Shown here: piece after piece, positions 1 to 64,000 of the stretch
How the letters are laid out: each line of letters starts with the position of its first letter
Numbering within the stretch: the first letter of the stretch is position 1
Source: Vicinamibacterales bacterium
GTDB taxonomy: Bacteria; Acidobacteriota; Vicinamibacteria; Vicinamibacterales; UBA2999
Assembly (NCBI GenBank): GCA_035575715.1
Contig: DATLXN010000045.1
Location: 74,523-138,522 of the forward strand
DNA: 64,000 bases
Reading direction: 5' to 3'
Position numbers and translations under genes: made by a program
The notes under the pieces: generated by a model
What the model was told of the DNA's origin: nothing
The model's input: the letters and a program-made list of their open reading frames with translations, nothing else
The model's database searches: none

Positions 1-1
1 C

Positions 2-1114
2 AAGCTCCGCGCCTTTATCGTCGACGACGAGCCGCCCGCGCGGGTGCGGCTGCGCCAGTTGCTGGCAGAGGCTGATGTGACTGTCGTTGGAGACGCCGGC
101 GATGCCGTCGAGGCGCGAGCCGCAATCCGCGACACCTCTCCGGATGTGGTCTTTCTCGACATCGAGATGCCAGAGACGTCGGGCACCGAACTCGCCGCCT
201 CGCTCACCGAGCCACGGCCATACATTGTCTTTGCCACCGCCTACGACCATTACGCGCTCGCCGCTTTCGCCCTCGACGCCACCGATTACCTGGTCAAGCC
301 GATCACGCGGGCCCGACTCGCGGGCACCTTGGCGCGGGTCCGCGAGCGCCTGTCGCGCCACTCGGATCTCGAACGGGACCTTGTCGCGGCGTCGGCCGTG
401 CAGGCGCTGCTGCTGCCGCAATCGCTGCCACTGATGCGCGGCTACGATTCGGCGGCATTGACCGTCGCCGCCCGCGGCGTGGGTGGCGACTTCTTCGTCG
501 GCCAGCAGATTGGTCCCCAGCGCGTCGTCCTCGCGCTCGGCGATGTCTCGGGCAAGGGCATGCCTGCCGGCCTCGTCGCCTCCAGCCTCCAAGCGCGGAT
601 CGAGACGGTGGCCCGCCATGTCACCGGCACCGCAATTGACGTGGTCAGCGATGTCAACCGGACGCTGGTAGCGACATCCGACACGGCGCGCTACGCGACG
701 CTGGTCTACGGCGACATTGATCTCGCGTCGAATCTCCTGACCGTCGTCAACGCCGGACACCTCCCCGTCATCGTCGCGGTGCCGGATGCCCCGACCCAGC
801 TCCTCGCGTCGACAGGCCCGGCGCTTGGCATCCTTGCCGACGCGCAGTTCTCATCCACGCGCGTGCCGATTGCGCCAGGCGCCACGATAGTGATTTACAG
901 TGACGGCGTCACCGAGGCGACAAACACCGCGGGCGAAGAATTTGGCGAGGACCGATTAATGGCACTGATTGCCGCCCACCGTGACAGCGGCGCCGAAGCG
1001 CTATGCCGCCGGATTATCGATGCGGTCCGCGGCCATGCGCACGGTGCGGGGGCTGGTGACGACATCACCGTGCTGGCCCTGAAAAGGGCGCACCCCACTC
1101 ATCAGGATCAGTAG
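2..1114 (+). CDS. Response regulator: receiver domain fused to PP2C/SpoIIE-type phosphatase (5' end outside window)
   Basis: Frame is open from the window edge (KLRAFIVDDEPPAR). Receiver motifs DVVFLDIEMPETSG and DYLVKP. C-terminal GGDFF, GDVSGKG, DGVTE and DDITVL are typical of PP2C/SpoIIE. Confidence 0.85.
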   Translation, partial: KLRAFIVDDEPPARVRLRQLLAEADVTVVGDAGDAVEARAAIRDTSPDVVFLDIEMPETSGTELAASLTEPRPYIVFATAYDHYALAAFALDATDYLVKPITRARLAGTLARVRERLSRHSDLERDLVAASAVQALLLPQSLPLMRGYDSAALTVAARGVGGDFFVGQQIGPQRVVLALGDVSGKGMPAGLVASSLQARIETVARHVTGTAIDVVSDVNRTLVATSDTARYATLVYGDIDLASNLLTVVNAGHLPVIVAVPDAPTQLLASTGPALGILADAQFSSTRVPIAPGATIVIYSDGVTEATNTAGEEFGEDRLMALIAAHRDSGAEALCRRIIDAVRGHAHGAGAGDDITVLALKRAHPTHQDQ

Positions 1115-1126
1115 GATTACATTCCA

Positions 1127-1867
1127 GTGGGACTGCGGACGCTGATTGTCGACGATGAGCAGCCGGCGCGCGAGCGGTTGCGGCAGTTACTGGCCGAGTA
1201 CGCCGACGTCGAGATCGTCGGCGAAGCTGAGGATGGCATCCAGGCCATCGAACAGGTCGCGGCGCTTTCGCCCGACGTCGTAATCCTCGATATTCAGATG
1301 CCGGCATGCAGCGGGCTGGAAGTGGCGGCGTCACTGGGACGGCCGCGACCGGCGATCGTGTTTTGCACGGCCTACGATCAGTACGCAGTCGACGCGTTCG
1401 AATTACACGCCGTCGACTATCTGCTCAAGCCGGTCAACCGCGCGCGGTTGCACGCCGCATTGCAGCGGGTGCGCGAGTTGCGCGGTGGGTCGCAGCGCGA
1501 ACACGCGCTCGACCATGCAACGCGTAGCGCCCGGTTGTCGCCATCGCGATTCCTGGCGCGCAAGGCGACGCGCTTTCGCGTCGTGCCGCGGCGGGAGGTC
1601 ATCGCCTTTACATTTCAGGACGGCTTGACGCGCCTGCACACCGCCACCGAGCAGCTGTGGATGCAACCGACGCTGGTGGCGCTGGCGCGGCGTCTCGAAG
1701 GCGACACCTTCTTTCAGGTGTCGCGGACTGCTCTGGTCAGCCTTGATGCAGTGCGTGAAGCGAAACCGTTTGCGGACGGCACCGGAGAGATCACGCTGTC
1801 CAATGGCCTGACGTTTGTGGTGACACGTCGGCGCTGGCGTTTGCTGATGGAGCGGTTAGAGCAGTAG
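1127..1867 (+). CDS. LytR/AlgR-family response regulator (receiver + LytTR DNA-binding domain)
   Basis: LIVDDE, DVVILDIQMP and DYLLKP receiver motifs. C-terminal ~100 aa LytTR-like (FLARKATRFRVVPRREVIAF...). Confidence 0.9.
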   Translation: MGLRTLIVDDEQPARERLRQLLAEYADVEIVGEAEDGIQAIEQVAALSPDVVILDIQMPACSGLEVAASLGRPRPAIVFCTAYDQYAVDAFELHAVDYLLKPVNRARLHAALQRVRELRGGSQREHALDHATRSARLSPSRFLARKATRFRVVPRREVIAFTFQDGLTRLHTATEQLWMQPTLVALARRLEGDTFFQVSRTALVSLDAVREAKPFADGTGEITLSNGLTFVVTRRRWRLLMERLEQ

Positions 1868-1929
1868 TCAGTGGTCAGTCGTCAGTGGTCAGTGGTCAGT
1901 GGTCAGTAGTCAGGCGTCAGGCGTCGGGC
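1867..1929. repeat. Tandem heptamer array (GTCAGTG-like) x9
   Basis: Read directly: gtcagtg gtcagtc gtcagtg gtcagtg gtcagtg gtcagta gtcaggc gtcaggc gtcgggc. It starts on the last base of the TAG stop at 1865..1867. Confidence 0.9.
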
Positions 1930-1999
1930 TTTTTGACGTTCCACCGTTCCCCGTTCCGTTCTTCGTTCTTTGGTCTTCTTCGTTCTACAATTCCCCACC

Positions 2000-3175
2000 A
2001 TGGCGTTTTCTCGTCGCGATTGGTTGAGCCTGGCCGCACAGGCCAGCGCAGTGGGGTTGGTCGGGCATTACACGCCGTGGGCGTCGGTGCTCGCGCAGTC
2101 GTCTCGGGCGGTGGCTGCCGGCAAAGAAAAATTGTTAGTGAAATCGCTGCGTCCGCCGGATTACGAAGCACCGGTAGCGCTGCTCGATTCCTTTATCACG
2201 CCGGTCGAACATTTCTATGTTCGCTCGCATATGCCGGTGCCACCGGCGCTCGACGCGTCAACGTGGACCCTGCAGATCGAAGGCGAGATCACCGCCGCGA
2301 CGTCGCTGACGCTCGACGAGTTGCGCAAAATGCCGGCGGTCACCGTCACGGCGATCCTCGAATGCGCCGGCAATGGTCGCGCGTTTTATGATCCGCCGGT
2401 CGCCGGCATCCAGTGGGGTAAAGGTGCGGTCGGTAATGCGCGGTGGACTGGTGTCCGCCTCGCCGATGTGTTGAAGCGAGCGGGACTCAAAGCCACCGGT
2501 AAGTTCATTCACATGAACGGCGCCGACCGCCCGCTCGGCACGATGCCCGACTTTGTCCGCCAGCTGCCGATCGACAAGGCAAGGGACCCCGACACGGTGC
2601 TGGCCTATGACATGAACGGCCAGCCGCTACACCCGCAGCACGGCTTTCCGTTGCGGGCGATTGTGCCTGGGTGGGAAGGCGCCTATTCGGTGAAGTGGCT
2701 GAACCATCTGCGTGTCGCCGATCGCGAATCGGACAGCTTCTGGGTCGCCACCGGCTATCGGTATCCGACCAAGCGCGTCGCGCCGGGTGCTGCCGTTGAT
2801 GCCAAGGACATGGCGCCACTCACTGGCCTGGTGGTTAAGTCGCTGATCACGCGCCCGCTCGAAGGCGCGACGCTGCCTCCAGGCAGAGTCGAGGTCGCCG
2901 GGTTTGCGTGGGCCGGTGAAGACGACATCGCGCGCGTTGACGTATCGACCGATCAAGGTGCGACCTGGCAGCCCGCGCGGCTGGTTGGCGAGCGCGTCAA
3001 ATATTCGTGGCGGCGCTTCGAGTTTGCCTTTGACGCGAAGCGCCCCGAGTCCTATCTGATTCTCGCCCGCGCGACAGACAGCACTGGACGAACCCAACCG
3101 ATGACGCCGCCGTGGAATCCATCCGGCTATCTGTGGAACGCGCCGGATGCGGTGCGCGTGGAGATCAAGGCGTGA
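2000..3175 (+). CDS. Sulfite-oxidase-family molybdopterin oxidoreductase (SorA-like), Tat-exported
   Basis: Twin-arginine leader MAFSRRDWLSLAAQ. HFYVRSH and ECAGNGR (Mo-ligand Cys) motifs. C-terminal dimerisation-like domain. Start set at the internal ATG 2000 rather than ORF-track 1970. Confidence 0.85.
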   Translation: MAFSRRDWLSLAAQASAVGLVGHYTPWASVLAQSSRAVAAGKEKLLVKSLRPPDYEAPVALLDSFITPVEHFYVRSHMPVPPALDASTWTLQIEGEITAATSLTLDELRKMPAVTVTAILECAGNGRAFYDPPVAGIQWGKGAVGNARWTGVRLADVLKRAGLKATGKFIHMNGADRPLGTMPDFVRQLPIDKARDPDTVLAYDMNGQPLHPQHGFPLRAIVPGWEGAYSVKWLNHLRVADRESDSFWVATGYRYPTKRVAPGAAVDAKDMAPLTGLVVKSLITRPLEGATLPPGRVEVAGFAWAGEDDIARVDVSTDQGATWQPARLVGERVKYSWRRFEFAFDAKRPESYLILARATDSTGRTQPMTPPWNPSGYLWNAPDAVRVEIKA

Positions 3176-3687
3176 GCGGCGCCGGGGCGGCGGTGCCAGT
3201 GCGCCGAGCTGCGGGGGTGCTGGTGGTCGCGCTGATCAGCGCACTCGGACTCGTCGTCAGCGGCCAGGAATTACCCGCCGGGGCGGGACGCGACGACGTC
3301 ATCAAGCGGTGCGTCAGCTGTCACGAAACGGACTTGATGACGCAGCAGCGGCTGACCCGCGCCGGATGGGGACGCACCCTCGACAAGATGGTGCGCTGGG
3401 GCGCTGTGGTCGAACCGGCCGAACGCGACGCGATGCTCGATTACCTCGCCGCGCACTTCGCCCCAACGCCCGCGGCGTCGCACCTGGTCGCGACTGCGGC
3501 TAGCGAAGCGGTCTACAAACGCGCCTGCCTGATGTGCCACGAGGCCGACATGATCGAATCGCAGCGCCTGTCGCGGGTCGGCTGGGTGCGCTCGGTCGAC
3601 AAGATGATTCGCTGGGGCGCCGACGTCCCGGCTGCCGATAAAGAAGCGCTGATCGACTATCTCGCCGCGCGTTTCCGCCCGCGCTAA
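3172..3687 (+). CDS. Di-haem cytochrome c (internally duplicated), likely electron acceptor of the upstream Mo enzyme
   Basis: Two CxxCH sites (CVSCH, CLMCH), each followed by R.GW.R..DKM.RWGA....A..DYLAA.F. GTG 3172 overlaps the upstream TGA (GTGA). A hydrophobic leader follows. Confidence 0.75.
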   Translation: MSGAGAAVPVRRAAGVLVVALISALGLVVSGQELPAGAGRDDVIKRCVSCHETDLMTQQRLTRAGWGRTLDKMVRWGAVVEPAERDAMLDYLAAHFAPTPAASHLVATAASEAVYKRACLMCHEADMIESQRLSRVGWVRSVDKMIRWGADVPAADKEALIDYLAARFRPR

Positions 3688-3742
3688 CCAACCGCTAGCG
3701 GGTCGTGACAAAAGCAGAACCGAACAATTGTTCTCTGTGGCT

Positions 3743-3766
3743 CTGCGGCTCTGTGGCGTTTCTAGC
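3743..3766. repeat. Tandem octamer array CTCTGTGG/CTCTGCGG/CTCTGTGG
   Basis: Read directly. It is immediately preceded by the perfect 12-bp palindrome GAACAATTGTTC (3732..3743). Confidence 0.75.
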
Positions 3767-3796
3767 TCAGATTTGCCCCTGAATTAGAATGACCAG

Positions 3797-4881
<1,085 letters not shown>

Positions 4882-4882
<1 letters not shown>

Positions 4883-6315
4883 TGATCCACATTCCCATCC
4901 TCCGCTGGGGCGTCCTTTACCGCAGCGTCGACCGTTCGATCATTCCGCACTTCCGGACCCGCGAACCGTTTGTCGAGATGAGCCAGGCCAACGTCGGCAT
5001 CATCCGCCGCGACCTGCTGCGCCAGGGCGAGCAGCGTGACAAGCTCGCCAGAGTCCCGGTCGCCGATCTCGTCGCGATGTCCAAGCAAGCGGCCGAACAC
5101 TTTCTCAACGACACATTGCCGCTCGACCCGTCGGAGTCGACGACCCAGACGCCGCAGGATTACATCGAGCAGGTCTCGGCAACGACCGGCATGCCGTATG
5201 CCAGTGTCCGCCGCAACATGCTGAAGGTGCACGGCGTCCTCAGCCGCGTCGACGAAGTCCTCGACGGACTCACGCGCGGACTCGATTTGTCAGTGCTGGA
5301 CGATGGCTATGGCGAGGCCGGCGGACAGATGCTCAGTTTTTTCGCGCGCGGCGATTCGCTCGGCGTCGTCTTGCCCAGCAACTCGCCGGGCGTGCATTCG
5401 CTCTGGGCGCCGGCCACGGTGCTGAAGATGCCGCTGGTGCTGAAGCCTGGCAGCGCCGAGCCGTGGACGCCGCTGCGGATGATTCACGCGTGGAGCAAAG
5501 CCGGCGCGCCGTCGGAAGCGTTTGCCTACTATCCCGCCGATCATGCCGGCGGCCACGAGATCCTCCGCTCGTCCGGTCGTGGCATGGTCTTCGGTGATGT
5601 CGGTTCGACCAAGCGCTGGAAGGCGGATCCGCGCGTCGAAGTGCACGGGCCTGGTTTCAGTAAGGTGGTGATCGGCCCCGATGTCGCGGACGACTGGGAA
5701 CGGCATCTCGATGTGATCGTCGAGTCGATCTCTAACAACGGCGGCCGCTCGTGCGTCAACGCGTCGGGCGTGTGGGTGACCAGGCACGGCGATAAGATCG
5801 CCGCGGCGCTGGCCGAGCGGCTGGCGCAGATTACGCCGCGAGAGGCCGATGACCCCGACGCCGTGCTGGCACCATTTGCCGACCCGTCGACGGCGCAACG
5901 CATCTCCGCGACCATCGACCAGGACCTGCGCGGCGAAGCAGGCGCAGCGCGCGATGTGTCGGCCGAACAGCGCGGGCCGGATCGCGTCGTCACGGTCAAC
6001 GGCGGTAGCTACTTGCTGCCGACCGTGATCCGCTGCGACGCCTCGCACCCGCTGGCCAATCGCGAATATCTCTTCCCCTACGCGAGCGTCGTCGAGGTGG
6101 CAGCCGAGCAACTGCCCGCCGCACTCGGGCCATCGCTGGTGGTCACCGTCGTGTCGAACGACGAGCGCTTCCGTGAACGCTTCGTCGCGTCGCCCCACGT
6201 CGATCGCCTGAACCTCGGGCCGATCTCGACGACCCAGATCGGGTGGGACCAGCCGCATGAAGGCAATCTGTTCGAGCACCTCTATGCGCGGCGAGCGATT
6301 CAAAGGCTGGCCTGA
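4882..6315 (+). CDS. Aldehyde-dehydrogenase-superfamily protein (possibly LuxC-like acyl reductase)
   Basis: VVLPSNSPG...LKPGS (NAD(P) site region), GPGFSKVVI and NNGGRSCVNASGVWV (catalytic-Cys region). ATG 4882 overlaps the upstream TGA (TGATG). GAGGGAG lies 8 nt upstream. Confidence 0.75.
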
Positions 6316-6328
6316 GTTGCGGTACGGG

Positions 6329-6386
6329 CCGCAGAGACACCGGGACGCAGAGGATTATTTTTCTCTGTGCCTCTGTGACTCTGTGG
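6329..6386. repeat. Octamer family CTCTGTGN x3 (6363..6386) with two inverted copies (CCGCAGAG 6329, ACGCAGAG 6345) giving an imperfect long hairpin
   Basis: Read directly. The T-rich loop is gattattttt. It lies between the ALDH stop (6315) and the GT start. Confidence 0.65.
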
Positions 6387-6402
6387 CTTGTCCGTGGATG
6401 CG

Positions 6403-7704
6403 ATGAACATTCTCTCGATCACCGCCGGCGCCGCCGACATGTTCTGCGGCAGTTGCCTGCGCGATAACGCCCTGGCGGCCGAGCTGATCGCGCGCGGGCA
6501 CCAGGTGACGCTGCTGCCCGTCTACACGCCGACCGTGACCGACGAGCCGAACATGAGCAGCGGGCAGCCGGTGTTCTTTGGCGGCATCAGCGTCTATTTG
6601 CAGCAACATCTCGCGTTGTTCCGCCACACCCCGTGGCTGCTCGATCGGATCTGGGACGCGCCGTCGGTGATCAAGAGCTTTGCCACCGGCGCCATCAATG
6701 TTGACCCGCGCATGCTTGGCGCGCTGACCGTCTCGACGCTACGCGGCGAAGGTGGATATCAGCGCAAGGAAGTTGACAAGCTGATGCACTGGTTGGCGGG
6801 CGAGGCCGCACCAGACGTGGTCAATCTGCCGAACTCGCTGTTGATCGCGCTCGCCGCACCGATCCGGCGCGTACTGCAGCGCCCGATCGTAGTTACATTG
6901 CAGGGTGAGGACCTCTTTCTCGAGGGCCTGCCGGAACCGTACAAGGCCCAGGCGATCGCGTTGATTCGCGAACGGGTCCGCGACGTCGATCTCTTCGTGT
7001 CGATCAGCGACTACTACACGGGATACATGGCTGATTACCTGTCGATTCCGCTTCATAAGATCCGCACTGTCCCGCTCGGCATCAACATCAAGGACTTCGA
7101 GCGCCTCGCGCCGTTGGCCCGATCGCCGTTTACCATTGGCTACTTCGCGCGGATCGCACCAGAAAAGGGCCTGCACAACCTCGCCGAAGCCTACCGGGTG
7201 CTGCGGCAGGATCGCGGGCTGCCGCCGTCGCGCCTGGCTGCTGCCGGGTATCTCGGCGCGGGCCAGCAGTCCTATCTCGATGGCATCACCCGCCAGCTCC
7301 GGTCGTGGGGCCTGGCTGACGAGTTTGTGTTCTCGGGTACCGTGGACCGCTCCGACAAGAGCACATTCTTTCAATCGCTTGACGTGCTGTCGGTGCCGAG
7401 CGGCTATCACGAACCGAAAGGTCTTTATCTGCTCGAGGCGATGGCGTCGGGGGTCCCGGTCGTCGAGCCTAATCACGGGGCATTCCCCGAACTGCTCGAT
7501 CGGACCGGCGGTGGCCTTGTGGCAAAATCGGAACACCCCTCGGATATCGCCGACGCGCTGTTCGAGATCTATCGACAACCGGCGCGGGCAGCGGCCCTCG
7601 GTGCCGCGGGCGCGGCCGGTGTACGTCGCAGCTACACCATCAACCACATGACTGATCGCATGCTCGAGGTGTACGCCGATGCTGTCAGCGCAACAACTCA
7701 CTAA
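6403..7704 (+). CDS. GT-B fold glycosyltransferase, family 4-like
   Basis: C-terminal EPKGLYLLEAMASGVPVV motif of GT4/GT1-type enzymes. N-terminal MNILSITAG... The ORF-track TTG 6388 is also possible. Confidence 0.85.
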   Translation: MNILSITAGAADMFCGSCLRDNALAAELIARGHQVTLLPVYTPTVTDEPNMSSGQPVFFGGISVYLQQHLALFRHTPWLLDRIWDAPSVIKSFATGAINVDPRMLGALTVSTLRGEGGYQRKEVDKLMHWLAGEAAPDVVNLPNSLLIALAAPIRRVLQRPIVVTLQGEDLFLEGLPEPYKAQAIALIRERVRDVDLFVSISDYYTGYMADYLSIPLHKIRTVPLGINIKDFERLAPLARSPFTIGYFARIAPEKGLHNLAEAYRVLRQDRGLPPSRLAAAGYLGAGQQSYLDGITRQLRSWGLADEFVFSGTVDRSDKSTFFQSLDVLSVPSGYHEPKGLYLLEAMASGVPVVEPNHGAFPELLDRTGGGLVAKSEHPSDIADALFEIYRQPARAAALGAAGAAGVRRSYTINHMTDRMLEVYADAVSATTH

Positions 7705-8350
7705 GACCTACCCGTCGCCAGGGGGGCCGTTGACGGTCCTCGACAAGGTTGCTTTTGCTCTGCAGGCCGGGGAAGCGGCGGCGATCATGGGGCCCTCGGG
7801 ATCGGGTAAGAGCTCACTGCTCTATGTTGTCGGCGGCCTCGAACCGCCGACCAGTGGGGTGGTCACTCTCGCGGGCCAGGACCCCTATGCACTCGCCCCT
7901 GACGCGCTCGCCGCGTTCCGCAATCAGCAGGTCGGATTCGTCTTTCAGGACCACTGCCTGCTCCCGCAGTGCACGGTTCTCGAAAACGTGCTGGTCCCGA
8001 CCCTGGTCGGAACCGCGGATGCGTCGGCGCGCGATCGCGCGCGCCAGTTGCTGGATCATGTCGGGCTGTCGGCCCGACTCGACCACCGGCCGGCAGCTTT
8101 GTCAGGTGGCGAGAAACAACGCGTCGCGATCGCGCGTGCGCTGATTCGCCAGCCGCGACTACTGCTCTGCGACGAACCGACCGGCAACCTCGATGCGGAT
8201 TCCGCCGGCCGCGTCGCCGAACTTCTCCTGACGCTTCACGAGACGCAGCAGACCGTGCTGCTGGTGGTGACGCACAGCGAAGTATTGGCCGCGCGGTTTG
8301 CCAGACGCTGGACGATCACCCGCGGCGCATTGACCGACGTGACGACATGA
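7679..8350 (+). CDS. ABC transporter ATP-binding protein (MacB/LolD/FtsE-like)
   Basis: Walker A GPSGSGKS, signature LSGGEKQRVAIARAL, Walker B LLLCDEPTGNLD. It overlaps the GT 3' end by 26 nt. Confidence 0.9.
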   Translation: MLSAQQLTKTYPSPGGPLTVLDKVAFALQAGEAAAIMGPSGSGKSSLLYVVGGLEPPTSGVVTLAGQDPYALAPDALAAFRNQQVGFVFQDHCLLPQCTVLENVLVPTLVGTADASARDRARQLLDHVGLSARLDHRPAALSGGEKQRVAIARALIRQPRLLLCDEPTGNLDADSAGRVAELLLTLHETQQTVLLVVTHSEVLAARFARRWTITRGALTDVTT

Positions 8351-11300
8351 ATGGTCTGGTCGCGGCAAGCTTGCGGCATTTTCGCGCACTCCATGCGCTG
8401 GTCATCTGCGGGATCGCCATTGCCGTGGCCGTTCTGGCGGGCGCACTTCTGGTCGGCGCGTCGGTCCGTGGCAGCTTGCGGGATCTGGCACTGGCGCGTC
8501 TCGGCGCCACCGAACTGGTCGCGACATCGCCGACCTTTTTCCGCGACGCGCTCGCACAGGAGCTCACCGGCGGCGACATCCAGGCCGTCGCGCCGCTCGT
8601 CGCGATGACTGGCACGGTCACGCATGACGACTCCGGCCGCATCGCCAGCCACGTCCAGGTGTTCGGCATCGACGATCGTTTCCTTGCGTTTCACGGTCGC
8701 CCCGCCGGTGCACCAAGCAGTCGCGACTCGTGGATCAGTCCAGCCCTCGCCACCGAACTGGGGGCCGATGCCGATGACAACGTGATGCTGCGAATCGCCA
8801 AGCCGAGTGATGTGCCGCTCAGCACCTTGCAGGGCCGGCGGGAGGACGTCAGCGAGCGGGTGCGCTTGACCGTCGGCCGTGTCGTCGATCGCGCCGCACT
8901 TGGCGAGTTTTCACTGCTCCCGAGCCAGGGGCCGGCGCTGACGATGTTCGTGGCGCTGTCACGACTGCAGCAGGACCTGGATGCTGAGGGCCGCGTCAAC
9001 GTGCTGTTGCTGCGGATGGCGGCGCCGGCAGCGGATCCCCGGGACGACCTGCGGGCCGCACAAGAGGCGTTGAGCCGCCGCGCGACTCTGGATGATCTGG
9101 GACTCAAAGTGCGTCGCGATGGGCGCGGTGCCACGGTGATCCTCGAGAGTCGGAGCGGCCTGCTGCCGGATTCCGCTGTCGCCTCGGCCGTCCACGCCGC
9201 GACACAGATCGGCCGCCCGGCGACGGGTGTCCTGACCTACCTGGCGAATGCGATCCGCGCCAACGGTCGCGAGATCCCGTACTCGCTCATCGCCGCCATC
9301 GATTTGCCCGGCCCCCCTTTGGGGACGGAGGTCGGCGTCAGGGCTCCCTCGGGGACGGAGGTCGGCGAGGAATCGCCCGTTTCCCCCAGCAGGGGGACGG
9401 AGGTCGGGGTCAGGGTCCCGGTGGGGACGGAGGTCGGGGCCGGGGGGGGCGAACGACCTATTTTGCTCAACGCCTGGGCCGCCGAGGACCTCGGGGTCAC
9501 CGCCGGCGATCGCATCGACGTCGACTACTTTCTGTGGACCGACAGCGCCGGATTGCAGACGCGCAGCACGTCCTTCACTTACGCGGGGGTCGTGCCCATG
9601 ACGGGCCCGGGCGGCGACGCCACCCTGACCCCCGAGTACCCAGGAATCACCGACGCGGCTGACGTGACCAACTGGGACCCGCCGTTTCCTGTCGACATGC
9701 GCCGGGTGCGCAAGACCGACGAGGACTACTGGGATACCTGGCGCGCGGCACCGAAGGCGTTCATTCCGCTCGCCGTCGGACAGCAACTATGGGCCAGCCC
9801 GTTCGGCAAGCTGTCCTCGCTGCGCACCCACGCGACCGAGGCATGGCCCGCCGCCGGTGCGTTTGATATTGCCTCGCTGCTGCCGATCCGGCCGGTCCGC
9901 GCCGAAGCCATGGCCGCCGCTGCCGGCACCACCGACTTCGGCGAGTACTTCGTCTACTTCAGTTTCTTTCTGGTGGTGTCGGCATTGCTGCTGGCCGGCA
10001 TGTTCTTCGCGCTCACTGTCGAACAGCGGGCCAGGGAGCTCGGCCTGCTCATCGCGGTCGGCTTCACGCCGCGCGATGTCAGGCGTACGCTGCTGCGCGA
10101 AGCAGCGGTATTGATCACCATTGGCAGCACGCTCGGGGTCGCCGGCGCGATTGGTTACGCGGCGCTGATTGTTTACGGGCTGGGGACGTGGTGGGTCGGC
10201 GCGGTCGGCACCACGGCGCTGCGCGTCCACATCGATCCGATGCTCCTCGGTGCGGGTGTGCTCGGCGCCGCCCTTGCTGCCGCGATCGCCTTGACGCTCT
10301 CCATGCGGCGGCTCGCCAAGCGGACGACGCGCGCGCTGTTGACCGCCGGCTTCGAGTCGTCGCACGAGGCATCGCCCCGCGTCAGCCGTCGCATTGCCGC
10401 CGCTGCGCTCGCCTTGTCACTACTGTTGATGGCGCTGGCCGGCAGTGGCATGGCCAGCCAGGTCGCGGCATTTTTTGGCGCCGGGGCGTTGCTGCTGGTC
10501 GCAGGGTGCGCCGTCTTTGCAGCATGGCTACGCAGCCGGGCGGCACCAACAGAACAGCCGTCGATGATCCGCTTCGGCGCCGCATATGCGCGCTGGCGGC
10601 CGGCACGGAGCGTCTTGTCGACCGCGCTGATCGCGTTTGCCTGTTTCGTGATCGTGTCGGTCGGCGCGTTTCGTCGCGACCCCGCCGCCGAGCAGCTCAC
10701 GCGTGACGGCGGCACCGGCGGATTCCTGTTGATGGGCGAATCGGTTGCACCGCTCCTGCACAACCCGAACACGCCGGGTGGACGCGACGAACTCCTGCTC
10801 GGTGGCTACCCGCTGCTCGAACAGACATCGATTGCCCGATGGCGTCTGCGCCCCGGCGACGAGGCGAGTTGTTTGACCCTGTACCAGCCGGCCAATCCGC
10901 GTATCGTGGCGCCGGAGGACGCTTTCCTGCAGCAAGGCCGCTTCAGCTTCGCCGGTTCGGTGGCCGAGACACCCGAGGAACGCGCCAACCCATGGCTGCT
11001 CCTCAATCGGCAGTTTGCTGATGGTGCGGTCGCCGCGATTGCCGATCAAACCTCACTGACCTACGTCTTTCATCTCAAGGTCGGCGACGACCTGGTGTTG
11101 CCGGCCGACAACGGCCCGCCGATCCGGTTGCGCATCGTCGCAACGCTCGCCGACAGCGTGCTGCAATCCGAGTTGATTATTGGCGAAGGGCCGTTCATAC
11201 GGTTGTTTCCCCATCACGAAGGCTATCGCCTGTGGCTGATCGAAGGGCCGGAGGCGCAGGCACCGGCCTTGACCGCCTTGCTCGAGGACAGCCTCAGCGA

Positions 11301-11742
11301 CTTCGGCATGGACATCGTCGATACGCGCGCGCGCTTGGCGGCATATCACCAGGTCGAGAACACCTATCTCTCGACGTTCCAATCGCTCGGCGCCCTCGGA
11401 CTGCTGCTCGGGACGCTGGGCCTCGCCGCGGTCCTTGCGCGCAATGTGCTCGAACGCCGGCGAGAATTGGGGCTGCTCGGAGCGGTTGGTTTCACCAACC
11501 GTCACCTGCGCACGATGATCGCCAGCGAAAGCATTTTGCTAGTTGCGACGGGGTTGGTCATCGGGAGCGCCGCGGCTATCCTGGCAGTGGCGCCGGCGGT
11601 CATCCAGCGCAGTAATGCATTGCCCTGGGCAAGTCTCGCGCTGCTGTTGCTGGCGGTCTTGATCACCGGCGTCCTGGCATCTCTCGCCGCAGTGCGTTTG
11701 GCCACCGCGACACCGGTGGTTGCTGCGATCAAGGGGGAGTAA
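8347..11742 (+). CDS. Large ABC transporter permease with two FtsX-type membrane modules
   Basis: ATG 8347 overlaps the ATPase stop (ATGA). N-terminal TM (ALVICGIAIAVAVLAG). Two FtsX-like 3-4 TM blocks, near aa 520-650 and at the C-terminus. The ORF-track start 7969 is rejected because it is an Arg/Pro-rich read-through of the ATPase gene. Confidence 0.85.
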   Translation: MNGLVAASLRHFRALHALVICGIAIAVAVLAGALLVGASVRGSLRDLALARLGATELVATSPTFFRDALAQELTGGDIQAVAPLVAMTGTVTHDDSGRIASHVQVFGIDDRFLAFHGRPAGAPSSRDSWISPALATELGADADDNVMLRIAKPSDVPLSTLQGRREDVSERVRLTVGRVVDRAALGEFSLLPSQGPALTMFVALSRLQQDLDAEGRVNVLLLRMAAPAADPRDDLRAAQEALSRRATLDDLGLKVRRDGRGATVILESRSGLLPDSAVASAVHAATQIGRPATGVLTYLANAIRANGREIPYSLIAAIDLPGPPLGTEVGVRAPSGTEVGEESPVSPSRGTEVGVRVPVGTEVGAGGGERPILLNAWAAEDLGVTAGDRIDVDYFLWTDSAGLQTRSTSFTYAGVVPMTGPGGDATLTPEYPGITDAADVTNWDPPFPVDMRRVRKTDEDYWDTWRAAPKAFIPLAVGQQLWASPFGKLSSLRTHATEAWPAAGAFDIASLLPIRPVRAEAMAAAAGTTDFGEYFVYFSFFLVVSALLLAGMFFALTVEQRARELGLLIAVGFTPRDVRRTLLREAAVLITIGSTLGVAGAIGYAALIVYGLGTWWVGAVGTTALRVHIDPMLLGAGVLGAALAAAIALTLSMRRLAKRTTRALLTAGFESSHEASPRVSRRIAAAALALSLLLMALAGSGMASQVAAFFGAGALLLVAGCAVFAAWLRSRAAPTEQPSMIRFGAAYARWRPARSVLSTALIAFACFVIVSVGAFRRDPAAEQLTRDGGTGGFLLMGESVAPLLHNPNTPGGRDELLLGGYPLLEQTSIARWRLRPGDEASCLTLYQPANPRIVAPEDAFLQQGRFSFAGSVAETPEERANPWLLLNRQFADGAVAAIADQTSLTYVFHLKVGDDLVLPADNGPPIRLRIVATLADSVLQSELIIGEGPFIRLFPHHEGYRLWLIEGPEAQAPALTALLEDSLSDFGMDIVDTRARLAAYHQVENTYLSTFQSLGALGLLLGTLGLAAVLARNVLERRRELGLLGAVGFTNRHLRTMIASESILLVATGLVIGSAAAILAVAPAVIQRSNALPWASLALLLLAVLITGVLASLAAVRLATATPVVAAIKGE
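9321..9437 (+). repeat. Four in-frame copies of GGGGACGGAGGTCGG (peptide GTEVG) inside the permease gene
   Basis: Copies at 9321, 9351, 9393 and 9423 (spacing 30/42/30 nt). Translation: GTEVGVRAPSGTEVGEESPVSPSRGTEVGVRVPVGTEVGAGGG. Confidence 0.85.
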
Positions 11743-11770
11743 GTGCTGAGTGCTAAGTGCTAAGTGTCAA
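11743..11770. repeat. Tandem heptamer array GTGCTGA/GTGCTAA/GTGCTAA/GTGTCAA
   Basis: Begins 1 nt after the TAA 11740..11742. It fills the spacer up to the convergent stop at 11774. Confidence 0.8.
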
Positions 11771-11773
11771 GGG

Positions 11774-12310
11774 TTACGGAGTGGCGAGGTTCTGCGTCTT
11801 CAGGAAGTCGATCAGGATCTGCTGCTCCTGTGTCCAGGTCCGCCGCTCGCGCACGTCATCGATCACAAACGTATAGCCGGACTTGTTCAGGTCGACGTTG
11901 TCGCCGTGGCGATCGACGCAGAAGCGGCCGCTGATGATTTTCTCGAAGACGTCGGCAAACGCGGTGATCCGGGTGTAGTCGCCGATCACGCACGCTTCGA
12001 TCCGCGCGCCTTTCTCGATCAGACAGTTCCGCCCGATCACTGTCGGCCCGATGACCGTGGCGCCCGGTTCAATGCGCGATCCTGACCCGACGTAGACCGG
12101 CCCTTGCACGTCACACTTGGTGAGATCGAGATCGAGATTGATGCCGCCCCAGATGTTGGGGAAAATTTCCTTCCCGGGCATCTCGATCTTGAACTCGCCG
12201 CGCAGGATCATCTGCGTCGCCTGCCAGTAGTCTGACGTCCGGCCGATGTCGATCCACGAGAACGGGATATTGAAGCCGTAGAACGAATTCGCGATGCATT
12301 TCTCGCATGT
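11774..12310 (-). pseudogene. 3' remnant of a sugar-phosphate nucleotidyltransferase (left-handed beta-helix C-terminal part only)
   Basis: ORF 11774..12211 reads as hexapeptide-repeat LbH. The same frame stays open upstream (CEKCIANSFYGFNIPFSWIDIGRTSDYWQATQ-MILRGEF), matching the W.DIG...DY hinge of these enzymes. There is no start codon and no ~230-aa N-terminal catalytic domain. A stand-alone 145-aa protein from ATG 12211 cannot be excluded. Confidence 0.5.
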
Positions 12311-12313
12311 CTT

Positions 12314-13174
12314 GTGGTTCCTCCTCGTCGTCCAGGGATGGTTGAGCCGATGAGACGGGAGCCTTGGTCGCCGCTGACTGTCATTGCGGTGACCTTCATG
12401 GCACTGGCGCTTACGGTTGTCGCGGTAATCGTGGCAGCCGGTCGGCCGCGCCGGCCGGCGTTGCCGTTGCCGTTAGGAGTGGTTGAAGCCGGTCAGGTCG
12501 TTCGCAACCCGGTCGGACGGGTCATGGCCTATGACGTGCGGGCGGTCGAACCTGGCGTGCTCTATCGCGGAAGCGGGTTTCCCTACAACGCCGGGCCACG
12601 CCTCGCTGACGACCCGGTCGACATCCTGCCGACGATGAATGACGAGACGGTGTTCAACCACTTGCGGGCGTTGAATGTCCGCCACGTCTTCGCGTTACAG
12701 GAAAGCGCGGAAGACTATTATTCGGAGCAGGGCTATTTCGACTTCTGGGCCCGACAAACCGGCTATCGCATCACCAGCACCTGGTTGCCGGTGATCGATA
12801 GCAGCACGTTTGGCCGCGACGACCGCAGCAGCCTTCATGCTGCCGCCGAAGTCATCGCCCAGATACAACACCGCTCCAGCCAGGATGGCGCGGTGTGGAT
12901 TCATGACGATACCCGCGGCAACGATGCGACCGGGATTGTGGTGGCGGGCTACGAGACCTGGCGCAATTGGGGCTTGACCGATGCCGCTCAGCTGTGGCTG
13001 CAAGTGCAGCAGCGCTACCTTGCCAGCAACCTCAGCCTGTCGGATCCGGCGATCGCGCCGGCGGCAGGCGGTGGGCATGTCTGCGCCGATCCTCAGAGCC
13101 CTGTCCCATCACTGGTCTGTGGCGAGTGGCTGGAGGGGCTGCGGGAGGCGATCTTTACCATGGCCCGGTTTTAG
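12314..13174 (+). CDS. Membrane-anchored hypothetical protein, possibly a PTP-like fold with substituted active site
   Basis: N-terminal TM (LTVIAVTFMALALTVVAVIVAAG). VWIHDDTRGNDATGIVVAGY resembles the HC..GKDRTG P-loop of the tyrosine-phosphatase family, with Asp for Cys and Ala for Arg. The start (GTG 12314, ATG 12338 or ATG 12350) is uncertain. Confidence 0.45.
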   Translation: MVPPRRPGMVEPMRREPWSPLTVIAVTFMALALTVVAVIVAAGRPRRPALPLPLGVVEAGQVVRNPVGRVMAYDVRAVEPGVLYRGSGFPYNAGPRLADDPVDILPTMNDETVFNHLRALNVRHVFALQESAEDYYSEQGYFDFWARQTGYRITSTWLPVIDSSTFGRDDRSSLHAAAEVIAQIQHRSSQDGAVWIHDDTRGNDATGIVVAGYETWRNWGLTDAAQLWLQVQQRYLASNLSLSDPAIAPAAGGGHVCADPQSPVPSLVCGEWLEGLREAIFTMARF

Positions 13175-13292
13175 GCAAGGCGTTACCACCCGATGCGGGC
13201 ATACTTCGTGCTTCAAGGCGGTCGCAAACATCGAACTTTGTAATGGATATAGGAAAGGGAGCGCTATGACATCTCAAATGCAGGAGAGGCAC

Positions 13293-14112
13293 ATGATCTC
13301 CACGCGAAGGATCACCCTCAGCCTGGCACTGCTGACCTTGGTTGCGACCACCGCCCTGGCACAGACGCCGGTGGATACCAATGCCGCCTCAACGTCCGGG
13401 CAATCCCCGACGACTCAGCCCATTAGTGGAACTGTTAGGCCTGCCTATTTCGCGCTCATCGGCGGATTCGAAGGCGATACACATTCGACCGGGTACGCTT
13501 TTCTCGGTCCCTCGTATGTCCGGCCGCTGTCGCCAGGTCTTGCCTTCACCGCGCGGGTATTTGCCAACTACCTGTTCTACGAATTCGACGATGGCTTAGG
13601 CGGCACCAAAGTCAGGTCGCCTGGGATCAGCACCGCCGCCGGCCTTCGTTTTGGTGAGAAGAACTGGTTCTCGGTCCAGGCGGGCCCCAAGTGTCAAGTT
13701 CCGGACGGAAACGATGACTCGCGGCTCTGGCGAAATCGAGGAGTCGGAGACGCGTATCGGCGTCAGCATCGGCGCCGACGCGTATATCAACCCGACCTCG
13801 CACAATAACATTCACGCGATGGTTAACTACGGCACTGAGGATCAATACCTCTGGAGCCGTGTCGCGTTCAAAGAGCAAATCACCAACCTCAATTGGAGCG
13901 GTAAGATCACCAACTTCGTTGGCGCTGAAGTCATCCCGCAGGGCAACGACCAGATCCGTTCAATCCTGATTGGCGGGCTGTTCGAGACGGTTTTCGTGCC
14001 CTCGAGTTTCTCGTTTGTGGTCCGTGGCGGTTACAAGCGCTCGACTTTTGACGTCGGCGAACCGCGAACCGGGCCGTATTTTGGCGTCGGTATCTACCGC
14101 CAGTTCAGGTAA
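13293..14112 (+). pseudogene. Outer-membrane beta-barrel protein, disrupted by a +1 frameshift near 13685..13690
   Basis: Signal peptide MISTRRITLSLALLTLVATTALAQ with GGAGAG upstream. Alternating beta-strand pattern. The frame switches at the CCCCAA run (..FSVQAGP | SVKFRTETM..). The C-terminus ends ...GVGIYRQF. ATG 13266 is an alternative start. Confidence 0.65.
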
Positions 14113-14953
14113 TGCCGCGATCGCAGCGTTCCGAGGTCGGCGGGGAGCGATTCGAGGGAGATGTGGACACAGAGGTAAACGGTAGTCAGACGGTGGACGG
14201 GAATCGAGCGGACGACCGTGCCAGTACGGGCATCCGCGGGCTTGATGACATTCTCGAAGGCGGCTTCCCGGCCAACCGCTGCATCCTGCTCAGCGGCGAA
14301 CCGGGGACCGGCAAGAGTATTTTTGGCCTGCAGTTCCTCGCCGCGGGCATTGCCGTCGGGCAACCTGGCGTCTGCGTCAGCGTTGACCAGAAACCACAGC
14401 ACCTGCTCAATGACGCCTCGCGATTCGGCTGGAACCTGGACGCAGCCGTGTCGGTCGGCATGTTGACCGTGCTCGACGCGTCACCGTATTTCACGGCAAC
14501 CCGCAACAAGACCAAGAATGCCGTGCCGATCGATGCTCGCAGTATTGCGACCGACTTGAGCAATCAGGTGCGTCGCATTGGCGCCAAGCGATTGGTGATC
14601 GATTCCCTCACCTCGCTGGTGCCACCAGACATGTCACGCTCCGAGGCGCACGACTATCTGCGCTCGGTGGTCCTGTCGCTCGAAGACAACATGGGCTGCA
14701 CGGTCCTGCTGACGTCGCGTGCCGGCTCTCCGGGCGATCCCCAAGCGCTCTGCGAGGCCGGGAGTATCTGGTGTCGGGCATCATCGAGTTTAAGGTACGC
14801 AAGGCGGGTTGGTCGTTTGTCCGCACGCTGTTCGTCAAGAAAATGCGCGGCACGGCGATCGAGCCGGAAGAGTATTCGTTTCAAATCGACGCAAAAGGCG
14901 GCCTCTACGTGCTCGAACGCACGCGTAGCATGGCGCCACCGTCGGCCGGATAG
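14112..14953 (+). pseudogene. KaiC/RecA-superfamily single-domain ATPase, disrupted by a 1-nt deletion near 14760..14762
   Basis: GIRGLDDILEGGFPANRCILLSGEPGTGKSIFGLQFL (Walker A) and KRLVIDSL (Walker B-like). After ..ALCEAG the homologous text continues in another frame (EYLVSGIIEFKVRK...LFVKKMRGTAIEPEEYSFQIDAKGGLYV). The start overlaps the OMP stop (TAATG). Confidence 0.7.
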
Positions 14954-15045
14954 CGATTCGGCGTCACGCGATCGGCGAGCGGCCATCCGGGGTTTCGTCA
15001 TGGTCGGCGTGATAGCCATGCGCTGAATGCTGGTAGCCTTTGTCC

Positions 15046-16314
15046 ATGCGCAAGGCCGCTTTTTCTCTGATCGTCACCGTCATCGCCTCCGCCGCGCTGT
15101 CAGCCAACTGGCCGGCGTGGCGCGGGCCGTCGGGCGACGGCGTCAGCAGCGAAAAGAACCTCCCCGTCAAGTGGAGCCCCACCGAGAACATCGCGTGGAA
15201 GCTGGCGTTACCACAGTGGAGCGGCGCGACGCCGGTCATCTGGGGCAACACCGTCTTCCTCAACGTCGCGGAAGCGGATGGCGATCAGTTGTCGCTGTGG
15301 GCAGTCAGCCGAACCAATGGCGACATCCTGTGGAAGAAGCTCCTCAGCACCGGCAACAACAAGCAACGCAAGCAGAACATGTCCTCGCCCTCACCGGTCA
15401 CCGATGGCACGACGGTGTGGGTGGTGACCGGTACCGGCATCCTCAAAGCGTTCGATTTCAAGGGCGCAGAGTTGTGGACGCGCGACATCCAGAAGGATTA
15501 CGGGCGCTTCGGCCTGAACTGGGGCTACGCCAACTCGCCGCTGCTGCACGACGGGGATTTGTTCGTGCCGGTGCTGCACGGCATGAAGACCGACGACCCG
15601 TCGTACATGCTGCGCATCGACGGCAAGAGCGGCAAGACGGAGTGGAAAGTCGAGCGGCCGAACACCGCCATTCGCGAGTCGCCGGACGCCTACATCACCC
15701 CTGCGCTCGCCCGCGTCGGCAAGGGCTTCGAAATCATTCTCAATGGCGCCGATGTGGTCACTGGTCACGATCCGGCGACAGGCAAAGAACTCTGGCGCGC
15801 CAACGGCCTCAATCCCGACAACGATCCGTCTTACCGTATCGTCGCCTCGCCGGTCACATTTGGCGATATCGTCATTGCGCCGACGCGGGAGCGGCCGATG
15901 CTGGTGCTGACCGCCGGTGGACGAGGCGACGTTACGACATCGCACAAGCTGTGGTCGTTCCAGAATGGCCCGGACGTGCCGACGCCAGTTACCGACGGCA
16001 CGTATGTCTACGTCGTCAACGATCGCGGCATCGCGTATTGTCTCGAGTTGAAAACCGGTAAACCGGTGTACGGCCCGGAACGCCTGGAGCCGGGCACCTA
16101 CAGCGCCTCGCCGGTGTTAGCCGACGGCAAGATCTACATCACCAACGAAGATGGCGTTGCGTCGGTCTATCGCGCGGGGCCAACGTTCGAGCTGCTGGCC
16201 GAGAACAAGATGGATGACTACACGCTCAGCTCGATCGCGGTGAAGGAGGGGCAACTCTTTCTGCGCACCGCCGGGTGGTTGTGGGTGATCGGTCAGCGGA
16301 AGGCCGCGCATTAA
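15046..16314 (+). CDS. PQQ-like beta-propeller repeat protein, secreted
   Basis: Signal peptide. NWPAWRGP..G motif. Repeated W...G/A.P blades, the same family as 50514, 62389 and 63519. Confidence 0.85.
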
Positions 16315-16360
16315 TCGATTCGAAAGTCATCGCTGTCGAACTGCATTCTCGCATTCGCCA

Positions 16361-16384
16361 CAGAGACACAGAGACACAGCGATT
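16361..16384. repeat. Octamer array CAGAGACA x2 plus a degenerate unit (complement of the CTCTGTGN family)
   Basis: Read directly (cagagaca cagagaca cagcgatt), in the spacer after stop 16314. Confidence 0.55.
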
Positions 16385-16408
16385 CCGTTGGTTCCGAGGA
16401 GCAGATAA

Positions 16409-16858
16409 ATGTCGTGGATTGTGTTCGTCGCCGGCGCGGTGTTGTCGTGGGGACTGTACGGGGCTTCCCTCCACCGTGGGCAGGTCGCTCTCGGTAACCC
16501 GCTGAAGGCGTTGTTGTGCGTCGGCATCGCCTACATGCTGATCGCGGTGTTCGTGCCGGTCGGTACGCTGGCCGCACAGGGCGAGTTGCGCGGATTCAAT
16601 CCGATGGGGGCGATGACGGCGACGATTGCGGGTGCGCTTGGCGCGCTTGGCGCGGTCTGCATCATCTTCGCGTTCCGGGCCGGTGCATCGCCGCTCTACG
16701 TCATGCCGCTGGTGTTCGGCGGCGCGCCTCTGGTGAATGTGCTGGCGACAATGGTGATCCATCCGCCGAAGACCACACCGAATCCGTTGCTGTACCTGGG
16801 GTTTTTAATGGCTGCGGCCGGCGCCGGGATGGTCCTCTACTACCGGCCGCAGAGCTGA
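16409..16858 (+). CDS. Small integral membrane protein (4-5 TM), function unknown
   Basis: 149 aa, uniformly hydrophobic helices, Gly/Ala-rich. No recognisable motif. Confidence 0.6.
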   Translation: MSWIVFVAGAVLSWGLYGASLHRGQVALGNPLKALLCVGIAYMLIAVFVPVGTLAAQGELRGFNPMGAMTATIAGALGALGAVCIIFAFRAGASPLYVMPLVFGGAPLVNVLATMVIHPPKTTPNPLLYLGFLMAAAGAGMVLYYRPQS

Positions 16859-16866
16859 TGCTGCCG

Positions 16867-16892
16867 AGACACGGAGGGTTCGCTCCGTGTCT
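16867..16892 (+). terminator. Hairpin: 10-bp perfect stem AGACACGGAG/CTCCGTGTCT, loop GGTTCG
   Basis: Starts 9 nt after the TGA at 16856..16858. Followed by TC only, so the U-tract is weak. Confidence 0.45.
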
Positions 16893-16894
16893 TC

Positions 16895-16942
16895 GCCCAC
16901 CGGCCCACCGGCCCACCCGCCTACTCGCCTACCCGCCTACCC
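16895..16942. repeat. Tandem octamer array GCCCACCG x2, GCCCACCC, GCCTACTC, GCCTACCC x2
   Basis: Read directly. It lies between convergent stops 16858 and 16950. Confidence 0.85.
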
Positions 16943-16949
16943 GCCCGTT

Positions 16950-19900
16950 TCAGAATCGCACTCGCACCCCCAACTGAATCTGCCGCGCCGAGGTAATGGT
17001 GTTGCGGATCCGCCCGAAGCTGGCCAATGGCGCTTCGACGTCTGCTGTCCCCGCAAACGCCGTCAACTGCGGCGTGCCGAAGTTGGCGCGGTTGAAGATG
17101 TTGAAGGCTTCGACGCGCAGCTCGAGCCGTCCGGCTGGCCCGAAGGCTCCCCACGCCGAGTCCTTTACTAACGACAAATCGAACCTGCGCAGGTCGGGGC
17201 CGATGAAATCGCCACGCCCGGTGTCGCCGAAGGTGCCGGCAGCGGGAATGGCGAAGGCGGCGGGATTGAACCATGCCGCCGGGTTGCCGGTGACCGCCTC
17301 ATCTGGTCCAAAGCCAGGCGCGTAGCTTGCCCGATCGCGCCCGATCCCCGGACCGAGCGACGGCTGCCATAGTGAACGCGACCGGTTGTTCTGAACGAAG
17401 ACCGTCAACGGGTTGCCGGTGCGCACGTTGATGATCCCGGACAGCCGCCAGCCGTCGAGAATCGCGCCCGCGGCACCGCTCATGGCGCGGGCGAAAGGTA
17501 CGTCGTAACTGAAGTTCACGACCCAGTTGTGCGCGGCATGGAAGTCCGACAGGCCCTTGTTGTAGCCGGCGATAAATTCAGGAAAGGCCGATGTCGTCCC
17601 ATTGGTCGCGTCGGAAAAGAACGTCGACGCCTGCGTTGTGTCCTCGGCCTTGGACCAGGTGTAGGCCGACTGGAACATGAAACCCTTTGACCACCGGCGC
17701 CGCGCTTCGATAATCAACGCGCGATACCAGGAGTCGCCGTCCGATGTCTTGGTCTCGATCGTCGTCCACGCCGTGTTCATGCGCGGGCCGCCAACCGGAA
17801 AGAAGGGCAACCCGTCGGCACCGGTCACCGGCACCGCCGTGTTCGCGTCGTTACTGCGCAGCAGATGATGGCCGCGCGCCCCCGCGTAGCCCACCACGAT
17901 CGCGGTGTTGGCGAAGATTTCGCGCTGCAGACTGACATTCCACACGTCAATGCGCGGCGTCTCGACATCCCATTGCACCGGGCGAATCGATAAACCTGAC
18001 GTCCGATCGAACGGTGCGTTAGGGAACGTCGGATTGGCGAACACCACGCGGGGTGTCGCTGGCGGATTGGTCACTGTGACGATCAGGTTTTGCGAGCTGT
18101 TGGTGTTGAAATACATCCCGTAGCCGCCACGCAGCGACGTCAGACCATCACCGGTGATGTTCCAGGCGAAGCCGGCCCGCGGTGAGACGTTGTTTGTGTC
18201 GGGGCCTTCATAGAGTTGGCCTAGCGTCGCGGTCCGGTCGGTCAGATTGATCAGCGCAGAGTCGCGGCCGGCAATGTCGCGCGGCATGGTCATCACTTCA
18301 TAACGAAGACCAGCGTTCAGCGTCAGACGGTCGCCGAGCGCAAACTCGTCCTGCGCGTAGCCGCCGAGAATCCAGAAGCGCCAGTCGCGCGCGAACTCCG
18401 CCTGCGGCGTCAGGCCGATAAAACTGGTGGCGCGGTTCTCGAGAAAGGCACGCAGGTTGGCAAAGGTGTAGGTGCCCAGGCTGAAGGTCGGATTGACCAT
18501 GTCCTGGTGATAGCGCTCGGCCAACCCCCCGAACTTGAACAAATGACGACCGGCACTACGGGTAATGTCGCCTTGCACGCTGAGGACCTGCTGCAGCAGT
18601 TTCAATCCGACCGAACTCTGCGTGCCGAACCGCTGCAAACCGCCGACGTCGATGTTCCCGACCAAGGTGCGACCGGGTATGAACGGTGATAACGGCGACG
18701 AGGTATTGGCCTGGACCTCCTGCCCGACTCGCGTGCGGCTGTAACCGAAGCGATAGGTGCCGAGGGTGGTCGCCGACAACGCCTGGCGATACTCGCCAGT
18801 AAAAAACTGATTGCGCGACACGAACGACCGCGGAAACTGTGGGTAGTCGGTCGGCAGCAACTGATCTGCATCGTCGATGGTGTAGCGGGCGAACATCTGG
18901 TGGCCCGGGCCGACGTTGTAATCGATGCGGCCTTGGCCGAAGTGCTGAGCGAGCGTCTGTTCGAACTGGAAACTGTGCAGTGCGGTGCCGTCCCCCAGGA
19001 CTCGGCCATTGCCTCGCGGGTACTCGAGAAGGTACGGCGCGACACCGGCGTTCACGCCAACGTTCAGAAGTGCGCCAGGGGTGGCCGGGTCGGGGATCAG
19101 GCCGAGACGCGCGTTGTCGTCGGGGACGCTCGAGATGATCGTCCGGCCAAGATGTTCGCGCAGCGATTCGTAGCCGGCAAAGAAGAACAACGCGTCGGTC
19201 CGGATCGGCCCTCCCACCGCGCCGCCGAACTGATTGCGCGTAAACGGCGGTTTGCCGGCGACGTCGAAGTAATTCTTGGCATCGAGCGCATCGTTGCGAT
19301 GGAATTCGTAGCCACTGCCGTGCAGGTCATTGGTCCCGGCTTTGGTCAGCACATTGATCTGACCGCCGCTCATCCGGCCAAACTCGGCGCCGTAGGCGTT
19401 GGTCTCGACGCGAAACTCCTGCACCGTCTCCATGCCCAGCGCCGTCCCCGCGGCACTGCCGGCCGGGCCGTTGGTCATGTCATTGAGCAGCGTGCCGTCG
19501 AGCAAGTAGACGTTCGAACGCGGGTCCTGCCCGTTGACGCTCATCCCGAGCCCGTGCGCGACGACCGACCCGCCGTCACGATGCGGGTAGGCGACAACGC
19601 TCGGCTGCAACAGCGCGAGGTCGGTATAGTTGCGGCCGTTCAGCGGCAACTCCTCGATCGACCGTTCATCAACGAGGTAACTCATCTCGCCGCTGCGCGT
19701 ATTGATCACCGGCACTTCGGCGACGATGGTCACCGTCTCGGAGACTCCGCCGACGGTCATCGCGAGATCGACGACGGCGGTCTGCGCGATGGTCAACGTG
19801 ACGCCTTGCCGGACCAGCGGGCGGAAGCCGCTCAACTCGGCGCGGATTTCATAGGAGCCCGGCGACAACGACGCGATCGTGTAACGGCCGTCGATGCCCG

Positions 19901-20090
19901 ACACCGCCGACCGCTGCAACCCGGTCTCGACCTGTCGCGCACTGATGACGACACCGGGCAGCATGCCGCCGCTACTGTCAAGCACGCGACCGGCCAGTGT
20001 GGCGGTGGTCTGCGCCACGGCCCTGGAGGGGCTGGCCAGCGGCAGCGCGAGAAGAATGACCAACCAGGCACATGCTCGACGGAGTTTCAT
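16950..20090 (-). CDS. TonB-dependent receptor with N-terminal CarboxypepD_reg-like domain
   Basis: Signal peptide. GRVLDSSGGMLPGVVISARQVETG...YTIASLSPGSYEIRAELSGF (Cna-B/CarboxypepD_reg). Plug and 22-strand barrel length (1046 aa). Terminal ...GVRVRF. Confidence 0.9.
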   Translation of the reverse strand: MKLRRACAWLVILLALPLASPSRAVAQTTATLAGRVLDSSGGMLPGVVISARQVETGLQRSAVSGIDGRYTIASLSPGSYEIRAELSGFRPLVRQGVTLTIAQTAVVDLAMTVGGVSETVTIVAEVPVINTRSGEMSYLVDERSIEELPLNGRNYTDLALLQPSVVAYPHRDGGSVVAHGLGMSVNGQDPRSNVYLLDGTLLNDMTNGPAGSAAGTALGMETVQEFRVETNAYGAEFGRMSGGQINVLTKAGTNDLHGSGYEFHRNDALDAKNYFDVAGKPPFTRNQFGGAVGGPIRTDALFFFAGYESLREHLGRTIISSVPDDNARLGLIPDPATPGALLNVGVNAGVAPYLLEYPRGNGRVLGDGTALHSFQFEQTLAQHFGQGRIDYNVGPGHQMFARYTIDDADQLLPTDYPQFPRSFVSRNQFFTGEYRQALSATTLGTYRFGYSRTRVGQEVQANTSSPLSPFIPGRTLVGNIDVGGLQRFGTQSSVGLKLLQQVLSVQGDITRSAGRHLFKFGGLAERYHQDMVNPTFSLGTYTFANLRAFLENRATSFIGLTPQAEFARDWRFWILGGYAQDEFALGDRLTLNAGLRYEVMTMPRDIAGRDSALINLTDRTATLGQLYEGPDTNNVSPRAGFAWNITGDGLTSLRGGYGMYFNTNSSQNLIVTVTNPPATPRVVFANPTFPNAPFDRTSGLSIRPVQWDVETPRIDVWNVSLQREIFANTAIVVGYAGARGHHLLRSNDANTAVPVTGADGLPFFPVGGPRMNTAWTTIETKTSDGDSWYRALIIEARRRWSKGFMFQSAYTWSKAEDTTQASTFFSDATNGTTSAFPEFIAGYNKGLSDFHAAHNWVVNFSYDVPFARAMSGAAGAILDGWRLSGIINVRTGNPLTVFVQNNRSRSLWQPSLGPGIGRDRASYAPGFGPDEAVTGNPAAWFNPAAFAIPAAGTFGDTGRGDFIGPDLRRFDLSLVKDSAWGAFGPAGRLELRVEAFNIFNRANFGTPQLTAFAGTADVEAPLASFGRIRNTITSARQIQLGVRVRF

Positions 20091-20166
20091 AGGGCTTCCC
20101 GTATACTACGCGCGCTTACCGCTCGACGTTTCGTTGACCGCGGCCGACAACTCCGATTAGACGCAT

Positions 20167-21489
20167 ATGACCGCTCCTAAGCTGACTCCGGTGCAGTGGT
20201 TGATCTGCGCCATTGCCGCACTAGGCTTCGCGTTCGACATTTACGAAGTGCTGATGGCCCCCTTGATCGTCAGTCCGGCGATCGCCGAATTGACCGGCGC
20301 CCGTCCGGGGACGGCCGACTTCAATTACTGGGTGGGCTTGTTTTTCTGGGTGCCGGCCATTGTCGGGGGCGCCTTCGGGCTACTTGGCGGCTATTTGACC
20401 GACGTGTTCGGGCGGCGCCGCGTGCTGGTGTGGAGCATCCTGCTCTACGCATTTTCCGCAATGGCGGCGGGGTTTTCCACCAGCATTGAGATGCTGCTGA
20501 TTCTGCGGTCGACGACTTACATCGGCGTCTTCGTCGAATTTGTCGCTGCGGTCGCCTGGATCGCCGAACTGTTTCCTGATCCGAAGCAGCGCGAATCGGC
20601 ACTGGGATATACCCAGGCCTTTTCATCGATCGGCGGGTTGCTCGTCACGGGGGCGTACTACCTCGCAGTGACATACGCAGACAACTTCCCCGCCATCAAC
20701 GGGGCGCACTCGCCGTGGCGTTACACATTGATATCCGGCGTCATCCCGGCGCTGCCATTGATTTTCATTCGCCCGTTCCTGCCGGAGTCGCCGGCGTGGA
20801 TCCAGAAAAAAGCATCGGGCACATTGCGGCGTCCCAGCATTGCGGCGCTGTTCACGCCCGAACTTCGCCGCACGACGATCGTCACCACGATCCTGTTCGC
20901 GTGTGCCTATGGAGCGGCGTTCGGTGCGATCCAGCAGATGCCGCGTATCGTCCCCGGCCTGGCCGAAGTCCGGGCGCTGCCGGTCCCGCAGCAGCAACAA
21001 ACCGCGACTGCAGTGCAGGCGTATCAGGAAGTCGGCGGCCTGGTCGGGCGCTTCGTCCTCGCCTTCCTTGCGATTCGGATCATTTCGCGCCGGCGGTTGT
21101 TGCATGTCTTCCAGCTGCCCGGCATCTTCATCGTGCCGCTGGTGTTTTTTTACGCGGGGACGACCAGTCTCGAACTGGCGAAATGGGGGATGTTCTTCGC
21201 CGGACTGTTCACCGTGGCGCAGTTTTCGTTCTGGGGTAACTATCTGCCGCGCGTCTACCCGACTCACCTTCGCGGCACCGGCGAAGGCTTCGCCGCCAAC
21301 ATCGGCGGACGCATGCTCGGCACGGGGTTCGCCTTTGTGACGACGCAGTTGACCAACGTGGTGCCCGGACCGACGCCGCAAGTGCGCTTGGCCTATGCGG
21401 CGGCGGGCGTGGCGCTGTTCGTCTATGTCACCGGCTACATTGTCAGTTGGTGGCTGCCTGAACCCAAGAGCGACGCGCTGCCGGAGTAA
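20167..21489 (+). CDS. MFS transporter
   Basis: About 12 predicted TM helices. GGYLTDVFGRRRVL loop 2-3 motif. Confidence 0.85.
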   Translation: MTAPKLTPVQWLICAIAALGFAFDIYEVLMAPLIVSPAIAELTGARPGTADFNYWVGLFFWVPAIVGGAFGLLGGYLTDVFGRRRVLVWSILLYAFSAMAAGFSTSIEMLLILRSTTYIGVFVEFVAAVAWIAELFPDPKQRESALGYTQAFSSIGGLLVTGAYYLAVTYADNFPAINGAHSPWRYTLISGVIPALPLIFIRPFLPESPAWIQKKASGTLRRPSIAALFTPELRRTTIVTTILFACAYGAAFGAIQQMPRIVPGLAEVRALPVPQQQQTATAVQAYQEVGGLVGRFVLAFLAIRIISRRRLLHVFQLPGIFIVPLVFFYAGTTSLELAKWGMFFAGLFTVAQFSFWGNYLPRVYPTHLRGTGEGFAANIGGRMLGTGFAFVTTQLTNVVPGPTPQVRLAYAAAGVALFVYVTGYIVSWWLPEPKSDALPE

Positions 21490-21498
21490 ACCCTCGCG

Positions 21499-21834
21499 AT
21501 GGCCCAACCACCAACCGCTCCGAAGATGGCCAGCGATGACGTCATGACGCTGCTGGAGACGGGTGAAGTGTTTTTTCTCGATGTTCGTGAGCCGAAGGAA
21601 CTGGTGGAACTCGGTACGCTGGAGGGGTACATCAATATTCCACTGGGTCAACTCGAGGCCAGGCTCGCGGACATTCCCAAAGACAAGGCGATTATCACCG
21701 CTTGAAACGGCGGTGGACGCGCCGCGCGTGCCGCGGCGTTACTGGAAGGCCACGGCTACTCTGTTGTGGCCTTCTGCGGTCTCGGTGATTACGCAGGCAG
21801 GCAGGGCAAGGCGAAAATATTTCCCGGCCGCTAA
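21499..21834 (+). CDS. Single-domain rhodanese with in-frame TGA (21703..21705) at the catalytic-Cys position; candidate selenocysteine protein, alternatively a nonsense pseudogene
   Basis: VFFLDVREPKEL...GYINIPLGQL...KDKAIITA-TGA-NGGGRAARAAALLEGHGYSVVAFCGLGDY. The frame stays open to TAA 21832..21834. C-x-x-G-x-R loop with the TGA in the C slot. Confidence 0.6.
21720..21738 (+). other. Candidate bacterial SECIS hairpin
   Basis: CGCCGCG (21720..21726) / CGCGGCG (21732..21738), loop CGUGC. The stem starts 14 nt after the UGA and the loop 21 nt after it. Confidence 0.4.
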
Positions 21835-22193
21835 AGATCAGGCTGGCGATGTTGGTTTGGCGAAAAGGGCAAAGTCGCGGTCACTTACCGCGTGTCCGGC
21901 GCCGGCAATACCGTGATCGAAACATTCCCGGTCGGGACGCCGCATGAACAGGTCACCGTCTATCATCGTGACGGGTCGAACGTCGGCCTGACCCATTACT
22001 GCGTGTCGAACACCAGCCGCGCATGACCTCGGGCGGTCTGCAGTGCAACGTGCTGACCTTCGCGTATACCGGCGAGCTGGCCAAGACCAGCCACATGCAC
22101 GGCGCGCGGCTGGAGCCCGCAGGGCCCTCGACCCGCAGGGGCCTCTCGACCCGCAGGGGCCTCTCGACCCGCAGGGGCCTGGCACCGCTGTGA
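21835..22193 (+). pseudogene. Decayed gene remnant (no start codon, one frameshift, 3' end made of tandem repeats)
   Basis: Open frame right after the rhodanese TAA reads GEKGKVAVTYRVSGAGNTVIETFPVGTPHEQVTVYHRDGSNVGLTHYCVSN. It then needs a 1-nt correction near 22008..22011 to continue as HQPRMTSGGLQCNVLTFAYTGELAKTSHMHGARLEP. The tail is STRRGL x3, encoded by the 18-mer array. Confidence 0.4.
22116..22180. repeat. Tandem 18-bp array CCCGCAGGGGCCTCTCGA, about 3.6 copies
   Basis: Copies at 22116 (16-nt variant), 22132, 22150 and 22168 (partial). Contiguous with no spacers. Confidence 0.85.
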
Positions 22194-22846
22194 CACAAAG
22201 TTACAACTCGGTGTGACGGCGCAGGCATGAGGATTGCCGCACGAATCGCCACACTCATGCCGAGACGACCCAGAGACATTGTCGCCGGCGAGATTTATCA
22301 CGTGATCAATCGAGGCAACGATCGACGCGTCATTTTCTCGCAAGATGCAGATTACGAGCACTTTCTCGACTTGCTCGATCGAGGGTTCGAGCGCGCGGAC
22401 GTTTCCATCCTGGGGTTCTGTGCGATGCCCACGCACTTCCACCTGCTGGTGAGACCGGAGACCAACGATGCGCTTTCTACATACATGCACTGGGTCACTA
22501 GTCGCTACGCCTGCGACTTGCGGGCGAAGAACCAAACGACTGGGAACGGACACGTCTTTCAACGACGTTATTGGTCAAAAGAAATTGCCAGTGAGTCGCA
22601 GTTCTTGACCGTGCTCAGGTACATCGAGGCCAACGCCTTGCGCAGTGAGTTGGTCATGCGAGCGGAGGATTGGCGCTGGGGGAGCCTCGCGGATCGCGAG
22701 GGCGGCTGCCCAAGGCTGATCTGCCCAGCTCCCGTTGCCATCCCCAAAGAATGGGCGGCACTGGTCAATCTTCCCCAAGAGGAATTTCGGCTGCGGCTCA
22801 TTCGCCGCAGCGCAAATCTTGCGCGTCCGTTGTAACAAGTTGTCAC
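22190..22846 (+). mobile_element. Y1-transposase unit bracketed by 18-bp imperfect inverted repeats (RAYT/IS200-like)
   Basis: Left GTGACACAAAGTTACAAC (22190..22207). Right GTTGTAACAAGTTGTCAC (22829..22846), whose reverse complement is GTGACAACTTGTTACAAC. 14/18 identical, with all mismatches in the central 4 nt. Confidence 0.55.
22257..22835 (+). CDS. IS200/IS605-type Y1 (HUH) transposase, REP-associated tyrosine transposase-like
   Basis: MPRRPR...YHVINRGN N-terminus. HUH motif PTHFHLLV. Catalytic-Tyr helix LRYIEANALR. Start taken at ATG 22257. Confidence 0.8.
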   Translation: MPRRPRDIVAGEIYHVINRGNDRRVIFSQDADYEHFLDLLDRGFERADVSILGFCAMPTHFHLLVRPETNDALSTYMHWVTSRYACDLRAKNQTTGNGHVFQRRYWSKEIASESQFLTVLRYIEANALRSELVMRAEDWRWGSLADREGGCPRLICPAPVAIPKEWAALVNLPQEEFRLRLIRRSANLARPL

Positions 22847-23012
22847 AACGGTGCCAGGCTCCGACTACTCGTCGTCAGTTCGAGCGATGACGACGCCGCA
22901 CTGCTCGACCACGGCGGCTGCTGCTTCGGAGGCGACCGTGGGAGAACTGGAAGAACGGGAAGCCCGACGTACCGGCGAGCTTCCGCGTCATTCGCAAACG
23001 CTGAGGCGGGGG

Positions 23013-24011
23013 TCAGCGGGTCGCGGCTTTTTTCGCCCCGACGTCCTCGCCCTTCAGAAACTTCAGCAGCGGCGGATACAAAAGCTCCGGCGCCTCGTAT
23101 TGCGGGTTATGGCCAATGCCTGGAATCAGGTAGAGCTGACCGTTCTGCATCGTGTCGGCGACGCGTTTCGCTTGTGTCGGGTAATTCGGCCCGTCCTTCT
23201 CCCCACCGATCACCAGCGTGCGGGCTTTGATTCGCGGCCAGTCAGAGACCACCGGATCGGCATAGATCGCTTGCTGCTGTAAGGCGCGGACCATCGCCAT
23301 CCGCGGCCAGTCGCCGCTCCTGGTCCAACCGTAATGAATCTTCACGTACTTCATGTACTCCGGCTTCCAGTTCACGTAATAGGCCCGCATGCCTTTCACG
23401 ATCTCGCCGTAGTCACGCGCCAGGGCCGATTTGTAGACTTCGGAGGTGTCGCGCCAGGCCCGGCCGCCACGCGCATCGGTCAGGCCAATCTGGTTGATCA
23501 TCGCCAGGTTGCCGACCATCTCGGGATACGACGCGGCGAAGCGGCTCGCCACCATCCCCCCCATTGAGTGCGTGACGATGTCGGTCGTCTTGATGGCGAG
23601 ATGATCGAGCAATCGCTTGGTGTTCGCCGCATGCGTGCTGATCGAGTAATGGAGGATTGGCTTCGAGGAACGACCGTAGCCAATCTGGTCGATGGCGATG
23701 ACCCGGTAGCCCTCCTTGCGGAGGACTGTGATGGTGTCGGCCCACGCCTCGGCAAAGAAATTCATCCCGTGCAGGAGGATCACGCTCCTGCCATTCGGTG
23801 CGCCCTCCGCGGCGACGTCCATGTAGGCCATTCGCACATCTTCGCCTTCGAGGTTGAAGGCCATCGATGACACCGGATGCGGGTAGGCCACATCTTCCAG
23901 ATTGATGCTCATCGGCCCCCAGTCGGCAGGCGGCGCCGGCGGCGGCTCCTGCTGCGCGAAGGCTGTGGTTGCCGCGCAGATGAACGCGAGCGCAATGACG
24001 ACGTGACGCAT
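23013..24011 (-). CDS. Secreted alpha/beta-hydrolase
   Basis: Signal peptide. HGMNF (oxyanion region). Nucleophile elbow THSMGG. C-terminal GIGHNPQ (His). Confidence 0.85.
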   Translation of the reverse strand: MRHVVIALAFICAATTAFAQQEPPPAPPADWGPMSINLEDVAYPHPVSSMAFNLEGEDVRMAYMDVAAEGAPNGRSVILLHGMNFFAEAWADTITVLRKEGYRVIAIDQIGYGRSSKPILHYSISTHAANTKRLLDHLAIKTTDIVTHSMGGMVASRFAASYPEMVGNLAMINQIGLTDARGGRAWRDTSEVYKSALARDYGEIVKGMRAYYVNWKPEYMKYVKIHYGWTRSGDWPRMAMVRALQQQAIYADPVVSDWPRIKARTLVIGGEKDGPNYPTQAKRVADTMQNGQLYLIPGIGHNPQYEAPELLYPPLLKFLKGEDVGAKKAATR

Positions 24012-24053
24012 AAGAACCTCGTTCCCGTTACCGACGTTGATACCAGCGAGCGA

Positions 24054-25091
24054 ATGTTACACTGCCCGCCCATGTGTGCGCCCAAGACGTGTGGCCTCCT
24101 GATCATGGCGCTGATGCCGGTCGCTGGCGTCCATGTCCAGCAATCACGACAGCTCCCGGTGCTCGACATGCATGTCCACGCACAGGGCGCGGACTCACAG
24201 GGGCCGCCGCCGCTGGCGATTTGCCCAGGCAGCAGTTTTCCTGCCTGGGATCAACGAACCCCGTCGCCCGACACCTTTATTGCCAGCCTGAAAAAGCCGG
24301 CGTGTGCCGAACCGGTCTGGTCGCCGACAACCGACGATGGGCTACGAGAGCAGACGGTCGCGGCCTTGCATCGGCGCAACGTCATCGCCCTGCTCGGCGG
24401 CACCCCGGCGCGTGTGCAGCGCTGGATGCAGGACGCGCCCGGCCAGGTGATCCCGTCGCTCAGCTTCAAACTCGACCCTGACGCTCCAACGCCAGCCGCC
24501 GTCCGTGAACTGCACGCCTCCGGACGCATTCGCGCCCTCGCCGAGGTGACCAATCAATACGCCGGCATCGCCGCAGACGATGCCGCGTTTGAACCGTACC
24601 TGGCCGCGGCTGAAGCGATCGACTTGCCGGTCGGCATTCACGTTGGCCCTGGGCCGCCTGGCGCGCCATATCTCGGGTTCACTGGTTATCGCGCGCGGCT
24701 ACACAGTGCGCTGGCGCTCGAGGAACCGTTGCTCAAACATCAAAAGCTGCGCGTCTTCGTCATGCATGCCGGGTGGCCGATGATCGACGACATGCTGGCC
24801 GTGATGTGGGCGCACCGCCAGGTCTATGTCGAAGTCGGTGTGATCGTGTGGGCCTTACCGCGCGCGGAGTTTTATCGCTACCTGCACCGCCTCGTTGACG
24901 CCGGGTTTGGTGATCGGGTGATGTTTGGGTCGGACCAGATGGTGTGGCCCGGGCTGATTGAACACAGCATTCGCGTCATCGAAGAGGCGCCGTTGCTGTC
25001 GGCCGCGCAAAAGCGCGACATCTTGTATAACAACGCCGCTCGGTTCTTGCGCTTGCCGCAAGCGGACATCGACCGCCATCACGGCCGCTAA
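24054..25091 (+). CDS. Amidohydrolase-2 family metal-dependent hydrolase
   Basis: LDMHVHA metal site near the N-terminus. FVMHAGWP. MFGSDQMVWP near the C-terminus. The start is 24054 or 24072. The ORF-track start 23877 overlaps the opposite gene. Confidence 0.8.
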   Translation: MLHCPPMCAPKTCGLLIMALMPVAGVHVQQSRQLPVLDMHVHAQGADSQGPPPLAICPGSSFPAWDQRTPSPDTFIASLKKPACAEPVWSPTTDDGLREQTVAALHRRNVIALLGGTPARVQRWMQDAPGQVIPSLSFKLDPDAPTPAAVRELHASGRIRALAEVTNQYAGIAADDAAFEPYLAAAEAIDLPVGIHVGPGPPGAPYLGFTGYRARLHSALALEEPLLKHQKLRVFVMHAGWPMIDDMLAVMWAHRQVYVEVGVIVWALPRAEFYRYLHRLVDAGFGDRVMFGSDQMVWPGLIEHSIRVIEEAPLLSAAQKRDILYNNAARFLRLPQADIDRHHGR

Positions 25092-25122
25092 CTCAACTAA
25101 ATCCGGGTGGTACGATGGGCGC

Positions 25123-25866
25123 ATGAGGCTCGCCCTTCTCGCGATACTCCCCATCATCCTGACGACGCCAGTGGCTGTCGGCGCGCAACGCGCGCGCAAC
25201 GCCCCCACTGAACGTCCGACCGCAACAACCACCGCCACGATTACCGTGACCGACCAGTCAGGGGCGGTATTACCTGATGTCCGGGTGATGTTGATCGGCG
25301 GTCTCGATCGATCGGGCTCAACCCAGACCAACGGCGTTGTGCGCTTCGACGGGCTGCGGCCGGGCAGTTATCGGTTGCGATTCGCCAAAGACGGCTTTGT
25401 CCTGCTCGAACGCGAATTCGACTGGCGGCCCGGTGAGGCGGCGCCGAATCCTTCAGTTGCGCTCACCCCCGGTTCGACTATCCAGCTGACGCCAGCTGGC
25501 GAAAGCGAGCCGTCGACGATTCCACCGCCCGGTAAGCCGCTGTCGCTAGCGATTCCTGACTTCATCGAAAAGAACTTCATCGCGAATAGCCAGCCGCAAA
25601 AAGTCTCGCCGGTCGGATGCAGTGGGCTCGCCCAGACGGTGTTGTGGCAGATCCGCGAGCCGTGGGAAAACCGGCAGCATGCCGGTGCCGACGCCATGCT
25701 GTACGTCATCGGTGGCGAAGGCACCGTCCGCTTGGACGGTCGTGATCAGCAGATCGCGGCCGGCAGTTTCGCCCAAGTGCCACGCGGCAGTACCTACAAC
25801 CTGACCCGGCGCGGACGCAATCCGTTGATCATCCTGGCGACTCTGGCTGGAGAACCGTGCCAATGA
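25123..25866 (+). CDS. Secreted protein: CarboxypepD_reg-like domain + C-terminal cupin
   Basis: Signal peptide MRLALLAILPIILTTPVAVGAQ. TVTDQSGAVLPDVRV...GSYRLRFAKDGF. C-terminal HAGADAMLYVIGGEGTVRLDG...VPRGSTY cupin pattern. Confidence 0.65.
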   Translation: MRLALLAILPIILTTPVAVGAQRARNAPTERPTATTTATITVTDQSGAVLPDVRVMLIGGLDRSGSTQTNGVVRFDGLRPGSYRLRFAKDGFVLLEREFDWRPGEAAPNPSVALTPGSTIQLTPAGESEPSTIPPPGKPLSLAIPDFIEKNFIANSQPQKVSPVGCSGLAQTVLWQIREPWENRQHAGADAMLYVIGGEGTVRLDGRDQQIAAGSFAQVPRGSTYNLTRRGRNPLIILATLAGEPCQ

Positions 25867-25885
25867 GGTAATCTGATCCATTCAT

Positions 25886-27574
25886 TTGATGCCTGACGAA
25901 AACCTCATCGCGGCCCCGAGCCCGGACTTCATCCGGGAGATCGTTGCCGCTGACGTCGCCGCAGGGACCACCGGCGGGCGCGTGGTCACCCGCTTCCCAC
26001 CCGAACCCAACGGCTATCTGCATATCGGTCACGCCAAGGCGATCTGCCTGGACTTCGGTGTTGCTCAGGAGTTTGGCGGCCACTGCAATTTGCGGTTTGA
26101 CGACACCAACCCGGTCAAGGAAGACATCGAGTACGTCGACTCGATTAAAGACGACCTGCGCTGGCTCGGCTTCTCGTGGGACGAACGCGAATATTACGCG
26201 TCCGACTATTACGCGCAGCTCTATGAGATGGCCACGCAGCTGATTGATCACGGGCTTGCCTACGTCGATTCGCTGAACGCGGATCACATGCGCGAACTGC
26301 GCGGAACGCTGACCGAACCCGGCAAGGATTCACCGTTTCGCACGCGCTCGGTCGACGAGAACCTCGAGTTGTTCCGGCGGATGCGCGCCGGCGAGTTCGC
26401 CGATGGGACCCACGTACTCCGCGCCAAGATCGACATGGCCTCGCCGAACATCAACATGCGCGACCCGGTGCTCTACCGGATCCGCCATGTCGAGCATCAC
26501 CGCACCGGCACGACCTGGTGCATCTATCCGATGTACGACTACGCCCACCCGCTGTCGGACGCGATCGAGGGCGTCACCCACTCGCTGTGCACGCTCGAGT
26601 ACGAAGATCATCGACCGCTCTACGACTGGGTGGTCACGGCGGCGGCGGTCGGACACCGCCCGCGCCAGTACGAATTCGCGCGGCTCAAGCTCAATTACAC
26701 GGTGATGAGCAAACGCAAACTGTTGCAACTGGTGCAACAGCAGCGCGTGTCGGGCTGGGATGATCCCCGCATGCCGACGATCTCCGGATTGCGGCGGCGC
26801 GGGTTCACGGCTGAGTCGATCCGCGATTTCTGCACCCGCATTGGCGTCGCCAAAAAAGACAACGTGATCGATGTCGGGCTGCTCGAGCACTGCGTCCGCG
26901 AAGACCTCAATCGACGCGCGCCGCGCGCGATGGCCGTGTTGCGACCGCTGCGCGTCGTGCTGACCAACTACCCGGAGGATCGGGTCGAGCAGATGGCCGT
27001 CGTCAATCATCCGGACGACCCTGACGCCGGCACACGGCAGGTACCTTTCTCACGCGTGATCTACATCGAGCGCGACGACTTCCTCGAAGATCCGCCGAAG
27101 AAATTCTTCCGACTGGCACCGGGCCGCGAAGTACGGCTGCGCAGCGCTTACCTGATCACCTGCACCGACGTCGTGAAGAACGACGCCGGCGACATCGTCG
27201 AACTGCACGCGACCTATGACCCGGCAACCCGTGGCGGCGACGCACCCGACGGTCGAAAGGTCAAAGCCACGTTGCACTGGGTGGCCGCCTCGCACGCCGT
27301 GGATGCCGAGGTTCGGCTCTACGACCGGCTGTTTAGCGTCGAAGATCCCGACGGCGCGGCGAGCCGCGGTGAGATCGACTTCACTGACTTGCTCAACCCG
27401 TCCTCGCTTGAATCGGTCGGCTCATGCAAAGTCGAACCGCACTTGGGCGACGTCGAGGCGGGCACACACTGGCAGTTCGAGCGCCTCGGCTACTTTGCCG
27501 TCGACCCCGATTCGCGGCCCGGCCGCCCGGTCTTCAATCGCACCGTATCGCTCAAGGGCGCGTTCAAAGGCTGA
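25886..27574 (+). CDS. glnS: Glutaminyl-tRNA synthetase
   Basis: [23 protein letters not shown]...[22 protein letters not shown] closely parallels GlnRS. VMSKRKL is the KMSKS motif. 562 aa. Confidence 0.95.
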
Positions 27575-28040
27575 CCTCTACGATCACCGGCGCTAACACC
27601 CGCTCGATATCCGCGGCGGCGAGCGCGACCAGGAATCCACGCCGGCCGCCATTGATGAAGACGCGATCCAAGTCCAGGATGCTTTTCTCGAGGTAGACCG
27701 GCAGAGGCTTGCGCGTCCCGAACGGCGAGGTGCCGCCGACCAGATAGCCGGTGTGCCGCTGCGCTACCGCAGGATCGCACGGCGTGATCGACTTGCGCCC
27801 TGCCTGCCGCGCCAGTTGCTTGGTCGACACCTCACGGTCGCCGTGCATCAAAACCAGCAGCGGTTCGCGCCGCTCGTCTTCCATTACCAAGGTCTTGATC
27901 ACCGTGTGCTCATCGACCCCAATGGCACGGGCAGACACCGTGGTGCCACCATGCTCTTCATAGCGATAGGAATGCTCGGTGAAGGAAACGTCGTGCTTGC
28001 GAAGAAAGTGAATCGCCGGCGTGCCCGATAGCGTCCCCAC
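27564..28040 (-). CDS. ybaK: Cys-tRNA(Pro)/Cys-tRNA(Cys) deacylase, YbaK/EbsC family
   Basis: 158 aa. [28 protein letters not shown]...[11 protein letters not shown]... is typical of YbaK. Confidence 0.85.
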
Positions 28041-28111
28041 GCCCGCACTCTAGCACCCGGACCTTAGCACCAACGGCTAATCATGCGCGGGGTGGCGCTG
28101 CTGCGGCCGGT

Positions 28112-29398
28112 GTGAAATCATCACAGACGATGTCGCACGCTGCAGCGGTGCCGCTCTCCAAGCTGGTGCGGGAACAGCTCAATCGCCCTTCACCGATCCG
28201 GCAGATCATGAAGATGGCCGAGCGACAGAACATCGTCGCCATGGGTCTCAATCCCGATGACGTGATCTCGTTCGGCGGTGGATGGGTCAATCACCCCGCG
28301 CCCGACGGACTACGGCTCGCCTACCAGGAAATCGCCGGCGACCCGACTGCGTTTCATCAGAGCGGCGGTTACACTGCTACGCTCGGCGACGGCGAGTGCC
28401 GCAAGCAACTCGCTCGCTTCGAGAGTCATCTGTTCAATGTGCCGCGGCTGACGGCCGAGCACGTCGCTATCGGCGCCGGCAGTACTCAGCTCACCCATGA
28501 CCTGTTTCGGGTCCTGCTCGATCCCGGCGACACCGTGTTGCTGATGGACCCGACCTACGCGAATTACGAGGGGCAGCTGGCCTTTGCCGCGCCGGGTGTG
28601 CAGATCGCGCGATTGCGCTTAATGGACCCGGCGACCTGGAGTTACCTGCCGACCGATGATCCGGGGCGCGCGATTGACGATTTCCATCGCGCCTTCGACA
28701 CGCACCAACCGCGACTGGTGGTGTTCGGCGCGCCTGACAATCCAACCAGCCAAATCCTGCCGCACGCATTAGTCGAAGCCATGCGCGCACGCAGTGCCGA
28801 TGCCGGTGCCTGGCTGGCAATTGACTTCGCTTACAAGTGCCAGCACTTTGCGCCGGTGCCGGACTATTACAGCTGGTCGCCGGCTGATCACCCCAACGTG
28901 ATCGGCATCTACTCGAACTCGAAGTGGGGTCGCGGTCTGGGCCGTCGACTCGGGTGGCTCACCGCGGCGACGCCGGTGATTGACGCCATCGAGCGGGTCC
29001 AGCAGTGCAGCCTGCTGTGCCCGGACACGCTGGCGCAGATGGCGATGGCCCGTTATCTGTCGCGTGCGATTGATGATGGCTCGTTACGGCAATACGTCGA
29101 TGAGACCAATGCGCGCTATCGCGACGCGGCGCAGGTCACGATCGACGCGGTCGACGAGCATCTTCGCCGTCCACGCCTGACCCCGATGGGCGGCCTCTAC
29201 ACCGTCGTCGACGTCGGCACCGACGCGGATGCGTTCGTCCCTCGCGCGCTACAGGCGACCGGAGTGTTGGTCGTTCCGGGTGGCGGATTCGGCGCGTCAC
29301 TGAAAAACGGCGTGCGCATCTCGTTTGGGCCGCTGGTCAACGCGCCGCAGAAAATCCGCGACGGGATCGAGCGGCTGGGCCGCTATCTTTCCGCTTAA
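28112..29398 (+). CDS. PLP-dependent aminotransferase, class I/II
   Basis: YSNSKWGRGLGRRLGW (PLP-Lys region) and PDNPTS motifs. ATG 28130 is an alternative start. Confidence 0.85.
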   Translation: MKSSQTMSHAAAVPLSKLVREQLNRPSPIRQIMKMAERQNIVAMGLNPDDVISFGGGWVNHPAPDGLRLAYQEIAGDPTAFHQSGGYTATLGDGECRKQLARFESHLFNVPRLTAEHVAIGAGSTQLTHDLFRVLLDPGDTVLLMDPTYANYEGQLAFAAPGVQIARLRLMDPATWSYLPTDDPGRAIDDFHRAFDTHQPRLVVFGAPDNPTSQILPHALVEAMRARSADAGAWLAIDFAYKCQHFAPVPDYYSWSPADHPNVIGIYSNSKWGRGLGRRLGWLTAATPVIDAIERVQQCSLLCPDTLAQMAMARYLSRAIDDGSLRQYVDETNARYRDAAQVTIDAVDEHLRRPRLTPMGGLYTVVDVGTDADAFVPRALQATGVLVVPGGGFGASLKNGVRISFGPLVNAPQKIRDGIERLGRYLSA

Positions 29399-29844
29399 CC
29401 CTTATCGTACGGGGTACCGACGTATGCCGGATCCTGTTCGACCCGCATGATCATCGTCGTGAACATGAACTGCATCGTGTAACGGCCGTCGGCCTGCCGC
29501 GTCACCATCAGTTGCTGGCGATTCTTGACGTGCCAGTCATAGAGGTCCATGAACACGGCGTTGCCAATCTCGATGAAGTCTGGAAACTTCTGGTTCCCGC
29601 GCAGGAAGATCGTCATCTGCTCGCGCACTTTTCCGACAAAGCCGTGCGATAGCGAGGAGGTCAGGTGTGCGTTGCGCAACACCCCTTCGATGTTGGCGAT
29701 CTGTTTGGCGATTTCGCGCTGCCCTTCGCGATCGGCTTGCGGTTGTTCGACTTCGGCGGGCGCAGCGTCGGCCGGTGTGGCCGCTATCGGCGCGGCAAGC
29801 CCTCCGGCCACTCCGGCGGTGAGTAATTCGCGACGTGAAAGCAT
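29395..29844 (-). CDS. Tat-signal hypothetical protein
   Basis: MLSRRELLTAGVAGGLAAPIAATPADA leader. No recognisable domain. Its stop overlaps the convergent aminotransferase stop (TTAA). Confidence 0.6.
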   Translation of the reverse strand: MLSRRELLTAGVAGGLAAPIAATPADAAPAEVEQPQADREGQREIAKQIANIEGVLRNAHLTSSLSHGFVGKVREQMTIFLRGNQKFPDFIEIGNAVFMDLYDWHVKNRQQLMVTRQADGRYTMQFMFTTMIMRVEQDPAYVGTPYDKG

Positions 29845-30066
29845 CGGGACCTCCAGGGGTTACGGCGTACAGACGACGCGCAGGCAGGGAAAGTCGACGT
29901 TGGCCCGGGCTGATCCTACGCACAATTAGCCGTCCGCGAACCGTGCCGTCCCAATTTCGGTCAATGTTCCGCTCGTGGGCTAACGCCCTCTCCGGGTAAG
30001 TCGCTGTAGCGACAGGAGATCCCACTCGCTGCGCGCTGGCACGTGGTTAGCCTGCAAAACGGCATC

Positions 30067-32592
30067 ATGTCCACCCTCTCGCAAGATGTGCGCTACGCGT
30101 TCCGAACCCTTGAACGCACGCCCGGATTCTCGTTCATCGTGATTCTGACCCTCGGTCTTGGCATTGGCGCCAACACCGCGATCTTTTCCTTGATGGACCA
30201 GGTGCTGCTGCGTCTGCTGCCGGTGAAGAACCCGCACGAGCTCGTGCAACTGGATGGCCCAGGCCCGTTCAGCGGCCGAACCGAGAACGACCGGACGTTC
30301 TCCCATCCGATGTATGTCGACTTTCGCGATCGTAACGATGTGTTCAGCGGCCTGGTCGCGCAATTTGGCGCCAGCGCGACCCTGACTCAGCGAGGCCAGG
30401 CCGAACGCGTCGACGCGGTTCTGGTTTCCGGCAATACCTTCGACGTGATGGGGGTCGGTCCTGTCGTGGGCCGCGCGCTGTCGGCTGACGATGACCGCAC
30501 TCCAGGTGCGCACCCGGTCACCGTCCTCAGCTACAACTATTGGCAGCGGCGGTTCGCCGGATCGCCCGCCGTCCTGAATCAGGTCGTGACGATCAACAGC
30601 ACACCGATGACGATTGTCGGTGTCGCGCCCAAAGGCTTTGCCGGGATCGCGGCGACGCAGTCGCCTGATTTGTTCATCCCGCTGATGATGAAGGCGCAGA
30701 TCACGCCGACGTGGAATGACCTCGACAACCGCCGCAGCCGCTGGCTGAACGTGATCGGCCGCCTCAAGCCAGGGCTCGACCCCGCGACCGCCAAGGCCCG
30801 GCTCGATGTCGTCTACGCGCAGATCAACGAGTCGGAATTAACCGAGGTGCCGGCGTTCGCTGCCGCGTCACAGGGCTTCAAGGATCGTTTCCGCGCGAAG
30901 AAGATCACCCTCCATCCGGCTGGTCAGGGCCTATCAGACCTGCGGCAAAGGGTGACCACGCCGCTGCTGGTGTTGATGGCGATGGTCGGACTGGTACTGC
31001 TCATCGCGTGCGCTAACGTCGCAAATCTGCTGCTCAGCCGTGCGACGGCGCGCCAGAAAGAGATCGCGGTGCGGCTGGCACTCGGCGCCGCGCGTGGACG
31101 GTTGATTCGCCAGACGCTGACCGAAAGCCTGGTCCTTGCTGGGGCTGGCGGTATCGTCGGATTGGTCTTCTCAATCTGGGTCGGCGACCTGTTGCTCAGC
31201 GTGATGCCCTCTGAAAGCTTCACGCGTTCGCTGTCAACGGAACCGGACCTGCGCGTGGGCCTGTTTACTGCTGGTCTGGCGCTCGCGACGGCGGTGCTGT
31301 TCGGCTTGATTCCAGCCTTGCAGTCGTCGAAGCCGCAGTTGAATCGCACGCTGCGACAAGAGGCCGGCAATCTATCTGGCGGCACCCACCATGCGCGGTT
31401 CAGGAAAGGCCTGGTCGTCGCGCAGGTCGCGTTATCGATGTTGTTAGTGGCCGGCGCGGGCTTGTTTGCGCGCAGCCTCTACAACATGAAAACGCTCGAT
31501 ACGGGCGTCAACGCCGACAACCTCGTGACGTTCCGCGTCGCCCCGGCGCTGAACGGCTACGACCAGCTCCGGATCAAGCGCTTTTACGACGACTTGCTGC
31601 GCGAGGTGCGTCAAATCCCGGGAGTGGTGTCGGCGTCGGTGGCCCAAGTCGCCGCACTGACCGGGAGCGCCAATCAGCGCACGGTGCAAGTTCAGGGCTA
31701 CCAACCCAAACCAGACGAGAACATGAACCCGTGGACCAATGAGATCGCGCCGGACTATTTCCGCACGATGGGGTTACCGCTCCGGATGGGACGCGAGTTC
31801 AGCGAACGCGACGCCGCGGGCGCGCCTCTCGTGGCGATCGTCAACGAATCGTTTGCGAAGTATTACTTTCCCAATCAGAGTCCGATCGGGCAGCGCTTCG
31901 GGTTCCGGGTGATGAATAACCCTGCCGCGGTGGAAATCGTCGGCGTCGTCAGCGATGCGCTGTATGCAGACATGCGGCAGGGCACCACCGCTCAACAGAA
32001 TGAAACACCGCGATTCGTGTATACGCCGTTCCACCAAAGCAGCGAACTCAATGAGATGACCGTCTACGTCCGAACGACGGGCGGGACGGCTGACGAGATC
32101 AACGAGCAGTTGCAGCAGGTGGTCCGTCGCGCTGACCCGTCAATGCCGATCTTCGAAATGCAGAGCATGGAGCAGACCGTCGACGAGGCGCTGTTCAACG
32201 AGCGGATGCTGGCGTTGCTGTCGGCGTCGTTTGGCTCACTCGCGACCGTGCTGGCGGCGATTGGTCTCTACGGGGTGATGTCGTACACCGTGTCGCGCCG
32301 GACGCGCGAGATCGGCATTCGGATCGCGCTCGGCGCCGAACGAAAGACCGTCGTCTGGCTGGTGCTGCGCGAGGTGGCGATGCTGACGGTCGTCGGCATC
32401 GGCTTGGGAGTGCCAGGCGCGCTGGCGTTGAGCCGCCTCGTGCGGTCACAGTTGTTCGGAATCGAGCCCTCCGACCCGCTCACGCTGGCGATCGCGGCCG
32501 TGACGCTCGCCGCGGTCGGGCTGCTTGCCGGCTACATTCCCGCCCGCCGCGCGGCGAGCGTGCAGCCAGTGCTGGCGCTTCGCTATGAATAA
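30067..32592 (+). CDS. ADOP-family duplicated MacB/FtsX-like permease
   Basis: Hallmark N-terminus MSTLSQDVRYAFRTLERTPGFSFIVILTLGLGIGANTAIFS. Two MacB_PCD + FtsX modules. No adjacent ATPase. Confidence 0.9.
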   Translation: MSTLSQDVRYAFRTLERTPGFSFIVILTLGLGIGANTAIFSLMDQVLLRLLPVKNPHELVQLDGPGPFSGRTENDRTFSHPMYVDFRDRNDVFSGLVAQFGASATLTQRGQAERVDAVLVSGNTFDVMGVGPVVGRALSADDDRTPGAHPVTVLSYNYWQRRFAGSPAVLNQVVTINSTPMTIVGVAPKGFAGIAATQSPDLFIPLMMKAQITPTWNDLDNRRSRWLNVIGRLKPGLDPATAKARLDVVYAQINESELTEVPAFAAASQGFKDRFRAKKITLHPAGQGLSDLRQRVTTPLLVLMAMVGLVLLIACANVANLLLSRATARQKEIAVRLALGAARGRLIRQTLTESLVLAGAGGIVGLVFSIWVGDLLLSVMPSESFTRSLSTEPDLRVGLFTAGLALATAVLFGLIPALQSSKPQLNRTLRQEAGNLSGGTHHARFRKGLVVAQVALSMLLVAGAGLFARSLYNMKTLDTGVNADNLVTFRVAPALNGYDQLRIKRFYDDLLREVRQIPGVVSASVAQVAALTGSANQRTVQVQGYQPKPDENMNPWTNEIAPDYFRTMGLPLRMGREFSERDAAGAPLVAIVNESFAKYYFPNQSPIGQRFGFRVMNNPAAVEIVGVVSDALYADMRQGTTAQQNETPRFVYTPFHQSSELNEMTVYVRTTGGTADEINEQLQQVVRRADPSMPIFEMQSMEQTVDEALFNERMLALLSASFGSLATVLAAIGLYGVMSYTVSRRTREIGIRIALGAERKTVVWLVLREVAMLTVVGIGLGVPGALALSRLVRSQLFGIEPSDPLTLAIAAVTLAAVGLLAGYIPARRAASVQPVLALRYE

Positions 32593-32646
32593 CCGAACAA
32601 AGGGGTCTCAGAGACCCAGCGTCAGGTCGTTGGTGCACAATGGCGC

Positions 32647-35241
32647 ATGCGCTTCTTGTGCGTGTTCGCTATTCTGTCCGCTCTGACCGATCTCGCTTCC
32701 GCCCAGACCGCCCAGCCGGGTGCCGGCATTCCGCTGACGGTCGCCGACGCGCGCGCGGCGCGGATTTCGGATCTGCGCTATCGGCTCGACCTGACGATCC
32801 CGGAACTGGTCAGCGAGCCGGTGCGCGGGACTAACGCGATCACGTTCAACCTCTCCTCCGCCGCCGACCCTCTCGTCATCGACTTCGCCACCAGCCGCGA
32901 ACACGTCCACAGCATCACCGTCAACGGGGGCGCGACGGACGTATCCTGGGTCAACGGTCACATCGTCATCCCCGCCGCGACCCTCAAGACCGGCGCCAAT
33001 CAGATCGTTATCGCGTTCAACGCCGGCGACGCCTCGCTCAATCGCAATCCTGACTTCCTCTACGCGCTGTTCGTACCGGCTCGCGCGCATCTTGCGCTGC
33101 CGGTGTTCGACCAACCCAATCTGAAGGCGCGATGGTCTCTCGAGTTGACTGTTCCGCGGGCCTGGCAAGCGGTCAGCAACGGCGCCGAACTGCGAGCGTC
33201 GCTCGGCGGGTGGGTGGCTCCGGACGGCTCGGAGCGGACGTTTCGAACGATCACGTTTGCGGAAACCCAGCCGCTCTCGACGTATCTCTTCTCCTTCGTC
33301 GCCGGCGATTTCAAAGTCGAGACCGCGGAGCGGAAGGGCCGCACGTTCCGGATGTTTCATCGCGAAAACGACGCCGCCAAGGTGGCACGCAACCGCGATG
33401 CGATTTTCGATCTCCATGCGCGGGCGCTGGCCTACATGGAGGACTACGCCGCCATCCCCTACCCCTTCGGCAAATTTGATTTCGTCTTAATCCCGGCCTT
33501 CCAGTTTGGCGGCATGGAGCACGCCGGCAAGATTCTCTACAACGCATCGGGGCTGATGCTCGATGAATCAGCAACGCAGAACCAGCATCTCGGCCGCGCC
33601 TCGGTGATCGCCCATGAAACCGCGCACATGTGGTTTGGCGATCTGGTGACGATGCGCTGGTTCAATGATGTGTGGATGAAGGAGGTCTTCGCCAATTTCA
33701 TGGCCGCGAAGATCGTCAACCCGTCATTCCCCGAGGTCAACCACCAGCTGCGCTTCCTGCTGTCGCACTACCCTGCCGCCTATGAAGTCGATCGCACACC
33801 CGGTGCCAACGCGATCCGGCAGTCACTCGATAATCTCAACGAAGCCGGGAGTCTCTACGGCGCGATCATTTATCAAAAGGCGCCGGTGATCATGCGTCAC
33901 CTCGAGCATCTGCTTGGGGAGACGTCGTTTCGCGACGGCCTGCGCGATTACTTAAAGACCTATGCCTTCGGCAACGCGACCTGGTCGGACCTGATCGCCA
34001 TCCTCGACGCGCGCACTCCGACCGATTTGGTGCGCTGGAGCCGCGCCTGGGTCGAAGAGCCCGGGCGGCCCGAGATCACGACTGAAGTGGAGGTTGACGA
34101 AGACAAGATTGTGCGTCTGGCGTTTCGCCAGCGCGACCCGTGGCAGAAGAAACGCCTTTGGCCGCAGGAGCTGCGAGTCATTCTTGGCTATCCCGGCCGC
34201 GTCGAAACAATCACTGTGCCGTTCGATGGCGAGGTCGCCGAAGTTCCTCAAGCTGCCTTCATGTCCGCCCCGCTTTATATTCTGCCGGTCGCCGGCGGCT
34301 GGTCGTATGGCGGATTCACTCTCGACCGGGCGTCGCTCAGCTATCTGACCACGTCGCTGCCCGAGCTTCCAGATCCCGTGACCCGCGGCGCCGCATGGGT
34401 GACGCTGTGGGACGCACTGCTCGAGCATACGGTGCCCCCGAAAGTTTTTGTGCGACTGGCGATGCAGGCATTGCCTCGCGAATCCGACGAACAGCTCCGT
34501 CAGCGCGTGCTCGGCTATCTGAATAACGCGTGGTGGCGTTTCCTCAGCGCCGGTGAGCGCGAAACGCGCGTCGCGGGCCTCGAACAACTGCTGCGCGACG
34601 GTCTGGCCGGTGCGTCGACGCCCGGACAGAAGTCGGCGTGGTTCAGCACGCTGCGTAACGTCGCGCAAACCCCGGCCACCATCGCCTGGCTGCGCCGCGT
34701 CTGGGATCGACAAGAACAGGTCGCTGGCCTGCCGCTGGCGGAAGCGGATTACATTGCCCTCGCGCAAGAGCTCGCGGTTCGCGAAGTGGATGGTTGGCGG
34801 GACCTGCTGGCGAGCCAGTTGGCGCGGACACAAAATCCTGACCGCAAGGCACGCTTTGCGTTTGTGATCCCGGCGCTCTCCGCCGATCCGGCCGAACGCG
34901 ACCGCTGGTTCCAGTCTCTGCGCGACGTCAACAACCGTCGCCGCGAACCGTGGGTCCTTGACGGACTCGGTTACTTGCACCATCCGCTGCGTGCCGAGTC
35001 CTCGGCCCAATACGTCAAGCCGTCGCTCGATCTGTTATGGGAGATTCAAAAGACCGGTGACATCTTTTTTCCCAAACGATGGCTCGATGCCACGCTGTCC
35101 GGCCACCGGGATCCGGCAGTCGCCGCCGCGGTGCGTGCGTTCCTGGCGCAGCTGCCCGTCGACTACCCCACTCGCTTGCGCAACATCACGTTGCAGTCGG
35201 CTGACGAATTGTTCAGCGCCGCCGAAGGAGTACGTCGATGA
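32647..35241 (+). CDS. M1-family zinc aminopeptidase (aminopeptidase N-like), secreted
   Basis: GGMEHAG (GxMEN-type) and HETAHMWFGDLVTMRWFNDVWMKE (HExxH-18-E). Signal peptide. Confidence 0.9.
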   Translation: MRFLCVFAILSALTDLASAQTAQPGAGIPLTVADARAARISDLRYRLDLTIPELVSEPVRGTNAITFNLSSAADPLVIDFATSREHVHSITVNGGATDVSWVNGHIVIPAATLKTGANQIVIAFNAGDASLNRNPDFLYALFVPARAHLALPVFDQPNLKARWSLELTVPRAWQAVSNGAELRASLGGWVAPDGSERTFRTITFAETQPLSTYLFSFVAGDFKVETAERKGRTFRMFHRENDAAKVARNRDAIFDLHARALAYMEDYAAIPYPFGKFDFVLIPAFQFGGMEHAGKILYNASGLMLDESATQNQHLGRASVIAHETAHMWFGDLVTMRWFNDVWMKEVFANFMAAKIVNPSFPEVNHQLRFLLSHYPAAYEVDRTPGANAIRQSLDNLNEAGSLYGAIIYQKAPVIMRHLEHLLGETSFRDGLRDYLKTYAFGNATWSDLIAILDARTPTDLVRWSRAWVEEPGRPEITTEVEVDEDKIVRLAFRQRDPWQKKRLWPQELRVILGYPGRVETITVPFDGEVAEVPQAAFMSAPLYILPVAGGWSYGGFTLDRASLSYLTTSLPELPDPVTRGAAWVTLWDALLEHTVPPKVFVRLAMQALPRESDEQLRQRVLGYLNNAWWRFLSAGERETRVAGLEQLLRDGLAGASTPGQKSAWFSTLRNVAQTPATIAWLRRVWDRQEQVAGLPLAEADYIALAQELAVREVDGWRDLLASQLARTQNPDRKARFAFVIPALSADPAERDRWFQSLRDVNNRRREPWVLDGLGYLHHPLRAESSAQYVKPSLDLLWEIQKTGDIFFPKRWLDATLSGHRDPAVAAAVRAFLAQLPVDYPTRLRNITLQSADELFSAAEGVRR

Positions 35242-36440
35242 CGATGACCCGCGTGTTAGTTGTGTTGCTGACGATGGCGTGCGTCGTGCCCGGAGTGGCA
35301 CAGACGCCTGCACCGATCACGATCCGCGCCGCTCGATTGATTGATGGACGCGGACAGACCCTGCAGAATGTGACGGTCACTGTCCGCGGCAGCAAGATCG
35401 AACGCGTGACGCCGGAACCTGGCGTGGTCACACACGACCTCCCGACGCTGACCCTGTTGCCGGGATTTATCGACACCCATGTGCATATCGGCTGGCATTT
35501 CGGACCGGACGGCCGCTACTTCAGCGGCCGTGAGCCGGCCGAAGACGCGGCCCTCTATGGCGCTGAGAACGCCTTCCTCACCCTGATGGCCGGGTTCACC
35601 ACCGTGCAGAGTGTCGGCGCGGCGTCAGACAAACCGCTGCGCGACGCGATCGCGCGCGGCGTGCTGCCTGGGCCGCGCATCCTCACGTCATTGAGCTCGA
35701 TCGGCAATGCCCAATTGACGCCGGAGCAGATGCGCGACGAAGTCCGCAAGCGCAAGGCGGACGGCGCCGACCTGATCAAGATCTTTGCCTCGGCCAGCAT
35801 TCGTGACGGCGGCACGCCGACCTTGTCGCAGGAGCAACTCGATGCCGCCTGCGGCGAGTCACGCGCCCAGGGTCTGCGCTCGATGGTCCACGCCCACAGC
35901 GCCGAAGCGATGATGCGCGCCGCCCGTGCTAACTGCACGGTCGTCGAACATGGCGCCCTGGCCACGCCGGAAGCATTCAAGCTGATGGCCGAGCGCGGCA
36001 CCTGGTTCGACCCAAACATCGGCCTGGTCACACAGAACTATCTCGAGAATAAGAGCCGCTTTCTCGGCGTCGGCAATTACACCGAGGAAGGATTTGCGGC
36101 GATGGAGAAAGCGCTCGGTGTGAAGAGCGCGATGTTTGGCGCTGCCCTGAAGACGCCGGGGCTCAAGATGGTGATGGGCACTGATGCGGTCGCTGGCGCA
36201 CACGGTCGCAACATCAATGAAACGCTCGAACGGATCAAAGAAGGGCAACGGCCGATGGATGCAATTATCGCGATGACTTCGGCCGCCGCCGCGTCGATGT
36301 CGCTCGACAAGGAGCTGGGTGCGATCGCGCCGGGCCTCGAAGCGGACCTGGTCGCCGTCGACGGCGACCCGCTCACCGATCCCTCGGCGTTGTCACGCGT
36401 GCGATTCGTAATGAAGGGCGGACGGGTTTACAAGCGTTGA
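35238..36440 (+). CDS. Secreted amidohydrolase (metal-dependent hydrolase superfamily)
   Basis: PGFIDTHVHIG near the N-terminus. VHAHS. GTDAV. ADLVAVDGDPL...V..VMKGG tail. ATGA overlap with the upstream gene. Confidence 0.85.
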   Translation: MTMTRVLVVLLTMACVVPGVAQTPAPITIRAARLIDGRGQTLQNVTVTVRGSKIERVTPEPGVVTHDLPTLTLLPGFIDTHVHIGWHFGPDGRYFSGREPAEDAALYGAENAFLTLMAGFTTVQSVGAASDKPLRDAIARGVLPGPRILTSLSSIGNAQLTPEQMRDEVRKRKADGADLIKIFASASIRDGGTPTLSQEQLDAACGESRAQGLRSMVHAHSAEAMMRAARANCTVVEHGALATPEAFKLMAERGTWFDPNIGLVTQNYLENKSRFLGVGNYTEEGFAAMEKALGVKSAMFGAALKTPGLKMVMGTDAVAGAHGRNINETLERIKEGQRPMDAIIAMTSAAAASMSLDKELGAIAPGLEADLVAVDGDPLTDPSALSRVRFVMKGGRVYKR

Positions 36441-37495
36441 AGCCGTCGTCGCCTGCCGTTGTGGCCACGTTGCTGGTGGCTGTGTCGCTCGCGGTGCCTG
36501 TCGGCGCGACGCAAGCAGCTGTCACCCTCCGCTCGTACTTGGCTCGAGCGGTGACGCTGACTGAGGCTGAATTTGCCGCCATCGATAGCGGGCGCCCGAT
36601 CAACAAGGTCCTCGCCCCGCGCAGTGGTCCGGAAATTTTTGTGCTTGGCGTCGTCCGGGTCATCGCGCCGCCCGCGGTGTATGTGGCACGGGCGCTGAAT
36701 CCGGCTCACTTGATGGACTTACCCGGCTATCGCGGCACCGGCGTCATCGGCGACCCGGCAACGACCGACCAGTTGGCCGGCTTTACGCTCGAGCCCGAGG
36801 ACCTTGTCGAGGCTCGCGATTGCAAACCGGCGGATTGCGCGGTGCAATTCCCTACCACCGTCATGCAGGATGTGCGGGCGGCGGCAGGCAATCCCAATCC
36901 GGCAACCGCAGCGGCGCAGGCCAATCATCGCGTGCAGCAGATGGCGGCTGATCTGGTGCGCGACTACCGGATGCGCGGCAACGAGGCGCTGCCGGTTTTC
37001 ACCGACGACAGCAGGCCGTCGTCCACTCGTGATCAATTTGGCGGCTTGATGCACCGCTTCGTGGCCTGGTCGCTGGCGCCGCCGGAGCTGATCCGCGTGC
37101 TCTACGAATATCCCAAAGCCGGGATCGCACTTCCGGGATTGGCATCGGTCTTTTCGTGGGAGAAGGTTGAATTTGGACTGAAGCCGACACTGCGAGTGAC
37201 TCACACCATTGCCTATACCCCGCACGCGTCAAGCGGATTGGGTTGCGCGGTGGCGATCAAGCAGTTGTATTCCAGCCACTACATGCGTGCCGCGATCGAC
37301 TTTACCGCGTGCGTCAATGCGCCCGACGTCAATGGGCGACCTTCGTTTTATCTCGTCGCAGTCAAAGGTTCGCGGCAGGAGAACATTACGGGCCTGACCG
37401 GCTCGCTGATCCGCCGTATCGTCGTCAGCCGCACGCGGACGGCGCAGGATGGCGCGTTGACGAGGCTCAAGAACGCGCTGGAGAAGGCGCGCTGA
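36437..37495 (+). CDS. Secreted hypothetical protein
   Basis: Signal peptide. 352 aa. No motif recognised. 4-nt overlap with the upstream gene. Confidence 0.55.
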   Translation: MKPSSPAVVATLLVAVSLAVPVGATQAAVTLRSYLARAVTLTEAEFAAIDSGRPINKVLAPRSGPEIFVLGVVRVIAPPAVYVARALNPAHLMDLPGYRGTGVIGDPATTDQLAGFTLEPEDLVEARDCKPADCAVQFPTTVMQDVRAAAGNPNPATAAAQANHRVQQMAADLVRDYRMRGNEALPVFTDDSRPSSTRDQFGGLMHRFVAWSLAPPELIRVLYEYPKAGIALPGLASVFSWEKVEFGLKPTLRVTHTIAYTPHASSGLGCAVAIKQLYSSHYMRAAIDFTACVNAPDVNGRPSFYLVAVKGSRQENITGLTGSLIRRIVVSRTRTAQDGALTRLKNALEKAR

Positions 37496-37524
37496 GGCAA
37501 TGAGTTGGTTCCGCGAGGACCCGA

Positions 37525-38799
37525 TCACTGAACGAGCGCGCCACCTTTCATCACCAGCTTGACCTTGCGCAACGCCGAGATGTCTTTCGTGGGATCGCCC
37601 TCGACAGCGATCAAGTCAGCGAGCAAACCCGCCTTGACGCTGCCCAGCCGGTTCTCGAGATGAAACAGCCGCGCATTGACTGATGTCGCCGACTGCAACG
37701 CCTGCAGCGGGCGCATGCCGTAGTCGACCATCAGTTCCAGTTCGCGGACGTTGTCGCCGTGCGCATAGACGCCAACATCGCCGCCGAAGCAGATCGTGAC
37801 GCCGGCATCGAGCGCCGCTTTGAAGCTGACCCGCTTGGCCGCGATCCGCGCCGGCTCCGGCGCACTGCCCTTCTTCCACCCGCCGTATTGCGACGTGGCA
37901 TCGCCGGCAGCGAGCGTCGGGCAGAGCCCGACGCCCCGCTCGACCATCAGTTTCCACGTTGACGCGTCGCCAGAGTCGCCATGCTCAATGGTTTCGACGC
38001 CCGCCTGAACCGCACGACGTATGCCTTCGACGGTCGACGCATGCGCGACGACCGGACGTCCGCTGCTGCGTGCAACTTCGACGATGCGGCGGAGTTCGTC
38101 TTCGGTGAAGGTCGGGCGCGTCTCGCCGTTCGGGCCCCAGCGATAGTCGGCATACACTTTGATGAAATCGGCGCCGCGGCCCATCTGCTGACGCGCGACG
38201 CGGGTGACATCGCCCAACCCACTCGCCTCTTCGGCACCTTGCGGTACGGTCCACTCCGGCGCATAACCCTTGGGGCCGTAACTGCCCGTCGCGACCATCG
38301 CTGGACCGGCAACCAGCATGCGCGGGCCCGGGATCACGCCTTCATCGATGGCGCGCTTCAATCCCACGTCGGCGTACCCGGCCCCCTCGCTGCCAAGATC
38401 ACGCACCGTCGTCACGCCAGCCTTCAAGGTTTTCTCGGCGTGCACCACGCCGCGCGCCACGCGATACGCCAACGGCTCACGCGCCACCTGATCGTTCCAG
38501 GACGTCTCATTGTAGGGATGCAGCAACAGGTGGGAATGCCCTTCGATCATGCCGGGCATCAGCGTCGACGCCGCAAGAGCGATGGTTCGTGCGTTGGCCG
38601 GCACTGTGATCGTGGCCGCCGGCCCTGCGGCCACGATGCGTTCGCCCTGCACGACGACCAGCCATCCGCTATGCAGTGCCACGCCGTCGAAGACACGCTC
38701 AGGCTGCAGGACGATCGCCGCAGCTTCCTGCCCGCGCAGCCTGGCCGGCAGCGCGACGATCAGCGCGAGGGTAAGAAGCAAAGAAGCGAGGATGCGCAT
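37525..38799 (-). CDS. Secreted amidohydrolase
   Basis: PGMIEGHSHLL, VVAHA, IEHG, ADLIAVEGDP...VKLVMKGG. Paralogous pattern to 35238..36440. Confidence 0.85.
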   Translation of the reverse strand: MRILASLLLTLALIVALPARLRGQEAAAIVLQPERVFDGVALHSGWLVVVQGERIVAAGPAATITVPANARTIALAASTLMPGMIEGHSHLLLHPYNETSWNDQVAREPLAYRVARGVVHAEKTLKAGVTTVRDLGSEGAGYADVGLKRAIDEGVIPGPRMLVAGPAMVATGSYGPKGYAPEWTVPQGAEEASGLGDVTRVARQQMGRGADFIKVYADYRWGPNGETRPTFTEDELRRIVEVARSSGRPVVAHASTVEGIRRAVQAGVETIEHGDSGDASTWKLMVERGVGLCPTLAAGDATSQYGGWKKGSAPEPARIAAKRVSFKAALDAGVTICFGGDVGVYAHGDNVRELELMVDYGMRPLQALQSATSVNARLFHLENRLGSVKAGLLADLIAVEGDPTKDISALRKVKLVMKGGALVQ

Positions 38800-38839
38800 G
38801 GTGCGTTATATTGCCACGGGTGGGAGTTGTTCGTTCCCT

Positions 38840-40021
38840 ATGAAAAACAGCGCAGACGTAGTGATCATCGGCGGCGGATGCATGGGCGCGAGCGTCGCGC
38901 ACTACCTGGCAGAACGCGACGTCACCGACGTCATCCTTATCGAACGAGAGCCGCAGCTCGGCACCCAGTCAACCGGCCGCAACGCCGGCGGCTTCCGCCA
39001 CCAGTTCTCGCATCCGGCCAATATCGCGCTGTCCAAGGAATCGATCGCCGTCTTCGCCAATTTCGAGGAAGCGATCGGCTCGCCGATTGATTTCTGGCCT
39101 GATGGCTACCTGTTCCTGCTGTCGGAGCACGCGAGCGTCGAGGCCTTTCAGCGTAATGTCGAGTTGCAACGGCTCCACGGCATCCACGTCGACTGGCTGA
39201 CCGCGAGCGATGCGGCAGGGCTCTGCGCCGGCCTCAACGTCGACGGCGTGCGCGCCGCGACCTATTGCGCCGACGATGGCATTGCCGATCCGAACGGTGT
39301 TACGCAGGGATTCGCGCGCGCGGCGCAGGCGAAAGGCGTCGAGATCCGGCGCGGCGAAGAGGTCACCGGCCTGACTGTCGCACATGGCCGCATCACGGAG
39401 GTCCAGACCAGCGCCGGTCGCATCTCCACCTACAACGTGGTCAACGCCGCCGGTCCGTGGGCGTCGGCAATCGGCCGCATGGCCGGCTTGGACATTCCCG
39501 TCGTGCCCGAGCGGCGTCACATCTTTATTGCGCAAGCGCCTGGCGGCGGCAGTTGGGATGACCCGTCACACGCGGGCAAGGCACCGGCGTCACGACTGAT
39601 GGTGATCGATTTCGAATCGACCTTTTACTTTCACCGCGAAGGCGGCGGACTGCTGTTTGGGATGGGCGATCCCAACGAGCGGCCGGGCTTCGACATGACG
39701 GTGCGCTGGGACTTCCTGCCGCACGTCATTGAGGTGGCGATGCGCCGTCTACCCGCGCTGGCTGAGACTGCCGTTTCACACGCGTGGGCCGGTCTCTACG
39801 AGATGACCCCCGACCACAATCCAATCATTGGCCCCTCGGCCGCTGTCGACGGCTTCTTCAGCATCTGCGGCTTCAGCGGCCACGGCTTTCAGCATTCGCC
39901 GGCTGGTGGACGCATCCTCGCGGATTTGATCACCGGTCAGGACCCCGAACTCGACCTGGCCGCATTCGCGCACGACCGGTTCGCTCATGCGAAGCAGCAT
40001 GGCGAATTGAATGTGGTCTAA
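38840..40021 (+). CDS. FAD-dependent oxidoreductase (DAO family; sarcosine/glycine-oxidase-like)
   Basis: ADVVIIGGGCMGASVAHYLAE dinucleotide fold. Start at ATG 38840 with GGGAG upstream. The ORF-track start 38549 is antisense overlap. Confidence 0.85.
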   Translation: MKNSADVVIIGGGCMGASVAHYLAERDVTDVILIEREPQLGTQSTGRNAGGFRHQFSHPANIALSKESIAVFANFEEAIGSPIDFWPDGYLFLLSEHASVEAFQRNVELQRLHGIHVDWLTASDAAGLCAGLNVDGVRAATYCADDGIADPNGVTQGFARAAQAKGVEIRRGEEVTGLTVAHGRITEVQTSAGRISTYNVVNAAGPWASAIGRMAGLDIPVVPERRHIFIAQAPGGGSWDDPSHAGKAPASRLMVIDFESTFYFHREGGGLLFGMGDPNERPGFDMTVRWDFLPHVIEVAMRRLPALAETAVSHAWAGLYEMTPDHNPIIGPSAAVDGFFSICGFSGHGFQHSPAGGRILADLITGQDPELDLAAFAHDRFAHAKQHGELNVV

Positions 40022-40049
40022 ATCAGGGATCAGGGATCAGGCATCAGAA
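40022..40049. repeat. Tandem heptamer array ATCAGGG x2, ATCAGGC, ATCAGAA
   Basis: Starts 1 nt after TAA 40019..40021. It runs into the convergent stop at 40044..40046. Confidence 0.85.
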
Positions 40050-41150
40050 AATGCGTCTGGCTTTGAGCGTGGCGGTCGGGCTGAAGGTCGCGATGATCTC
40101 GAAGCGATGTTCGTTCGGGATCGGGTAATTCGTCCTGAACGCTTCGCCTTGAAACCAGCCGACTGAGAAGTCGCGCGTCAGCGCGAAGTTGCCTGACGTA
40201 TAAAAGCGTGTTCCACGCTCGTAGCGGTCGGCGTTCAAACTCATGTAGCCGGGAGCCAGGTAATTCCGATCGATGTGTGCGACGCCGCCGGTGACCGTGA
40301 GCCGCGGCCCGAGTCGCGCGTCGACCGCGACGTTAATACCCTGGCCTGGGGTGCCTGACACTCGCTGGTAGGCGTCGACCTTCAGTCCGGTCATCCACGG
40401 AATGCTGCGAGGCGTGCGCCACGTAAATCCCTGGCGCAGGATGTCGCGTCCGTCCTCATAGGTATAGTCCGCCGACACATTGACCTTGGTCCCCAGCCGT
40501 GCGCCGATCAGCACCTGACCGTAGTTGAATTGATCGAGGCGCTTGAAGCGCCTGAACACATTCGGGATGCGGTAGTCGCCGATGTACCCGGCCGTTGCGA
40601 CGACCTGCGACACCAGACCGGTTGGCCGTCGCAGCGTGACGCGCTCGCCGACGATGTAGGCATCGTTGTCGTAGCTGGTGACTTCGGTGCTTTCGCCGCG
40701 GGTTAGATAGAGGCCGCCGAATTGCACTTCGAGGTCCTTGACCGGTTCCGCCGCGACGAACAATTGTTTGACGTTGAAGTCGCGCGCGAACAAGCCCAGT
40801 CCGCCACCGCTGTTGTTCCAGCCAGCCACAAACTGGCTGCCGCCAAACGCCCCGACATTGACGCTGTAGCGCCCGGCGCGATCGAACAACAGGCGCGCGC
40901 GTAGCTGCGGCTGCCACTGGTGGGTGCTCGACGTGATCCGCCCGCTGTCGGATTCGATCCAGCGAAAGCGCGACGACAGATGCACGTGCTGAAGATCGAC
41001 CCAGCGGCGAATTGCCGGGGACGGTTCAGCAGGCGCCGGTTGAGCCGGAGGTATTGGGGACGGAGGTGTTGGGGGTGGAGGTGTTTGGGCCAGCGCGGCC
41101 CCGCCGTACAGATTGACCAACAGGAGCGAAATCAGCGCCGCACGAGTCAC
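40044..41150 (-). CDS. Outer-membrane beta-barrel (porin-like) protein
   Basis: Signal peptide, Pro-rich linker, alternating-strand pattern, terminal ...LKARRIF. Confidence 0.65.
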   Translation of the reverse strand: MTRAALISLLLVNLYGGAALAQTPPPPTPPSPIPPAQPAPAEPSPAIRRWVDLQHVHLSSRFRWIESDSGRITSSTHQWQPQLRARLLFDRAGRYSVNVGAFGGSQFVAGWNNSGGGLGLFARDFNVKQLFVAAEPVKDLEVQFGGLYLTRGESTEVTSYDNDAYIVGERVTLRRPTGLVSQVVATAGYIGDYRIPNVFRRFKRLDQFNYGQVLIGARLGTKVNVSADYTYEDGRDILRQGFTWRTPRSIPWMTGLKVDAYQRVSGTPGQGINVAVDARLGPRLTVTGGVAHIDRNYLAPGYMSLNADRYERGTRFYTSGNFALTRDFSVGWFQGEAFRTNYPIPNEHRFEIIATFSPTATLKARRIF

Positions 41151-41182
41151 CCCCTAATTGTGGTCCGGGAGAAGTTAGTGCG

Positions 41183-41211
41183 ACGTTACCATGACGTTAC
41201 ATTTGCGTTAC
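41183..41211. promoter_or_regulatory. Three direct ACGTTAC/GCGTTAC repeats phased at 11 bp in a divergent promoter region
   Basis: Copies at 41183, 41194 and 41205, followed by the palindrome GTGTACAC. Between genes 40044..41150 (-) and 41278..44424 (+). Confidence 0.3.
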
Positions 41212-41277
41212 ACCGTGTACACACGCAGCTATACTGCGACCTCTACGCCACCGAGTTGTCCCTTCACGAGGCTGTCC

Positions 41278-44200
41278 ATGAAGACTTCCATATTCCAACT
41301 CCGCCGTGTGCTCGCGAGCGCTGCGATCGCGGCTGCGGCCCTTGTCACCGCTTCGACCTTGCACCGGCCGGCTCTGGCACAGAGCGATGCCAATCAGCTG
41401 GTGCCGACACACGCGTATAAAGATCTGCGCTGGCGGAACGTCGGGGCCTCGCGTGGCGGACGTGTGACCGGGTTTGCCGGAGTCAGGCAGCAGCCCCATA
41501 CCTTCTACCAGGGCGCCACCGGCGGCGGCGTGTGGAAGACCGAAGACGCGGGCATCACCTGGTTCCCGGTCGGCGACGGCCAAATCACCACTGGCTCGAT
41601 CGGCGCCATCGATGTCGCCCCATCGAATCCCGATCATGTCTGGGTCGGGACCGGCAGCGCCGCCATTCGTTCGAACGTCATCATCGGACGCGGCGTCTTC
41701 AAATCAACCGACGGCGGTAAGAACTTTCAATTTGCCGGCCTCAAGGACTCCGGTCTGATCGGCACGCTGCGCGTGCATCCCACCAATCCCGACATCGTCT
41801 GGGTCGCCGCCTCTGGCTCCCCCTTCGGACCGACCGCGGAGCGCGGCATCTTCAAGACGACCGATGGCGGCAAGACCTGGAAGAAAACGCTCTATGTCGA
41901 CACCGAACATGGCGCGCGTGACGTCGAAGTCGACTGGCAGAACCCGAACGTGCTCTACGCGGCCACCTACAAGGGCTTCCGCAAAGGCTGGGACATCATC
42001 AGCGGCGGGCCCGCTGACAAGGGCGGCATCTGGAAATCGGTGGACGGCGGCGAGACCTGGAAGAAGGTGTCCGCGGGCCTGCCGACCAAGCTGATTGGCA
42101 AGATCGATCTCGATATCGCGCGCAGCAATCCAAACGTGCTCTACGCGATGCTCGAAGCACCAGGCGCCGAAGGCGGTCTCTACAAGTCGAGCGACGCCGG
42201 CGAATCGTGGGCCCTGGTCAACAGCAGCCAGCGCCTGCGCGCACGACCGTTCTACTTCAATTACGTCGCGGTCAACCCGAAGGACGAAAACGAAGTGTTC
42301 GTCAACGAGCTCGGGTTCCACAAATCGACCGACGGCGGCAAGTCTTTCACCGCGATCGAAACGCCGCACGGCGACAACCACGGCGTGTGGATCAACCCAG
42401 ACAATCCGCAGATCATGCTGCAGATCAATGACGGCGGCGCCAACGTGACCTTGAACAGCGGGCGCAGCTGGTCGTCGATTCTCAATCAACCGACCGCCGA
42501 GTACTACATGGTCGCGGTCGATGAGCAATACCCCTATCGCCTCTATGTGCCGCAGCAGGACAACTCGACGCTGATCGTCCCGAGCGTGCCGCCGGTGTCC
42601 TGGGGTCTCGATCATCCCGCCGAGATGTGGCAGCAGGCCTCCGGCTGTGAGACTGGACAAATTTGGCCGCGCAAAGACGGCTCGGTCATCTGGGCCGCGT
42701 GCAAAGGCGAAGTCGGCCGCTACAGCACCCTGACCGGACAGGAAAAGCATTACTGGATCTATCCGCAGAACCGCTACGGTCACGACCCGGACGAGATCAA
42801 GTATCGGTTTCCCCGTCAGACCGTGGTCTATCTCTCACCGCATGACGACAAGATCGTGTATCAGGCGTCGCACGTGCTGCATCGATCGGTCGATGACGGC
42901 GTGACCTGGGAGACGATCAGTCCCGACCTGACCGCGCGCGAGCCTGAATATCAGGTGCTGCCCGGCAACCCGATCACCCGCGACATCACCGGCGAAGAAG
43001 TCTATTCGTCGATTTATTCGATGGTCGAATCGCGTCTCGAGAAGGGCGTGATCTGGGTCGGCGCCAACGACGGCCCGGTCAGCGTGTCACGCGACAACGG
43101 CAAGACGTGGAAGAACGTGACGCCGAAGGGGCTCGGGCCCGGTGGCCGCGTGCAGACGATCGAAGATTCGCCGCACCGCAAGGGCACGGCCTACGTCGCC
43201 GTCTACCGCTATCTCCGCGAACACGATATGAAGCCGTATATCTACAAGACCGATAATTACGGCGACAGCTGGACGCTGCTCACCAGCGGTAGCAACGGCA
43301 TTCCGAGCGATCACCCGACCCGGGTGATCCGTGAAGATCCGGCGCGCGAAGGGCTCCTCTACGCCGGCACTGAGTTCGCCGCGTTCGTATCGTTCGACGC
43401 CGGACGCCACTGGCAGACGTTGCAGCAGAACCTGCCGGCGACGCCGGTGACCGACATTCGCGTTCACCGCAACGACTTGGTGATCGCGACGATGGGTCGC
43501 TCACTGTGGATCATGGACGACGTCACCCCACTGCAGCAGCTGGCGGCAACGATGAGCGGCAAGCAGATGACCGAGTGGCCGGCCGCGCACCTGTTCCAGC
43601 CGCGCGAGACCATTCGTTATCGTCACTCGTCCAGTGCCGGGGGCCCCGGGGAACCGGAGTATCCGGCGCCGGGTGTGCACATCGACCTGTGGTTCAACGC
43701 GGCACCTGCGGCAGACACGCGCCTCGAGGTGGCCGACACCAAGGGACAAGTGCTTCGCACGTTTGGCGTCGCCCGCGCCACACCGGTTGCCGGCGGCCAG
43801 GACATGCGCGGACCACGCCGCGGCGGCGGCGGCGCGTCAACAATCCGAGCGGACGCCGGGATGCAGCGCTTCAAGTGGGATATGCGATACCCCGGTCCGT
43901 GGGCGCCCAACGCGCCAAACGGCGGCGGGAACGGGCCGCTGGTCCCTCCGGGCAAATACACCGTCCGGTTGATTGCCGGCGGTCAGACGCAAACCCGCAC
44001 GTTTGATCTCACGGTCGACCCGCGCGTACCGCGCGACGGCGTCACCCAGGCGGATCTCGAGGAACAAGTGGCCTTCCAACTGAAGGTTCGCGATGCGATC
44101 AGCGACGCGCGCCGGCTGCAACAGCAGGTCGAAGAGGCGATGAAGAAAGCCGGCGTCGGCGCCGCCACTGGCGCAGTGCCCGGCACCACCCCAATGACCA

Positions 44201-44424
44201 CCAGGTTCGCGCATCCGCTGCAAGGCGTGTGGGCACGACTGGGCGACCAATCCGGGATCTATCCGCAGCCGATGCTAATCAGCCAGTTGAACAACGTCTC
44301 GCGCATGGTCAGCCAGGCCGACCAGAAAATCGGCAAGGACGCGATCGCCCGCCTCAACGACCTGGTCAAAGACCTCCAGGCGGCCCAGGCGGAGTTCCAG
44401 AAACTCGGCGGCGCGACGATGTAG
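41278..44424 (+). CDS. BNR/Asp-box repeat, sortilin/VPS10-like beta-propeller protein, secreted
   Basis: Repeated S/T-x-D-x-G-x-T/S-W/F boxes (KTEDAGITW, KSTDGGKNF, KTTDGGKTW, KSVDGGETW, KSSDAGESW, KSTDGGKSF). Signal peptide begins at ATG 41278. Confidence 0.8.
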   Translation: MKTSIFQLRRVLASAAIAAAALVTASTLHRPALAQSDANQLVPTHAYKDLRWRNVGASRGGRVTGFAGVRQQPHTFYQGATGGGVWKTEDAGITWFPVGDGQITTGSIGAIDVAPSNPDHVWVGTGSAAIRSNVIIGRGVFKSTDGGKNFQFAGLKDSGLIGTLRVHPTNPDIVWVAASGSPFGPTAERGIFKTTDGGKTWKKTLYVDTEHGARDVEVDWQNPNVLYAATYKGFRKGWDIISGGPADKGGIWKSVDGGETWKKVSAGLPTKLIGKIDLDIARSNPNVLYAMLEAPGAEGGLYKSSDAGESWALVNSSQRLRARPFYFNYVAVNPKDENEVFVNELGFHKSTDGGKSFTAIETPHGDNHGVWINPDNPQIMLQINDGGANVTLNSGRSWSSILNQPTAEYYMVAVDEQYPYRLYVPQQDNSTLIVPSVPPVSWGLDHPAEMWQQASGCETGQIWPRKDGSVIWAACKGEVGRYSTLTGQEKHYWIYPQNRYGHDPDEIKYRFPRQTVVYLSPHDDKIVYQASHVLHRSVDDGVTWETISPDLTAREPEYQVLPGNPITRDITGEEVYSSIYSMVESRLEKGVIWVGANDGPVSVSRDNGKTWKNVTPKGLGPGGRVQTIEDSPHRKGTAYVAVYRYLREHDMKPYIYKTDNYGDSWTLLTSGSNGIPSDHPTRVIREDPAREGLLYAGTEFAAFVSFDAGRHWQTLQQNLPATPVTDIRVHRNDLVIATMGRSLWIMDDVTPLQQLAATMSGKQMTEWPAAHLFQPRETIRYRHSSSAGGPGEPEYPAPGVHIDLWFNAAPAADTRLEVADTKGQVLRTFGVARATPVAGGQDMRGPRRGGGGASTIRADAGMQRFKWDMRYPGPWAPNAPNGGGNGPLVPPGKYTVRLIAGGQTQTRTFDLTVDPRVPRDGVTQADLEEQVAFQLKVRDAISDARRLQQQVEEAMKKAGVGAATGAVPGTTPMTTRFAHPLQGVWARLGDQSGIYPQPMLISQLNNVSRMVSQADQKIGKDAIARLNDLVKDLQAAQAEFQKLGGATM

Positions 44425-44431
44425 GGCCGGT

Positions 44432-44478
44432 GTCCCTGCGTCGGTGATCGGGCGACTGATATGATCCGACGCAGGGAC
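44432..44478 (+). terminator. 13-bp perfect inverted repeat GTCCCTGCGTCGG / CCGACGCAGGGAC, 21-nt loop
   Basis: Starts 8 nt after stop 44424. It contains the ORF-track ATG 44461, which argues for the downstream start 44488. No U-tract. Confidence 0.4.
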
Positions 44479-44487
44479 TCCGTATTG

Positions 44488-45867
44488 ATGGCCACTTCGA
44501 CCCCTCCAACCGACAACATCCTCGGCACGATCGGTGACACGCCGTTGGTGCGGATCAATCGCATCACGCACGGCATTGTCGCCGCCGATGTGTTTGCCAA
44601 AATCGAAACATTCAACCCGGGAAACTCGATCAAGGACCGGATGGCCTTGAAGATGATTGAGGATGCCGAGCGCAGCGGCAAGCTGAAGCCGGGCGGCACG
44701 ATCATCGAAGGCACCTCCGGCAACACCGGGATGGGCCTGGCCATGGCCGCGGTGGTCAAAGGCTACAAGTGCATCTTCACGACGACTGACAAACAGTCCA
44801 AGGAGAAGGTCGACGCACTGAAGGCGTTTGGCGCCGAAGTCATCGTCTGTCCCACCGACGTTGAACCCGAAGATCCGCGGTCGTATTACTCGGTGTCCTC
44901 GCGCCTCGAGCGCGACACGCCGAACTCGTGGAAGGCCAACCAGTACGACAACTTGTCGAACCGTCAGGCGCACTACGAGCAGACCGGACCGGAACTGTGG
45001 GAACAGACGGGCGGTCGCATCGATCACCTCGTGTCAGGCGTCGGCACCGGCGGGACGATTTGCGGTGTCGGCAGGTACTTAAAGGAACGCAAGCCGAAGA
45101 TCAAAATATGGGGGATCGACACCTACGGGTCGGTGTTCAAGAAATACAAAGAGACCGGCGTCTTCGACAAGAACGAGATCTATCCCTACATCACCGAAGG
45201 GATCGGCGAAGACTTCCTGCCCCAGAACGTCGACTTCTCGGTTATTGATGCGTTCGAAAAAGTGACCGACAAGGATGCGGCGGTGATGACCCGGCGGATC
45301 ACGCGAGAAGAAGGAATCTTTGCCGGCAATTCAGCCGGCGCCGCCCTGGCCGGCTTGCTGCAGTTAGCGCCGCACTTCACAGCCGGCCAGACCGTCGTGG
45401 TGATTTTTCACGACCATGGCACCCGATACCTTGGCAAGATGTTCAACGACGACTGGATGCGCGAGAAGGGTTTTCTGTCGCCAGAGGGTCTGACCGCGCG
45501 TGACCTGGTGGCCAACAAGAAGACGTCGCCGATGGTGACCATCGATTGCGCCGAGACGGTCGCCGAGGCCGCGCGCCTGATGACCCAGCACGGGTTCTCC
45601 CAAGTGCCGGTGACTTCAAACGGCCGCATCGTGGGATCAGTCAGCGAGACGCGGCTCTACTCAGAGATCGTCAAGAGTCCCGAAGTCAAGCGCGGTCCGG
45701 TTGAAGCGATCATGGGCGCGGCGTTTCCGTTTGCCGACGTGTCCACCAATATCGATGCCCTGGCGACGATGTTGACACCGGAAAATCCCGCCGTCCTGGT
45801 GCGCGACTTCAAGAGCGATGAGACCTACATCATCACCCGCTCAGACGTGATCCAGGCGCTCAGCTAG
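44488..45867 (+). CDS. Cystathionine beta-synthase-like PLP enzyme (CysK/CysM fold + C-terminal CBS pair)
   Basis: GDTPLVRINR, NPGNSIKDRMA (PLP Lys), GTSGNTG, GTGGTI. The C-terminal ~120 aa show a CBS-domain pattern. Confidence 0.85.
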   Translation: MATSTPPTDNILGTIGDTPLVRINRITHGIVAADVFAKIETFNPGNSIKDRMALKMIEDAERSGKLKPGGTIIEGTSGNTGMGLAMAAVVKGYKCIFTTTDKQSKEKVDALKAFGAEVIVCPTDVEPEDPRSYYSVSSRLERDTPNSWKANQYDNLSNRQAHYEQTGPELWEQTGGRIDHLVSGVGTGGTICGVGRYLKERKPKIKIWGIDTYGSVFKKYKETGVFDKNEIYPYITEGIGEDFLPQNVDFSVIDAFEKVTDKDAAVMTRRITREEGIFAGNSAGAALAGLLQLAPHFTAGQTVVVIFHDHGTRYLGKMFNDDWMREKGFLSPEGLTARDLVANKKTSPMVTIDCAETVAEAARLMTQHGFSQVPVTSNGRIVGSVSETRLYSEIVKSPEVKRGPVEAIMGAAFPFADVSTNIDALATMLTPENPAVLVRDFKSDETYIITRSDVIQALS

Positions 45868-45914
45868 ACGCCCTCGGCCGCAAGTTAACTAGACGCCCTC
45901 GGCCGCAAGTTAAG
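45865..45914. repeat. Tandem duplication, 2 x 25 bp (TAGACGCCCTCGGCCGCAAGTTAA[C/G])
   Basis: 24/25 identical. Copy 1 begins with the TAG stop of the upstream gene. Copy 2 ends 8 nt before ATG 45923. Confidence 0.9.
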
Positions 45915-45922
45915 ATGCCTTC

Positions 45923-46930
45923 ATGCGTAAGCTGATGTATCTGGTTCTCTGCCTCGCTGGTGCCGTCTCTGCGGGTGCGCAACAACCCCGGACCCATCGG
46001 CTCGAGGCGACGCCGTCGACGGTCGCGTACGGCTACTACTGGTCCGACGCCAAACCGATTTTACGTATCGCCTCAGGCGATATCCTCGACGTCGATACGC
46101 TGCTGACGTCGACGCCCGATCGGCTCGAGAAGGCGGGTGTGCCCGCTGCACAAGTGCAGGCGTCGCTGCGCGCGATTGTTGAACAGGTCACCGATCGCGG
46201 ACCTGGCGGACACATCCTGACCGGTCCGGTGTATGTCGAAGGCGCCGAGCCCGGCGACGCGCTCGAGGTACGGGTGTTGTCGATCGAGCTGCCGATCGAT
46301 TACGGCTACAACGGGTGCAGCGGCTTCATTCGTGAAAACTGCACGCCGGGCGCGGCGATGCGGATCATCCGGATGGACCGGCAGCGCATGATCGGGCACT
46401 TTGCTCCCGGCATTGAAATCCCGCTGCGGCCATTCTTCGGCAGCATGGGGGTGGCGCCGCCGCCGGCGCGTGGGCGGGTCAGCAGCAATCCGCCGGATAT
46501 TCACGCCGGCAATCTCGATAACAAGGAGCTGGTCGCCGGCACCACTCTATGGATTCCAGTCCACGTCGCTGGTGCGTTGTTCGAGATCGGCGACGGCCAC
46601 GCGGCCCAGGGCGATGGCGAAGTCGACCAAACCGCGATCGAAACCTCGCTGCGCGGGCGCGTGCAATTGACAGTGCGTAAAGGCATGACCTTGACCTGGC
46701 CGCGTGCCGAGACCGCGACGCACTACATCAGCATGGGCACCGACGTGGACCTCACCAAGGCAACACGAATTGCGATTCAGGAAATGATCGACTTCCTGGC
46801 GGCAACCAAGAAGCTCGATAAACATGCCGCCTACCAACTGACCAGCATTGCCGGCGACGTGGCGATCACACAACTGGTCGACGGCACGATGGGCGTGCAC
46901 GTCAAGATGCCGAAAGCGATCTTCAAATGA
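45923..46930 (+). CDS. Acetamidase/formamidase-family amidase, secreted
   Basis: LTGPVYVEGAEPGDALEV motif typical of the FmdA/AmdA family. Signal peptide. Confidence 0.75.
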   Translation: MRKLMYLVLCLAGAVSAGAQQPRTHRLEATPSTVAYGYYWSDAKPILRIASGDILDVDTLLTSTPDRLEKAGVPAAQVQASLRAIVEQVTDRGPGGHILTGPVYVEGAEPGDALEVRVLSIELPIDYGYNGCSGFIRENCTPGAAMRIIRMDRQRMIGHFAPGIEIPLRPFFGSMGVAPPPARGRVSSNPPDIHAGNLDNKELVAGTTLWIPVHVAGALFEIGDGHAAQGDGEVDQTAIETSLRGRVQLTVRKGMTLTWPRAETATHYISMGTDVDLTKATRIAIQEMIDFLAATKKLDKHAAYQLTSIAGDVAITQLVDGTMGVHVKMPKAIFK

Positions 46931-47298
46931 ATCGACGCGCAGTCGTCGTGATCGGGCTGATCCTTGTCGTCGGCGCAGGCCTGGCTGTCGCCTCGCAGGC
47001 CGAGCCGAAGAAGGCTTACGTCGTCGTCCAAGTCGACGTCAGCAATCCGCAGCAGTATCAGGACTACGCCAAGCTGTCGCCGCGCCTCATCGCCAAGTTC
47101 GGCGGTCGCTTTCTGGCCCGCGCCGGGCGGACCATCACGCTTGAAGGCCCACCGGCCAAATCGCGGGTCGTGGTCCTCGAATTTCCCAGCTTCGAACGCG
47201 CCGAGGCGTTCTACCACTCGCCTGAATACGTGGCCGCGCGCAAACTGCGAGAAGGCGCCGCCACCGCGCAATTGGTGTTGGTCGAAGGCATGGAATGA
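46927..47298 (+). CDS. DUF1330-like protein with N-terminal anchor
   Basis: KKAYVVVQVDVSNPQQYQDY...VVVLEFPSFERAEAFYHSPEY pattern. ATGA overlap upstream. Confidence 0.6.
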   Translation: MNRRAVVVIGLILVVGAGLAVASQAEPKKAYVVVQVDVSNPQQYQDYAKLSPRLIAKFGGRFLARAGRTITLEGPPAKSRVVVLEFPSFERAEAFYHSPEYVAARKLREGAATAQLVLVEGME

Positions 47299-48044
47299 TC
47301 GACTGGTTGCTGTCGACCGTGTGGTACGGCAGCGTCCTCGCCATTCTAATCAGCTCGTTCGCACTGGTGAAGCCGCGACGATGGCTCCGCCTGCCTTCGC
47401 GGATGCGTGCCGCGACGGTCCTGACCATTGCGATTGCCTTATTGGTTGGCAACGCTTTGAACAGCCCGCGCAAGAAGGGAGTCCACCTCGTCGAGACAAA
47501 GATGGACGCCTCGCTGCCCGATTACCACTTTCGCGAATTCCACAGCCGCACGATCGACGCACCGCCGTGGAAAGTGATGGCGGCGGTCAAGGCCGTCACT
47601 GCCGAGGAGATTGCGCTGTTTGAGCTGTTCACGTCGATCCGGCGGTTCGGGCAGCCGGGGCCCGAAGGCATCCTTAACGCGCCTGCCGAGCAGCCGATTC
47701 TGGAGGTCGCCACGAAAAGCGGATTCTTATTACTTGCCGACGAGGCACAGGAAGTGGTGATTGGGTCGCTAGTAGCACGGCCGCCCGGATTCCGGCCGAA
47801 TCGGCGCATCGACGCGACCTGGTTCAATGAGCTGGATCAACCGGGCGTCGTCAAAGCGACGATGAACTTTATCGTCGAGGGCGTGGACGCGAATGCAACG
47901 CGATTGACCACCGAGACGCGCGTGTTCGCCACCGACGATGAGGCATTGCGGCGGTTCACACCCTACTGGCGAACGATATTTCCTGGCAGCTGGATTCTCC
48001 GTGTCACGTGGCTTAACGCGATTGCGGCTCGCGCCGAGCAGTAG
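47295..48044 (+). CDS. Membrane-anchored hypothetical protein
   Basis: Two N-terminal TM helices, then a soluble domain with no motif I can name. 4-nt overlap upstream. Confidence 0.5.
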   Translation: MIDWLLSTVWYGSVLAILISSFALVKPRRWLRLPSRMRAATVLTIAIALLVGNALNSPRKKGVHLVETKMDASLPDYHFREFHSRTIDAPPWKVMAAVKAVTAEEIALFELFTSIRRFGQPGPEGILNAPAEQPILEVATKSGFLLLADEAQEVVIGSLVARPPGFRPNRRIDATWFNELDQPGVVKATMNFIVEGVDANATRLTTETRVFATDDEALRRFTPYWRTIFPGSWILRVTWLNAIAARAEQ

Positions 48045-48053
48045 GGATTTCCG

Positions 48054-49139
48054 GTGCGCATGAGCGCGGTCGTTCTCGCCGGCCTCCTGCTGCTGATCGC
48101 GCGCCCAGGCGCAGCGCATCCGGCACCGGTCAGTTATCTGGACTTGTTGCTGTCCGCATCGGGCGCCGACGGCTCGTTGGTTCTGCACGACCTCGATGTC
48201 GTGCACGACCTGGGCATCTCGCCGCCCGAATCGATCCAGGATCCTGCGGTGGCCCAACGGCACCGCGACCAGCTGACCCGCCTGATTGATACGCGACTGG
48301 AGATCCTGCTTGGCGGCGAGTCGGCCACCCTGCAGTGGCGCGGGATTGAAACCTTACCGGATCGACAAAGCGTCCGACTCACCTTCCGCCTTGCCGACGC
48401 GCGGCCGGCGGCGTTGCGGCTGACCGCGCGGCTTTTTCCCTACGACCCGACCCATCAAACATTCGTCAACATCTACGAAGACGGCGACCTTCGTCACCAG
48501 GCGATCCTCAGTGACCAGCGTCGGTCGATGGACTATTACGCCGGCTCGTGGCAAGGCAAGACGGCGGTGCTTGCGGTGTTCATTCCGGCAGGGATCGAGC
48601 ACATCGTCGGCGGCCTCGATCACGTGTTGTTCCTGATTGGCCTGATGTTACTGGGCGGTCGGCTGTCGCAGTTAGCGACGATCGTGACCGCATTTACCAT
48701 CGGGCACAGCATTACGTTGTCGCTGGCGGCGCTCGATGTGCTCTCGCCCCCAGCCAGCATCATTGAGCCGGCGATTGCCCTCAGCATCATCTTCGTCGGC
48801 GCCGACAACCTGCTGGTGTATCGCGACAAGGCACAACGGCCGCGCGACATTCGGCCGATCGTCGCTGGAGTGTTTGGGCTGGTCCACGGCTTCGGCTTCG
48901 CAACCGTGCTCAAAGAGTTCGGCTTACCAGCTGCGGCGCTCGGTTGGTCCCTGCTGTCTTTTAACGTTGGCGTCGAGATCGGCCAATTGGCGATCGTACT
49001 CGCCGCAGCCTGGGCACTGGCCCGACTGCGTGCCCGCAACGAGCGGTTGGGCCGGCAGATGGTTGTGGCCGGGTCAGTGATCGTGATGGTTGCCGGTGCG
49101 TATTGGTTCGGGCAACGGGTGTTTTTTCCACCGGGATAA
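48054..49139 (+). CDS. HupE/UreJ-family membrane protein with N-terminal periplasmic domain
   Basis: GIEHIVGGLDHVLFLIGLML motif and about 6 C-terminal TM helices. Confidence 0.7.
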   Translation: MRMSAVVLAGLLLLIARPGAAHPAPVSYLDLLLSASGADGSLVLHDLDVVHDLGISPPESIQDPAVAQRHRDQLTRLIDTRLEILLGGESATLQWRGIETLPDRQSVRLTFRLADARPAALRLTARLFPYDPTHQTFVNIYEDGDLRHQAILSDQRRSMDYYAGSWQGKTAVLAVFIPAGIEHIVGGLDHVLFLIGLMLLGGRLSQLATIVTAFTIGHSITLSLAALDVLSPPASIIEPAIALSIIFVGADNLLVYRDKAQRPRDIRPIVAGVFGLVHGFGFATVLKEFGLPAAALGWSLLSFNVGVEIGQLAIVLAAAWALARLRARNERLGRQMVVAGSVIVMVAGAYWFGQRVFFPPG

Positions 49140-49178
49140 CACAGAGAGGCCAGATACCATTTGGATGACGTGCATCTG

Positions 49179-49197
49179 CGGTATCTGCGAGATACCG
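49179..49197 (+). terminator. Hairpin CGGTATCT-GCG-AGATACCG followed by TTGGGTTTG
   Basis: Perfect 8-bp stem between convergent genes (stops 49139 and 49228). Confidence 0.4.
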
Positions 49198-49227
49198 TTG
49201 GGTTTGATCCGTGTCGATCTGCGGACG

Positions 49228-50151
49228 TTACGACGGTGACGCCGGCGCAGCGAGCGGTTTGAGCACCGCGGCGATGAACTGATGAATCGGGGTCGCAACG
49301 CCGACCTCGCGCCCCAGGCGGACCACGGCGCCGCTCAGCCACGGCAGTTCCAGTCTGCGGCGTCGTTCGAGATCCTCGAGCATCGACGCCTTCGCCTGAT
49401 AAGGGAGACTGTGGACCATCTGCAGGATCTCCTCCATCAAGCCGGGCGGGAGTGGCACGCCGCGCGCCCGACCCACCGCAATCGTCTCTTCACAGGCGGC
49501 CTGCAGCATCGCGAACAACTCCGGGTCGCCGCGCAGCACGCCGATCGGCGACCGCGTCACCGCCGTCATGCCACTGAATACCGACAGCCGCGCGAATTTT
49601 GACCACAAGTCCAGCTCGATCTGGTCGCTGACCCGCGCGCCAAAGCCCGCGCCAAGGCAGGCTGCTTCGAGCGCCGCGAGGCGTTCGGAGCGTCGGCCAT
49701 CGAGCTCGCCAAAAATCAGCGCATCGAGCGATGTGTGACGGATGAGGCCGGGCTCGGCGATCACGGCGGCCACATACGCGACCCCGCCAACCACCTGTTC
49801 GCGACCGACATGCGCGGCCACAATGTCGACCGCCTCGACGCCGTTTTGCAGCGTGATCACTGCGGTCTCAGCGCCGATCAAGGATGCTGCTGCGATCGCG
49901 GCGGCTTCGAGGTCATACATCTTGACGGTGAGAAACACGACATCGACCGGGCCGATCTGCGCCGGATCGTCGGTCGCCTGGACCGACGGTAAATGCAGAT
50001 CGCCCTTGGGGCTCTGCAGCCGCAGACCGTTGTGCTGGAGCGCAGCGAGGTGCGAGCCGCGCGCGACAAAGGAGACGGCCGACCCCGCGGCCTGCAGACG
50101 CGCGCCAAAGTATCCGCCAACCCCGCCGGCGCCGATCATGGCGATTTTCAC
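49228..50151 (-). CDS. panE: 2-dehydropantoate 2-reductase
   Basis: MKIAMIGAGGVGGYFGARL Rossmann N-terminus. ApbA/PanE length and C-terminal helical domain. Confidence 0.8.
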   Translation of the reverse strand: MKIAMIGAGGVGGYFGARLQAAGSAVSFVARGSHLAALQHNGLRLQSPKGDLHLPSVQATDDPAQIGPVDVVFLTVKMYDLEAAAIAAASLIGAETAVITLQNGVEAVDIVAAHVGREQVVGGVAYVAAVIAEPGLIRHTSLDALIFGELDGRRSERLAALEAACLGAGFGARVSDQIELDLWSKFARLSVFSGMTAVTRSPIGVLRGDPELFAMLQAACEETIAVGRARGVPLPPGLMEEILQMVHSLPYQAKASMLEDLERRRRLELPWLSGAVVRLGREVGVATPIHQFIAAVLKPLAAPASPS

Positions 50152-50159
50152 AACACAGA

Positions 50160-50492
50160 TTACACAGTTTTCGAGGCGAACGAGTCCGGCTTGACGGCAT
50201 CGAGGGCGATCACCGATTGATCGCCGAGGACCGTCGCACTATGCGTGACACCGCACGGCACTGCGACCCACTCGCCGGGGCCGAGGAGCGCGACATGGCC
50301 GCCGATGACCAGACGCAATCGGCCGGAGGCAACTGCGTCCACTTTGTCGACGCCGTGTTTGTGATCGGGAAAGACCGTTCCGGGCGCGTAGACGTAACGA
50401 GCGACCCGGTAACCTTGCGCTTCTAGCTTGTGGCGCAGCGCCGGCTCTGAGAATTCGCCGTCGAGGGCCGGATTCCAGCGCGTGATTACCAT
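50160..50492 (-). CDS. Cupin-domain protein
   Basis: 110 aa. FPDHKHGVDKVDAVASG...PCGVTHSA matches the cupin motifs. Confidence 0.7.
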   Translation of the reverse strand: MVITRWNPALDGEFSEPALRHKLEAQGYRVARYVYAPGTVFPDHKHGVDKVDAVASGRLRLVIGGHVALLGPGEWVAVPCGVTHSATVLGDQSVIALDAVKPDSFASKTV

Positions 50493-50513
50493 AGCTCGAA
50501 CACCACAGATCTT

Positions 50514-51806
50514 TCAGTCGACAGTTCGCTGGCGTAACGCGTAGAGGTGAGATTTGGTCCGCATCACCAGCAGGTCGCCACTGAGCGCCGGCGTCGCCAT
50601 GCACGCATCATCCATGTCGTTGGTCGCGAGGAGCTGATACTGCGGGCCCGCCCGGACGACGAAGACCTGGCCGTCTTCGCTGGTGAAATAGATCCGCCCT
50701 GCTGCCGCGACCGGCGACGCAGAGAACGTTCCAGCCGCCGGCGGGAGGCGCTGCTGGTAAACGCGTTGTCCGTCCGCGACGCCGTAGGCGCTGACAATGC
50801 CGTTATCGGTGACGATATAAAGGAGGCCGTCGTAGACAATCGGCGTGCTCGTGTACGGCGAGCCCCGTGGGTGTTCCCATACCACGGCGCCAGTGCTGGC
50901 ACGAATGGCGCGAATGGGCCGGCCTGCCGAGGGATATCCACCGGTGACGATGGCCAGATCGCCGGCACCGATCGGCGTACTGACCTTGACTTGCCCATCC
51001 TCGTCGGCGACGCGCCACCGTTCACGACCATTCGCCAGATCGTGGCCGCGGATGAAGAAGGGCGAATTGACGACGATCACTGGATCGCTGCCGGTCGCGG
51101 TGTGCACCAGCGGCGTGCTCCACGACGGCCGCTCCTGACGGGACGATCGCCACAGTTCTTTGCCGGTCCTCACGTCAAACGCTGCGAGATAGGAATCCTG
51201 GTAGCGGTCGTTTTGCACGATCACCGCATTCCCATGAATCACGGGGGAACTCGCCGGCCCCCATTCGTAAGTCGGATCGCCGGCAAGTCCCACCGACAGG
51301 GCGCCGAGATCCTGTCGCCACAACTGCTTGCCGTCGAGATCAAACGCGTACAATCCTTCCGACCCGAGCATCGCGATGAGCACCCGCCCGTCAGTGGCTG
51401 GTGTGGCGGAGGCGTGACTCGCCTTGACGTGACGCTTGACCCGCGGCAGGCCTTGATGAATGGTTCGCGCCCAGAGCTGCCTACCGGTGGAGCGATCGAA
51501 GGCGAGGACCTGCCAGCGATGCGGCACCTGGTCACTGGCAGACTCGATTCCGGCGCGGTCGGACTCTCCGAGTGTCAACGCACGCGACGCAGGGAGATCG
51601 GAGACGGCCGTGGTCAGGAAGATGCGGTCGTGCCAGACGATTGGGCTGGAGTGTCCGAGGCCTGGAATCGGCATCCGCCACGCGACGTTGGTCGACGAGC
51701 CGATGTTCCAGCGAAGCGGCGGATCGGCGTCAACGCTGACGCCGCCGCCGTGCAGGCCGCGGAAGGAGGGCCAGCCCTGCGCGAAGGGGGTGGTGGCGAG
51801 AAGCAC
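50514..51806 (-). CDS. PQQ-like beta-propeller repeat protein
   Basis: WPSFRGLHGGG plus repeated blades. Paralog of 15046..16314. The N-terminus is uncertain (GTG start, weak signal peptide). Confidence 0.8.
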   Translation of the reverse strand: MLLATTPFAQGWPSFRGLHGGGVSVDADPPLRWNIGSSTNVAWRMPIPGLGHSSPIVWHDRIFLTTAVSDLPASRALTLGESDRAGIESASDQVPHRWQVLAFDRSTGRQLWARTIHQGLPRVKRHVKASHASATPATDGRVLIAMLGSEGLYAFDLDGKQLWRQDLGALSVGLAGDPTYEWGPASSPVIHGNAVIVQNDRYQDSYLAAFDVRTGKELWRSSRQERPSWSTPLVHTATGSDPVIVVNSPFFIRGHDLANGRERWRVADEDGQVKVSTPIGAGDLAIVTGGYPSAGRPIRAIRASTGAVVWEHPRGSPYTSTPIVYDGLLYIVTDNGIVSAYGVADGQRVYQQRLPPAAGTFSASPVAAAGRIYFTSEDGQVFVVRAGPQYQLLATNDMDDACMATPALSGDLLVMRTKSHLYALRQRTVD

Positions 51807-51853
51807 TACCGTGGCGAGCGACGAAAGCGCTGTACGCAGAATTTGCTCCGCAG

Positions 51854-51905
51854 AAAAAGGGCCTGCCCCTTTTTACGTAAACCGTAAAAAGGGGCAGGCC
51901 CTTTT
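51854..51905. terminator. 23-bp perfect palindrome built from two inverted copies of an A5-GGGCCTGCCCC-T5 hairpin (bidirectional terminator)
   Basis: AAAAGGGCCTGCCCCTTTTTACG (51855..51877), loop TAAAC, CGTAAAAAGGGGCAGGCCCTTTT (51883..51905). It lies 11 nt downstream of the ferritin stop on the minus strand. Confidence 0.65.
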
Positions 51906-51915
51906 CATCATTTTC

Positions 51916-52443
51916 TTATTCGGTGGTGCGCGTGCCGGCTTCGACCGGCATTCCCGGCATCCGTCCGGTCGAAAGTTCCTGGTCGATCATCAACAGGCCG
52001 ATGCCGCTGTTGCCAGCCAGCCGGATGCGCCCACCCACGGCGCGCGCGGCCGCTTCTTCTTCCATCTGTTCGGTGACAAACCACTGCAGCATCACCGTCG
52101 CGGGACGATCCTTGGTCTTCTCGGCGATCGCGTAGAGGTTGTTGATCGAGGCGGTGACGTCTTGTTCGTTTTTCAACACGTGATCGGTCAGCGCTTCGGC
52201 AGAGGGCCATCCGCTCGGCGGCGCACCCACTGCAGGCAGCACCACTTTCTGATCACGCTCAATCAGGTGATCGATGATCCGCTGGGCGTGCATCAACTCG
52301 TCAGACGACTGCTTGCGCATCCATTTGGAGAAACCCGGCAGATCGTGCTCGGCCAGCCATATCGACATCGCCAGATATTCGTGTGACGCACGGAACTCGA
52401 GCTTGAGATGCTCGTTGAGACCATTCAGCAGATCGCTATTCAT
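51916..52443 (-). CDS. ftn: Bacterial non-haem ferritin
   Basis: LNEHLKLEFRASHEYLAMS...DELMHAQRIIDHL shows the ferroxidase-centre pattern. 175 aa. Confidence 0.9.
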   Translation of the reverse strand: MNSDLLNGLNEHLKLEFRASHEYLAMSIWLAEHDLPGFSKWMRKQSSDELMHAQRIIDHLIERDQKVVLPAVGAPPSGWPSAEALTDHVLKNEQDVTASINNLYAIAEKTKDRPATVMLQWFVTEQMEEEAAARAVGGRIRLAGNSGIGLLMIDQELSTGRMPGMPVEAGTRTTE

Positions 52444-52477
52444 ATATCCACAGATTACGCTGATTACGCGGCTTTAT

Positions 52478-52498
52478 GCACCCGGCACCCGGCACCGG
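52478..52498. repeat. Tandem heptamer array GCACCCG x2, GCACCGG
   Basis: 4 nt from the stop at 52503..52505 (minus-strand gene). The GATTACGC direct repeat at 52453 and 52462 lies next to it. Confidence 0.75.
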
Positions 52499-52502
52499 GA
52501 CT

Positions 52503-52724
52503 TTAAACAGTGCCGGCGTTCTTCTTCTTCGCCCGGCTATGCGCGGTGTAGGCGGCGATCAAATGAAACGGCCATCCGAAGAGGCCGGCCGTGCCGATCC
52601 AGAACCCTGGCGTGATGATCAGCCAGAAGATGCCCCGCAGAAAATCGCCGTTATAGATTTGGCCGAGACCGGGAATCAGCAGGCTGAGGACCGCGGCGGT
52701 GCCCGGTTTGTAGTGTGGCTCCAT
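52503..52724 (-). CDS. Small membrane protein (TM2-like, GLGQIYNG motif)
   Basis: 73 aa, two TM helices, basic tail. Confidence 0.6.
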   Translation of the reverse strand: MEPHYKPGTAAVLSLLIPGLGQIYNGDFLRGIFWLIITPGFWIGTAGLFGWPFHLIAAYTAHSRAKKKNAGTV

Positions 52725-52901
52725 TTACAGAGACCGTCGCCGGGCGAGCTCAAAGGTGAGGCCCCCGACCAGCACAAAGATGGCCGTGCCCAGCATTGCC
52801 AGCGGCACCCGTCCAGTGCCACCAAAATAGACGGCAGCCGCCATGGCCAATCCGGACACGACGGCGCAGAGGGTCACTTGAATCGCTGATGGCTTAACCA
52901 C
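52725..52901 (-). CDS. Small hydrophobic ORF, start uncertain
   Basis: Two TM helices. The stop abuts the next start (TAA/ATG contiguous). A GTG 52901 start is chosen to avoid overlap with the transglycosylase. Weak call. Confidence 0.3.
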   Translation of the reverse strand: MVKPSAIQVTLCAVVSGLAMAAAVYFGGTGRVPLAMLGTAIFVLVGGLTFELARRRSL

Positions 52902-52968
52902 GGATACCCAGAGTACACCGATCAGGGGCCCTCGCAGCTGACCCCGGCACTGGCAGGGACTCGCCGGT

Positions 52969-54066
52969 CTACAAACCGACCCGGTCGGACAACAAGGCGA
53001 CCGCCAGCGCATACGAGTGCGCGCAGTTGTATTCGAGTAGTGCTTCGTAATTGGGATACACCAGGAACGCGCGCTTCCCGGTGTGAATAAGGGACGCGTC
53101 GACGCTCACCCGCGGCAGCGCTCCGCCGTCAGTGGTCCGCAGGCCGAGTTCCTGCCACCGGGCCAGCGGCAGTCGGTTGGTCATCTCGCGCTCCGCGCGG
53201 CACCCTTCGGCGCGCATGCCAGCGTTGGCGCGCAGCGATTCCACACCGCCAGCAGGTAACTTCACTTCTCGCCCCCAGGTCAGGTCAGACGTCCAACCAT
53301 GTTCTTTCAGGTAATTGGCAATCGACGCGAAGACATCACCTTCAGAGCGCCAGATGTCGCGGTCGCCATCCTTGTCGAAATCCTGCGCCCATTTCAAATA
53401 GCTCGATGGCATGAACTGCGGCTGCCCCATCGCGCCGGCCCATGACCCGCGCAGCTGATCGAGGCCAATGTAGCCACGGTCGATGATCTCGAGTGCATTC
53501 ATCAGCTCGCCGCGGAAAAACGGACCGCGCCGGCCTTCCCAGGCCAGGGTCGCCAAGGCCTGCACGATCGGCCGCACGCCCGCGAACCGGCCGAAGTTCG
53601 ATTCCATGCCCCAGATCGACAAGATCACGCGCGGCGGCACGCCGTAGGTGTCGCTGACCCGACCGAGCAGCGTTTTCTGTTTGATCGCGTTCTGGCGCGC
53701 GGTCCGCAGAAAGGCGCGCGTCAAGCGGCGATCGACATACTGGTCGATGGTCAGCACGTTCTCCGCCTGCGTCTGATCGCGCTGAATGACCGTCGGCGAC
53801 GGTTCGAGGCCGCTCAACGCTTTTGTGACCGTACTCTGTCTGATGCCGCGCGCTAACGCATCCTTCTGAAGCCCCGCGACAAACGTCGGAAAGTCTTGAC
53901 GGGCGTCGACTCCGAAAGTGGCCGGCGTTGAAGGCACCTGAACAGGCGCGGCCGTGACCTGCGGAGCCAGCACACGGAGGTCATCCGCGCCCGGGCCATG
54001 TGTGAGTTGCGTCAGTGAGATGACGGCAGCGCCAACCAGCACTACTGTCCGAGACGTATGCAACAC
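52969..54066 (-). CDS. Lytic murein transglycosylase (MltB-like)
   Basis: SIWGMESNFG and GAMGQPQFMPSSY motifs. Signal peptide. Confidence 0.85.
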   Translation of the reverse strand: MLHTSRTVVLVGAAVISLTQLTHGPGADDLRVLAPQVTAAPVQVPSTPATFGVDARQDFPTFVAGLQKDALARGIRQSTVTKALSGLEPSPTVIQRDQTQAENVLTIDQYVDRRLTRAFLRTARQNAIKQKTLLGRVSDTYGVPPRVILSIWGMESNFGRFAGVRPIVQALATLAWEGRRGPFFRGELMNALEIIDRGYIGLDQLRGSWAGAMGQPQFMPSSYLKWAQDFDKDGDRDIWRSEGDVFASIANYLKEHGWTSDLTWGREVKLPAGGVESLRANAGMRAEGCRAEREMTNRLPLARWQELGLRTTDGGALPRVSVDASLIHTGKRAFLVYPNYEALLEYNCAHSYALAVALLSDRVGL

Positions 54067-54157
54067 TTAGCCGTACCTCCAACGCTAATTGTACGCGCCG
54101 GAGTCGATGGTCGACCGATTGACAGATCGAAAAGACGGTTCGCTCAGCCGTAGTGGC

Positions 54158-54478
54158 TCAGCGATAGTCCTCGCGTACCGGTGCGAAGACGTCGAGTACG
54201 CGACATGCGGTTACCGCACAGCCCGAGTGAGGCACATCCGGTGGGATGACAAATACCAGGCCGGGTGTGAGACGGTGGGATTGACCGCCGACGACCAGGT
54301 CGAGCGTGCCGTCGAGCACGTTGACCACTTGTTCATGCGGGTGGCTGTGCTCGGGGAATGTCGCGCCCTCGTCAACCTCGACCCACGATTGCGACGTCCG
54401 TTCGCTGTGGACGACGCGGGCACGGAGCCCGGGAAAAATTTCGCGGACGACGATCGAACCAATCGTGACAAGCGGCAT
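54158..54478 (-). CDS. Cupin-domain protein
   Basis: 106 aa. FPEHSHPHEQVVNVLDG...IPPDVPHS. Confidence 0.7.
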   Translation of the reverse strand: MPLVTIGSIVVREIFPGLRARVVHSERTSQSWVEVDEGATFPEHSHPHEQVVNVLDGTLDLVVGGQSHRLTPGLVFVIPPDVPHSGCAVTACRVLDVFAPVREDYR

Positions 54479-54483
54479 TACGT

Positions 54484-54518
54484 TTCGTCTTTCGTCTTTC
54501 GTCTTTCGTCTTTCGTCT
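54484..54518. repeat. Tandem heptamer array TTCGTCT x5 (perfect)
   Basis: Occupies most of the 44-bp spacer between the SDR stop (54523) and the cupin start (54478) on the minus strand. Confidence 0.9.
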
Positions 54519-54522
54519 TTCT

Positions 54523-55311
54523 CTACAGCGCATTCCCCGCGCCACCGTCGACGGTGATCGCCTGACCGGTGATGTAGCTCGCCGCATCCGATGCGAGAAA
54601 CGCGACCAGGTTCGCCAGTTCCTCGGGCCGCCCGATCCGTCCGAGCGGCACGCTCGCCGCAGATGCGCGCTTCACCTCGTCGAGCGGCGCGCCACTCTTC
54701 TCGGCGTTGGCGCGGTCCAGTTCGTCAATGCGTTCGGTTTGAATGCGGCCAGGAGCGACGACATTCACCAGGATGTTATCCGCCGCAAGTTCGCGCGACA
54801 GCGTCTTGGCCAACCCCCACACGCCGGCGCGCAAGGCGTTGGACAACACCAGATTGGGAATCGGTTGCCTGATCGACGACGACGCAATCGTGACAATGCG
54901 GCCGCCGCCGGCTCGCTTCAGCTCGGGGACAGCGGCATGCACGATCCGAACAAAGCTAAGCACGTTCTGCTCGAACGCTTTCTGCCACTGGGCTTCGGAC
55001 ATCGCCGCGAACTCGCCGGCCGGCGGTCCGCCAGCGTTGTGAACCACGATGTCGAGGCCGCCCATCTGCTTGACCGAGCTGTCGACGAGCTGACGCGCTT
55101 CGTGTTCGCCACTGACGTCGGCAGCGACCGCAAACACCTTGGTTTTGGTTTCACCAGCGATCGCCTGCGCAGCCGCGTCGATTCGTGCCCGGTCGCGGCT
55201 GCAGATGACCAGATCGCATCCCTCCCGGGCGAGGGCGAGGGCCGAGGCGTAGCCGAGGCCGCGACTGGCGGCCATGACGATGGCGCGCTTGCCTGTGAGT
55301 CCGAGATTCAT
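54523..55311 (-). CDS. Short-chain dehydrogenase/reductase
   Basis: TGKRAIVMAASRGLG cofactor motif. NAGG. The S...Y...K region is present. 262 aa. Confidence 0.9.
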   Translation of the reverse strand: MNLGLTGKRAIVMAASRGLGYASALALAREGCDLVICSRDRARIDAAAQAIAGETKTKVFAVAADVSGEHEARQLVDSSVKQMGGLDIVVHNAGGPPAGEFAAMSEAQWQKAFEQNVLSFVRIVHAAVPELKRAGGGRIVTIASSSIRQPIPNLVLSNALRAGVWGLAKTLSRELAADNILVNVVAPGRIQTERIDELDRANAEKSGAPLDEVKRASAASVPLGRIGRPEELANLVAFLASDAASYITGQAITVDGGAGNAL

Positions 55312-55322
55312 GCCGCTCGATC

Positions 55323-55914
55323 TTACTGCTTCGCTCTCGGCTTGGCCGCTTCGCGTTTGGTGACACGGTGGATCACCGGCTTTTGATCGCGAAGAAATGC
55401 GTAAAGCGCCGACAAGTCTTCCCGCGTCATGCCGCCCAGTTGTTCCACGGCATCACCGTATTCGACGCACGCTGGTTCGCCGGCAGCACACGATCGGGGA
55501 CCCGCTCCCACACCTTGAACCGCTGGATGAACTGCGCCTCAGTCCATGTCCCGATGCCGGTGTCCGCATCTGGCGCGATATTCGGCGCGCGCACGATGCC
55601 GCCCTCGGGGAATCGGAACTCCATGCCGCCGGCGTAATCCATCCCCGGCTGCGGCGCGCCCTTATCGTCGCGTGTGGCGTGACACTCGGCGCACCCGGCC
55701 ATGCGCGCCAGGTAGCCGCCGCAACCAGCCGGTCACTCGGATCGGGCGCCGGCATCAGGTGCGCAGGCTGCGGCATGGTCCGCACCATGATCTGCATCGG
55801 GAAATGAAATGACCGATCGGGGACCTCATCAAGGTGCGGCTTGAGTGTCCGAATGTCCGCCACCAACGCATCGACGAGGGTCAGTATGCAAACGCCGACG
55901 ATCAGTCGTTTCAT
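55323..55914 (-). pseudogene. Mono-haem cytochrome c, tandem paralog of the C-terminal half of 55938..56909, with two 1-nt deletions
   Basis: Three ORF pieces align in order to the neighbour: MKRLIV...PSDRLVA | GGYLARMAGCAECHATRDDKG...MPWNNWA | GMTREDLSALYAFLRDQKPVIHRV. Frame breaks fall near 55715..55723 and 55431..55436, both in GCGGCGGC-type runs. Confidence 0.7.
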
Positions 55915-55917
55915 GCA

Positions 55918-55938
55918 TCGTCGGTCGTCGGTCGTCGT
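55918..55938. repeat. Tandem heptamer array TCGTCGG x2, TCGTCGT
   Basis: Ends on the first base of the stop at 55938..55940 (minus-strand gene). It fills the spacer up to start 55914. Confidence 0.75.
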
Positions 55939-56909
55939 TAGCGTCTGACGACGCGATGGACGACCGGCTTGAGGGTCCGCAGATACGCATAGGCAGCGCC
56001 GAGATCCTCTCGCGTCATCCCGGCATAACTGGTCCAGGGCATGAGCGTGTTCTCGCGCTGCTCGGCGGTGGTCAGGACACGTTGCGGCGCGTTCTCGAAC
56101 GCCTTGAACTTATCGACAAACTGCTGCTCGCTCCATGTGCCGATGCCGGTGTCGGCATCCGGCGTGATATTGGCGCTGCGCACGACCCCGCCGCCGGGCA
56201 CCTTTAATTCAAATCCGCCGGCGAACTCCATTCCGGGCAACGGCTGCCCTTGATCGTCCATTGGCGTGTGGCAGTCGCTGCACACCGCGGCGTTGACTAT
56301 GTACTCACCATAGGCGACGCGGTCGGCCACCGGCGGGATCGGCCGAAAGCTGGCCGCCTCAGGAATGGTTCTGACCACCAGCGGCAGCGGCATCCCGAGT
56401 TCGCGCGGCGGCGCCGTGTAGTCGAGCGGCTTGAGCGAGCGGATATACACCACGATCGCCTCGACGTCTTCGCGCGACAGCTTGGCGTATTTCGGATACG
56501 GCATGATCGGGAAGAGCGCGTCGCCGTCTTTGTTGACGCCCGCGGTGAAGGCGCGAATCAACTCGCCATCGGTCCACGCGCCGATTGCGCGAGGCGTGAT
56601 GTTCTTGCTGAACAGCACTTTGACAGCCGTATCCGGGTCGCCGAATGAATCGCCGCCGCGGCCGAGCGAGCTTTCAATCACCGGCCCTGAGAATTTTGTG
56701 AAATCGCGCTCGGCATGACACACCACACATCCGGTGACGTGCTTCGACAGGTATTCGCCACGTGCCATCTTCTCTGGTGACGACTGCACCGTGACCGACT
56801 CGGGTGCCGGCACGTCGGGATACCGAGCAAACAAATACGTCACCCCCGCGGCTGCCGCGACCAGCACGATGACGACGAGAACCAGCACGACCTTCAGTAG
56901 CGTGCGCAT
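55938..56909 (-). CDS. Membrane-anchored di-haem cytochrome c
   Basis: N-terminal TM. CVVCH and CSDCH. Each half ends with ...Y.RSLKP / Y.YLRTLKP. Confidence 0.85.
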   Translation of the reverse strand: MRTLLKVVLVLVVIVLVAAAAGVTYLFARYPDVPAPESVTVQSSPEKMARGEYLSKHVTGCVVCHAERDFTKFSGPVIESSLGRGGDSFGDPDTAVKVLFSKNITPRAIGAWTDGELIRAFTAGVNKDGDALFPIMPYPKYAKLSREDVEAIVVYIRSLKPLDYTAPPRELGMPLPLVVRTIPEAASFRPIPPVADRVAYGEYIVNAAVCSDCHTPMDDQGQPLPGMEFAGGFELKVPGGGVVRSANITPDADTGIGTWSEQQFVDKFKAFENAPQRVLTTAEQRENTLMPWTSYAGMTREDLGAAYAYLRTLKPVVHRVVRR

Positions 56910-56923
56910 AAGTCCGGGTCTCC

Positions 56924-58543
56924 CTACTGTGGTTGCGCGGTCGTCGCCGGACGTCGCGCCCCCCTGGCTTTCTCGACCTTGGCGGCAACCTCGGCGAGCA
57001 ATTTCTTGGCGTCGTAGACAATGCCGTCCTTGACCACCAAGTCGATGCCGCCGACGCGTTCCGGCTTATTGGTCGCGTCGTTGAGCCGCACCGTGCCGGT
57101 GCCATACAGCGTCTTGAAATTCTGCAGCGGGTTCTCCTTGGTGATCACCAGATCGGCCTTCAGCCCCGCACGCAACAGTCCGAAGTCAATACTCTTGCCT
57201 TTCGGTTCGTGCAGCGCTTCCGCGCCGTAGAGCGTCGCTGAGCGCATGACTTCGAGCGGATGGAACCCCGCTTCCTGCAACATCTCGAGCTCGAGAATGT
57301 AACCAAACCCATAAGTCTGGTAAATAAAACCGGAGTCCGAGCCGGTGGTCACCCGCCCGCCGGCGTTCTTGAAGTCATTGAGGAAAGTCATCCACACGCG
57401 GTAGAAGTTCTTCCACGCGACTTCATCTTCGGTAGTCCAGTCGAACCAGTAGGCGCCGTGCGCGACCCGATTGGGCTGGTAAAAGTCCCACAGCGACGGC
57501 GTGGTGTACTTGTCATGCCAATCGGCGTTGCGCATGCGCATCACGTCGCGTCCAGCCGAATAGATCGTCATCGTCGGATCGACGATGAACTTTCGATCGA
57601 CCCACTCTTTGATCAGCGCGTTCCACTGGTCACTGCCGCGCGGGTGAATCTTGTCCCACAGCCGCGCCACTTGCCCAAAGCGATGTTGTTCGTCGTTGTA
57701 GTTGTGGGTCACCGGATACGGCTGGAGACTGGTGTCCTTCAATAACGATTCGAACAATCCGTAGTAGTGGGTGATCGCGCCGAGACCAAGGCGTGAGGCC
57801 TGCACCGCGTTCATCCGGCCGACGCCCATCTGATCGAGATGCGCCGTCGAGCCCAGGCCATGTTTCTTCGCTTCGTCGAGCAGTGCCGCCATGATCTCGG
57901 GATCGAAGGCGCCCATCTTGAGGCCGTCGATGCCTTTCTGGGCAGCCCATCGCACCCACTCGCGGGCCGTCTCCGGCGTCTGCGGCCGGGTGCGATCCCA
58001 GCCCTCTCCAGTAAACGGGCGGTGATACGAAAAGATTCGCGGCGCGACGATCTGGTTTTTCGCCGATAGATCGCGCTGCTGCAGGTCCCAATCCATGCTG
58101 CCGCACGGAACCCCGCGGACCGTCGTTACCCCGTGGGCGAGCCACAGCTTGTAGACATAGTCAGGGTCGTTGGCCTGGCCGCCGCCGCAGTGGACGTGGA
58201 GATCGACGAATCCGGGTGAGACGAACATCCCCGTGCCGTCGATTTCCCTGGTGCCTTTGCCGGGCCGGCCGCGCTCGCCAATCGGCACCTTCGGGAAGCC
58301 GACGCTGGAGATCTCGCTGATCCGGTCGTTGACGACCACGAGATCGACCGGACCGCGTGGCGGCGCACCGGTGCCGTCGATGATCGTGGCGCCGCGGATG
58401 ACCAGTCGATCATACGGACCGTCACCGTCGGTCCCGGCACGACGGGTGGCGGTCGGCTGCATCTGGGCAGCAGTGGTAATCGTGAGAGCGGCGGTGACCA
58501 AGGCCGCGGCAAACGCGCGGCGGCGAACGGACGGGACTTTCAT
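56924..58543 (-). CDS. Secreted amidohydrolase (large form, dipeptidase/aminoacylase-like)
   Basis: PGFVDLHVHCGG metal site. Signal peptide. ADLVITKENPL...VVKDG tail. 539 aa. Confidence 0.85.
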   Translation of the reverse strand: MKVPSVRRRAFAAALVTAALTITTAAQMQPTATRRAGTDGDGPYDRLVIRGATIIDGTGAPPRGPVDLVVVNDRISEISSVGFPKVPIGERGRPGKGTREIDGTGMFVSPGFVDLHVHCGGGQANDPDYVYKLWLAHGVTTVRGVPCGSMDWDLQQRDLSAKNQIVAPRIFSYHRPFTGEGWDRTRPQTPETAREWVRWAAQKGIDGLKMGAFDPEIMAALLDEAKKHGLGSTAHLDQMGVGRMNAVQASRLGLGAITHYYGLFESLLKDTSLQPYPVTHNYNDEQHRFGQVARLWDKIHPRGSDQWNALIKEWVDRKFIVDPTMTIYSAGRDVMRMRNADWHDKYTTPSLWDFYQPNRVAHGAYWFDWTTEDEVAWKNFYRVWMTFLNDFKNAGGRVTTGSDSGFIYQTYGFGYILELEMLQEAGFHPLEVMRSATLYGAEALHEPKGKSIDFGLLRAGLKADLVITKENPLQNFKTLYGTGTVRLNDATNKPERVGGIDLVVKDGIVYDAKKLLAEVAAKVEKARGARRPATTAQPQ

Positions 58544-58598
58544 TACTGCCTCCAGAAAAAGTGGTGACAGTATACGGGCCCAGCCCCTGTGTGGATAT

Positions 58599-59414
58599 CT
58601 AGACGCGACGGAACTTGGCTGCGTTCCGCTGCATCAAGCCCCACACCACTCGACGCGGGAGCAGGCGCGACAGGCCGGCGACGCGGCGATTGAGCTGACC
58701 CGGCACATACACGGGCACTCCGGCCATCACCGCCTGATAGGACTCGCGCGCGACCATCGTGGCATCCGACCACATGAAGGCCGGCATCTGACTGACCTGC
58801 TCGCGGGTGCCGGTGACATCGTGAAACTCGGTCAGCGTGAAGCCGGGACAGCTGGCGGTGACGTGGATACCTCGGGGCGCCGTCTCGAGGGCCAGCGATT
58901 CGGAGAATGAGATGACAAAGGACTTCGACGCGGCATACAGCGTGTGCCCGGCGACCCCCGGCAACAAACCGGCGAGCGACGCGACGTTGATAATGCGACC
59001 CCACTTGCGGTCGATCATCCCCGGCAGCAATCGGTGGGTCAGCTCGGCGACGGCGACCACCAGCACCTGCAAAAACGCCTGTTGCTGCGGCCACGTTGTG
59101 CTGGCGTAGCTGCCGGGGACGCCGAAGCCCGCGTTATTCACCAACAGATCGACCGCTAACGATTTCTGTGCAAGAGAACCGATCAATCGTTCGGTGGCAT
59201 CGGCGGCGGCCAGGTCTGTCTCGACCACGTGCGTGCGCACGGCGTACTGCGCACTGAGTTGCTCAGCCAAGACCTCTAGCCGTTCCCGCCGGCGCGCCGT
59301 GAGGATGAGTTGATAGCCGCGCTCGGCCAGCACATGCGCAAATGCCGACCCGATACCTGCAGAGGCGCCGGTGACCAGCGCTGTCCTGCCAGATCCTTCT
59401 TTAATCACGGCCAA
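58599..59414 (-). CDS. Short-chain dehydrogenase/reductase
   Basis: ALVTGASAGIG, NNAG, YAASK motifs. Confidence 0.9.
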   Translation of the reverse strand: MAVIKEGSGRTALVTGASAGIGSAFAHVLAERGYQLILTARRRERLEVLAEQLSAQYAVRTHVVETDLAAADATERLIGSLAQKSLAVDLLVNNAGFGVPGSYASTTWPQQQAFLQVLVVAVAELTHRLLPGMIDRKWGRIINVASLAGLLPGVAGHTLYAASKSFVISFSESLALETAPRGIHVTASCPGFTLTEFHDVTGTREQVSQMPAFMWSDATMVARESYQAVMAGVPVYVPGQLNRRVAGLSRLLPRRVVWGLMQRNAAKFRRV

Positions 59415-59449
59415 GTATAGGTATGATCTGTCGCTTGAAGGGTGGCCAG

Positions 59450-60241
59450 ATGTTGTTGTCCAGAGTTGTCGTTGTGGTCGGTTGTGCGTTGGTCCTTTCC
59501 GGTTGCCTGAAAAGCGCGACGCTGGTCAAAGTCAAACCGGACGGCAGCGGCACCATTGAGCAGTCGATGCTGGTCAACATGCAGACCTTCAAGGGCATGA
59601 TGGGTGGGATGGGCGGTCAGCTGAAAGAATCCGGTGCCGTTCTCAATGACGCCGAATTCAAACGCGCCGCCGAGCGCATGGGCGCGCGTCCGATCTCGCT
59701 GACACCAAAAAAAGATGGACCCTTCGAGGGCTCGACCGCGCTGTACGCGTTCGACGACATCAGCAAGATTCGGGTCGATCAAGACCCGCAAATGGGCGGC
59801 TCGACCGGCGGCGCCGCGGCGAAACCGCCGTCCAGTGCCAGCCCCATCCGTTTCACCTTCGCCAGGCAGGGCGCCTCCTCGGTGCTAACCCTCGCCTTCG
59901 ACGAAAAAGCCAACACCACCACGTCAAAAGGCGCCCCCGACACCCCGCCGCTGGACCCCGCGATGCTGCAGATGATCAAAGGCGTCTTTCAGGGTTTCCG
60001 CATCGCCATCGATCTCGAAGTCGAAGGCACCATCGTCAAGACCAACGCTGACTACGTCAGCGGCAACCGCGTGACGCTCGTTGAAATTGACATGGCCGCG
60101 TTGCTTGAAGACGAGGCCAAGTTGAAGGCGCTCCAGTCGAAGATTCGTCCCGGTGCGACGCTCTCCGAAGTGAAGCCCTATTTGAAAGACATGAAAGGCG
60201 TGAAGATTAACCACCCCATGGTGACTATCGAGTACCGCTGA
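59450..60241 (+). CDS. Lipoprotein, function unknown
   Basis: MLLSRVVVVVGCALVLSGC lipobox. No further motif. Confidence 0.6.
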   Translation: MLLSRVVVVVGCALVLSGCLKSATLVKVKPDGSGTIEQSMLVNMQTFKGMMGGMGGQLKESGAVLNDAEFKRAAERMGARPISLTPKKDGPFEGSTALYAFDDISKIRVDQDPQMGGSTGGAAAKPPSSASPIRFTFARQGASSVLTLAFDEKANTTTSKGAPDTPPLDPAMLQMIKGVFQGFRIAIDLEVEGTIVKTNADYVSGNRVTLVEIDMAALLEDEAKLKALQSKIRPGATLSEVKPYLKDMKGVKINHPMVTIEYR

Positions 60242-60243
60242 AT

Positions 60244-62385
60244 ATGACTGTCGGCGAGCCTCCGAGCCAGCCCCGGCTCGATGACGCCATCCGTCTCGTC
60301 ATCGTCAAGTCTCCAGACCTTGCCGGTCCGCTGGTGGGCGCGCTCGATGCCGCCGACGTCGGCGCATGGGTGTGGGTGGAGGCGGAACATTGCTTGTACT
60401 GGTCTCCGCGCGTCCCCGATCTTCTCGGGTTCGACCCGGCCGATGACGGCGACCTACTGACGCGGTTCGTCACTGCCGTCCACACCGACGACCGTGGCGG
60501 CGTGCGCCAGTTGATCCGGGGTGAGCTGCGCGAGGAAATTTTTCTCCTCAAATTTCGATTCCTTGACCACACCGGGCAGTACCGCTGGATCGCCATGCGC
60601 GGGCGCATCGAACGGGACCAGGACGGCGCACTGCTGCGTCAGGGCGGGACCCTCCGCGATATCAGCGCCGAAGTCTGGCTGGAGGAAGAACACGCGGCTG
60701 CGGCGGCACGGCTGCGGCAATTCGAGTTGCTCCTCACCGACGTGACTGCGGACTTCGCCAGTCGTCCGACCGACACGCTGGATGATGCCCTGACGACGGC
60801 CCTTGAACGGATCGGTCGATTCCTCGGCGCGGGCTATTCGACGCTGTGCGAAATTTCGGAGGACAACTGGATCAGCGTAACCCATTCGTGGGTCAACCCG
60901 CTGGTCGCCCGGTCCACACCGGTGACGACCGAGCTTGACGGCGCCCCGATCGCACCGCTCCTGCAGCATCTCAAAACCGGCCAACCATTCGTCCTCCGCG
61001 CGCAGCGCGAGCTGCCGGAGGGCAGCGTTGAGTTTTTCTCGGCGCGCGGCGTGCACTCCTTCGCCGCGCTGCCGGCGCGTCAGAGTGATGGAACACTGGT
61101 GGTTCTCGGCATCGCCGGTGGACCACAGCAAGAGCTCGATTGGCCGCCCGACACAGTCCCGTTGTTGCGCATTGCGAGCGGCCTGCTTGCCGGAGTGCTC
61201 GCGCGGGTTCGTGCCGAGGCCAATCAGCGTCTGGTCGATCGCCGGGCACAGGAAACCCATAAGCTCGAGAGCCTCGGCGTCCTCGCCGGGGGCATCGCGC
61301 ACGACTTCAATAACCTGCTCACCGCAATCCTTGGCAACGCCAGCTTGCTCAGGGCCGACTATGGCGATAACCAGGCGATCAACGGCCCACTCGAACAAAT
61401 CGAGATGGCTTCCCGCCGCGCCGCGGCGTTGTGCCGGCAAATGCTCGCCAGCGCGGGCCGCGGCCGCTTCGCCTTACAACCGGTCGATCTGAATGCGCTG
61501 GTGCGCGACGCGGAACCACTGCTCCGGGTCGCGATTGCCAAGAAGCCGGTTCTGACCTTCCAGCTCGATGACCACTTGCCCTTAACGCTCGCCGACGGCG
61601 CGCAGATCCGTCAGCTGTTGCTCAACTTGCTGACCAACGCTGGTGAAGCGATCGGCGAGCGCGACGGGACGATCGTCATCAGCACCGGCACCACGCGCAC
61701 CGACCAGCATGATCCCGCTCTGACCATCCCTCACCCGGATCTGTGTGGGCGCGAATGCGTGTCACTCAAAGTGACCGATACCGGTGAAGGCATGGCCGCG
61801 GAAACGGTGGCACGCATCTTCGATCCGTTTTTTACGACGAAGTTCACCGGCCGTGGCCTGGGCCTGGCCGCCGCCGCCGGCATTGTTCGGGCGCACAAGG
61901 GTGCGTTGCGCGTCGCCAGCCGTCTCGGCGAGGGTGCGACCTTCGAGCTGCTGCTCCCGGCCTATCACGGCCACGCCGCGGCGATAACCACCGCTCCGGC
62001 CGCCGCCACTGGCGGCGGCACCCGCTGGCACACGTCGGGCACGGTACTGGTGATCGATGACGAAAGCGGCGTTCGCGAACTGGTCCGCAACGTGCTCGAA
62101 CGCGCCGGGTTGACGGTGCTGTTGGCAGACGATGGCCGACAAGGGCTTGACGCGTTCAAGGCGAACGCCCAGGACGTCCGGCTGATCGTCGTGGACATGA
62201 CCATGCCAGGTCTGAACGGCCGTGAAGTGTTGGCGGCGATCGGCAAGGTGCGCGGTGACGTGCCGGCCATCCTGATGAGTGGCTACACTGCCGATGACCT
62301 GGGCGACGGCACGTCGACGGCGTTTTTGCAGAAGCCCTTTACGCCGGATGTCTTGCGAGCCCTGGTCCGAAAGATTATCGACTAA
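60244..62385 (+). CDS. Hybrid sensor histidine kinase/response regulator (PAS-GAF-HisKA-HATPase-REC)
   Basis: H-box GGIAHDFNNLL, N/G boxes (LLNLLTNAGEA, DTGEGM, GRGLGLA). C-terminal receiver VLVIDDE...VVDMTMPGLNG...KP. Confidence 0.9.
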   Translation: MTVGEPPSQPRLDDAIRLVIVKSPDLAGPLVGALDAADVGAWVWVEAEHCLYWSPRVPDLLGFDPADDGDLLTRFVTAVHTDDRGGVRQLIRGELREEIFLLKFRFLDHTGQYRWIAMRGRIERDQDGALLRQGGTLRDISAEVWLEEEHAAAAARLRQFELLLTDVTADFASRPTDTLDDALTTALERIGRFLGAGYSTLCEISEDNWISVTHSWVNPLVARSTPVTTELDGAPIAPLLQHLKTGQPFVLRAQRELPEGSVEFFSARGVHSFAALPARQSDGTLVVLGIAGGPQQELDWPPDTVPLLRIASGLLAGVLARVRAEANQRLVDRRAQETHKLESLGVLAGGIAHDFNNLLTAILGNASLLRADYGDNQAINGPLEQIEMASRRAAALCRQMLASAGRGRFALQPVDLNALVRDAEPLLRVAIAKKPVLTFQLDDHLPLTLADGAQIRQLLLNLLTNAGEAIGERDGTIVISTGTTRTDQHDPALTIPHPDLCGRECVSLKVTDTGEGMAAETVARIFDPFFTTKFTGRGLGLAAAAGIVRAHKGALRVASRLGEGATFELLLPAYHGHAAAITTAPAAATGGGTRWHTSGTVLVIDDESGVRELVRNVLERAGLTVLLADDGRQGLDAFKANAQDVRLIVVDMTMPGLNGREVLAAIGKVRGDVPAILMSGYTADDLGDGTSTAFLQKPFTPDVLRALVRKIID

Positions 62386-62388
62386 CGG

Positions 62389-63522
62389 TCACCCGACGCA
62401 CACGACGCGGCCGTCGGAGGATCCAATCACGACGCGGCCGGAGGCAATGGCCGGCGACGACATCAGCGCCCCACCATCCTCGTATTCCCACGTTACCTTG
62501 CCGGTCGCAATATCGATGACATACAGACGGCCGTCGTTAGATCCGACGAACACCCGGTTGCCGGCGACCGCGGGCGAGGAATCGATGCGGGCGCGAGTCA
62601 TGTGGGTCCATCGCGCTGTGCCGGTCGCAAGGTCGAGCGCATGGACCATCCGATCGCGGCCGCCAAGAATCATCACGCCGTGTGCGATGGCCGCCGACGA
62701 ATAGAATGGAAACTTACGGTCAGGATGTTCGTAGCGCCACTTGACCCGCCGCGACTTGACGTCGAAGGCAATCACCTGATTGTCGAAGGTGCCGAAATAC
62801 GCGACGCCGCCGGCCAGCGCGACCGACGCGCCGGTATAGGCGGTCGCCGAGGTCGCGAATGCTTCTTTGCCGGTCGCAATCCGGACGGCGTGAAATATCT
62901 CGTCGCACCCGGCAAAATACGCCATGCCGTCGCCGAGCGCCGGCGTGCCATGGACGTAATTCTCGGTTTTGATCGTCCACCGGACCTTGCCGTCCGCGGC
63001 ACCGAGTCCGTAGAGCAAGCCGTCGTACGAACCAATCATCACCAGATCCCCGCTGGTGATTGGCGACGATTTAATTTCCGATTTGGTCTTGAAGGTCCAC
63101 GCCGCTTTCCCGTCGGCGACGTTGACCGCGTGGAGATGCCCGTCGAGATCGCCGATATAAACGCGGCCGCCGGCGACCGCGGGTGACGACTCGCCGATTG
63201 ATTCGCCGGCCTTGTAACGCCAGCGCAGTTTGCCGTCACCCAAGCCGATCGCGACCAGCTCGCCGTTGCCGGTACCGACGAACACCGTGTTGTTGACAAT
63301 GGCCGGCGACGAATCGACGGCGTTATTCTCGCCAGCTTCCCAGACCCACAGGCGCTTGAGTGTTTCGGGGACGGTTGACAAGGAGACACCGGTGAGTGCC
63401 GCCGTCCCGCGGAAGTGCGGCCAGGCGTCGGCCGCTGCGGCCGCGGGGGTCTGCGCGTGCACGACCAGCCGCGGACCGAGCAGCAGACCGGCGACCGAAA
63501 GAAATGTGCGGCGATCCATCAC
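62389..63522 (-). CDS. Tat-exported PQQ-like beta-propeller repeat protein
   Basis: MMDRRTFLSVAGLL leader. WPHFRG. Regular ~40-aa blades with G.L.A.D..TGK..W. Confidence 0.85.
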   Translation of the reverse strand: MMDRRTFLSVAGLLLGPRLVVHAQTPAAAAADAWPHFRGTAALTGVSLSTVPETLKRLWVWEAGENNAVDSSPAIVNNTVFVGTGNGELVAIGLGDGKLRWRYKAGESIGESSPAVAGGRVYIGDLDGHLHAVNVADGKAAWTFKTKSEIKSSPITSGDLVMIGSYDGLLYGLGAADGKVRWTIKTENYVHGTPALGDGMAYFAGCDEIFHAVRIATGKEAFATSATAYTGASVALAGGVAYFGTFDNQVIAFDVKSRRVKWRYEHPDRKFPFYSSAAIAHGVMILGGRDRMVHALDLATGTARWTHMTRARIDSSPAVAGNRVFVGSNDGRLYVIDIATGKVTWEYEDGGALMSSPAIASGRVVIGSSDGRVVCVG

Positions 63523-64000
63523 GGCCGCTTGAGTGTCGCGCCTTCAGCGAAGGCATACAGCTGGTTGCGGTTCATCACAAACAGCGCACCGTTGGCGGGC
63601 ACCACCGTCGAATATACCGAGCTGCCCATATTCTGCTCGGCGATGACCTTCAGTTCTTTGCCGTGCTGTAGCACCGTGATGTCGCCATCCTCGTCGCCGA
63701 GATACACCTTGTCGTCGATGATCATCGGCGAGCCCCAGATGGCCGCAAACATATCGTGGACCCAGAGCGGCTTGCCGCTCTTCAGATCGAGGCAATGCAA
63801 GAAGCCGCTGAAGTCCGACAGATAGATCAGGCCGTCCTTGATCGCCGCGGTCGAAATGGAACGGCGGATTTTCTCATAGTGCCAGAGCCGTCCGGCCTCC
63901 GTCAGGTCGCCGCGCTTGGTGGCATCGATGGCGTAGGCGTGGCCGAGCCCTTCGCCGTGTTCGGGATCCTGGCCATTCGAGATATAGACCACGTTCTCGA
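63519..64000 (-). CDS. PQQ-like beta-propeller repeat protein (3' part only; 5' end beyond window)
   Basis: Same blade pattern. Its stop overlaps the start of 62389..63522 by 4 nt. The frame is open to the window edge. Confidence 0.8.
   Translation of the reverse strand, partial: ENVVYISNGQDPEHGEGLGHAYAIDATKRGDLTEAGRLWHYEKIRRSISTAAIKDGLIYLSDFSGFLHCLDLKSGKPLWVHDMFAAIWGSPMIIDDKVYLGDEDGDITVLQHGKELKVIAEQNMGSSVYSTVVPANGALFVMNRNQLYAFAEGATLKRP

Follow-up and report, generated by a model that had tools for sequence, protein, structure and literature searches.

Tandem arrays in a soil acidobacterium

Short tandem arrays of 7- and 8-nt units lie at or beside stop codons in a 64,000-nt stretch (the window) of a MAG contig of Vicinamibacterales (Acidobacteriota), the host being called a soil acidobacterium. 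What are these arrays, and why do they begin where genes end? The first-pass annotation had listed ten of them and had proposed scanning relatives for tandem repeats, testing for enrichment at stop codons, comparing copy numbers and checking for assembly artefacts. All ten were recovered by TRF and direct sequence reading, with array 2, formerly placed at 3743..3766, lying 10 nt away. The arrays of the window are as follows.

1862..1925, plus strand: array 1, about 9 units (CAGTGGT/GTCAGTG; TRF and sequence); the LytTR response-regulator gene 1127-1867 takes its final codon and its stop TAG from the first unit, CAGTAGT, and the final units are CAGGCGT
1937..1978, plus strand: two extra period-7 arrays in the array 1 spacer, (CGTTCCN)x3 at 1937-1957 and (CGTTCTT)x3 at 1957-1978 (TRF and sequence), missing from the earlier list
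3733..3757, plus strand: array 2, (CTCTGTGG)x3.1 (TRF and sequence), 46 nt past stop 3687 of a SorB-like cytochrome gene
6325..6393, plus strand: hairpin-array element (fold) with 5' arm CCGCAGAG ACACCGGG ACGCAGAG, loop ATTATTTTT and, as 3' arm, array 3, (CTCTGTGN)x3 at 6363-6386; it reaches from 9 nt past stop 6315 to the start of a glycosyltransferase gene (6388/6394)
11740..11766, plus strand: array 4, (TAAGTGC)x3.9 (TRF and sequence), whose first unit carries the stop TAA of gene 8347-11742; it occupies the whole 31-nt convergent gap to the stop at 11774
16359..16379, plus strand: array 5, (CACAGAGA)x2.6 (TRF), flanked by genes 15046-16314 and 16409-16858
16894..16946, minus strand: array 6, (GCCCACCG/GCCTACCC)x6.6 (TRF), between a terminator-like hairpin (16866-16893) and the stop (16950) of a TonB-dependent receptor gene, in whose sense it is G-rich
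40022..40047, no strand assigned: array 7, (ATCAGGG)x3.7 (TRF), filling the 22-nt convergent gap between stops 40021 and 40044
52478..52496, minus strand: array 8, (GCACCCG)x2.7 (TRF), upstream of the ferritin gene 51916-52443 and 6 nt past stop 52503 of a 73-aa gene that is called in an independent assembly too
54483..54521, minus strand: array 9, (TTTCGTC)x5.6, GAAAGAC in gene sense (TRF), beginning 1 nt past the stop (54523) of an SDR gene
55918..55937, minus strand: array 10, (TCGTCGG)x2.9 (TRF), adjoining the stop (55938) of a cytochrome c gene

Period bias in the window and across the lineage

Perfect runs, counted where at least 11 matches occurred at lag p, numbered six at p = 7 and three at p = 8 in the window and at most one at other periods, while a second-order Markov null gave about 0.04 per period. 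Non-coding DNA, which makes up 9.5% of the window, holds 12 of the 14 period-7/8 arrays (P = 4e-11). The claimed period-7/8 bias is borne out here and lineage-wide, since the scan of 80 other acidobacterial genomes (1.3 Mb) found that period 7 far outnumbers every other period among non-coding tandem repeats: 118 non-coding arrays have period 7, 34 period 8, 35 period 9 and none period 5, there are almost none at periods 4, 5, 10 or 11, and perfect runs total 46 at p = 7, with no other period exceeding 6. Array length peaks at 31-33 nt (about 4-4.5 units) whatever the unit, with no monotonic decay. Blastocatellia and Vicinamibacteria carry arrays commonly; in Terriglobia their frequency is about ten times lower.

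The window stems from a MAG, and short-read contigs break within arrays 1 (Logan contig L081), 7 and 9 (L083), so that exact copy numbers are uncertain there. Chance similarity or an assembly artefact is nevertheless extremely improbable and already contradicted, not only by the run counts but also by the presence of arrays in two other independent assemblies (Logan SRR7741809 and ENA ERZ27252406), with array 8 unchanged in Logan contig L086 and array 10 in L083, and by the finding of the class at 160 further loci, some of them on complete chromosomes from long reads (e.g., L015 and L061). The feature is real and changes quickly, and Acidobacteriota are a new lineage for a repeat class described in Xanthomonas and cyanobacteria.

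Arrays follow stop codons and avoid divergent spacers

The stops at 1865-1867, 11740-11742, 40019-40021, 54523-54525 and 55938-55940 were confirmed, each with an array edge at most 1 nt away or overlapping, and the edge of array 6 is 3 nt from its minus-strand gene stop. The earlier count of six arrays within 5 nt of a stop stands at 6 of 10 with array 6 included, whereas array 8, at 6 nt, drops out. Random placement of arrays inside their own spacers predicts 3.8 (P = 0.03); taken from the window alone, stop adjacency is of marginal significance. The enrichment extends to the relatives, where stop-abutting arrays are three times as frequent as random placement predicts (genes came from a crude home-made caller, with key junctions anchored by tblastn instead), and in a metagenome replication covering 72 loci, 7 of 11 downstream arrays begin within 5 nt of a stop. 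As for the arrays said to span whole gaps, arrays 4 and 7 do so between convergent genes; that array 10 occupies a gap from stop to start is doubtful, the ORF 55453-55914 being uncalled in an independent assembly.

Gene orientation matters as well. Co-directional spacers of the window hold nine arrays and convergent ones three, while its nine divergent spacers hold none. When the window and the 80 genomes are combined, divergent spacers make up 26% of spacer length but hold only 6 of the 142 arrays (P = 1e-11).

Arrays create the spacers and change by whole units

Arrays had been described as filling short spacers, but they create them, and for this reason they begin at the stop codon: orthologous array-free gaps measure -4 to +7 nt. 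At the junction gA-gB, the median gap is 3 nt in 36 array-free genomes, most of which show the window's TGATG overlap, compared with 107 nt in 25 array-bearing genomes. At gB-gC, the site of array 3 in the window, array-free gaps run from about -13 to +14 nt and array-bearing ones come to about 119 nt; L003 has 6 nt at the orthologous junction. Junction gaps vary continuously in length (-4, 0, 6, 20, 34, 58 ... 282 nt), as would fit arrays that grow better than a fixed element that inserts.

The copy-number comparison revealed differences in unit number for three arrays. Strain L085 (98.4% nucleotide identity, identical protein) has one more unit in array 5 and four units instead of six in array 6, and array 7 carries one additional ATCAGGG in Logan contig L082, which comes from another assembly of this organism and ends inside the array. 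These differences indicate growth and shrinkage by whole units, as expected of slippage.

We consider the arrays to be probably long-SSR (VNTR-like) heptamers and octamers, and we infer slippage as their mechanism and selection as their positional filter. Slipped-strand mispairing would add and remove whole units, and an array may originate, at least sometimes, from a local seed or small hairpin. A local seed is supported by the 3' end of array 1, which reads GTCAGGCGTCAGGCGTC-GGGCTTTTT, by the L003 ortholog of this spacer, in which GGTCAGGCGTC-TTTTT directly follows the stop, and by the use of the last codon and stop as array units in the window (CAG TAG, where relatives end the gene in GGC TGA). 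Arrays would survive only where a frame-breaking insert of variable length is harmless, namely from a stop codon to the next terminator, ribosome-binding site or start, between co-directional or convergent genes. Ancestral junctions in compact genomes would measure about -4 to +10 nt, and a growing array would become the spacer; any array that grows in an ancestral gap of about 0-10 nt must begin at, or overwrite, the stop. A stop-codon-sensing mechanism is not needed.

Several observations are not predicted by neutral slippage plus a filter, i.e., the sharp period-7 peak, the length mode of 31-33 nt, the occurrence of one unit at several spacers of a genome and of units common to genomes, the polarity relative to transcription, and the inverted partners with their complementary arms. 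The slippage-plus-filter model does not itself account for the 7-nt preference, the mode of about four units or the G-rich-in-sense polarity, all of them real and lineage-specific; these suggest a property of the replication/repair machinery together with a transcription-linked constraint. The shared period had led the first-pass annotation to suggest a generating mechanism or a period-reading factor for unrelated units. Such a period-specific process, generating or reading, is indeed the best of the elements that the model leaves unexplained, but the units are not all unrelated.

Units are shared between arrays

Contrary to the view that each array has its own unit, the 8-mer CTCTGTGN is common to arrays 2, 3 and 5, in the last case on the opposite strand, and its dimer has 6 matches in the window against 0.35 expected. 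Across loci of different genomes, 45 pairs of identical units were found where 5.2 were expected, and TTGGGAG is present at 7 spacers in L067.

Such sharing, within and between genomes, would also fit a dispersed, copy-pasted family comparable to STRR, REP/REPIN or foldback elements with tandem-repeat inverted ends, in which transposition or recombination brings arrays to gene junctions and length variation follows later. Consistent with this are units identical to the Nostoc spacer heptamers ccactga, ctactga and attgcga (PMC2408588), insertions at junctions with an ancestral gap of zero, nested hairpin-array elements in L017, L065 and L058, and a patchy lineage distribution as reported for TAACTGA repeats (PMC4679880). 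We nevertheless regard a mobile family as distinctly unlikely. Neither fixed termini nor target-site duplications appeared at the 25 junctions that were inspected independently, and gap lengths vary continuously. The sites are set by gene boundaries, with TGA, TAA and TAG alike, and not by target sequence; array 1 apparently derives from local sequence, and most units of the window do not recur elsewhere in the 64 kb. A non-systematic look noticed no transposase or RAYT gene beside the arrays.

Hairpins, polarity and a possible function

The arrays had been held not to be hairpin terminators. In agreement with this, 8 of the 10 fold no better than shuffled sequences (z = 0.24 for array 4), and the array 2 spacer folds weakly better (z = -1.9). 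Array 3, however, serves as 3' arm to a strong hairpin (-45 kcal/mol, z = -7.4), equalled by none of 200 shuffles. This is the single case of inverted pairing in the window, whereas about 63% of the relatives' arrays have an inverted partner, with arms about 90% complementary even where units differ between genomes. Stop-adjacent arrays are polar in the sense direction (G>C in 33, G<C in 9, against 270 and 232 for array-free 3' flanks; Fisher P = 0.002), and, among hairpin arrays, 23 have a G-rich and 4 a C-rich 5' arm.

This polarity with respect to transcription, together with a favoured length of about 31-33 nt independent of the unit, raises the prospect of functional 3'-UTR or operon-junction elements, with arrays and paired-array hairpins acting on RNA or transcribing DNA. 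They could possibly keep post-stop RNA G-rich and C-poor and so prevent Rho loading inside operons; they might form stabilising or terminating structures; or they might bind a single-strand-binding protein whose footprint is about 7 nt, e.g., a cold-shock-domain protein. In conserved operons, hairpin arrays span exactly from stop to start, which would bring both together at the stem base, and the window hairpin is stronger on the sense strand via G-U pairs (plus -41.2, minus -29.4 kcal/mol). Xanthomonas repeats are mostly transcribed, with transcript starts and stops exceeding controls (PMC4692102), and CspB binds repeated heptamers, each of them taking up a single protein (PMC4679880). A function is still a tentative proposal and somewhat unlikely. 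Apart from the unstructured majority of window arrays, folding is without bias towards sense or antisense (12 vs 13), G-U wobble in the arms is unbiased (23 vs 19), and Rfam gave no match. A single genome holds very diverse units, and members of the CTCTGTG family are found in either orientation, making a single sequence-specific reader unlikely. Related genomes differ in the presence of an array at the same junction and strains in its length, and the Xanthomonas study found no function (PMC4692102).

Relation to known heptamer repeats

The first-pass annotation knew of no description of this pattern, yet matching heptamers have been reported. Rehm et al. (2015) described the G-rich repeats GGGAATC in Xanthomonas and GGGGA(C/T)T in Nostoc PCC 7120 (PMC4692102). 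As in our case, these are mostly intergenic tandem 7-nt units, found mainly between aligned ORFs and depleted between divergent ones, strongly biased to positions overlapping or at most 50 bp from a stop codon, downstream of ORFs with the G-rich strand tending to be the coding strand, and with housekeeping genes as neighbours; about 4 units are favoured, inverted pairs are many, and length and sequence vary among close relatives (PMC4692102). Differences are the acidobacterial host, the presence of at least 8 different units, including 8-mers, within 64 kb instead of one dominant unit per genome, inverted pairing only once in the window, and the lack of G-tracts in most units, so that a G-quadruplex cannot explain the four-unit mode.

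A heptanucleotide class is also part of the prokaryotic LSSR of Mrazek, Guo and Shah (2007), which have units of 5-11 nt and for which a polymerase footprint with slippage was proposed as cause (summarised in PMC4679880). According to that summary, LSSR resemble the present arrays in that heptanucleotides are most abundant, their phylogenetic distribution is patchy and genes exclude units whose length is not divisible by three; the summary names repeat-rich taxa without Acidobacteria and mentions neither stop-codon adjacency nor evidence for spacer formation (PMC4679880). The TAACTGA direct repeats of marine Beggiatoaceae, some Cyanobacteria and Bacteroidetes (MacGregor 2015; PMC4679880) are likewise intergenic tandem heptamers, in 2-6 copies, some overlapping the upstream stop, often with canonical ribosome-binding sites missing nearby and with shorter spacers in repeat-free relatives. 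They consist of a single unit, however, just upstream of the downstream start and oriented to it (PMC4679880). Window arrays, in contrast, are tied to the upstream stop and have diverse units.

Heterocystous cyanobacteria reportedly carry STRR heptamers, as described by Mazel and colleagues in 1990 (cited in PMC4692102), with units said to be dispersed about 100 times per genome, a figure set here against one 64-kb window. STRR and the Nostoc spacer heptamers resemble the arrays as intergenic tandem heptamers with some identical or nearly identical units, the window's GTCAGTG being the reverse complement of the Nostoc repeat CCACTGA (PMC2408588). ATTGCGA and CTACTGA are present in acidobacterial loci.

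The REP units of proteobacterial REP/BIME and REPIN are defined palindromes of 20-40 nt mobilised by RAYT transposases. In contrast to these, the arms found here consist of tandem 7/8-mers that vary in sequence and number, and most window arrays are not palindromic. Both kinds of element lie downstream of genes and inside operons, and the hairpin capacity of REP/BIME and REPIN is matched by the relatives' hairpin arrays and by the window element at 6325-6393.

Tandem arrays in the window and their placement

All ten tandem arrays reported by the first-pass annotation were recovered by Tandem Repeats Finder (TRF), and their sequences read as described. Most of the coordinates stood, but array 2 lies at 3733-3757 and not at 3743-3766, and array 1 begins at 1862, where direct reading shows that its first unit, CAGTAGT, includes the stop codon. 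TRF and the sequence also revealed two extra period-7 arrays in the spacer of array 1.

1862, start of array 1
1937-1957, extra period-7 array in the array 1 spacer
1957-1978, extra period-7 array in the array 1 spacer
3733-3757, array 2
6363-6386, array 3
11740, start of array 4
16359, start of array 5
16894-16946, array 6
40022, start of array 7
52478, start of array 8
54483, start of array 9
55918, start of array 10

Perfect runs, defined as at least 11 matches at lag p, numbered six at p = 7, three at p = 8 and at most one at any other period, while about 0.04 per period were expected from a second-order Markov model of the window. The window arrays are thus head-to-tail repeats of 5-11-nt units beyond chance, as in the long-unit SSR class. 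Twelve of the 14 period-7/8 arrays (eight of period 7 and four of period 8) fall into the non-coding 9.5% of the window (P = 4e-11). Non-coding spacers between aligned or convergent genes are preferred and divergent ones depleted: nine arrays reside between co-directional genes and three between convergent genes, and all nine divergent spacers are free of them. The reported proximity of six arrays to stop codons held as well. Six of the ten overlap the stop codon of the preceding ORF or are no more than 5 nt away from it, and random placement in their own spacers gives 3.8 (P = 0.03). The flanking genes are ordinary housekeeping genes, encoding a LytTR response regulator, the sulfite dehydrogenase SorAB, a GT4 glycosyltransferase, an ADOP-type permease, a TonB-dependent receptor, an FAD oxidoreductase, ferritin, a lytic transglycosylase, a short-chain dehydrogenase (SDR) and cytochrome c.

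An assembly artefact had been named among the findings that would refute the pattern. The arrays are also present in the independent assemblies Logan SRR7741809 and ENA ERZ27252406 and are therefore not artefacts; a reading as artefact or chance is excluded. The k-mer-based Logan contigs L081, L082 and L083 break off roughly 30 nt inside arrays 1, 7 and 9, respectively. The arrays fragment k=31 assemblies, and their copy numbers in MAGs have to be taken as uncertain.

Period, placement and length of arrays across Acidobacteriota

The best genome matches to the window were Vicinamibacterales and other Acidobacteriota MAGs. TRF was run on the window together with 80 acidobacterial loci (1.3 Mb) fetched around one conserved neighbour gene. 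The period bias seen in the window extends to these relatives: among the non-coding tandem repeats of the 80 other genomes period 7 predominates, with 118 arrays of period 7, 34 of period 8, 35 of period 9, 20 of period 10, eight of period 6 and none of periods 4 and 5. Repeats inside genes had mostly periods of 6, 9 and 12. When the threshold was set equal for all periods, 46 perfect runs were found at period 7 and at most six at any other. Per 10 kb, the window has 1.9 non-coding arrays of period 7/8, Blastocatellia/Pyrinomonadaceae have 1.5 and Vicinamibacteria 1.1. The value for Terriglobia/Bryobacterales is only 0.11, so that Terriglobia serve as an internal negative control.

Enrichment at stop codons, which had been put forward for verification, was borne out in the pooled loci. 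Here, a stop codon is no more than 5 nt away from 44 of the 142 spacer-resident arrays, compared with 14.7 ± 3.1 for random placement (maximum 28 in 2000 trials), and divergent spacers, which hold 26% of the spacer length, contain six of the 142 (P = 1e-11). A further 80 metagenome loci, sampled independently around a different gene of the window, gave the same result: an array was present downstream of the stop codon in 11 of 72 loci, seven of these 11 beginning within 5 nt of it.

Array length peaks sharply. Among the pooled non-coding period-7 arrays, 35 have three units, 53 four, 15 five and eight six or more, with a length mode of 31-33 nt (about 4.5 units) and a sharp drop beyond. The preference for four units is also apparent in the window, where seven of the ten arrays have about three to four. 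For octamer arrays the mode is 24-25 nt, and in the pooled loci both modes hold whatever the unit sequence. Note that the GTDB/ENA MAG records of L003, L009, L022, L025 and L035 are labelled Bifidobacteriaceae, Heliomicrobium or Heliobacteriaceae though they bear the acidobacterial gene cluster; these labels are probably errors in the source records.

Orthologous gene junctions with and without arrays

The arrays had been described as filling short spacers. Comparison of orthologous junctions reverses this picture: the spacers are created by the arrays, and array-free orthologous junctions have gaps near zero. The gene row gA (3797-4882), gB (4879-6315), gC, gD and gE is conserved across the phylum. 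In 36 genomes without arrays at the gA-gB junction the median gap is 3 nt, and most share the window's TGATG stop/start overlap, whereas in 25 genomes with arrays the median gap is 107 nt. Likewise, array-free genomes have gB-gC gaps between about -13 and +14 nt, and where arrays are present the gap is about 119 nt; the hairpin containing array 3 sits at this junction in the window, and in the close relative L003 the gap is 6 nt. Base-by-base reading shows that the inserted DNA typically opens with the first array straight after TGA, TAA or TAG and closes with an inverted array 3-10 nt before ATG. Gap lengths form a continuum (-4, 0, 6, 20, 34, 58 ... 282 nt). Where the ancestral junction measures about 0-10 nt, anything growing there begins at the stop codon, so the position of the arrays is a matter of geometry.

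The gA/gB overlap junction (TGATG; orthologs of window 4879-4882, at about 9.9-10.0 kb of L001-L080) is a hot spot: 25 of 61 genomes carry an array or a hairpin array there that extends from the stop codon to 3-10 nt before ATG, with no obvious Shine-Dalgarno sequence left. Many of the units are variants of GATTGCG, and both arms co-vary between genomes.

Copy-number change and possible growth from a local seed

A comparison of copy number between strains, proposed along with the original observation, revealed unit-number variation between close strains. In the related strain L085, array 5 has one unit more and array 6 two units fewer than in the window, while the 149-aa protein encoded alongside is identical and its coding sequence shares 98.4% nucleotide identity. 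L085 was the only other sample with an identical flanking protein. The lytic transglycosylase (SLT) protein is 100% identical to its counterpart in the source MAG, and all other relatives reach 81% identity at most. Array 7 has an additional ATCAGGG unit in the Logan assembly of the same organism, in a contig (L082) that ends there.

Array 1 ends with GTCAGGCGTCAGGCGTC-GGGCTTTTT. In the orthologous spacer of L003, GGTCAGGCGTC-TTTTT follows right after the stop codon and forms the left arm of a terminator-like palindrome. The gene itself ends with CAG TAG in the window, which is an array unit, and with GGC TGA in relatives. This fits growth of array 1 from a local seed, in the course of which the last codon and the stop codon would have been overwritten.

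The explanation best supported, which we consider probable, is that the arrays are slippage-driven heptamer and octamer SSRs tolerated in harmless DNA. Arrays made by slippage would persist only in the stretch that follows a stop codon and precedes the next functional element, and those that survive would create the very spacers they appear to fill. The observation made in the first-pass annotation is confirmed, and its interpretation is supported in part.

Sharing of units and inverted pairing

In contrast to the earlier statement that each array has its own unit, arrays 2, 3 and 5 have the octamer CTCTGTGN in common, in array 5 on the other strand. The pattern of its dimer has six matches in the window compared with 0.35 expected. 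It is the only unit that recurs in the window, at three loci in 64 kb. Across genomes, identical units form 45 cross-locus pairs in the pooled loci compared with 5.2 expected, and within one genome (L067) TTGGGAG, a single unit, occurs at seven spacers in 21 kb. This reuse of units at several loci, the sharp 7-nt preference, the four-unit mode and the polarity relative to transcription described below are not accounted for by slippage, and these residual facts keep two rivals alive. One of them is a dispersed or mobile repeat family; at the junctions read base by base neither fixed ends nor target-site duplications were found, and we regard such a family as quite improbable. The other is a functional element, taken up with the tests of polarity.

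The claim that the units are not self-complementary and the arrays not hairpin terminators proved correct for eight of the ten array spacers, which fold no better than shuffles, but not for array 3, which forms the 3' arm of a hairpin at 6325-6393 (-45 kcal/mol, z = -7.4, none of 200 shuffles as good). The 5' arm of this hairpin is a degenerate CNCAGAG array. Clear inverted pairs, i.e., an array, a unique loop and then the reverse-complement array, involve 64 of 147 arrays in the pooled window and relatives, and 28 more have a partial partner; none of these lies in the window, where array 3 alone shows inverted pairing. Within the hairpin arms, 770 of 852 positions are complementary.

Related structures were observed elsewhere. 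In the Vicinamibacterales relative L002, an 8-mer hairpin array, (GTTCCAGG)x3 / (GAACTTTG)x3, lies at 8747-8798 upstream of gA, and its arms show G-U pairing only on the sense strand, as does the window hairpin at 6325-6393. Nested elements with outer heptamer arms around a second inverted repeat occur in L017 (9836-9990), L065 (9799-10000) and L058 (gA-gB spacer). The inner palindromes of L065 (gtccgac-gaactttagtttgtcg) and L058 (gtccgat-atgctttagcttgtcg) are non-tandem and similar, not identical; they may represent a separate small mobile element.

Polarity relative to transcription and tests of function

In stop-adjacent arrays read in the sense of the preceding gene, G exceeds C in 33 cases and C exceeds G in nine (P = 0.0003), whereas array-free 3' flanks yield 270 versus 232 (Fisher P = 0.002 for the contrast). 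Among the co-directional hairpin arrays, 23 have a G-rich and four a C-rich 5' arm, or 17 versus four when the gA-gB orthologs are left out. Strand asymmetry relative to transcription is thus real, and a purely neutral process at the DNA level would not know the direction of transcription. Along with the 7-nt preference, the four-unit mode and unit reuse, this polarity keeps open the second rival, a functional 3'-UTR or operon-junction element, which we consider unlikely.

Several specific functions were tried and rejected. Repetition of a heptamer with a stop triplet would place stops in every reading frame, but as such a three-frame stop device the units show no enrichment, with a sense stop triplet in 24 of 97 units and 31.6 expected. 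Selection for RNA hairpins in the sense orientation was likewise rejected: by minimum free energy, 12 hairpin arrays favour sense and 13 antisense folding, and G-U wobble among arm mismatches (23 sense, 19 antisense, 40 transversions) is not biased either. Classical terminators were dismissed because a scan remained at background (10 found, 13.9 expected) and most array spacers fold no better than shuffles, as noted; intrinsic terminators are marked by a stable GC-rich hairpin with a U-run behind it. Known RNA families and tRNA-linked elements were discarded, with no Rfam hits and no tRNAs.

Relation to known repeats

That no description of this pattern was known no longer holds, since heptamers with matching features have been published for Xanthomonas and Nostoc (PMC4692102). 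The repeats reported by Rehm et al. (2015) have the unit GGGAATC in Xanthomonas and GGGGA(C/T)T in Nostoc; 89-93% are intergenic in the two xanthomonads, and they lie mostly between aligned ORFs and only to 7-9% between divergent ORFs (PMC4692102). Downstream of ORFs, the G-rich strand of the repeats is the coding strand. They have a clear inclination to four units, form 70-75 inverted pairs per Xanthomonas genome, are mostly transcribed and differ in length between species; no function has been identified for them (PMC4692102). TAACTGA heptamer repeats were described by MacGregor (2015; PMC4679880). According to the account in that paper, Mrazek et al. (2007) found that in most genomes rich in repeats no long SSR is commoner than the heptanucleotides, and suggested that the polymerase may contact DNA over a length of 7 nt (PMC4679880). 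The Nostoc spacer heptamers ccactga, ctactga, attgcga and ttgtcag (PMC2408588) coincide with units in the window and its relatives. In the literature searched, we found no paper on heptamer repeats in Acidobacteria. The window pattern adds a new lineage to a class of repeats that has already been published.

The window arrays differ from the G-quadruplex-forming subclass (Rehm 2015), which has at least four G-tracts of at least three G: only array 6 (minus strand) has at least four GGG, array 7 has two to three and the other units have none. With G-tracts missing from most units, the four-unit mode cannot be a G-quadruplex effect here, and since the length modes hold for any unit sequence, the four-unit preference described for G-rich repeats does not require G-quadruplexes. 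In cyanobacterial STRR, one heptamer occurs at many loci genome-wide; within the 64 kb of the window CTCTGTGN recurs at its three loci, and in relatives a single unit can be present at up to seven spacers. REP/BIME/REPIN elements, i.e., defined dispersed imperfect palindromes of 20-40 nt with a RAYT transposase, were rejected as the window units are not palindromic. Phase-variable contingency loci, with an SSR in the promoter or 5' coding region of surface or virulence genes, were also rejected: all arrays are 3' of genes, none is in a divergent spacer, and their neighbours (response regulator, SDR, ferritin, cytochrome c, FAD oxidoreductase) are housekeeping genes.

A bolder and rather doubtful proposal is that the arrays and two-array hairpins are products of a dedicated machinery reading a 7-nt register, present in Blastocatellia, Vicinamibacteria, Nostocales and Xanthomonas and not in Terriglobia. 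It would lay down elements with a controlled length of about 31 nt that begin with the G-rich arm and lie between stop and start of co-transcribed genes, as transcription-oriented operon punctuation and not as passive slippage debris. Such punctuation may act, e.g., by excluding Rho or by coupling translation across the stem.

The question of why bacterial tandem repeats favour a 7-nt unit goes back to the description of the STRR elements (1990) and to the SSR survey of 2007. Acidobacteriota offer a useful test bed, with conserved operon junctions with and without arrays in dozens of genomes and Terriglobia nearly without arrays; the junction series and the Terriglobia contrast make this old question tractable. 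The generating factor, the four-unit length mode and the transcription polarity are testable by phylogenetic profiling and reporter experiments. In practical terms, the arrays break short-read assemblies and provide ready-made VNTR markers for uncultured soil Acidobacteria.

Longer-period repeats in the window

Four repeats of longer period were also observed. A period-18 repeat (CCCGCAGGGGCCTCTCGA x3.7) at 22116-22180, without Rfam hit, is surrounded by about 1.5 kb (21490-23010) without confident gene call. At 41046-41089, a period-15 repeat (CGGAGGTGTTGGGGA x2.9) is situated either close to the 5' end of ORF 40044-41150 on the minus strand or within the divergent spacer of this ORF. Beside array 8, in the spacer that precedes the ferritin gene, 9 nt are directly duplicated at 52447-52470 (GCGTAATCA GCGTAATC). 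Finally, a perfect 25-bp tandem duplication (CTAGACGCCCTCGGCCGCAAGTTAA x2) at 45864-45913 starts in the TAG stop codon of gene 44485-45867 and stops 9 nt short of the ATG that opens gene 45923-46930, a stop/start junction of the kind that bears heptamer arrays.

Follow-up and report, generated by a model that had tools for sequence, protein, structure and literature searches.

The gene at positions 21499 to 21834 on the plus strand of the window, i.e. of the whole stretch of 64,000 nucleotides that was analysed, very probably belongs to a conserved selenoprotein family of the Acidobacteriota, as judged by comparison with its relatives. The members are single-domain sulfurtransferases of the rhodanese type, in which selenocysteine (Sec) would take the place of the catalytic Cys. 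The in-frame TGA of the gene is almost certainly a Sec codon, since it lies at the catalytic Cys codon and all close relatives have retained it. The preliminary description had presented the gene as a candidate selenocysteine rhodanese, and this reading was supported by the fixed TGA, by purifying selection, by Cys-containing homologues, and by a hairpin.

The open reading frame begins with ATG at 21499 and runs to ...KDKAIITA, followed by TGA at 21703-21705 (ORF 21499..21705, + strand). The 68 codons ahead of the TGA (MAQPPTAPKMASDD...KDKAIITA; 21499..21702) were assigned to the N-terminal part of the rhodanese on the basis of the frame and a Pfam match. Past the TGA the frame stays open over another 42 sense codons (NGGGRAARAAALLEGHGYSVVAFCGLGDYAGRQGKAKIFPGR) and reaches TAA 21832-21834, which is taken as the true stop. 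This C-terminal part (NGGGRAARAAALLEGHGYSVVAFCGLGDY...; 21706..21834 including the stop) was assigned from the open frame and from pN/pS ratios. The joined length is 111 codons. Frame, TGA, 42-codon extension, stop codon, and total length had been described before, and every coordinate was checked and found correct. No start codon was present in the rhodanese part downstream of the TGA, and no overlapping gene in another frame or on the other strand was seen over this part.

The joined protein, with U replaced by C, matched the Pfam family Rhodanese (PF00581) over residues 13-88 with an E-value of 7e-12 and a score of 46.1 bits (cutoff 22.2). In a search against solved structures, the TGA column fell on the catalytic Cys in both 3icr ('ITCQLGMRG') and 5ve3 ('VTVCRAGGRS'), which bears out the earlier placement of the TGA in the Cys slot of the rhodanese active-site loop. 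The predicted Sec codon (21703..21705, + strand) was thus located by the structure alignment together with orthologous DNA and Cys-containing homologues. The loop reads U-N-G-G-G-R, i.e. six residues ending in Arg (C-X4-R type), with Sec in the place of Cys. A second Cys (FCGL; codon at 21775..21777, + strand) follows 24 residues past Sec. In the alignments it is encoded by TGC or TGT in 19 of 19 sequences and is kept in Sec forms and Cys forms alike; it may be a resolving cysteine.

A reassignment of TGA in the genetic code was considered and ruled out, because 13 of 36 other genes that were called with confidence in the window use TGA as their stop codon.

A protein search yielded 692 homologues, and residue counts were made on the best 120 of these. 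In 84 of the best 120 hits, which are 81-92% identical, the protein ends with ...IITA, the last residue standing directly before the TGA. In a further 35 of the best 120, which are about 52-60% identical, the protein is full-length (107-155 residues) and has Cys in the TGA column; TGC at the equivalent codon was verified in the DNA of four such Cys forms (L028, L029, L034, and L035). Pairing of Sec with Cys at the catalytic column, as proposed from the single sequence, was therefore found in the more distant homologues. Two or more Cys homologues aligned to the TGA, a conserved in-frame TGA, and a conserved downstream protein are criteria for Sec/Cys pairs (PMC1088965), and all are present in this family, the first of them with the 35 Cys proteins just mentioned.

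Orthologous DNA was collected from five loci of species-representative genomes and from 17 informative metagenome loci, resulting in 22 loci with 20 distinct sequences. Four of the five genome loci were labelled Acidobacteriota or Vicinamibacterales, or were syntenic with the window; the fifth belongs to Candidatus Versatilivorator, class Terriglobia, and is 57% identical. The loci L001 and L005 lie on complete chromosomes of metagenome-assembled genomes (OY970174.1 and OZ241970.1, respectively). The sources comprise metagenome-assembled genomes of Vicinamibacterales and other Acidobacteriota, soil and lake metagenomes, and the one Terriglobia genome. All 20 distinct sequences carry TGA at the Sec codon, and TAA, TAG, TGC, or TGT was found in none of them. 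The frame past the TGA is open for 42-52 codons in every orthologue, and its sequence is highly conserved. The preliminary description had named TGC in close relatives, or further disruptions downstream of the TGA, as findings that would speak against Sec. Close relatives have TGA throughout the DNA sample, the 84 nearest proteins stop at it, and no downstream disruption was found in any relative.

Substitution rates were summed over pairs within the Sec clade, the distant sequence L005 being left out. For the 33 codons compared downstream of the TGA, pS was 0.47 and pN/pS 0.19; for 59 codons upstream, the corresponding values were 0.55 and 0.14. Synonymous sites were near saturation in the comparison of the downstream frame. 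This purifying selection past the TGA means that the downstream part is translated in the rhodanese frame.

The gene order TonB-type outer-membrane receptor, MFS transporter, rhodanese, alpha-beta hydrolase is common to the window and to three orthologous loci (L001, L003, and L004), so the window gene is the syntenic orthologue. Its 5' end was compared with those of the orthologues. In the window, the stop codon of the MFS gene (TAA 21487-89) lies in the rhodanese frame 9 nt ahead of the rhodanese ATG, and a deletion junction was placed at 21487..21498 (+ strand). The ATG corresponds to the M of the signal-peptidase site A-M-A/Q, i.e. to the mature N-terminus, and a signal peptide is absent. 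The same leaderless architecture was found on a metagenome contig (L023; product P0121) which is 97% identical to the window. Where the junction lies in the window, the orthologues contain at least about 90 nt of spacer, a ribosome-binding site GGAGG, and the coding region of a signal peptide; by inspection, a signal peptide of the type MRRL..AALLLLP..AMAQ was recognised in all other orthologues. By this comparison, the signal peptide and the ribosome-binding site of the window copy were evidently removed by deletion. The loss of the signal peptide in the window lineage is a modest side point of the analysis.

With leader and ribosome-binding site deleted, the window copy is either a cytoplasmic, translationally coupled version or in an early stage of decay. 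In the latter case the family would be a genuine selenoprotein family, and the window copy would be non-functional and on its way to becoming a pseudogene in a region of gene loss. We consider this doubtful. Apart from the missing leader and GGAGG sequence, it would agree with the state of the neighbourhood: the adjacent downstream gene, which had already been described as decayed, is a 5'-truncated and frameshifted remnant (21838-22100) of a gene for 179 residues of which L003 has an intact copy, and beyond it a tandem repeat of 18 nt and an IS200-like transposase have been inserted. Measured against the clade, the leaderless lineage has a mean nonsynonymous distance of 0.14-0.15 versus 0.06-0.10 for the others, i.e. 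about twice as high, and GC3 of the rhodanese is 0.65-0.67 versus 0.73-0.83 for the genes selected from the window. The rhodanese genes of the window and of L023 differ by 7 synonymous and 8 nonsynonymous changes (pN/pS 0.38), whereas pN/pS of the neighbouring genes is 0-0.24. This difference from the neighbours is not significant, however (Fisher p=0.38), and the ratio is marginally below neutral expectation (p=0.054). The window copy still has an undamaged frame, the TGA, and a perfect 8-bp hairpin, the leaderless form persists in the 97%-identical relative, the ATG coincides exactly with the mature N-terminus, and the gene could be translationally coupled to the MFS gene. The caveat of simple pseudogenisation in the preliminary description was accordingly wrong for the TGA, which is fixed in 20 of 20 sequences, and partly apt for this one copy, which is without its leader and lies in a region with local decay.

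E. coli fdhF is the archetype of the bacterial SECIS element (bSECISearch model). In the window, a SECIS-like hairpin was located at 21719..21739 (+ strand), with an 8-bp stem (21719-21726 / 21732-21739) and the loop CGUGC (21727-21731); its assignment is based on fold energy, RNAalifold, and covariation. The 7-bp GC core CGCCGCG (21720-26) / CGCGGCG (21732-38) with the loop CGTGC (21727-31) had been recognised before and was found as described, extendable by one pair to 8 bp. The 7-bp stem begins 14 nt past the TGA, the spacing between UGA and loop is 21 nt (21706-21726), and the energy of the hairpin is -14.3 kcal/mol. According to the bSECIS model (PMC13188914, legend of Fig. 2A), the apical loop has 3-9 nt and the upper stem 4-16 bp, G occupies loop position 1 or 2 and is usually followed by G or U, the apical loop lies 16-37 nt from the UGA, and the minimum free energy is -7.5 kcal/mol or lower. 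The hairpin satisfies all four published constraints, with a loop of 5 nt and a stem of 8 bp, G-U at loop positions 2-3, a spacing of 21 nt, and the energy given above; the compatibility with bacterial SECIS models assumed earlier was thereby substantiated. It resembles the bSECIS consensus as a stem-loop within the coding region directly 3' of the UGA, with a small loop and a stable GC stem. It differs in that the stem is largely set by Ala codons, that both end bases of the loop are C, so that the frequent N1-N2 closing pair of bSECIS is absent, and that the same stem occurs in two Cys forms; the role of SelB is a predicted one.

The hairpin of the single sequence was also compared with chance expectation. 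A perfect hairpin of at least 7 bp in SECIS geometry follows 21 of the 1867 TGA triplets of the window (1.1%). The stem sits on the codons of R-A-A-R-A-A-A-L, where the GC of the Ala codons makes four of the six inner pairs obligatory. When synonymous codons for RAARAAAL were sampled with the codon usage of the window, the inner six pairs arose by chance 17% of the time. The minimum-energy fold of the window sequence itself adopts a different register in the GC-rich stretch, with a z-score of -1.66. Given this chance frequency and the fold in the other register, the hairpin becomes convincing only through comparative data. Rfam gave no hit for the whole window at gathering thresholds, and no SECIS family for 21600-21850 at E-values up to 10.

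RNAalifold applied to the 20 orthologous sequences recovered the hairpin as an 8-bp helix. Of the cells counted, 96% were paired versus 33-66% with the 3' arm slid, and none of 500 column shuffles gave values as high as those observed for pairing or covariation. In three pairs of the stem, both bases have changed without loss of pairing (C-G to G-C, C-G to U-A, and G-C to C-G), all of them at third codon positions and therefore synonymous. In the second type of stem, the rare Ala codons GCT and GCA (7% and 10% usage) stand opposite one another. The loop C-G-U-G-C is unchanged in all 20 sequences, and its Arg codon CGT (13% usage) is invariant in 19 of 19; one sequence has a G-A mismatch in the stem. 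The covariation is essentially a single split between lineages with a type-A and a type-B stem.

As a further modest side point, the hairpin is common to relatives of the Cys form: L028 and L034 agree with the Sec forms in the GGGRAARAA loop and have retained the stem. In a rough neighbour-joining tree, the Cys forms were placed beside the Terriglobia Sec form, within the clade that holds the Vicinamibacterales Sec forms. Tree and shared stem would fit a switching between Sec and Cys inside the clade, the hairpin being either a fossil or a pre-existing feature. Because the stem is retained in Cys forms, the hairpin occurs outside the Sec forms as well and by itself is no proof of SECIS function. 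For the co-variation that the preliminary description had looked to, the three compensatory pairs and the shuffling result stand in favour; the essentially single split, the four inner pairs forced by Ala codons, and the two Cys forms with the stem stand against a structure maintained specifically in Sec forms.

The genes of the Sec machinery were searched for within the DNA at hand. In the window and the fetched loci, which together cover 263 kb as parts of genomes, tblastn with E. coli SelA, SelB, and SelD gave no hits for selA, selB, or selD, and ARAGORN found no tRNA genes, including tRNA-Sec, in the window and 15 loci. Use of Sec is known for some Acidobacteriota (PMC1794560, PMC12013277); Vicinamibacterales are not mentioned in these reports. 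A GC3-based scan for other coding ORFs split by TGA returned, besides rhodanese orthologues, antisense shadows and adjacent same-frame genes only. The scan flagged the rhodanese orthologues in L001-L004 and missed the window copy.

The insertion of Sec rather than another residue is suggested by the catalytic Cys position, by the Sec/Cys pairing, by the SECIS-like element, and by the fact that TGC would be equally good if Cys were required. A recoding of UGA to another residue could proceed by a tRNA(Cys) resembling tRNA-Sec together with a SelB paralogue, by an acidobacterial allo-tRNA acting as opal suppressor, or by near-cognate read-through. A tRNA(Cys) that mimics tRNA-Sec and acidobacterial allo-tRNAs as possible nonsense suppressors have indeed been reported (PMC5389517), and no gene of the Sec machinery was met within the 263 kb. 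The selC*/selB* systems were reported from Deltaproteobacteria and other anaerobes and not from Acidobacteria, however, and the genomes with selC*/selB* also carried the full Sec machinery (PMC5389517). Moreover, TGC would give Cys at no cost, yet TGA is present in all 20 sequences, and a general suppressor conflicts with the use of TGA as stop in the 13 genes of the window. Recoding to a residue other than Sec is therefore regarded as very unlikely.

A still smaller, practically negligible probability is assigned to an ordinary pseudogene with a nonsense mutation, or to TGA as a true stop behind a short N-terminal product, for which the public annotation as a 68-aa protein (HXG90415.1; NCBI) and the decaying region could be quoted, because two classes of Acidobacteriota have the TGA in each of their orthologues, the open frame behind it is held by purifying selection with synonymous divergence near saturation, a stop at this point would cut the domain at the active-site loop without its last strands and helices, and no start codon follows. 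At the level of the family, a random nonsense mutation or true stop is excluded by the fixed TGA and the downstream selection.

With TGA read as a Sec codon, the gene would follow the bacterial route of Sec insertion, in which a hairpin after the UGA recruits SelB with GTP and Sec-tRNA(Sec). A ribosome arriving at UGA 21703-05 would meet the hairpin 21719-21739, which would recruit the SelB-GTP-Sec-tRNA(Sec) complex, with G-U exposed in the loop CGUGC at a spacing of 21 nt past the UGA. Sec would be inserted instead of termination, and translation would proceed to TAA 21832-34. In the orthologues, the cleavable signal peptide would direct the protein to the periplasm, where it might act in a PspE-like manner. 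Sulfur (or selenium) could there be bound to Sec of the orthologue as a perselenide or selenenylsulfide, with the conserved Cys, 24 residues further on, as a possible resolving residue.

E. coli PspE and GlpE are thiosulfate sulfurtransferases, and PspE is located in the periplasm. Both are single-domain Cys rhodaneses and are similar to the window protein in the domain of about 100 residues and in the six-residue loop ending in Arg. The orthologues share the signal peptide with PspE, and the PspE structure 2jtq was matched at an E-value of 1e-5. The differences are that Sec would replace Cys, and that the C-terminal motif 'GG..W' is replaced by 'CGL.DY'. The window copy and L023, both of which start at the mature N-terminus, are without the signal peptide of the PspE type. 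In comparison with the NCBIfam PspE models, the protein stayed far below the cutoff (27.7 versus 102).

Selenoproteins related to rhodanese sulfurtransferases were predicted from the Sargasso Sea in 2005 (PMC1088965) and from the GOS data in 2008 (PMC2398784), and a review of 2026 (PMC13188914) distinguishes five rhodanese selenoprotein forms, two of which (forms 2 and 4) have UxxG in PF00581. The remark in the preliminary description that such proteins had been predicted from metagenomes was hence correct. Forms 2 and 4 (Zhang & Gladyshev; PMC13188914) and the family described here have in common a single rhodanese domain, Sec for the catalytic Cys, the motif U-x-x-G, Cys homologues, and a SECIS-like hairpin past the UGA. 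The window protein, with U-N-G-G in PF00581, was likened to their representatives (MBM9537886.1 and MCY3690685.1) by motif and domain description only. In contrast to forms 2 and 4, the present clade consists of Acidobacteriota from soil and lake water, and its proteins carry a signal peptide, which is lacking in the window copy, as well as a conserved Cys located 24 residues downstream of Sec. Similarity to form 3 (NF041203 rhodanese_LYCAU, CxU) was weak in HMM comparison, with E-values of 1e-5 to 1e-6. Membership in this form was rejected at 24.5-28.5 bits versus a cutoff of 115, and CxU is absent, the residues before U being I-T-A.

Taken together, these data allow a broader reading, which is offered tentatively. 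The clade might be a form distinct from the five catalogued ones, i.e. a periplasmic, PspE-like protein with a selenenylsulfide pair of Sec and Cys and with a SECIS element built from the codons of A-A-R-A-A. The Cys-form relatives nested in the clade, which keep the hairpin, would then mean that the clade records Sec/Cys switching, and the window lineage might hold a leaderless cytoplasmic version that was relocated recently.

The gene is in any case a further, mis-annotated member of an already catalogued kind of selenoprotein, as UxxG rhodanese selenoproteins have been catalogued since 2005. At least 84 related clusters at 90% identity, from soil and freshwater metagenomes, end at the same codon. 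With this gene and at least 84 clusters cut at the TGA, a selenoprotein common in soil Acidobacteriota has apparently been missed, and selenium use in an abundant soil phylum would be under-counted. The clade would also provide a clear example of how a SECIS hairpin can be formed out of Ala and Arg codons, and the presence of the hairpin in close Cys-form relatives bears on the interconversion of Cys and Sec. No new mechanism is revealed, and the biological interest is modest.

Around the UGA, synonymous sites vary unusually little, with the rare codons GCT and GGT among them. A second hairpin at 21695..21716 (+ strand), with the arms 21695-21702 and 21709-21716, was predicted by folding and is conserved. 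It is 97.5% paired across the family and has no covariation, and the variants break pairs. Possibly, this second hairpin presents the UGA in its 6-nt loop.

Around the UGA codon of the rhodanese gene, a conserved 8-bp hairpin (21695-21716) was predicted that would place the UGA inside a 6-nt loop. Synonymous sites of codons -5 to +3 relative to the UGA were almost invariant, and the rare codons GCT and GGT were used. Covariation in this hairpin was looked for across the orthologues, and none was found. A second cysteine, within the motif FCGL, is encoded at 21775-21777, 24 residues past the predicted selenocysteine, and stands where rhodaneses usually have the 'GG' region. It was kept in all Sec forms (orthologues with TGA at the catalytic position) and also in the Cys forms, which carry cysteine there. 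The GC3 of the gene (21499-21831) was 0.65-0.67. Higher values were seen both for the genes picked out in the window (0.73-0.83) and for the syntenic orthologue in L001 (0.79-0.84).

The decayed gene downstream (21838-22100) was identified as the remnant of a secreted-protein gene encoding 179 residues when whole, of which a complete copy is present in the syntenic locus L003 (10324-10863). Compared with this copy, the remnant lacks the first ~55 codons and contains a frameshift near 22020. The secreted protein has no Pfam match. The 309 nt at 21855-22163 correspond to only ~40 nt (764-805) in the 97%-identical metagenome contig L023, which marks this stretch as a recent indel. An 18-nt tandem repeat (unit CCCGCAGGGGCCTCTCGA, 3.7 copies) is located at 22116-22180, immediately upstream of an IS200-like Y1 transposase gene on the forward strand (22227-22835; PF01797, E=2e-16). 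The transposase gene is inserted between the rhodanese and alpha/beta hydrolase genes and is absent from the corresponding place in L001. It is kept in L023 with a pN/pS of 0.06 (window versus L023), and the transposase is therefore probably active or domesticated.

In the homologue loci L029-L031, L035, and L036, the genomic surroundings of the Cys forms are quite unlike those of the Sec forms. A ThyX (Thy1) gene directly precedes the Cys-form rhodanese in each of these loci. In L029-L031 and L035 the Cys-form gene is followed in tandem by a second rhodanese gene, and in L029-L031 the tandem is followed by genes for a bacterial-microcompartment shell protein and an aldehyde dehydrogenase.

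The loci L002 (VFZG01000075.1) and L012 lie on one contig, whose record is labelled as an Acidimicrobiia MAG. Across several genes, however, this contig shows synteny with the Vicinamibacterales window at ~70-83% amino-acid identity, and it is probably mis-binned. The protein matches P0132 and P0134, both in the cluster of P0096, are database variants of a single gene: the tail is frameshifted in one, and the other carries a long spurious N-terminal extension. They show how the rhodanese locus is mishandled by gene callers.

Follow-up and report, generated by a model that had tools for sequence, protein, structure and literature searches.

A probable TIRtron from an uncultured soil lineage: a fixed, single-copy RAYT-like gene bracketed by cognate inverted repeats

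The 64-kb stretch of DNA analysed here (hereafter the window) carries a gene for a Y1 (HUH) protein that is preceded by a decayed gene and a short tandem array and is bracketed by two inverted arms (Table 1). The gene product matches Pfam Y1_Tnp at 1.9e-16 and displays the HuH motif T-H-F-H, an FQRRYW stretch, the catalytic Tyr within RYIEANA and a DWRWGS tail. The segments THFHLLV and LRYIEANALR, by which the initial annotation had recognised a transposase, are both present in the open reading frame. Although this frame was listed at 22227-22835, translation almost certainly starts at ATG 22257 and not at the in-frame upstream ATG 22227, since 37 of 37 aligned homologues begin with MPR or MAR at the position of ATG 22257, and since a sister strain (contigs L002, L003 and L004) lacks 1 nt between these ATGs, which would break the longer frame.

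Table 1. Features of the locus and their positions in the window
Feature	Position	Strand	Basis
Pseudogene remnant, ~90 codons, N-terminally truncated	21853..22124	+	translations
Tandem array, 3.7 copies of the 18-nt unit CCCGCAGGGGCCTCTCGA	22116..22180	+	TRF score 116
Left arm: box GGGGCCTGGCACC (22174-22186) and hairpin	22174..22207	+	repeat search, seven-arm alignment, covariance model
TIRYT/RAYT-like HUH-Y1 gene, 192 aa	22257..22835	+	Pfam, NCBIfam, alignment, profile
Right arm: box GGAGCCTGGCACC and hairpin TTGTGAC/GTTACAA, loop core ACTT	22829..22862	-	repeat search, fold, covariance model

In the alignment of 38 sequences, H60, H62, Y122 and N126 are invariant, and the family motifs read x-H-F-H, GHVFQRRYW, RY[IV]E.N[PA] and RAEDWRWGS. 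Proteins of the window clade end in ...RRSANLARPL, while longer relatives go on with GRPxG...GRPRK; the clade thus stops before the distal domain that relatives of 220-250 aa have kept.

The upstream gene had been described as decayed, and this holds true: the remnant carries one frameshift near 22008, between ...THYC and QPRM..., and its 3' end is overrun by the array. The reconstructed pseudogene matched no Pfam family, and tblastn against the related loci returned no counterpart. About 310 bp of this region have been deleted in L002, and we therefore regard the upstream frame as a pseudogene that is still decaying. The array encodes the threefold STRRGL tail of the ORF at 22023-22193, and its copy number agrees with the ~3.6 contiguous 18-bp copies counted previously. 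Each unit corresponds to the outermost 13 nt of the left-arm region (CCCGCAGGGGCCT) followed by CTCGA, and the last unit is the outer end of the left arm itself (GGGGCCT) and runs directly into the box. The reported adjacency of array and left flank is therefore correct, but the two overlap rather than merely abut.

The two arms measure 34 nt each, are 82% complementary and lack GTAG. Both follow the same layout, with a near-palindromic box, a spacer of 2-3 nt and a hairpin of 6-7 pairs, one of them G.T; in the left hairpin, TGTGAC (22189-22194) pairs with GTTACA (22200-22205) across the loop ACAAA. The initial annotation had described an inverted repeat of 18 bp, formed by GTGACACAAAGTTACAAC at 22190-22207 and by GTGACAACTTGTTACAAC, the reverse complement of 22829-22846. 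We recovered both 18-mers, their 14/18 identity, in which the central tetranucleotide accounts for all four mismatches, and the overlap of the right copy with the stop codon (TAA, 22833-22835, inside the right arm). The extent of 18 bp, on the other hand, has to be revised, as each arm reaches outward through GCCTGGCACCG, which had been missed. Likewise, the short palindromes TTGTAACAA and TTGTCACAA, reported for each flank, both lie in the right flank only, and the relevant structure in each arm is instead the hairpin TGTGAC/GTTACA. Within 64 kb, the motif GTGACANNNNGTTACAAC is found in the two arms and nowhere else, compared with 0.18 expected matches at up to two mismatches.

Upon folding as DNA, the right arm was more stable as the bottom strand (-13.3 kcal/mol, z -3.2) than as the top strand (-10.5 kcal/mol), and the left-arm hairpin was weak. 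The G.T pair favours folding of the strand in which the box lies 5' of the hairpin, namely the top strand at the left arm and the bottom strand at the right arm. An alignment of seven arms (left and right of the window, L002 and L026, plus one solo copy) showed 25 invariant columns, corresponding to GCCTGGCACCG, GTGACA and GTTACAA, and a covariance model scored the right arm at 61 bits and the left arm at 59.6 bits. The window and L026 also have a loop asymmetry in common despite 34% protein divergence, with (C/G)AAA in the left loop and ACTT in the right one. We found no match in an Rfam scan of positions 20000-24500 at E values up to 1, and by eye we saw no target-site duplications outside the arms.

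By sequence comparison, the window protein groups with TnpA_REP/RAYT proteins and not with IS200 transposases, in agreement with its earlier assignment as RAYT-like rather than IS200/IS605. The NCBIfam model REP_Tyr_transpos gave 80.2 bits, exactly at its cutoff of 80, against 20.3 bits for transpos_IS200 (cutoff 55). When the protein alone was compared with the PDB, the sole match was E. coli TnpA_REP (4ER8; Messing 2012) with an E value of 0.13. A profile built from 38 family members matched the same structure at 3.1e-11 over the whole core and the DWxWSS tail, whereas its matches to ISDra2 and other IS200-type TnpAs ranged from 2e-4 to 1e-2; 4ER8 is the best match among solved structures. 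The similarity to E. coli TnpA_REP is distant, amounting to 15 bits pairwise and 46 bits with the profile. What the locus shares with IS200/IS605 elements is the HUH/Y1 fold, the Pfam Y1_Tnp match and hairpins near the ends. In contrast, the Y---Q motif, the same-strand hairpins without inverted repeats, the many identical copies and the frequently accompanying tnpB of these elements were not seen here, and the list of open reading frames holds no tnpB-like ORF beside the gene.

Among the Y1 classes, the motifs of the window protein, in the form xH[YF]H, FQ and Y[IV]..N, fit the second signature of TnpA_Y1 subclass 2.1, which reads NH[YF]H, FQ, Y[IV]HLNP (Quentin 2018, PMC6006769). This subclass is the same as RAYT Group 1 of Bertels et al. 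2017 (PMC6006769; PMC5581495), whose genes have flanking 16-mers with only ~12 occurrences genome-wide (PMC5581495), and the window locus resembles it in its low copy number and in having no canonical GTAG REP. Some differences are nevertheless apparent. The residue preceding HuH is T in the window protein and N both in the subclass and in our family alignment, while the Tyr motif ends in NA where the class has NP, the relatives showing YIE.NP/A. Furthermore, the subclass has a median length of 238 aa, compared with 192 aa for the window protein, and possesses a distal C-terminal HTH-like domain (Bac_DnaA_C, HTH_23 or HTH_28-like), which is absent from the window protein, as a Pfam search of it gave Y1_Tnp only.

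The exact protein and a 99% variant were found on four contigs from four different samples, and on all four the gene lies in the same context, that is, TonB-dependent receptor, MFS transporter, rhodanese, the gene itself and alpha/beta hydrolase. As a side observation, a SECIS-like hairpin downstream of the TGA in the rhodanese gene was no better than shuffled sequence (z -0.85). A tRNA scan of the window returned none. Other copies of the whole unit had been suggested as something to look for, and there is neither a second gene copy nor a fragment of one in the 64-kb window. The nearest relative outside the species is only 66% identical in a database of 5.8 billion proteins. On a 677-kb contig (L005), a 57%-identical gene lies between the MFS orthologue (82% aa), which it follows immediately, and the hydrolase orthologue (82% aa), and orthologues of the cupin and GlnRS genes belong to the same neighbourhood. 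Two further relatives, P0025 and P0019, show one context each in 24 contigs, and both contexts are mutually syntenic.

Between the window and L002, the flanks are 95.5-96.3% identical and the gene 98.1%, with 9 synonymous and 2 nonsynonymous codon changes, a ratio that shows the gene to be under purifying selection. The region of the gene and the hydrolase is 98% identical between strains and the MFS gene 93%. In L026, the RAYT-like gene is found downstream of a squalene-cyclase-like gene (66% aa to its L005 counterpart), while in L005 the RAYT-like gene comes first and is followed 1.6 kb downstream by the squalene-cyclase-like gene. Since the gene order differs, the neighbourhood must have been rearranged around the element, by some movement or by local rearrangement. 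A single-copy gene at a fixed position is borne out by the four contigs, the syntenic 57% orthologue and the lack of a paralogue in 64 kb. In its properties, this gene is therefore a domesticated, vertically inherited RAYT and not an active IS (cf. PMC5581495).

We found bracketing inverted repeats of the same architecture in all seven of the seven lineages examined (the window, L005, L006, L016, L026, L027 and L028). The core GCCTGGCACCG..GTGACA is kept at both ends in L026, whose protein is 66% identical, and partly kept in the syntenic 57% orthologue of L005, where the remaining intergenic DNA is unalignable. The flanks of the L005 gene carry 4+4 copies of the perfect palindrome GTGCCWGGCAC, one of which extends as GCCTGGCACCGCCCTGTGACC, like the window arm; elsewhere in 20 kb of L005 this palindrome does not occur (0.01 expected). 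As for the other lineages, L006 has a 35-nt inverted repeat overlapping the stop codon, L016 a matching repeat pair that brackets the gene, L027 4+4 palindromes GGGGACTGTCCCC around the gene and L028 a 43-nt inverted repeat with 91% complementarity. These repeats of 35-43 nt in L006, L016, L027 and L028 differ from the window arms. Taken together with one solo copy, described below, these comparisons support the earlier proposal that the inverted repeats are cognate to the protein.

The initial annotation had also envisaged dispersed repeats of the REP/BIME type, and an abundant family of this sort was not found in the window or in JGI metagenomes. A covariance-model search of the 64-kb window with filters off detected no extra arms, the next match scoring 8 bits; zero extra copies in 64 kb sets a bound of roughly 1 copy or fewer per 20 kb, which is compatible with a small family only. 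Scanning 185,579 species genomes for GCCTGGCACCGNNGTGACA returned 109 stretches, nearly all of them isolated chance matches within coding sequences of unrelated taxa; the genome of the window itself lies outside the GTDB representative set. In a JGI metagenome scan with GGCACCGNNGTGACANNNNGTTACAA (20 fixed bases), the RAYT locus itself accounted for two hits, and one chance match fell within a TonB-receptor coding sequence in three samples. The same scan revealed a single solo copy (L138:4241-4266), 30/34 identical to the left arm of the window and with a perfect GGTGCCAGGCACC box. This copy lies within the 76 nt that separate two convergent genes, one folA-like and one nuoG-like, and is immediately adjacent to the stop codon of the former. 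L138 is another contig of the sample that holds the RAYT locus L003, and has a GC content of 0.644 and a tetranucleotide correlation with the window of 0.983, both equal to the values for the conspecific L002; the shared sample and the composition thus suggest that it comes from the same organism. In addition, the L006 lineage has an intergenic solo arm at a distance of 6 kb from the gene, and this arm is kept in four samples. The repeats are therefore dispersed, probably at low copy number, as in Group 1/TIRYT systems and unlike the abundance of classical REPs.

Considering the above results, we think it likely that the locus is a TIRtron, with a domesticated, single-copy, fixed Y1 gene (a TIRYT, subclass 2.1-like) bracketed by its cognate repeats, because Di Nocera et al. 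2013 (PMC3733652) describe the whole arrangement. In their account, TIRYTs are RAYT-like genes flanked by long inverted repeats that sometimes overlap the gene 3' end; these repeats show partial self-complementarity, occur in clusters in some cases and make up families of moderate abundance at most; and a sharply defined acidobacterial TIRYT protein group exists (PMC3733652). The window locus shares with TIRYT/TIRtron loci (BMC Genomics 14:522) the long inverted repeats that are not GTAG REPs and the '3'ov' overlap, and its likeness to the acidobacterial TIRYTs is drawn through the published description. Hence, of the previous view that this is a domesticated RAYT flanked by inverted REPs, the flanking stands, while the type of repeat has to be qualified, as the locus belongs to the TIR-flanked variant TIRYT/TIRtron (PMC3733652). 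The sequence GGGGWSAS occurs in many, though not all, TIRYT repeats and is not treated as obligatory (PMC3733652). The arms of L027 and L028 (54% aa) contain GGGGACAG, which fits this motif, whereas the window, with its box GGGGCCTGGCACC, has an arm that begins GGGGCCTG and agrees with GGGGWSAS at 6/8 positions only, so that it lacks the motif proper.

The E. coli REPtron with its TnpA_REP (PMC3333891) offers a second point of comparison. Both systems have a single-copy, vertically inherited Y1 gene, inverted cognate flanking repeats that each consist of a 5' guide box and an imperfect hairpin, and a strain-variable number of tandem units. They differ in that the E. coli repeats carry GTAG and number in the hundreds, while those of the window have an 11-13-nt near-palindromic box in place of GTAG and probably amount to a handful at most.

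Other explanations have to be weighed against a TIRtron. The locus could be an autonomous low-copy IS that transposes as a unit, the 34-bp repeats being its terminal inverted repeats, and three observations would fit: the repeats bracket the gene tightly, the right one lying over the stop codon; the position of the gene relative to the squalene-cyclase-like gene differs between L026 and L005; and the gene and hydrolase are more similar between strains than the MFS gene. We nonetheless consider such an IS unlikely, given the single context shared by four contigs from four samples and by the 57% orthologue, the absence of any second copy or fragment in 64 kb, the 66% identity of the closest relative outside the species and the confinement of P0025 and P0019 each to a single context in 24 contigs. 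Moreover, the arms have multiplied in clusters in L005, L027 and L028, which is unlike IS ends. It is quite improbable, in turn, that the repeats have a cis-regulatory or RNA-level role (as operator, terminator or mRNA stabiliser) rather than being enzyme substrates. The box GGTGCCWGGCACC is indeed palindromic as double-stranded DNA, like the sites to which dimeric regulators bind, the right-arm hairpin would lie at the mRNA 3' end, and the solo copy abuts a stop codon. However, a promoter and terminator scan predicted nothing at the two arms, the hairpins are not followed by a run of T, and the G.T pair confers strand specificity on the hairpin. From lineage to lineage, the repeat sequence also changes in step with the protein within a constant architecture, as expected of an enzyme and its substrate. 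Regulatory and substrate roles are not mutually exclusive.

The suggestion that the array unit CCCGCAGGGGCCTCTCGA is itself the REP dispersed by the enzyme drew on its repetition directly beside the gene, and it is effectively refuted by our data. No copy of the 18-mer exists outside the array in 64 kb, even at 3 mismatches; its units stand head-to-tail, are not inverted and form no hairpin; and, as described above, it is simply the outer arm end plus 5 nt. In addition, the 98%-identical strain (L002/L003/L004) has one unit only (TCGAGCCCTCAGGGGCCT) in place of the array. Duplications of a similar sort were seen at other ends: L002 has a perfect 27-nt duplication from the outer end of the right arm (AGGCCCCGACTACGGTCGTCAGTGCGA twice), and in L026, GACCGCGGGGCCT units are irregularly repeated on the left, where the window has its array, with an 18-nt duplication on the right (GCGGTGCCAGGCCCGCAA twice). 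As these arrays are recurrent and strain-specific across the window, L002 and L026, we regard them as local amplifications of arm ends and not as a dispersed repeat. The BIMEs beside E. coli tnpA_REP likewise vary in number between strains, for which "local amplification" has been proposed (Ton-Hoang 2012, PMC3333891).

Assuming that the locus is a TIRtron, its enzyme may operate similarly to E. coli TnpA_REP, which binds a 5' guide and an imperfect hairpin on single-stranded DNA, cleaves and rejoins (PMC3333891). From this analogy we infer that the enzyme would bind box and hairpin in single-stranded form, for instance on the lagging-strand template, with the 11-13-nt box taking the place of GTAG as the 5' guide, and that the catalytic Tyr of RYIEANA would cleave and rejoin nearby. 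Judging from the strand-specific G.T hairpin, the strand used would be the top one for the left end and the bottom one for the right end. The enzyme would act on the few solo copies in trans and on its flanking arms in cis, without mobilising its own gene, and the 18-nt array may be a by-product, the left arm having been amplified locally at its outer end.

One may go further and read the strain-specific arrays as in vivo footprints of enzyme cleavage and joining at its own flanks. The left array of the window and the right duplication of L002 do have the same inner boundary, GGGGCCT|GGCACC (on the right, GGTGCC|AGGCCCC), and arrays of a similar kind stand on either side in L026. We compared the array junctions with the C|T rule of E. 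coli TnpA_REP: the window is compatible, but the right-end duplication of L002 has a G|T left boundary and the boundaries of the right-end duplication in L026 differ, so no consistent C|T rule emerged. As the junctions are not consistently C|T, we hold the footprint interpretation to be improbable. If true, it would mean that the domesticated enzyme acts on its own ends, and natural variation at this locus would for the first time reveal where a TIRYT cleaves.

The arrangement has already been described in Acidobacteria and other bacteria, and the locus is a further example of it. It adds a well-resolved TIRtron from an uncultured soil lineage, probably acidobacterial, together with comparative evidence that the core is conserved with the protein, that the loops differ consistently between left and right, and that the arm ends amplify in a strain-variable manner. 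While it opens no new question, its main use would be as a clean natural substrate pair for testing TIRYT binding and cutting.

Apart from this locus, dispersed 34-nt palindromes of the form TGTCAC-N-GGTGCCTGGCACC-N-GTGACA occur in Ilumatobacteraceae. A tblastn search of the protein against all fetched loci gave no homologue near them. These palindromes could be junction products of the right end and left end of a related element.

Over window positions 20167-24011, the divergence from the sister strain (contig L002) was mosaic along the region. The MFS gene upstream carried 78 synonymous changes at a nucleotide identity of 93.1%, whereas the RAYT-like gene and the downstream hydrolase were 98.1% and 97.8% identical, respectively. 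This difference suggests that recombination or a recent sweep covered the element together with its right flank.

The neighbouring rhodanese-domain ORF contains an in-frame TGA that falls at the exact position of the catalytic Cys in the C-X4-R loop (A-[TGA]-NGGGR). Both this TGA and the intact frame beyond it were kept in three other assemblies, those of the sister strain (L002-L004), and the comparison with L002 gave 8 nonsynonymous and 8 synonymous changes in the ORF. The TGA may encode selenocysteine, or it may be a nonsense mutation that has become fixed; the hairpin 3' of it was not better than shuffled sequence (z -0.85).

Among more distant relatives, the P0025-type protein shares about 48% amino acid identity with that of the window. 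In its lineage we found a solo inverted-repeat arm of the P0025-type gene, lying in an intergenic spacer directly 3' of a terminator-like hairpin and 6 kb from the gene itself, in L006 and likewise in L007, L009 and L010. The neighbourhood of the P0019-type gene, another relative, also holds a second Y1_Tnp paralogue, about 5 kb away and 43% identical to the window's protein (L020 and L022).

We also observed a palindrome of about 34 nt, TGTCAC-N3-4-GGTGCCTGGCACC-N3-4-GTGACA, dispersed in two Ilumatobacteraceae MAGs. A similar palindrome occurs once in each of L099 (from a Thermoleophilia MAG), L098 (from a Mycobacterium) and L074 (from a Clostridia MAG). By its sequence, the Ilumatobacteraceae palindrome looks like a head-to-head fusion of the window's right and left arms. 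No RAYT homologue was present near the palindromes inside the 8-kb stretches examined.

Coordinates of the features, by window or contig
Feature	Location	Details
Rhodanese-domain ORF	window 21499-21834	in-frame TGA 21703-21705; 111 codons; Pfam 7e-12 on readthrough
Second Y1_Tnp paralogue	L020:739-1326; L022:3322-3909	195 aa
Solo P0025-type arm	L006:16700-16730	
Tandem repeat	window 1862-1925	CAGTGGT x9
Tandem repeat	window 45864-45913	perfect 25-nt unit x2
Tandem repeat	window 54483-54521	TTTCGTC x5.6
Palindrome stretches	MAG CAZQCP01	L030, L037, L041, L047, L060, L075, L077, L080, L102
Palindrome stretches	MAG CAVYWH01	L057, L069, L076, L106, L108

Short-read assembly breaks at the 18-nt array: position 1 of L001, a Logan assembly contig with the identical RAYT-like gene, corresponds to window position ~22151, which lies inside the array. 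The three other short tandem repeats of the window appear unrelated to the RAYT-like locus.
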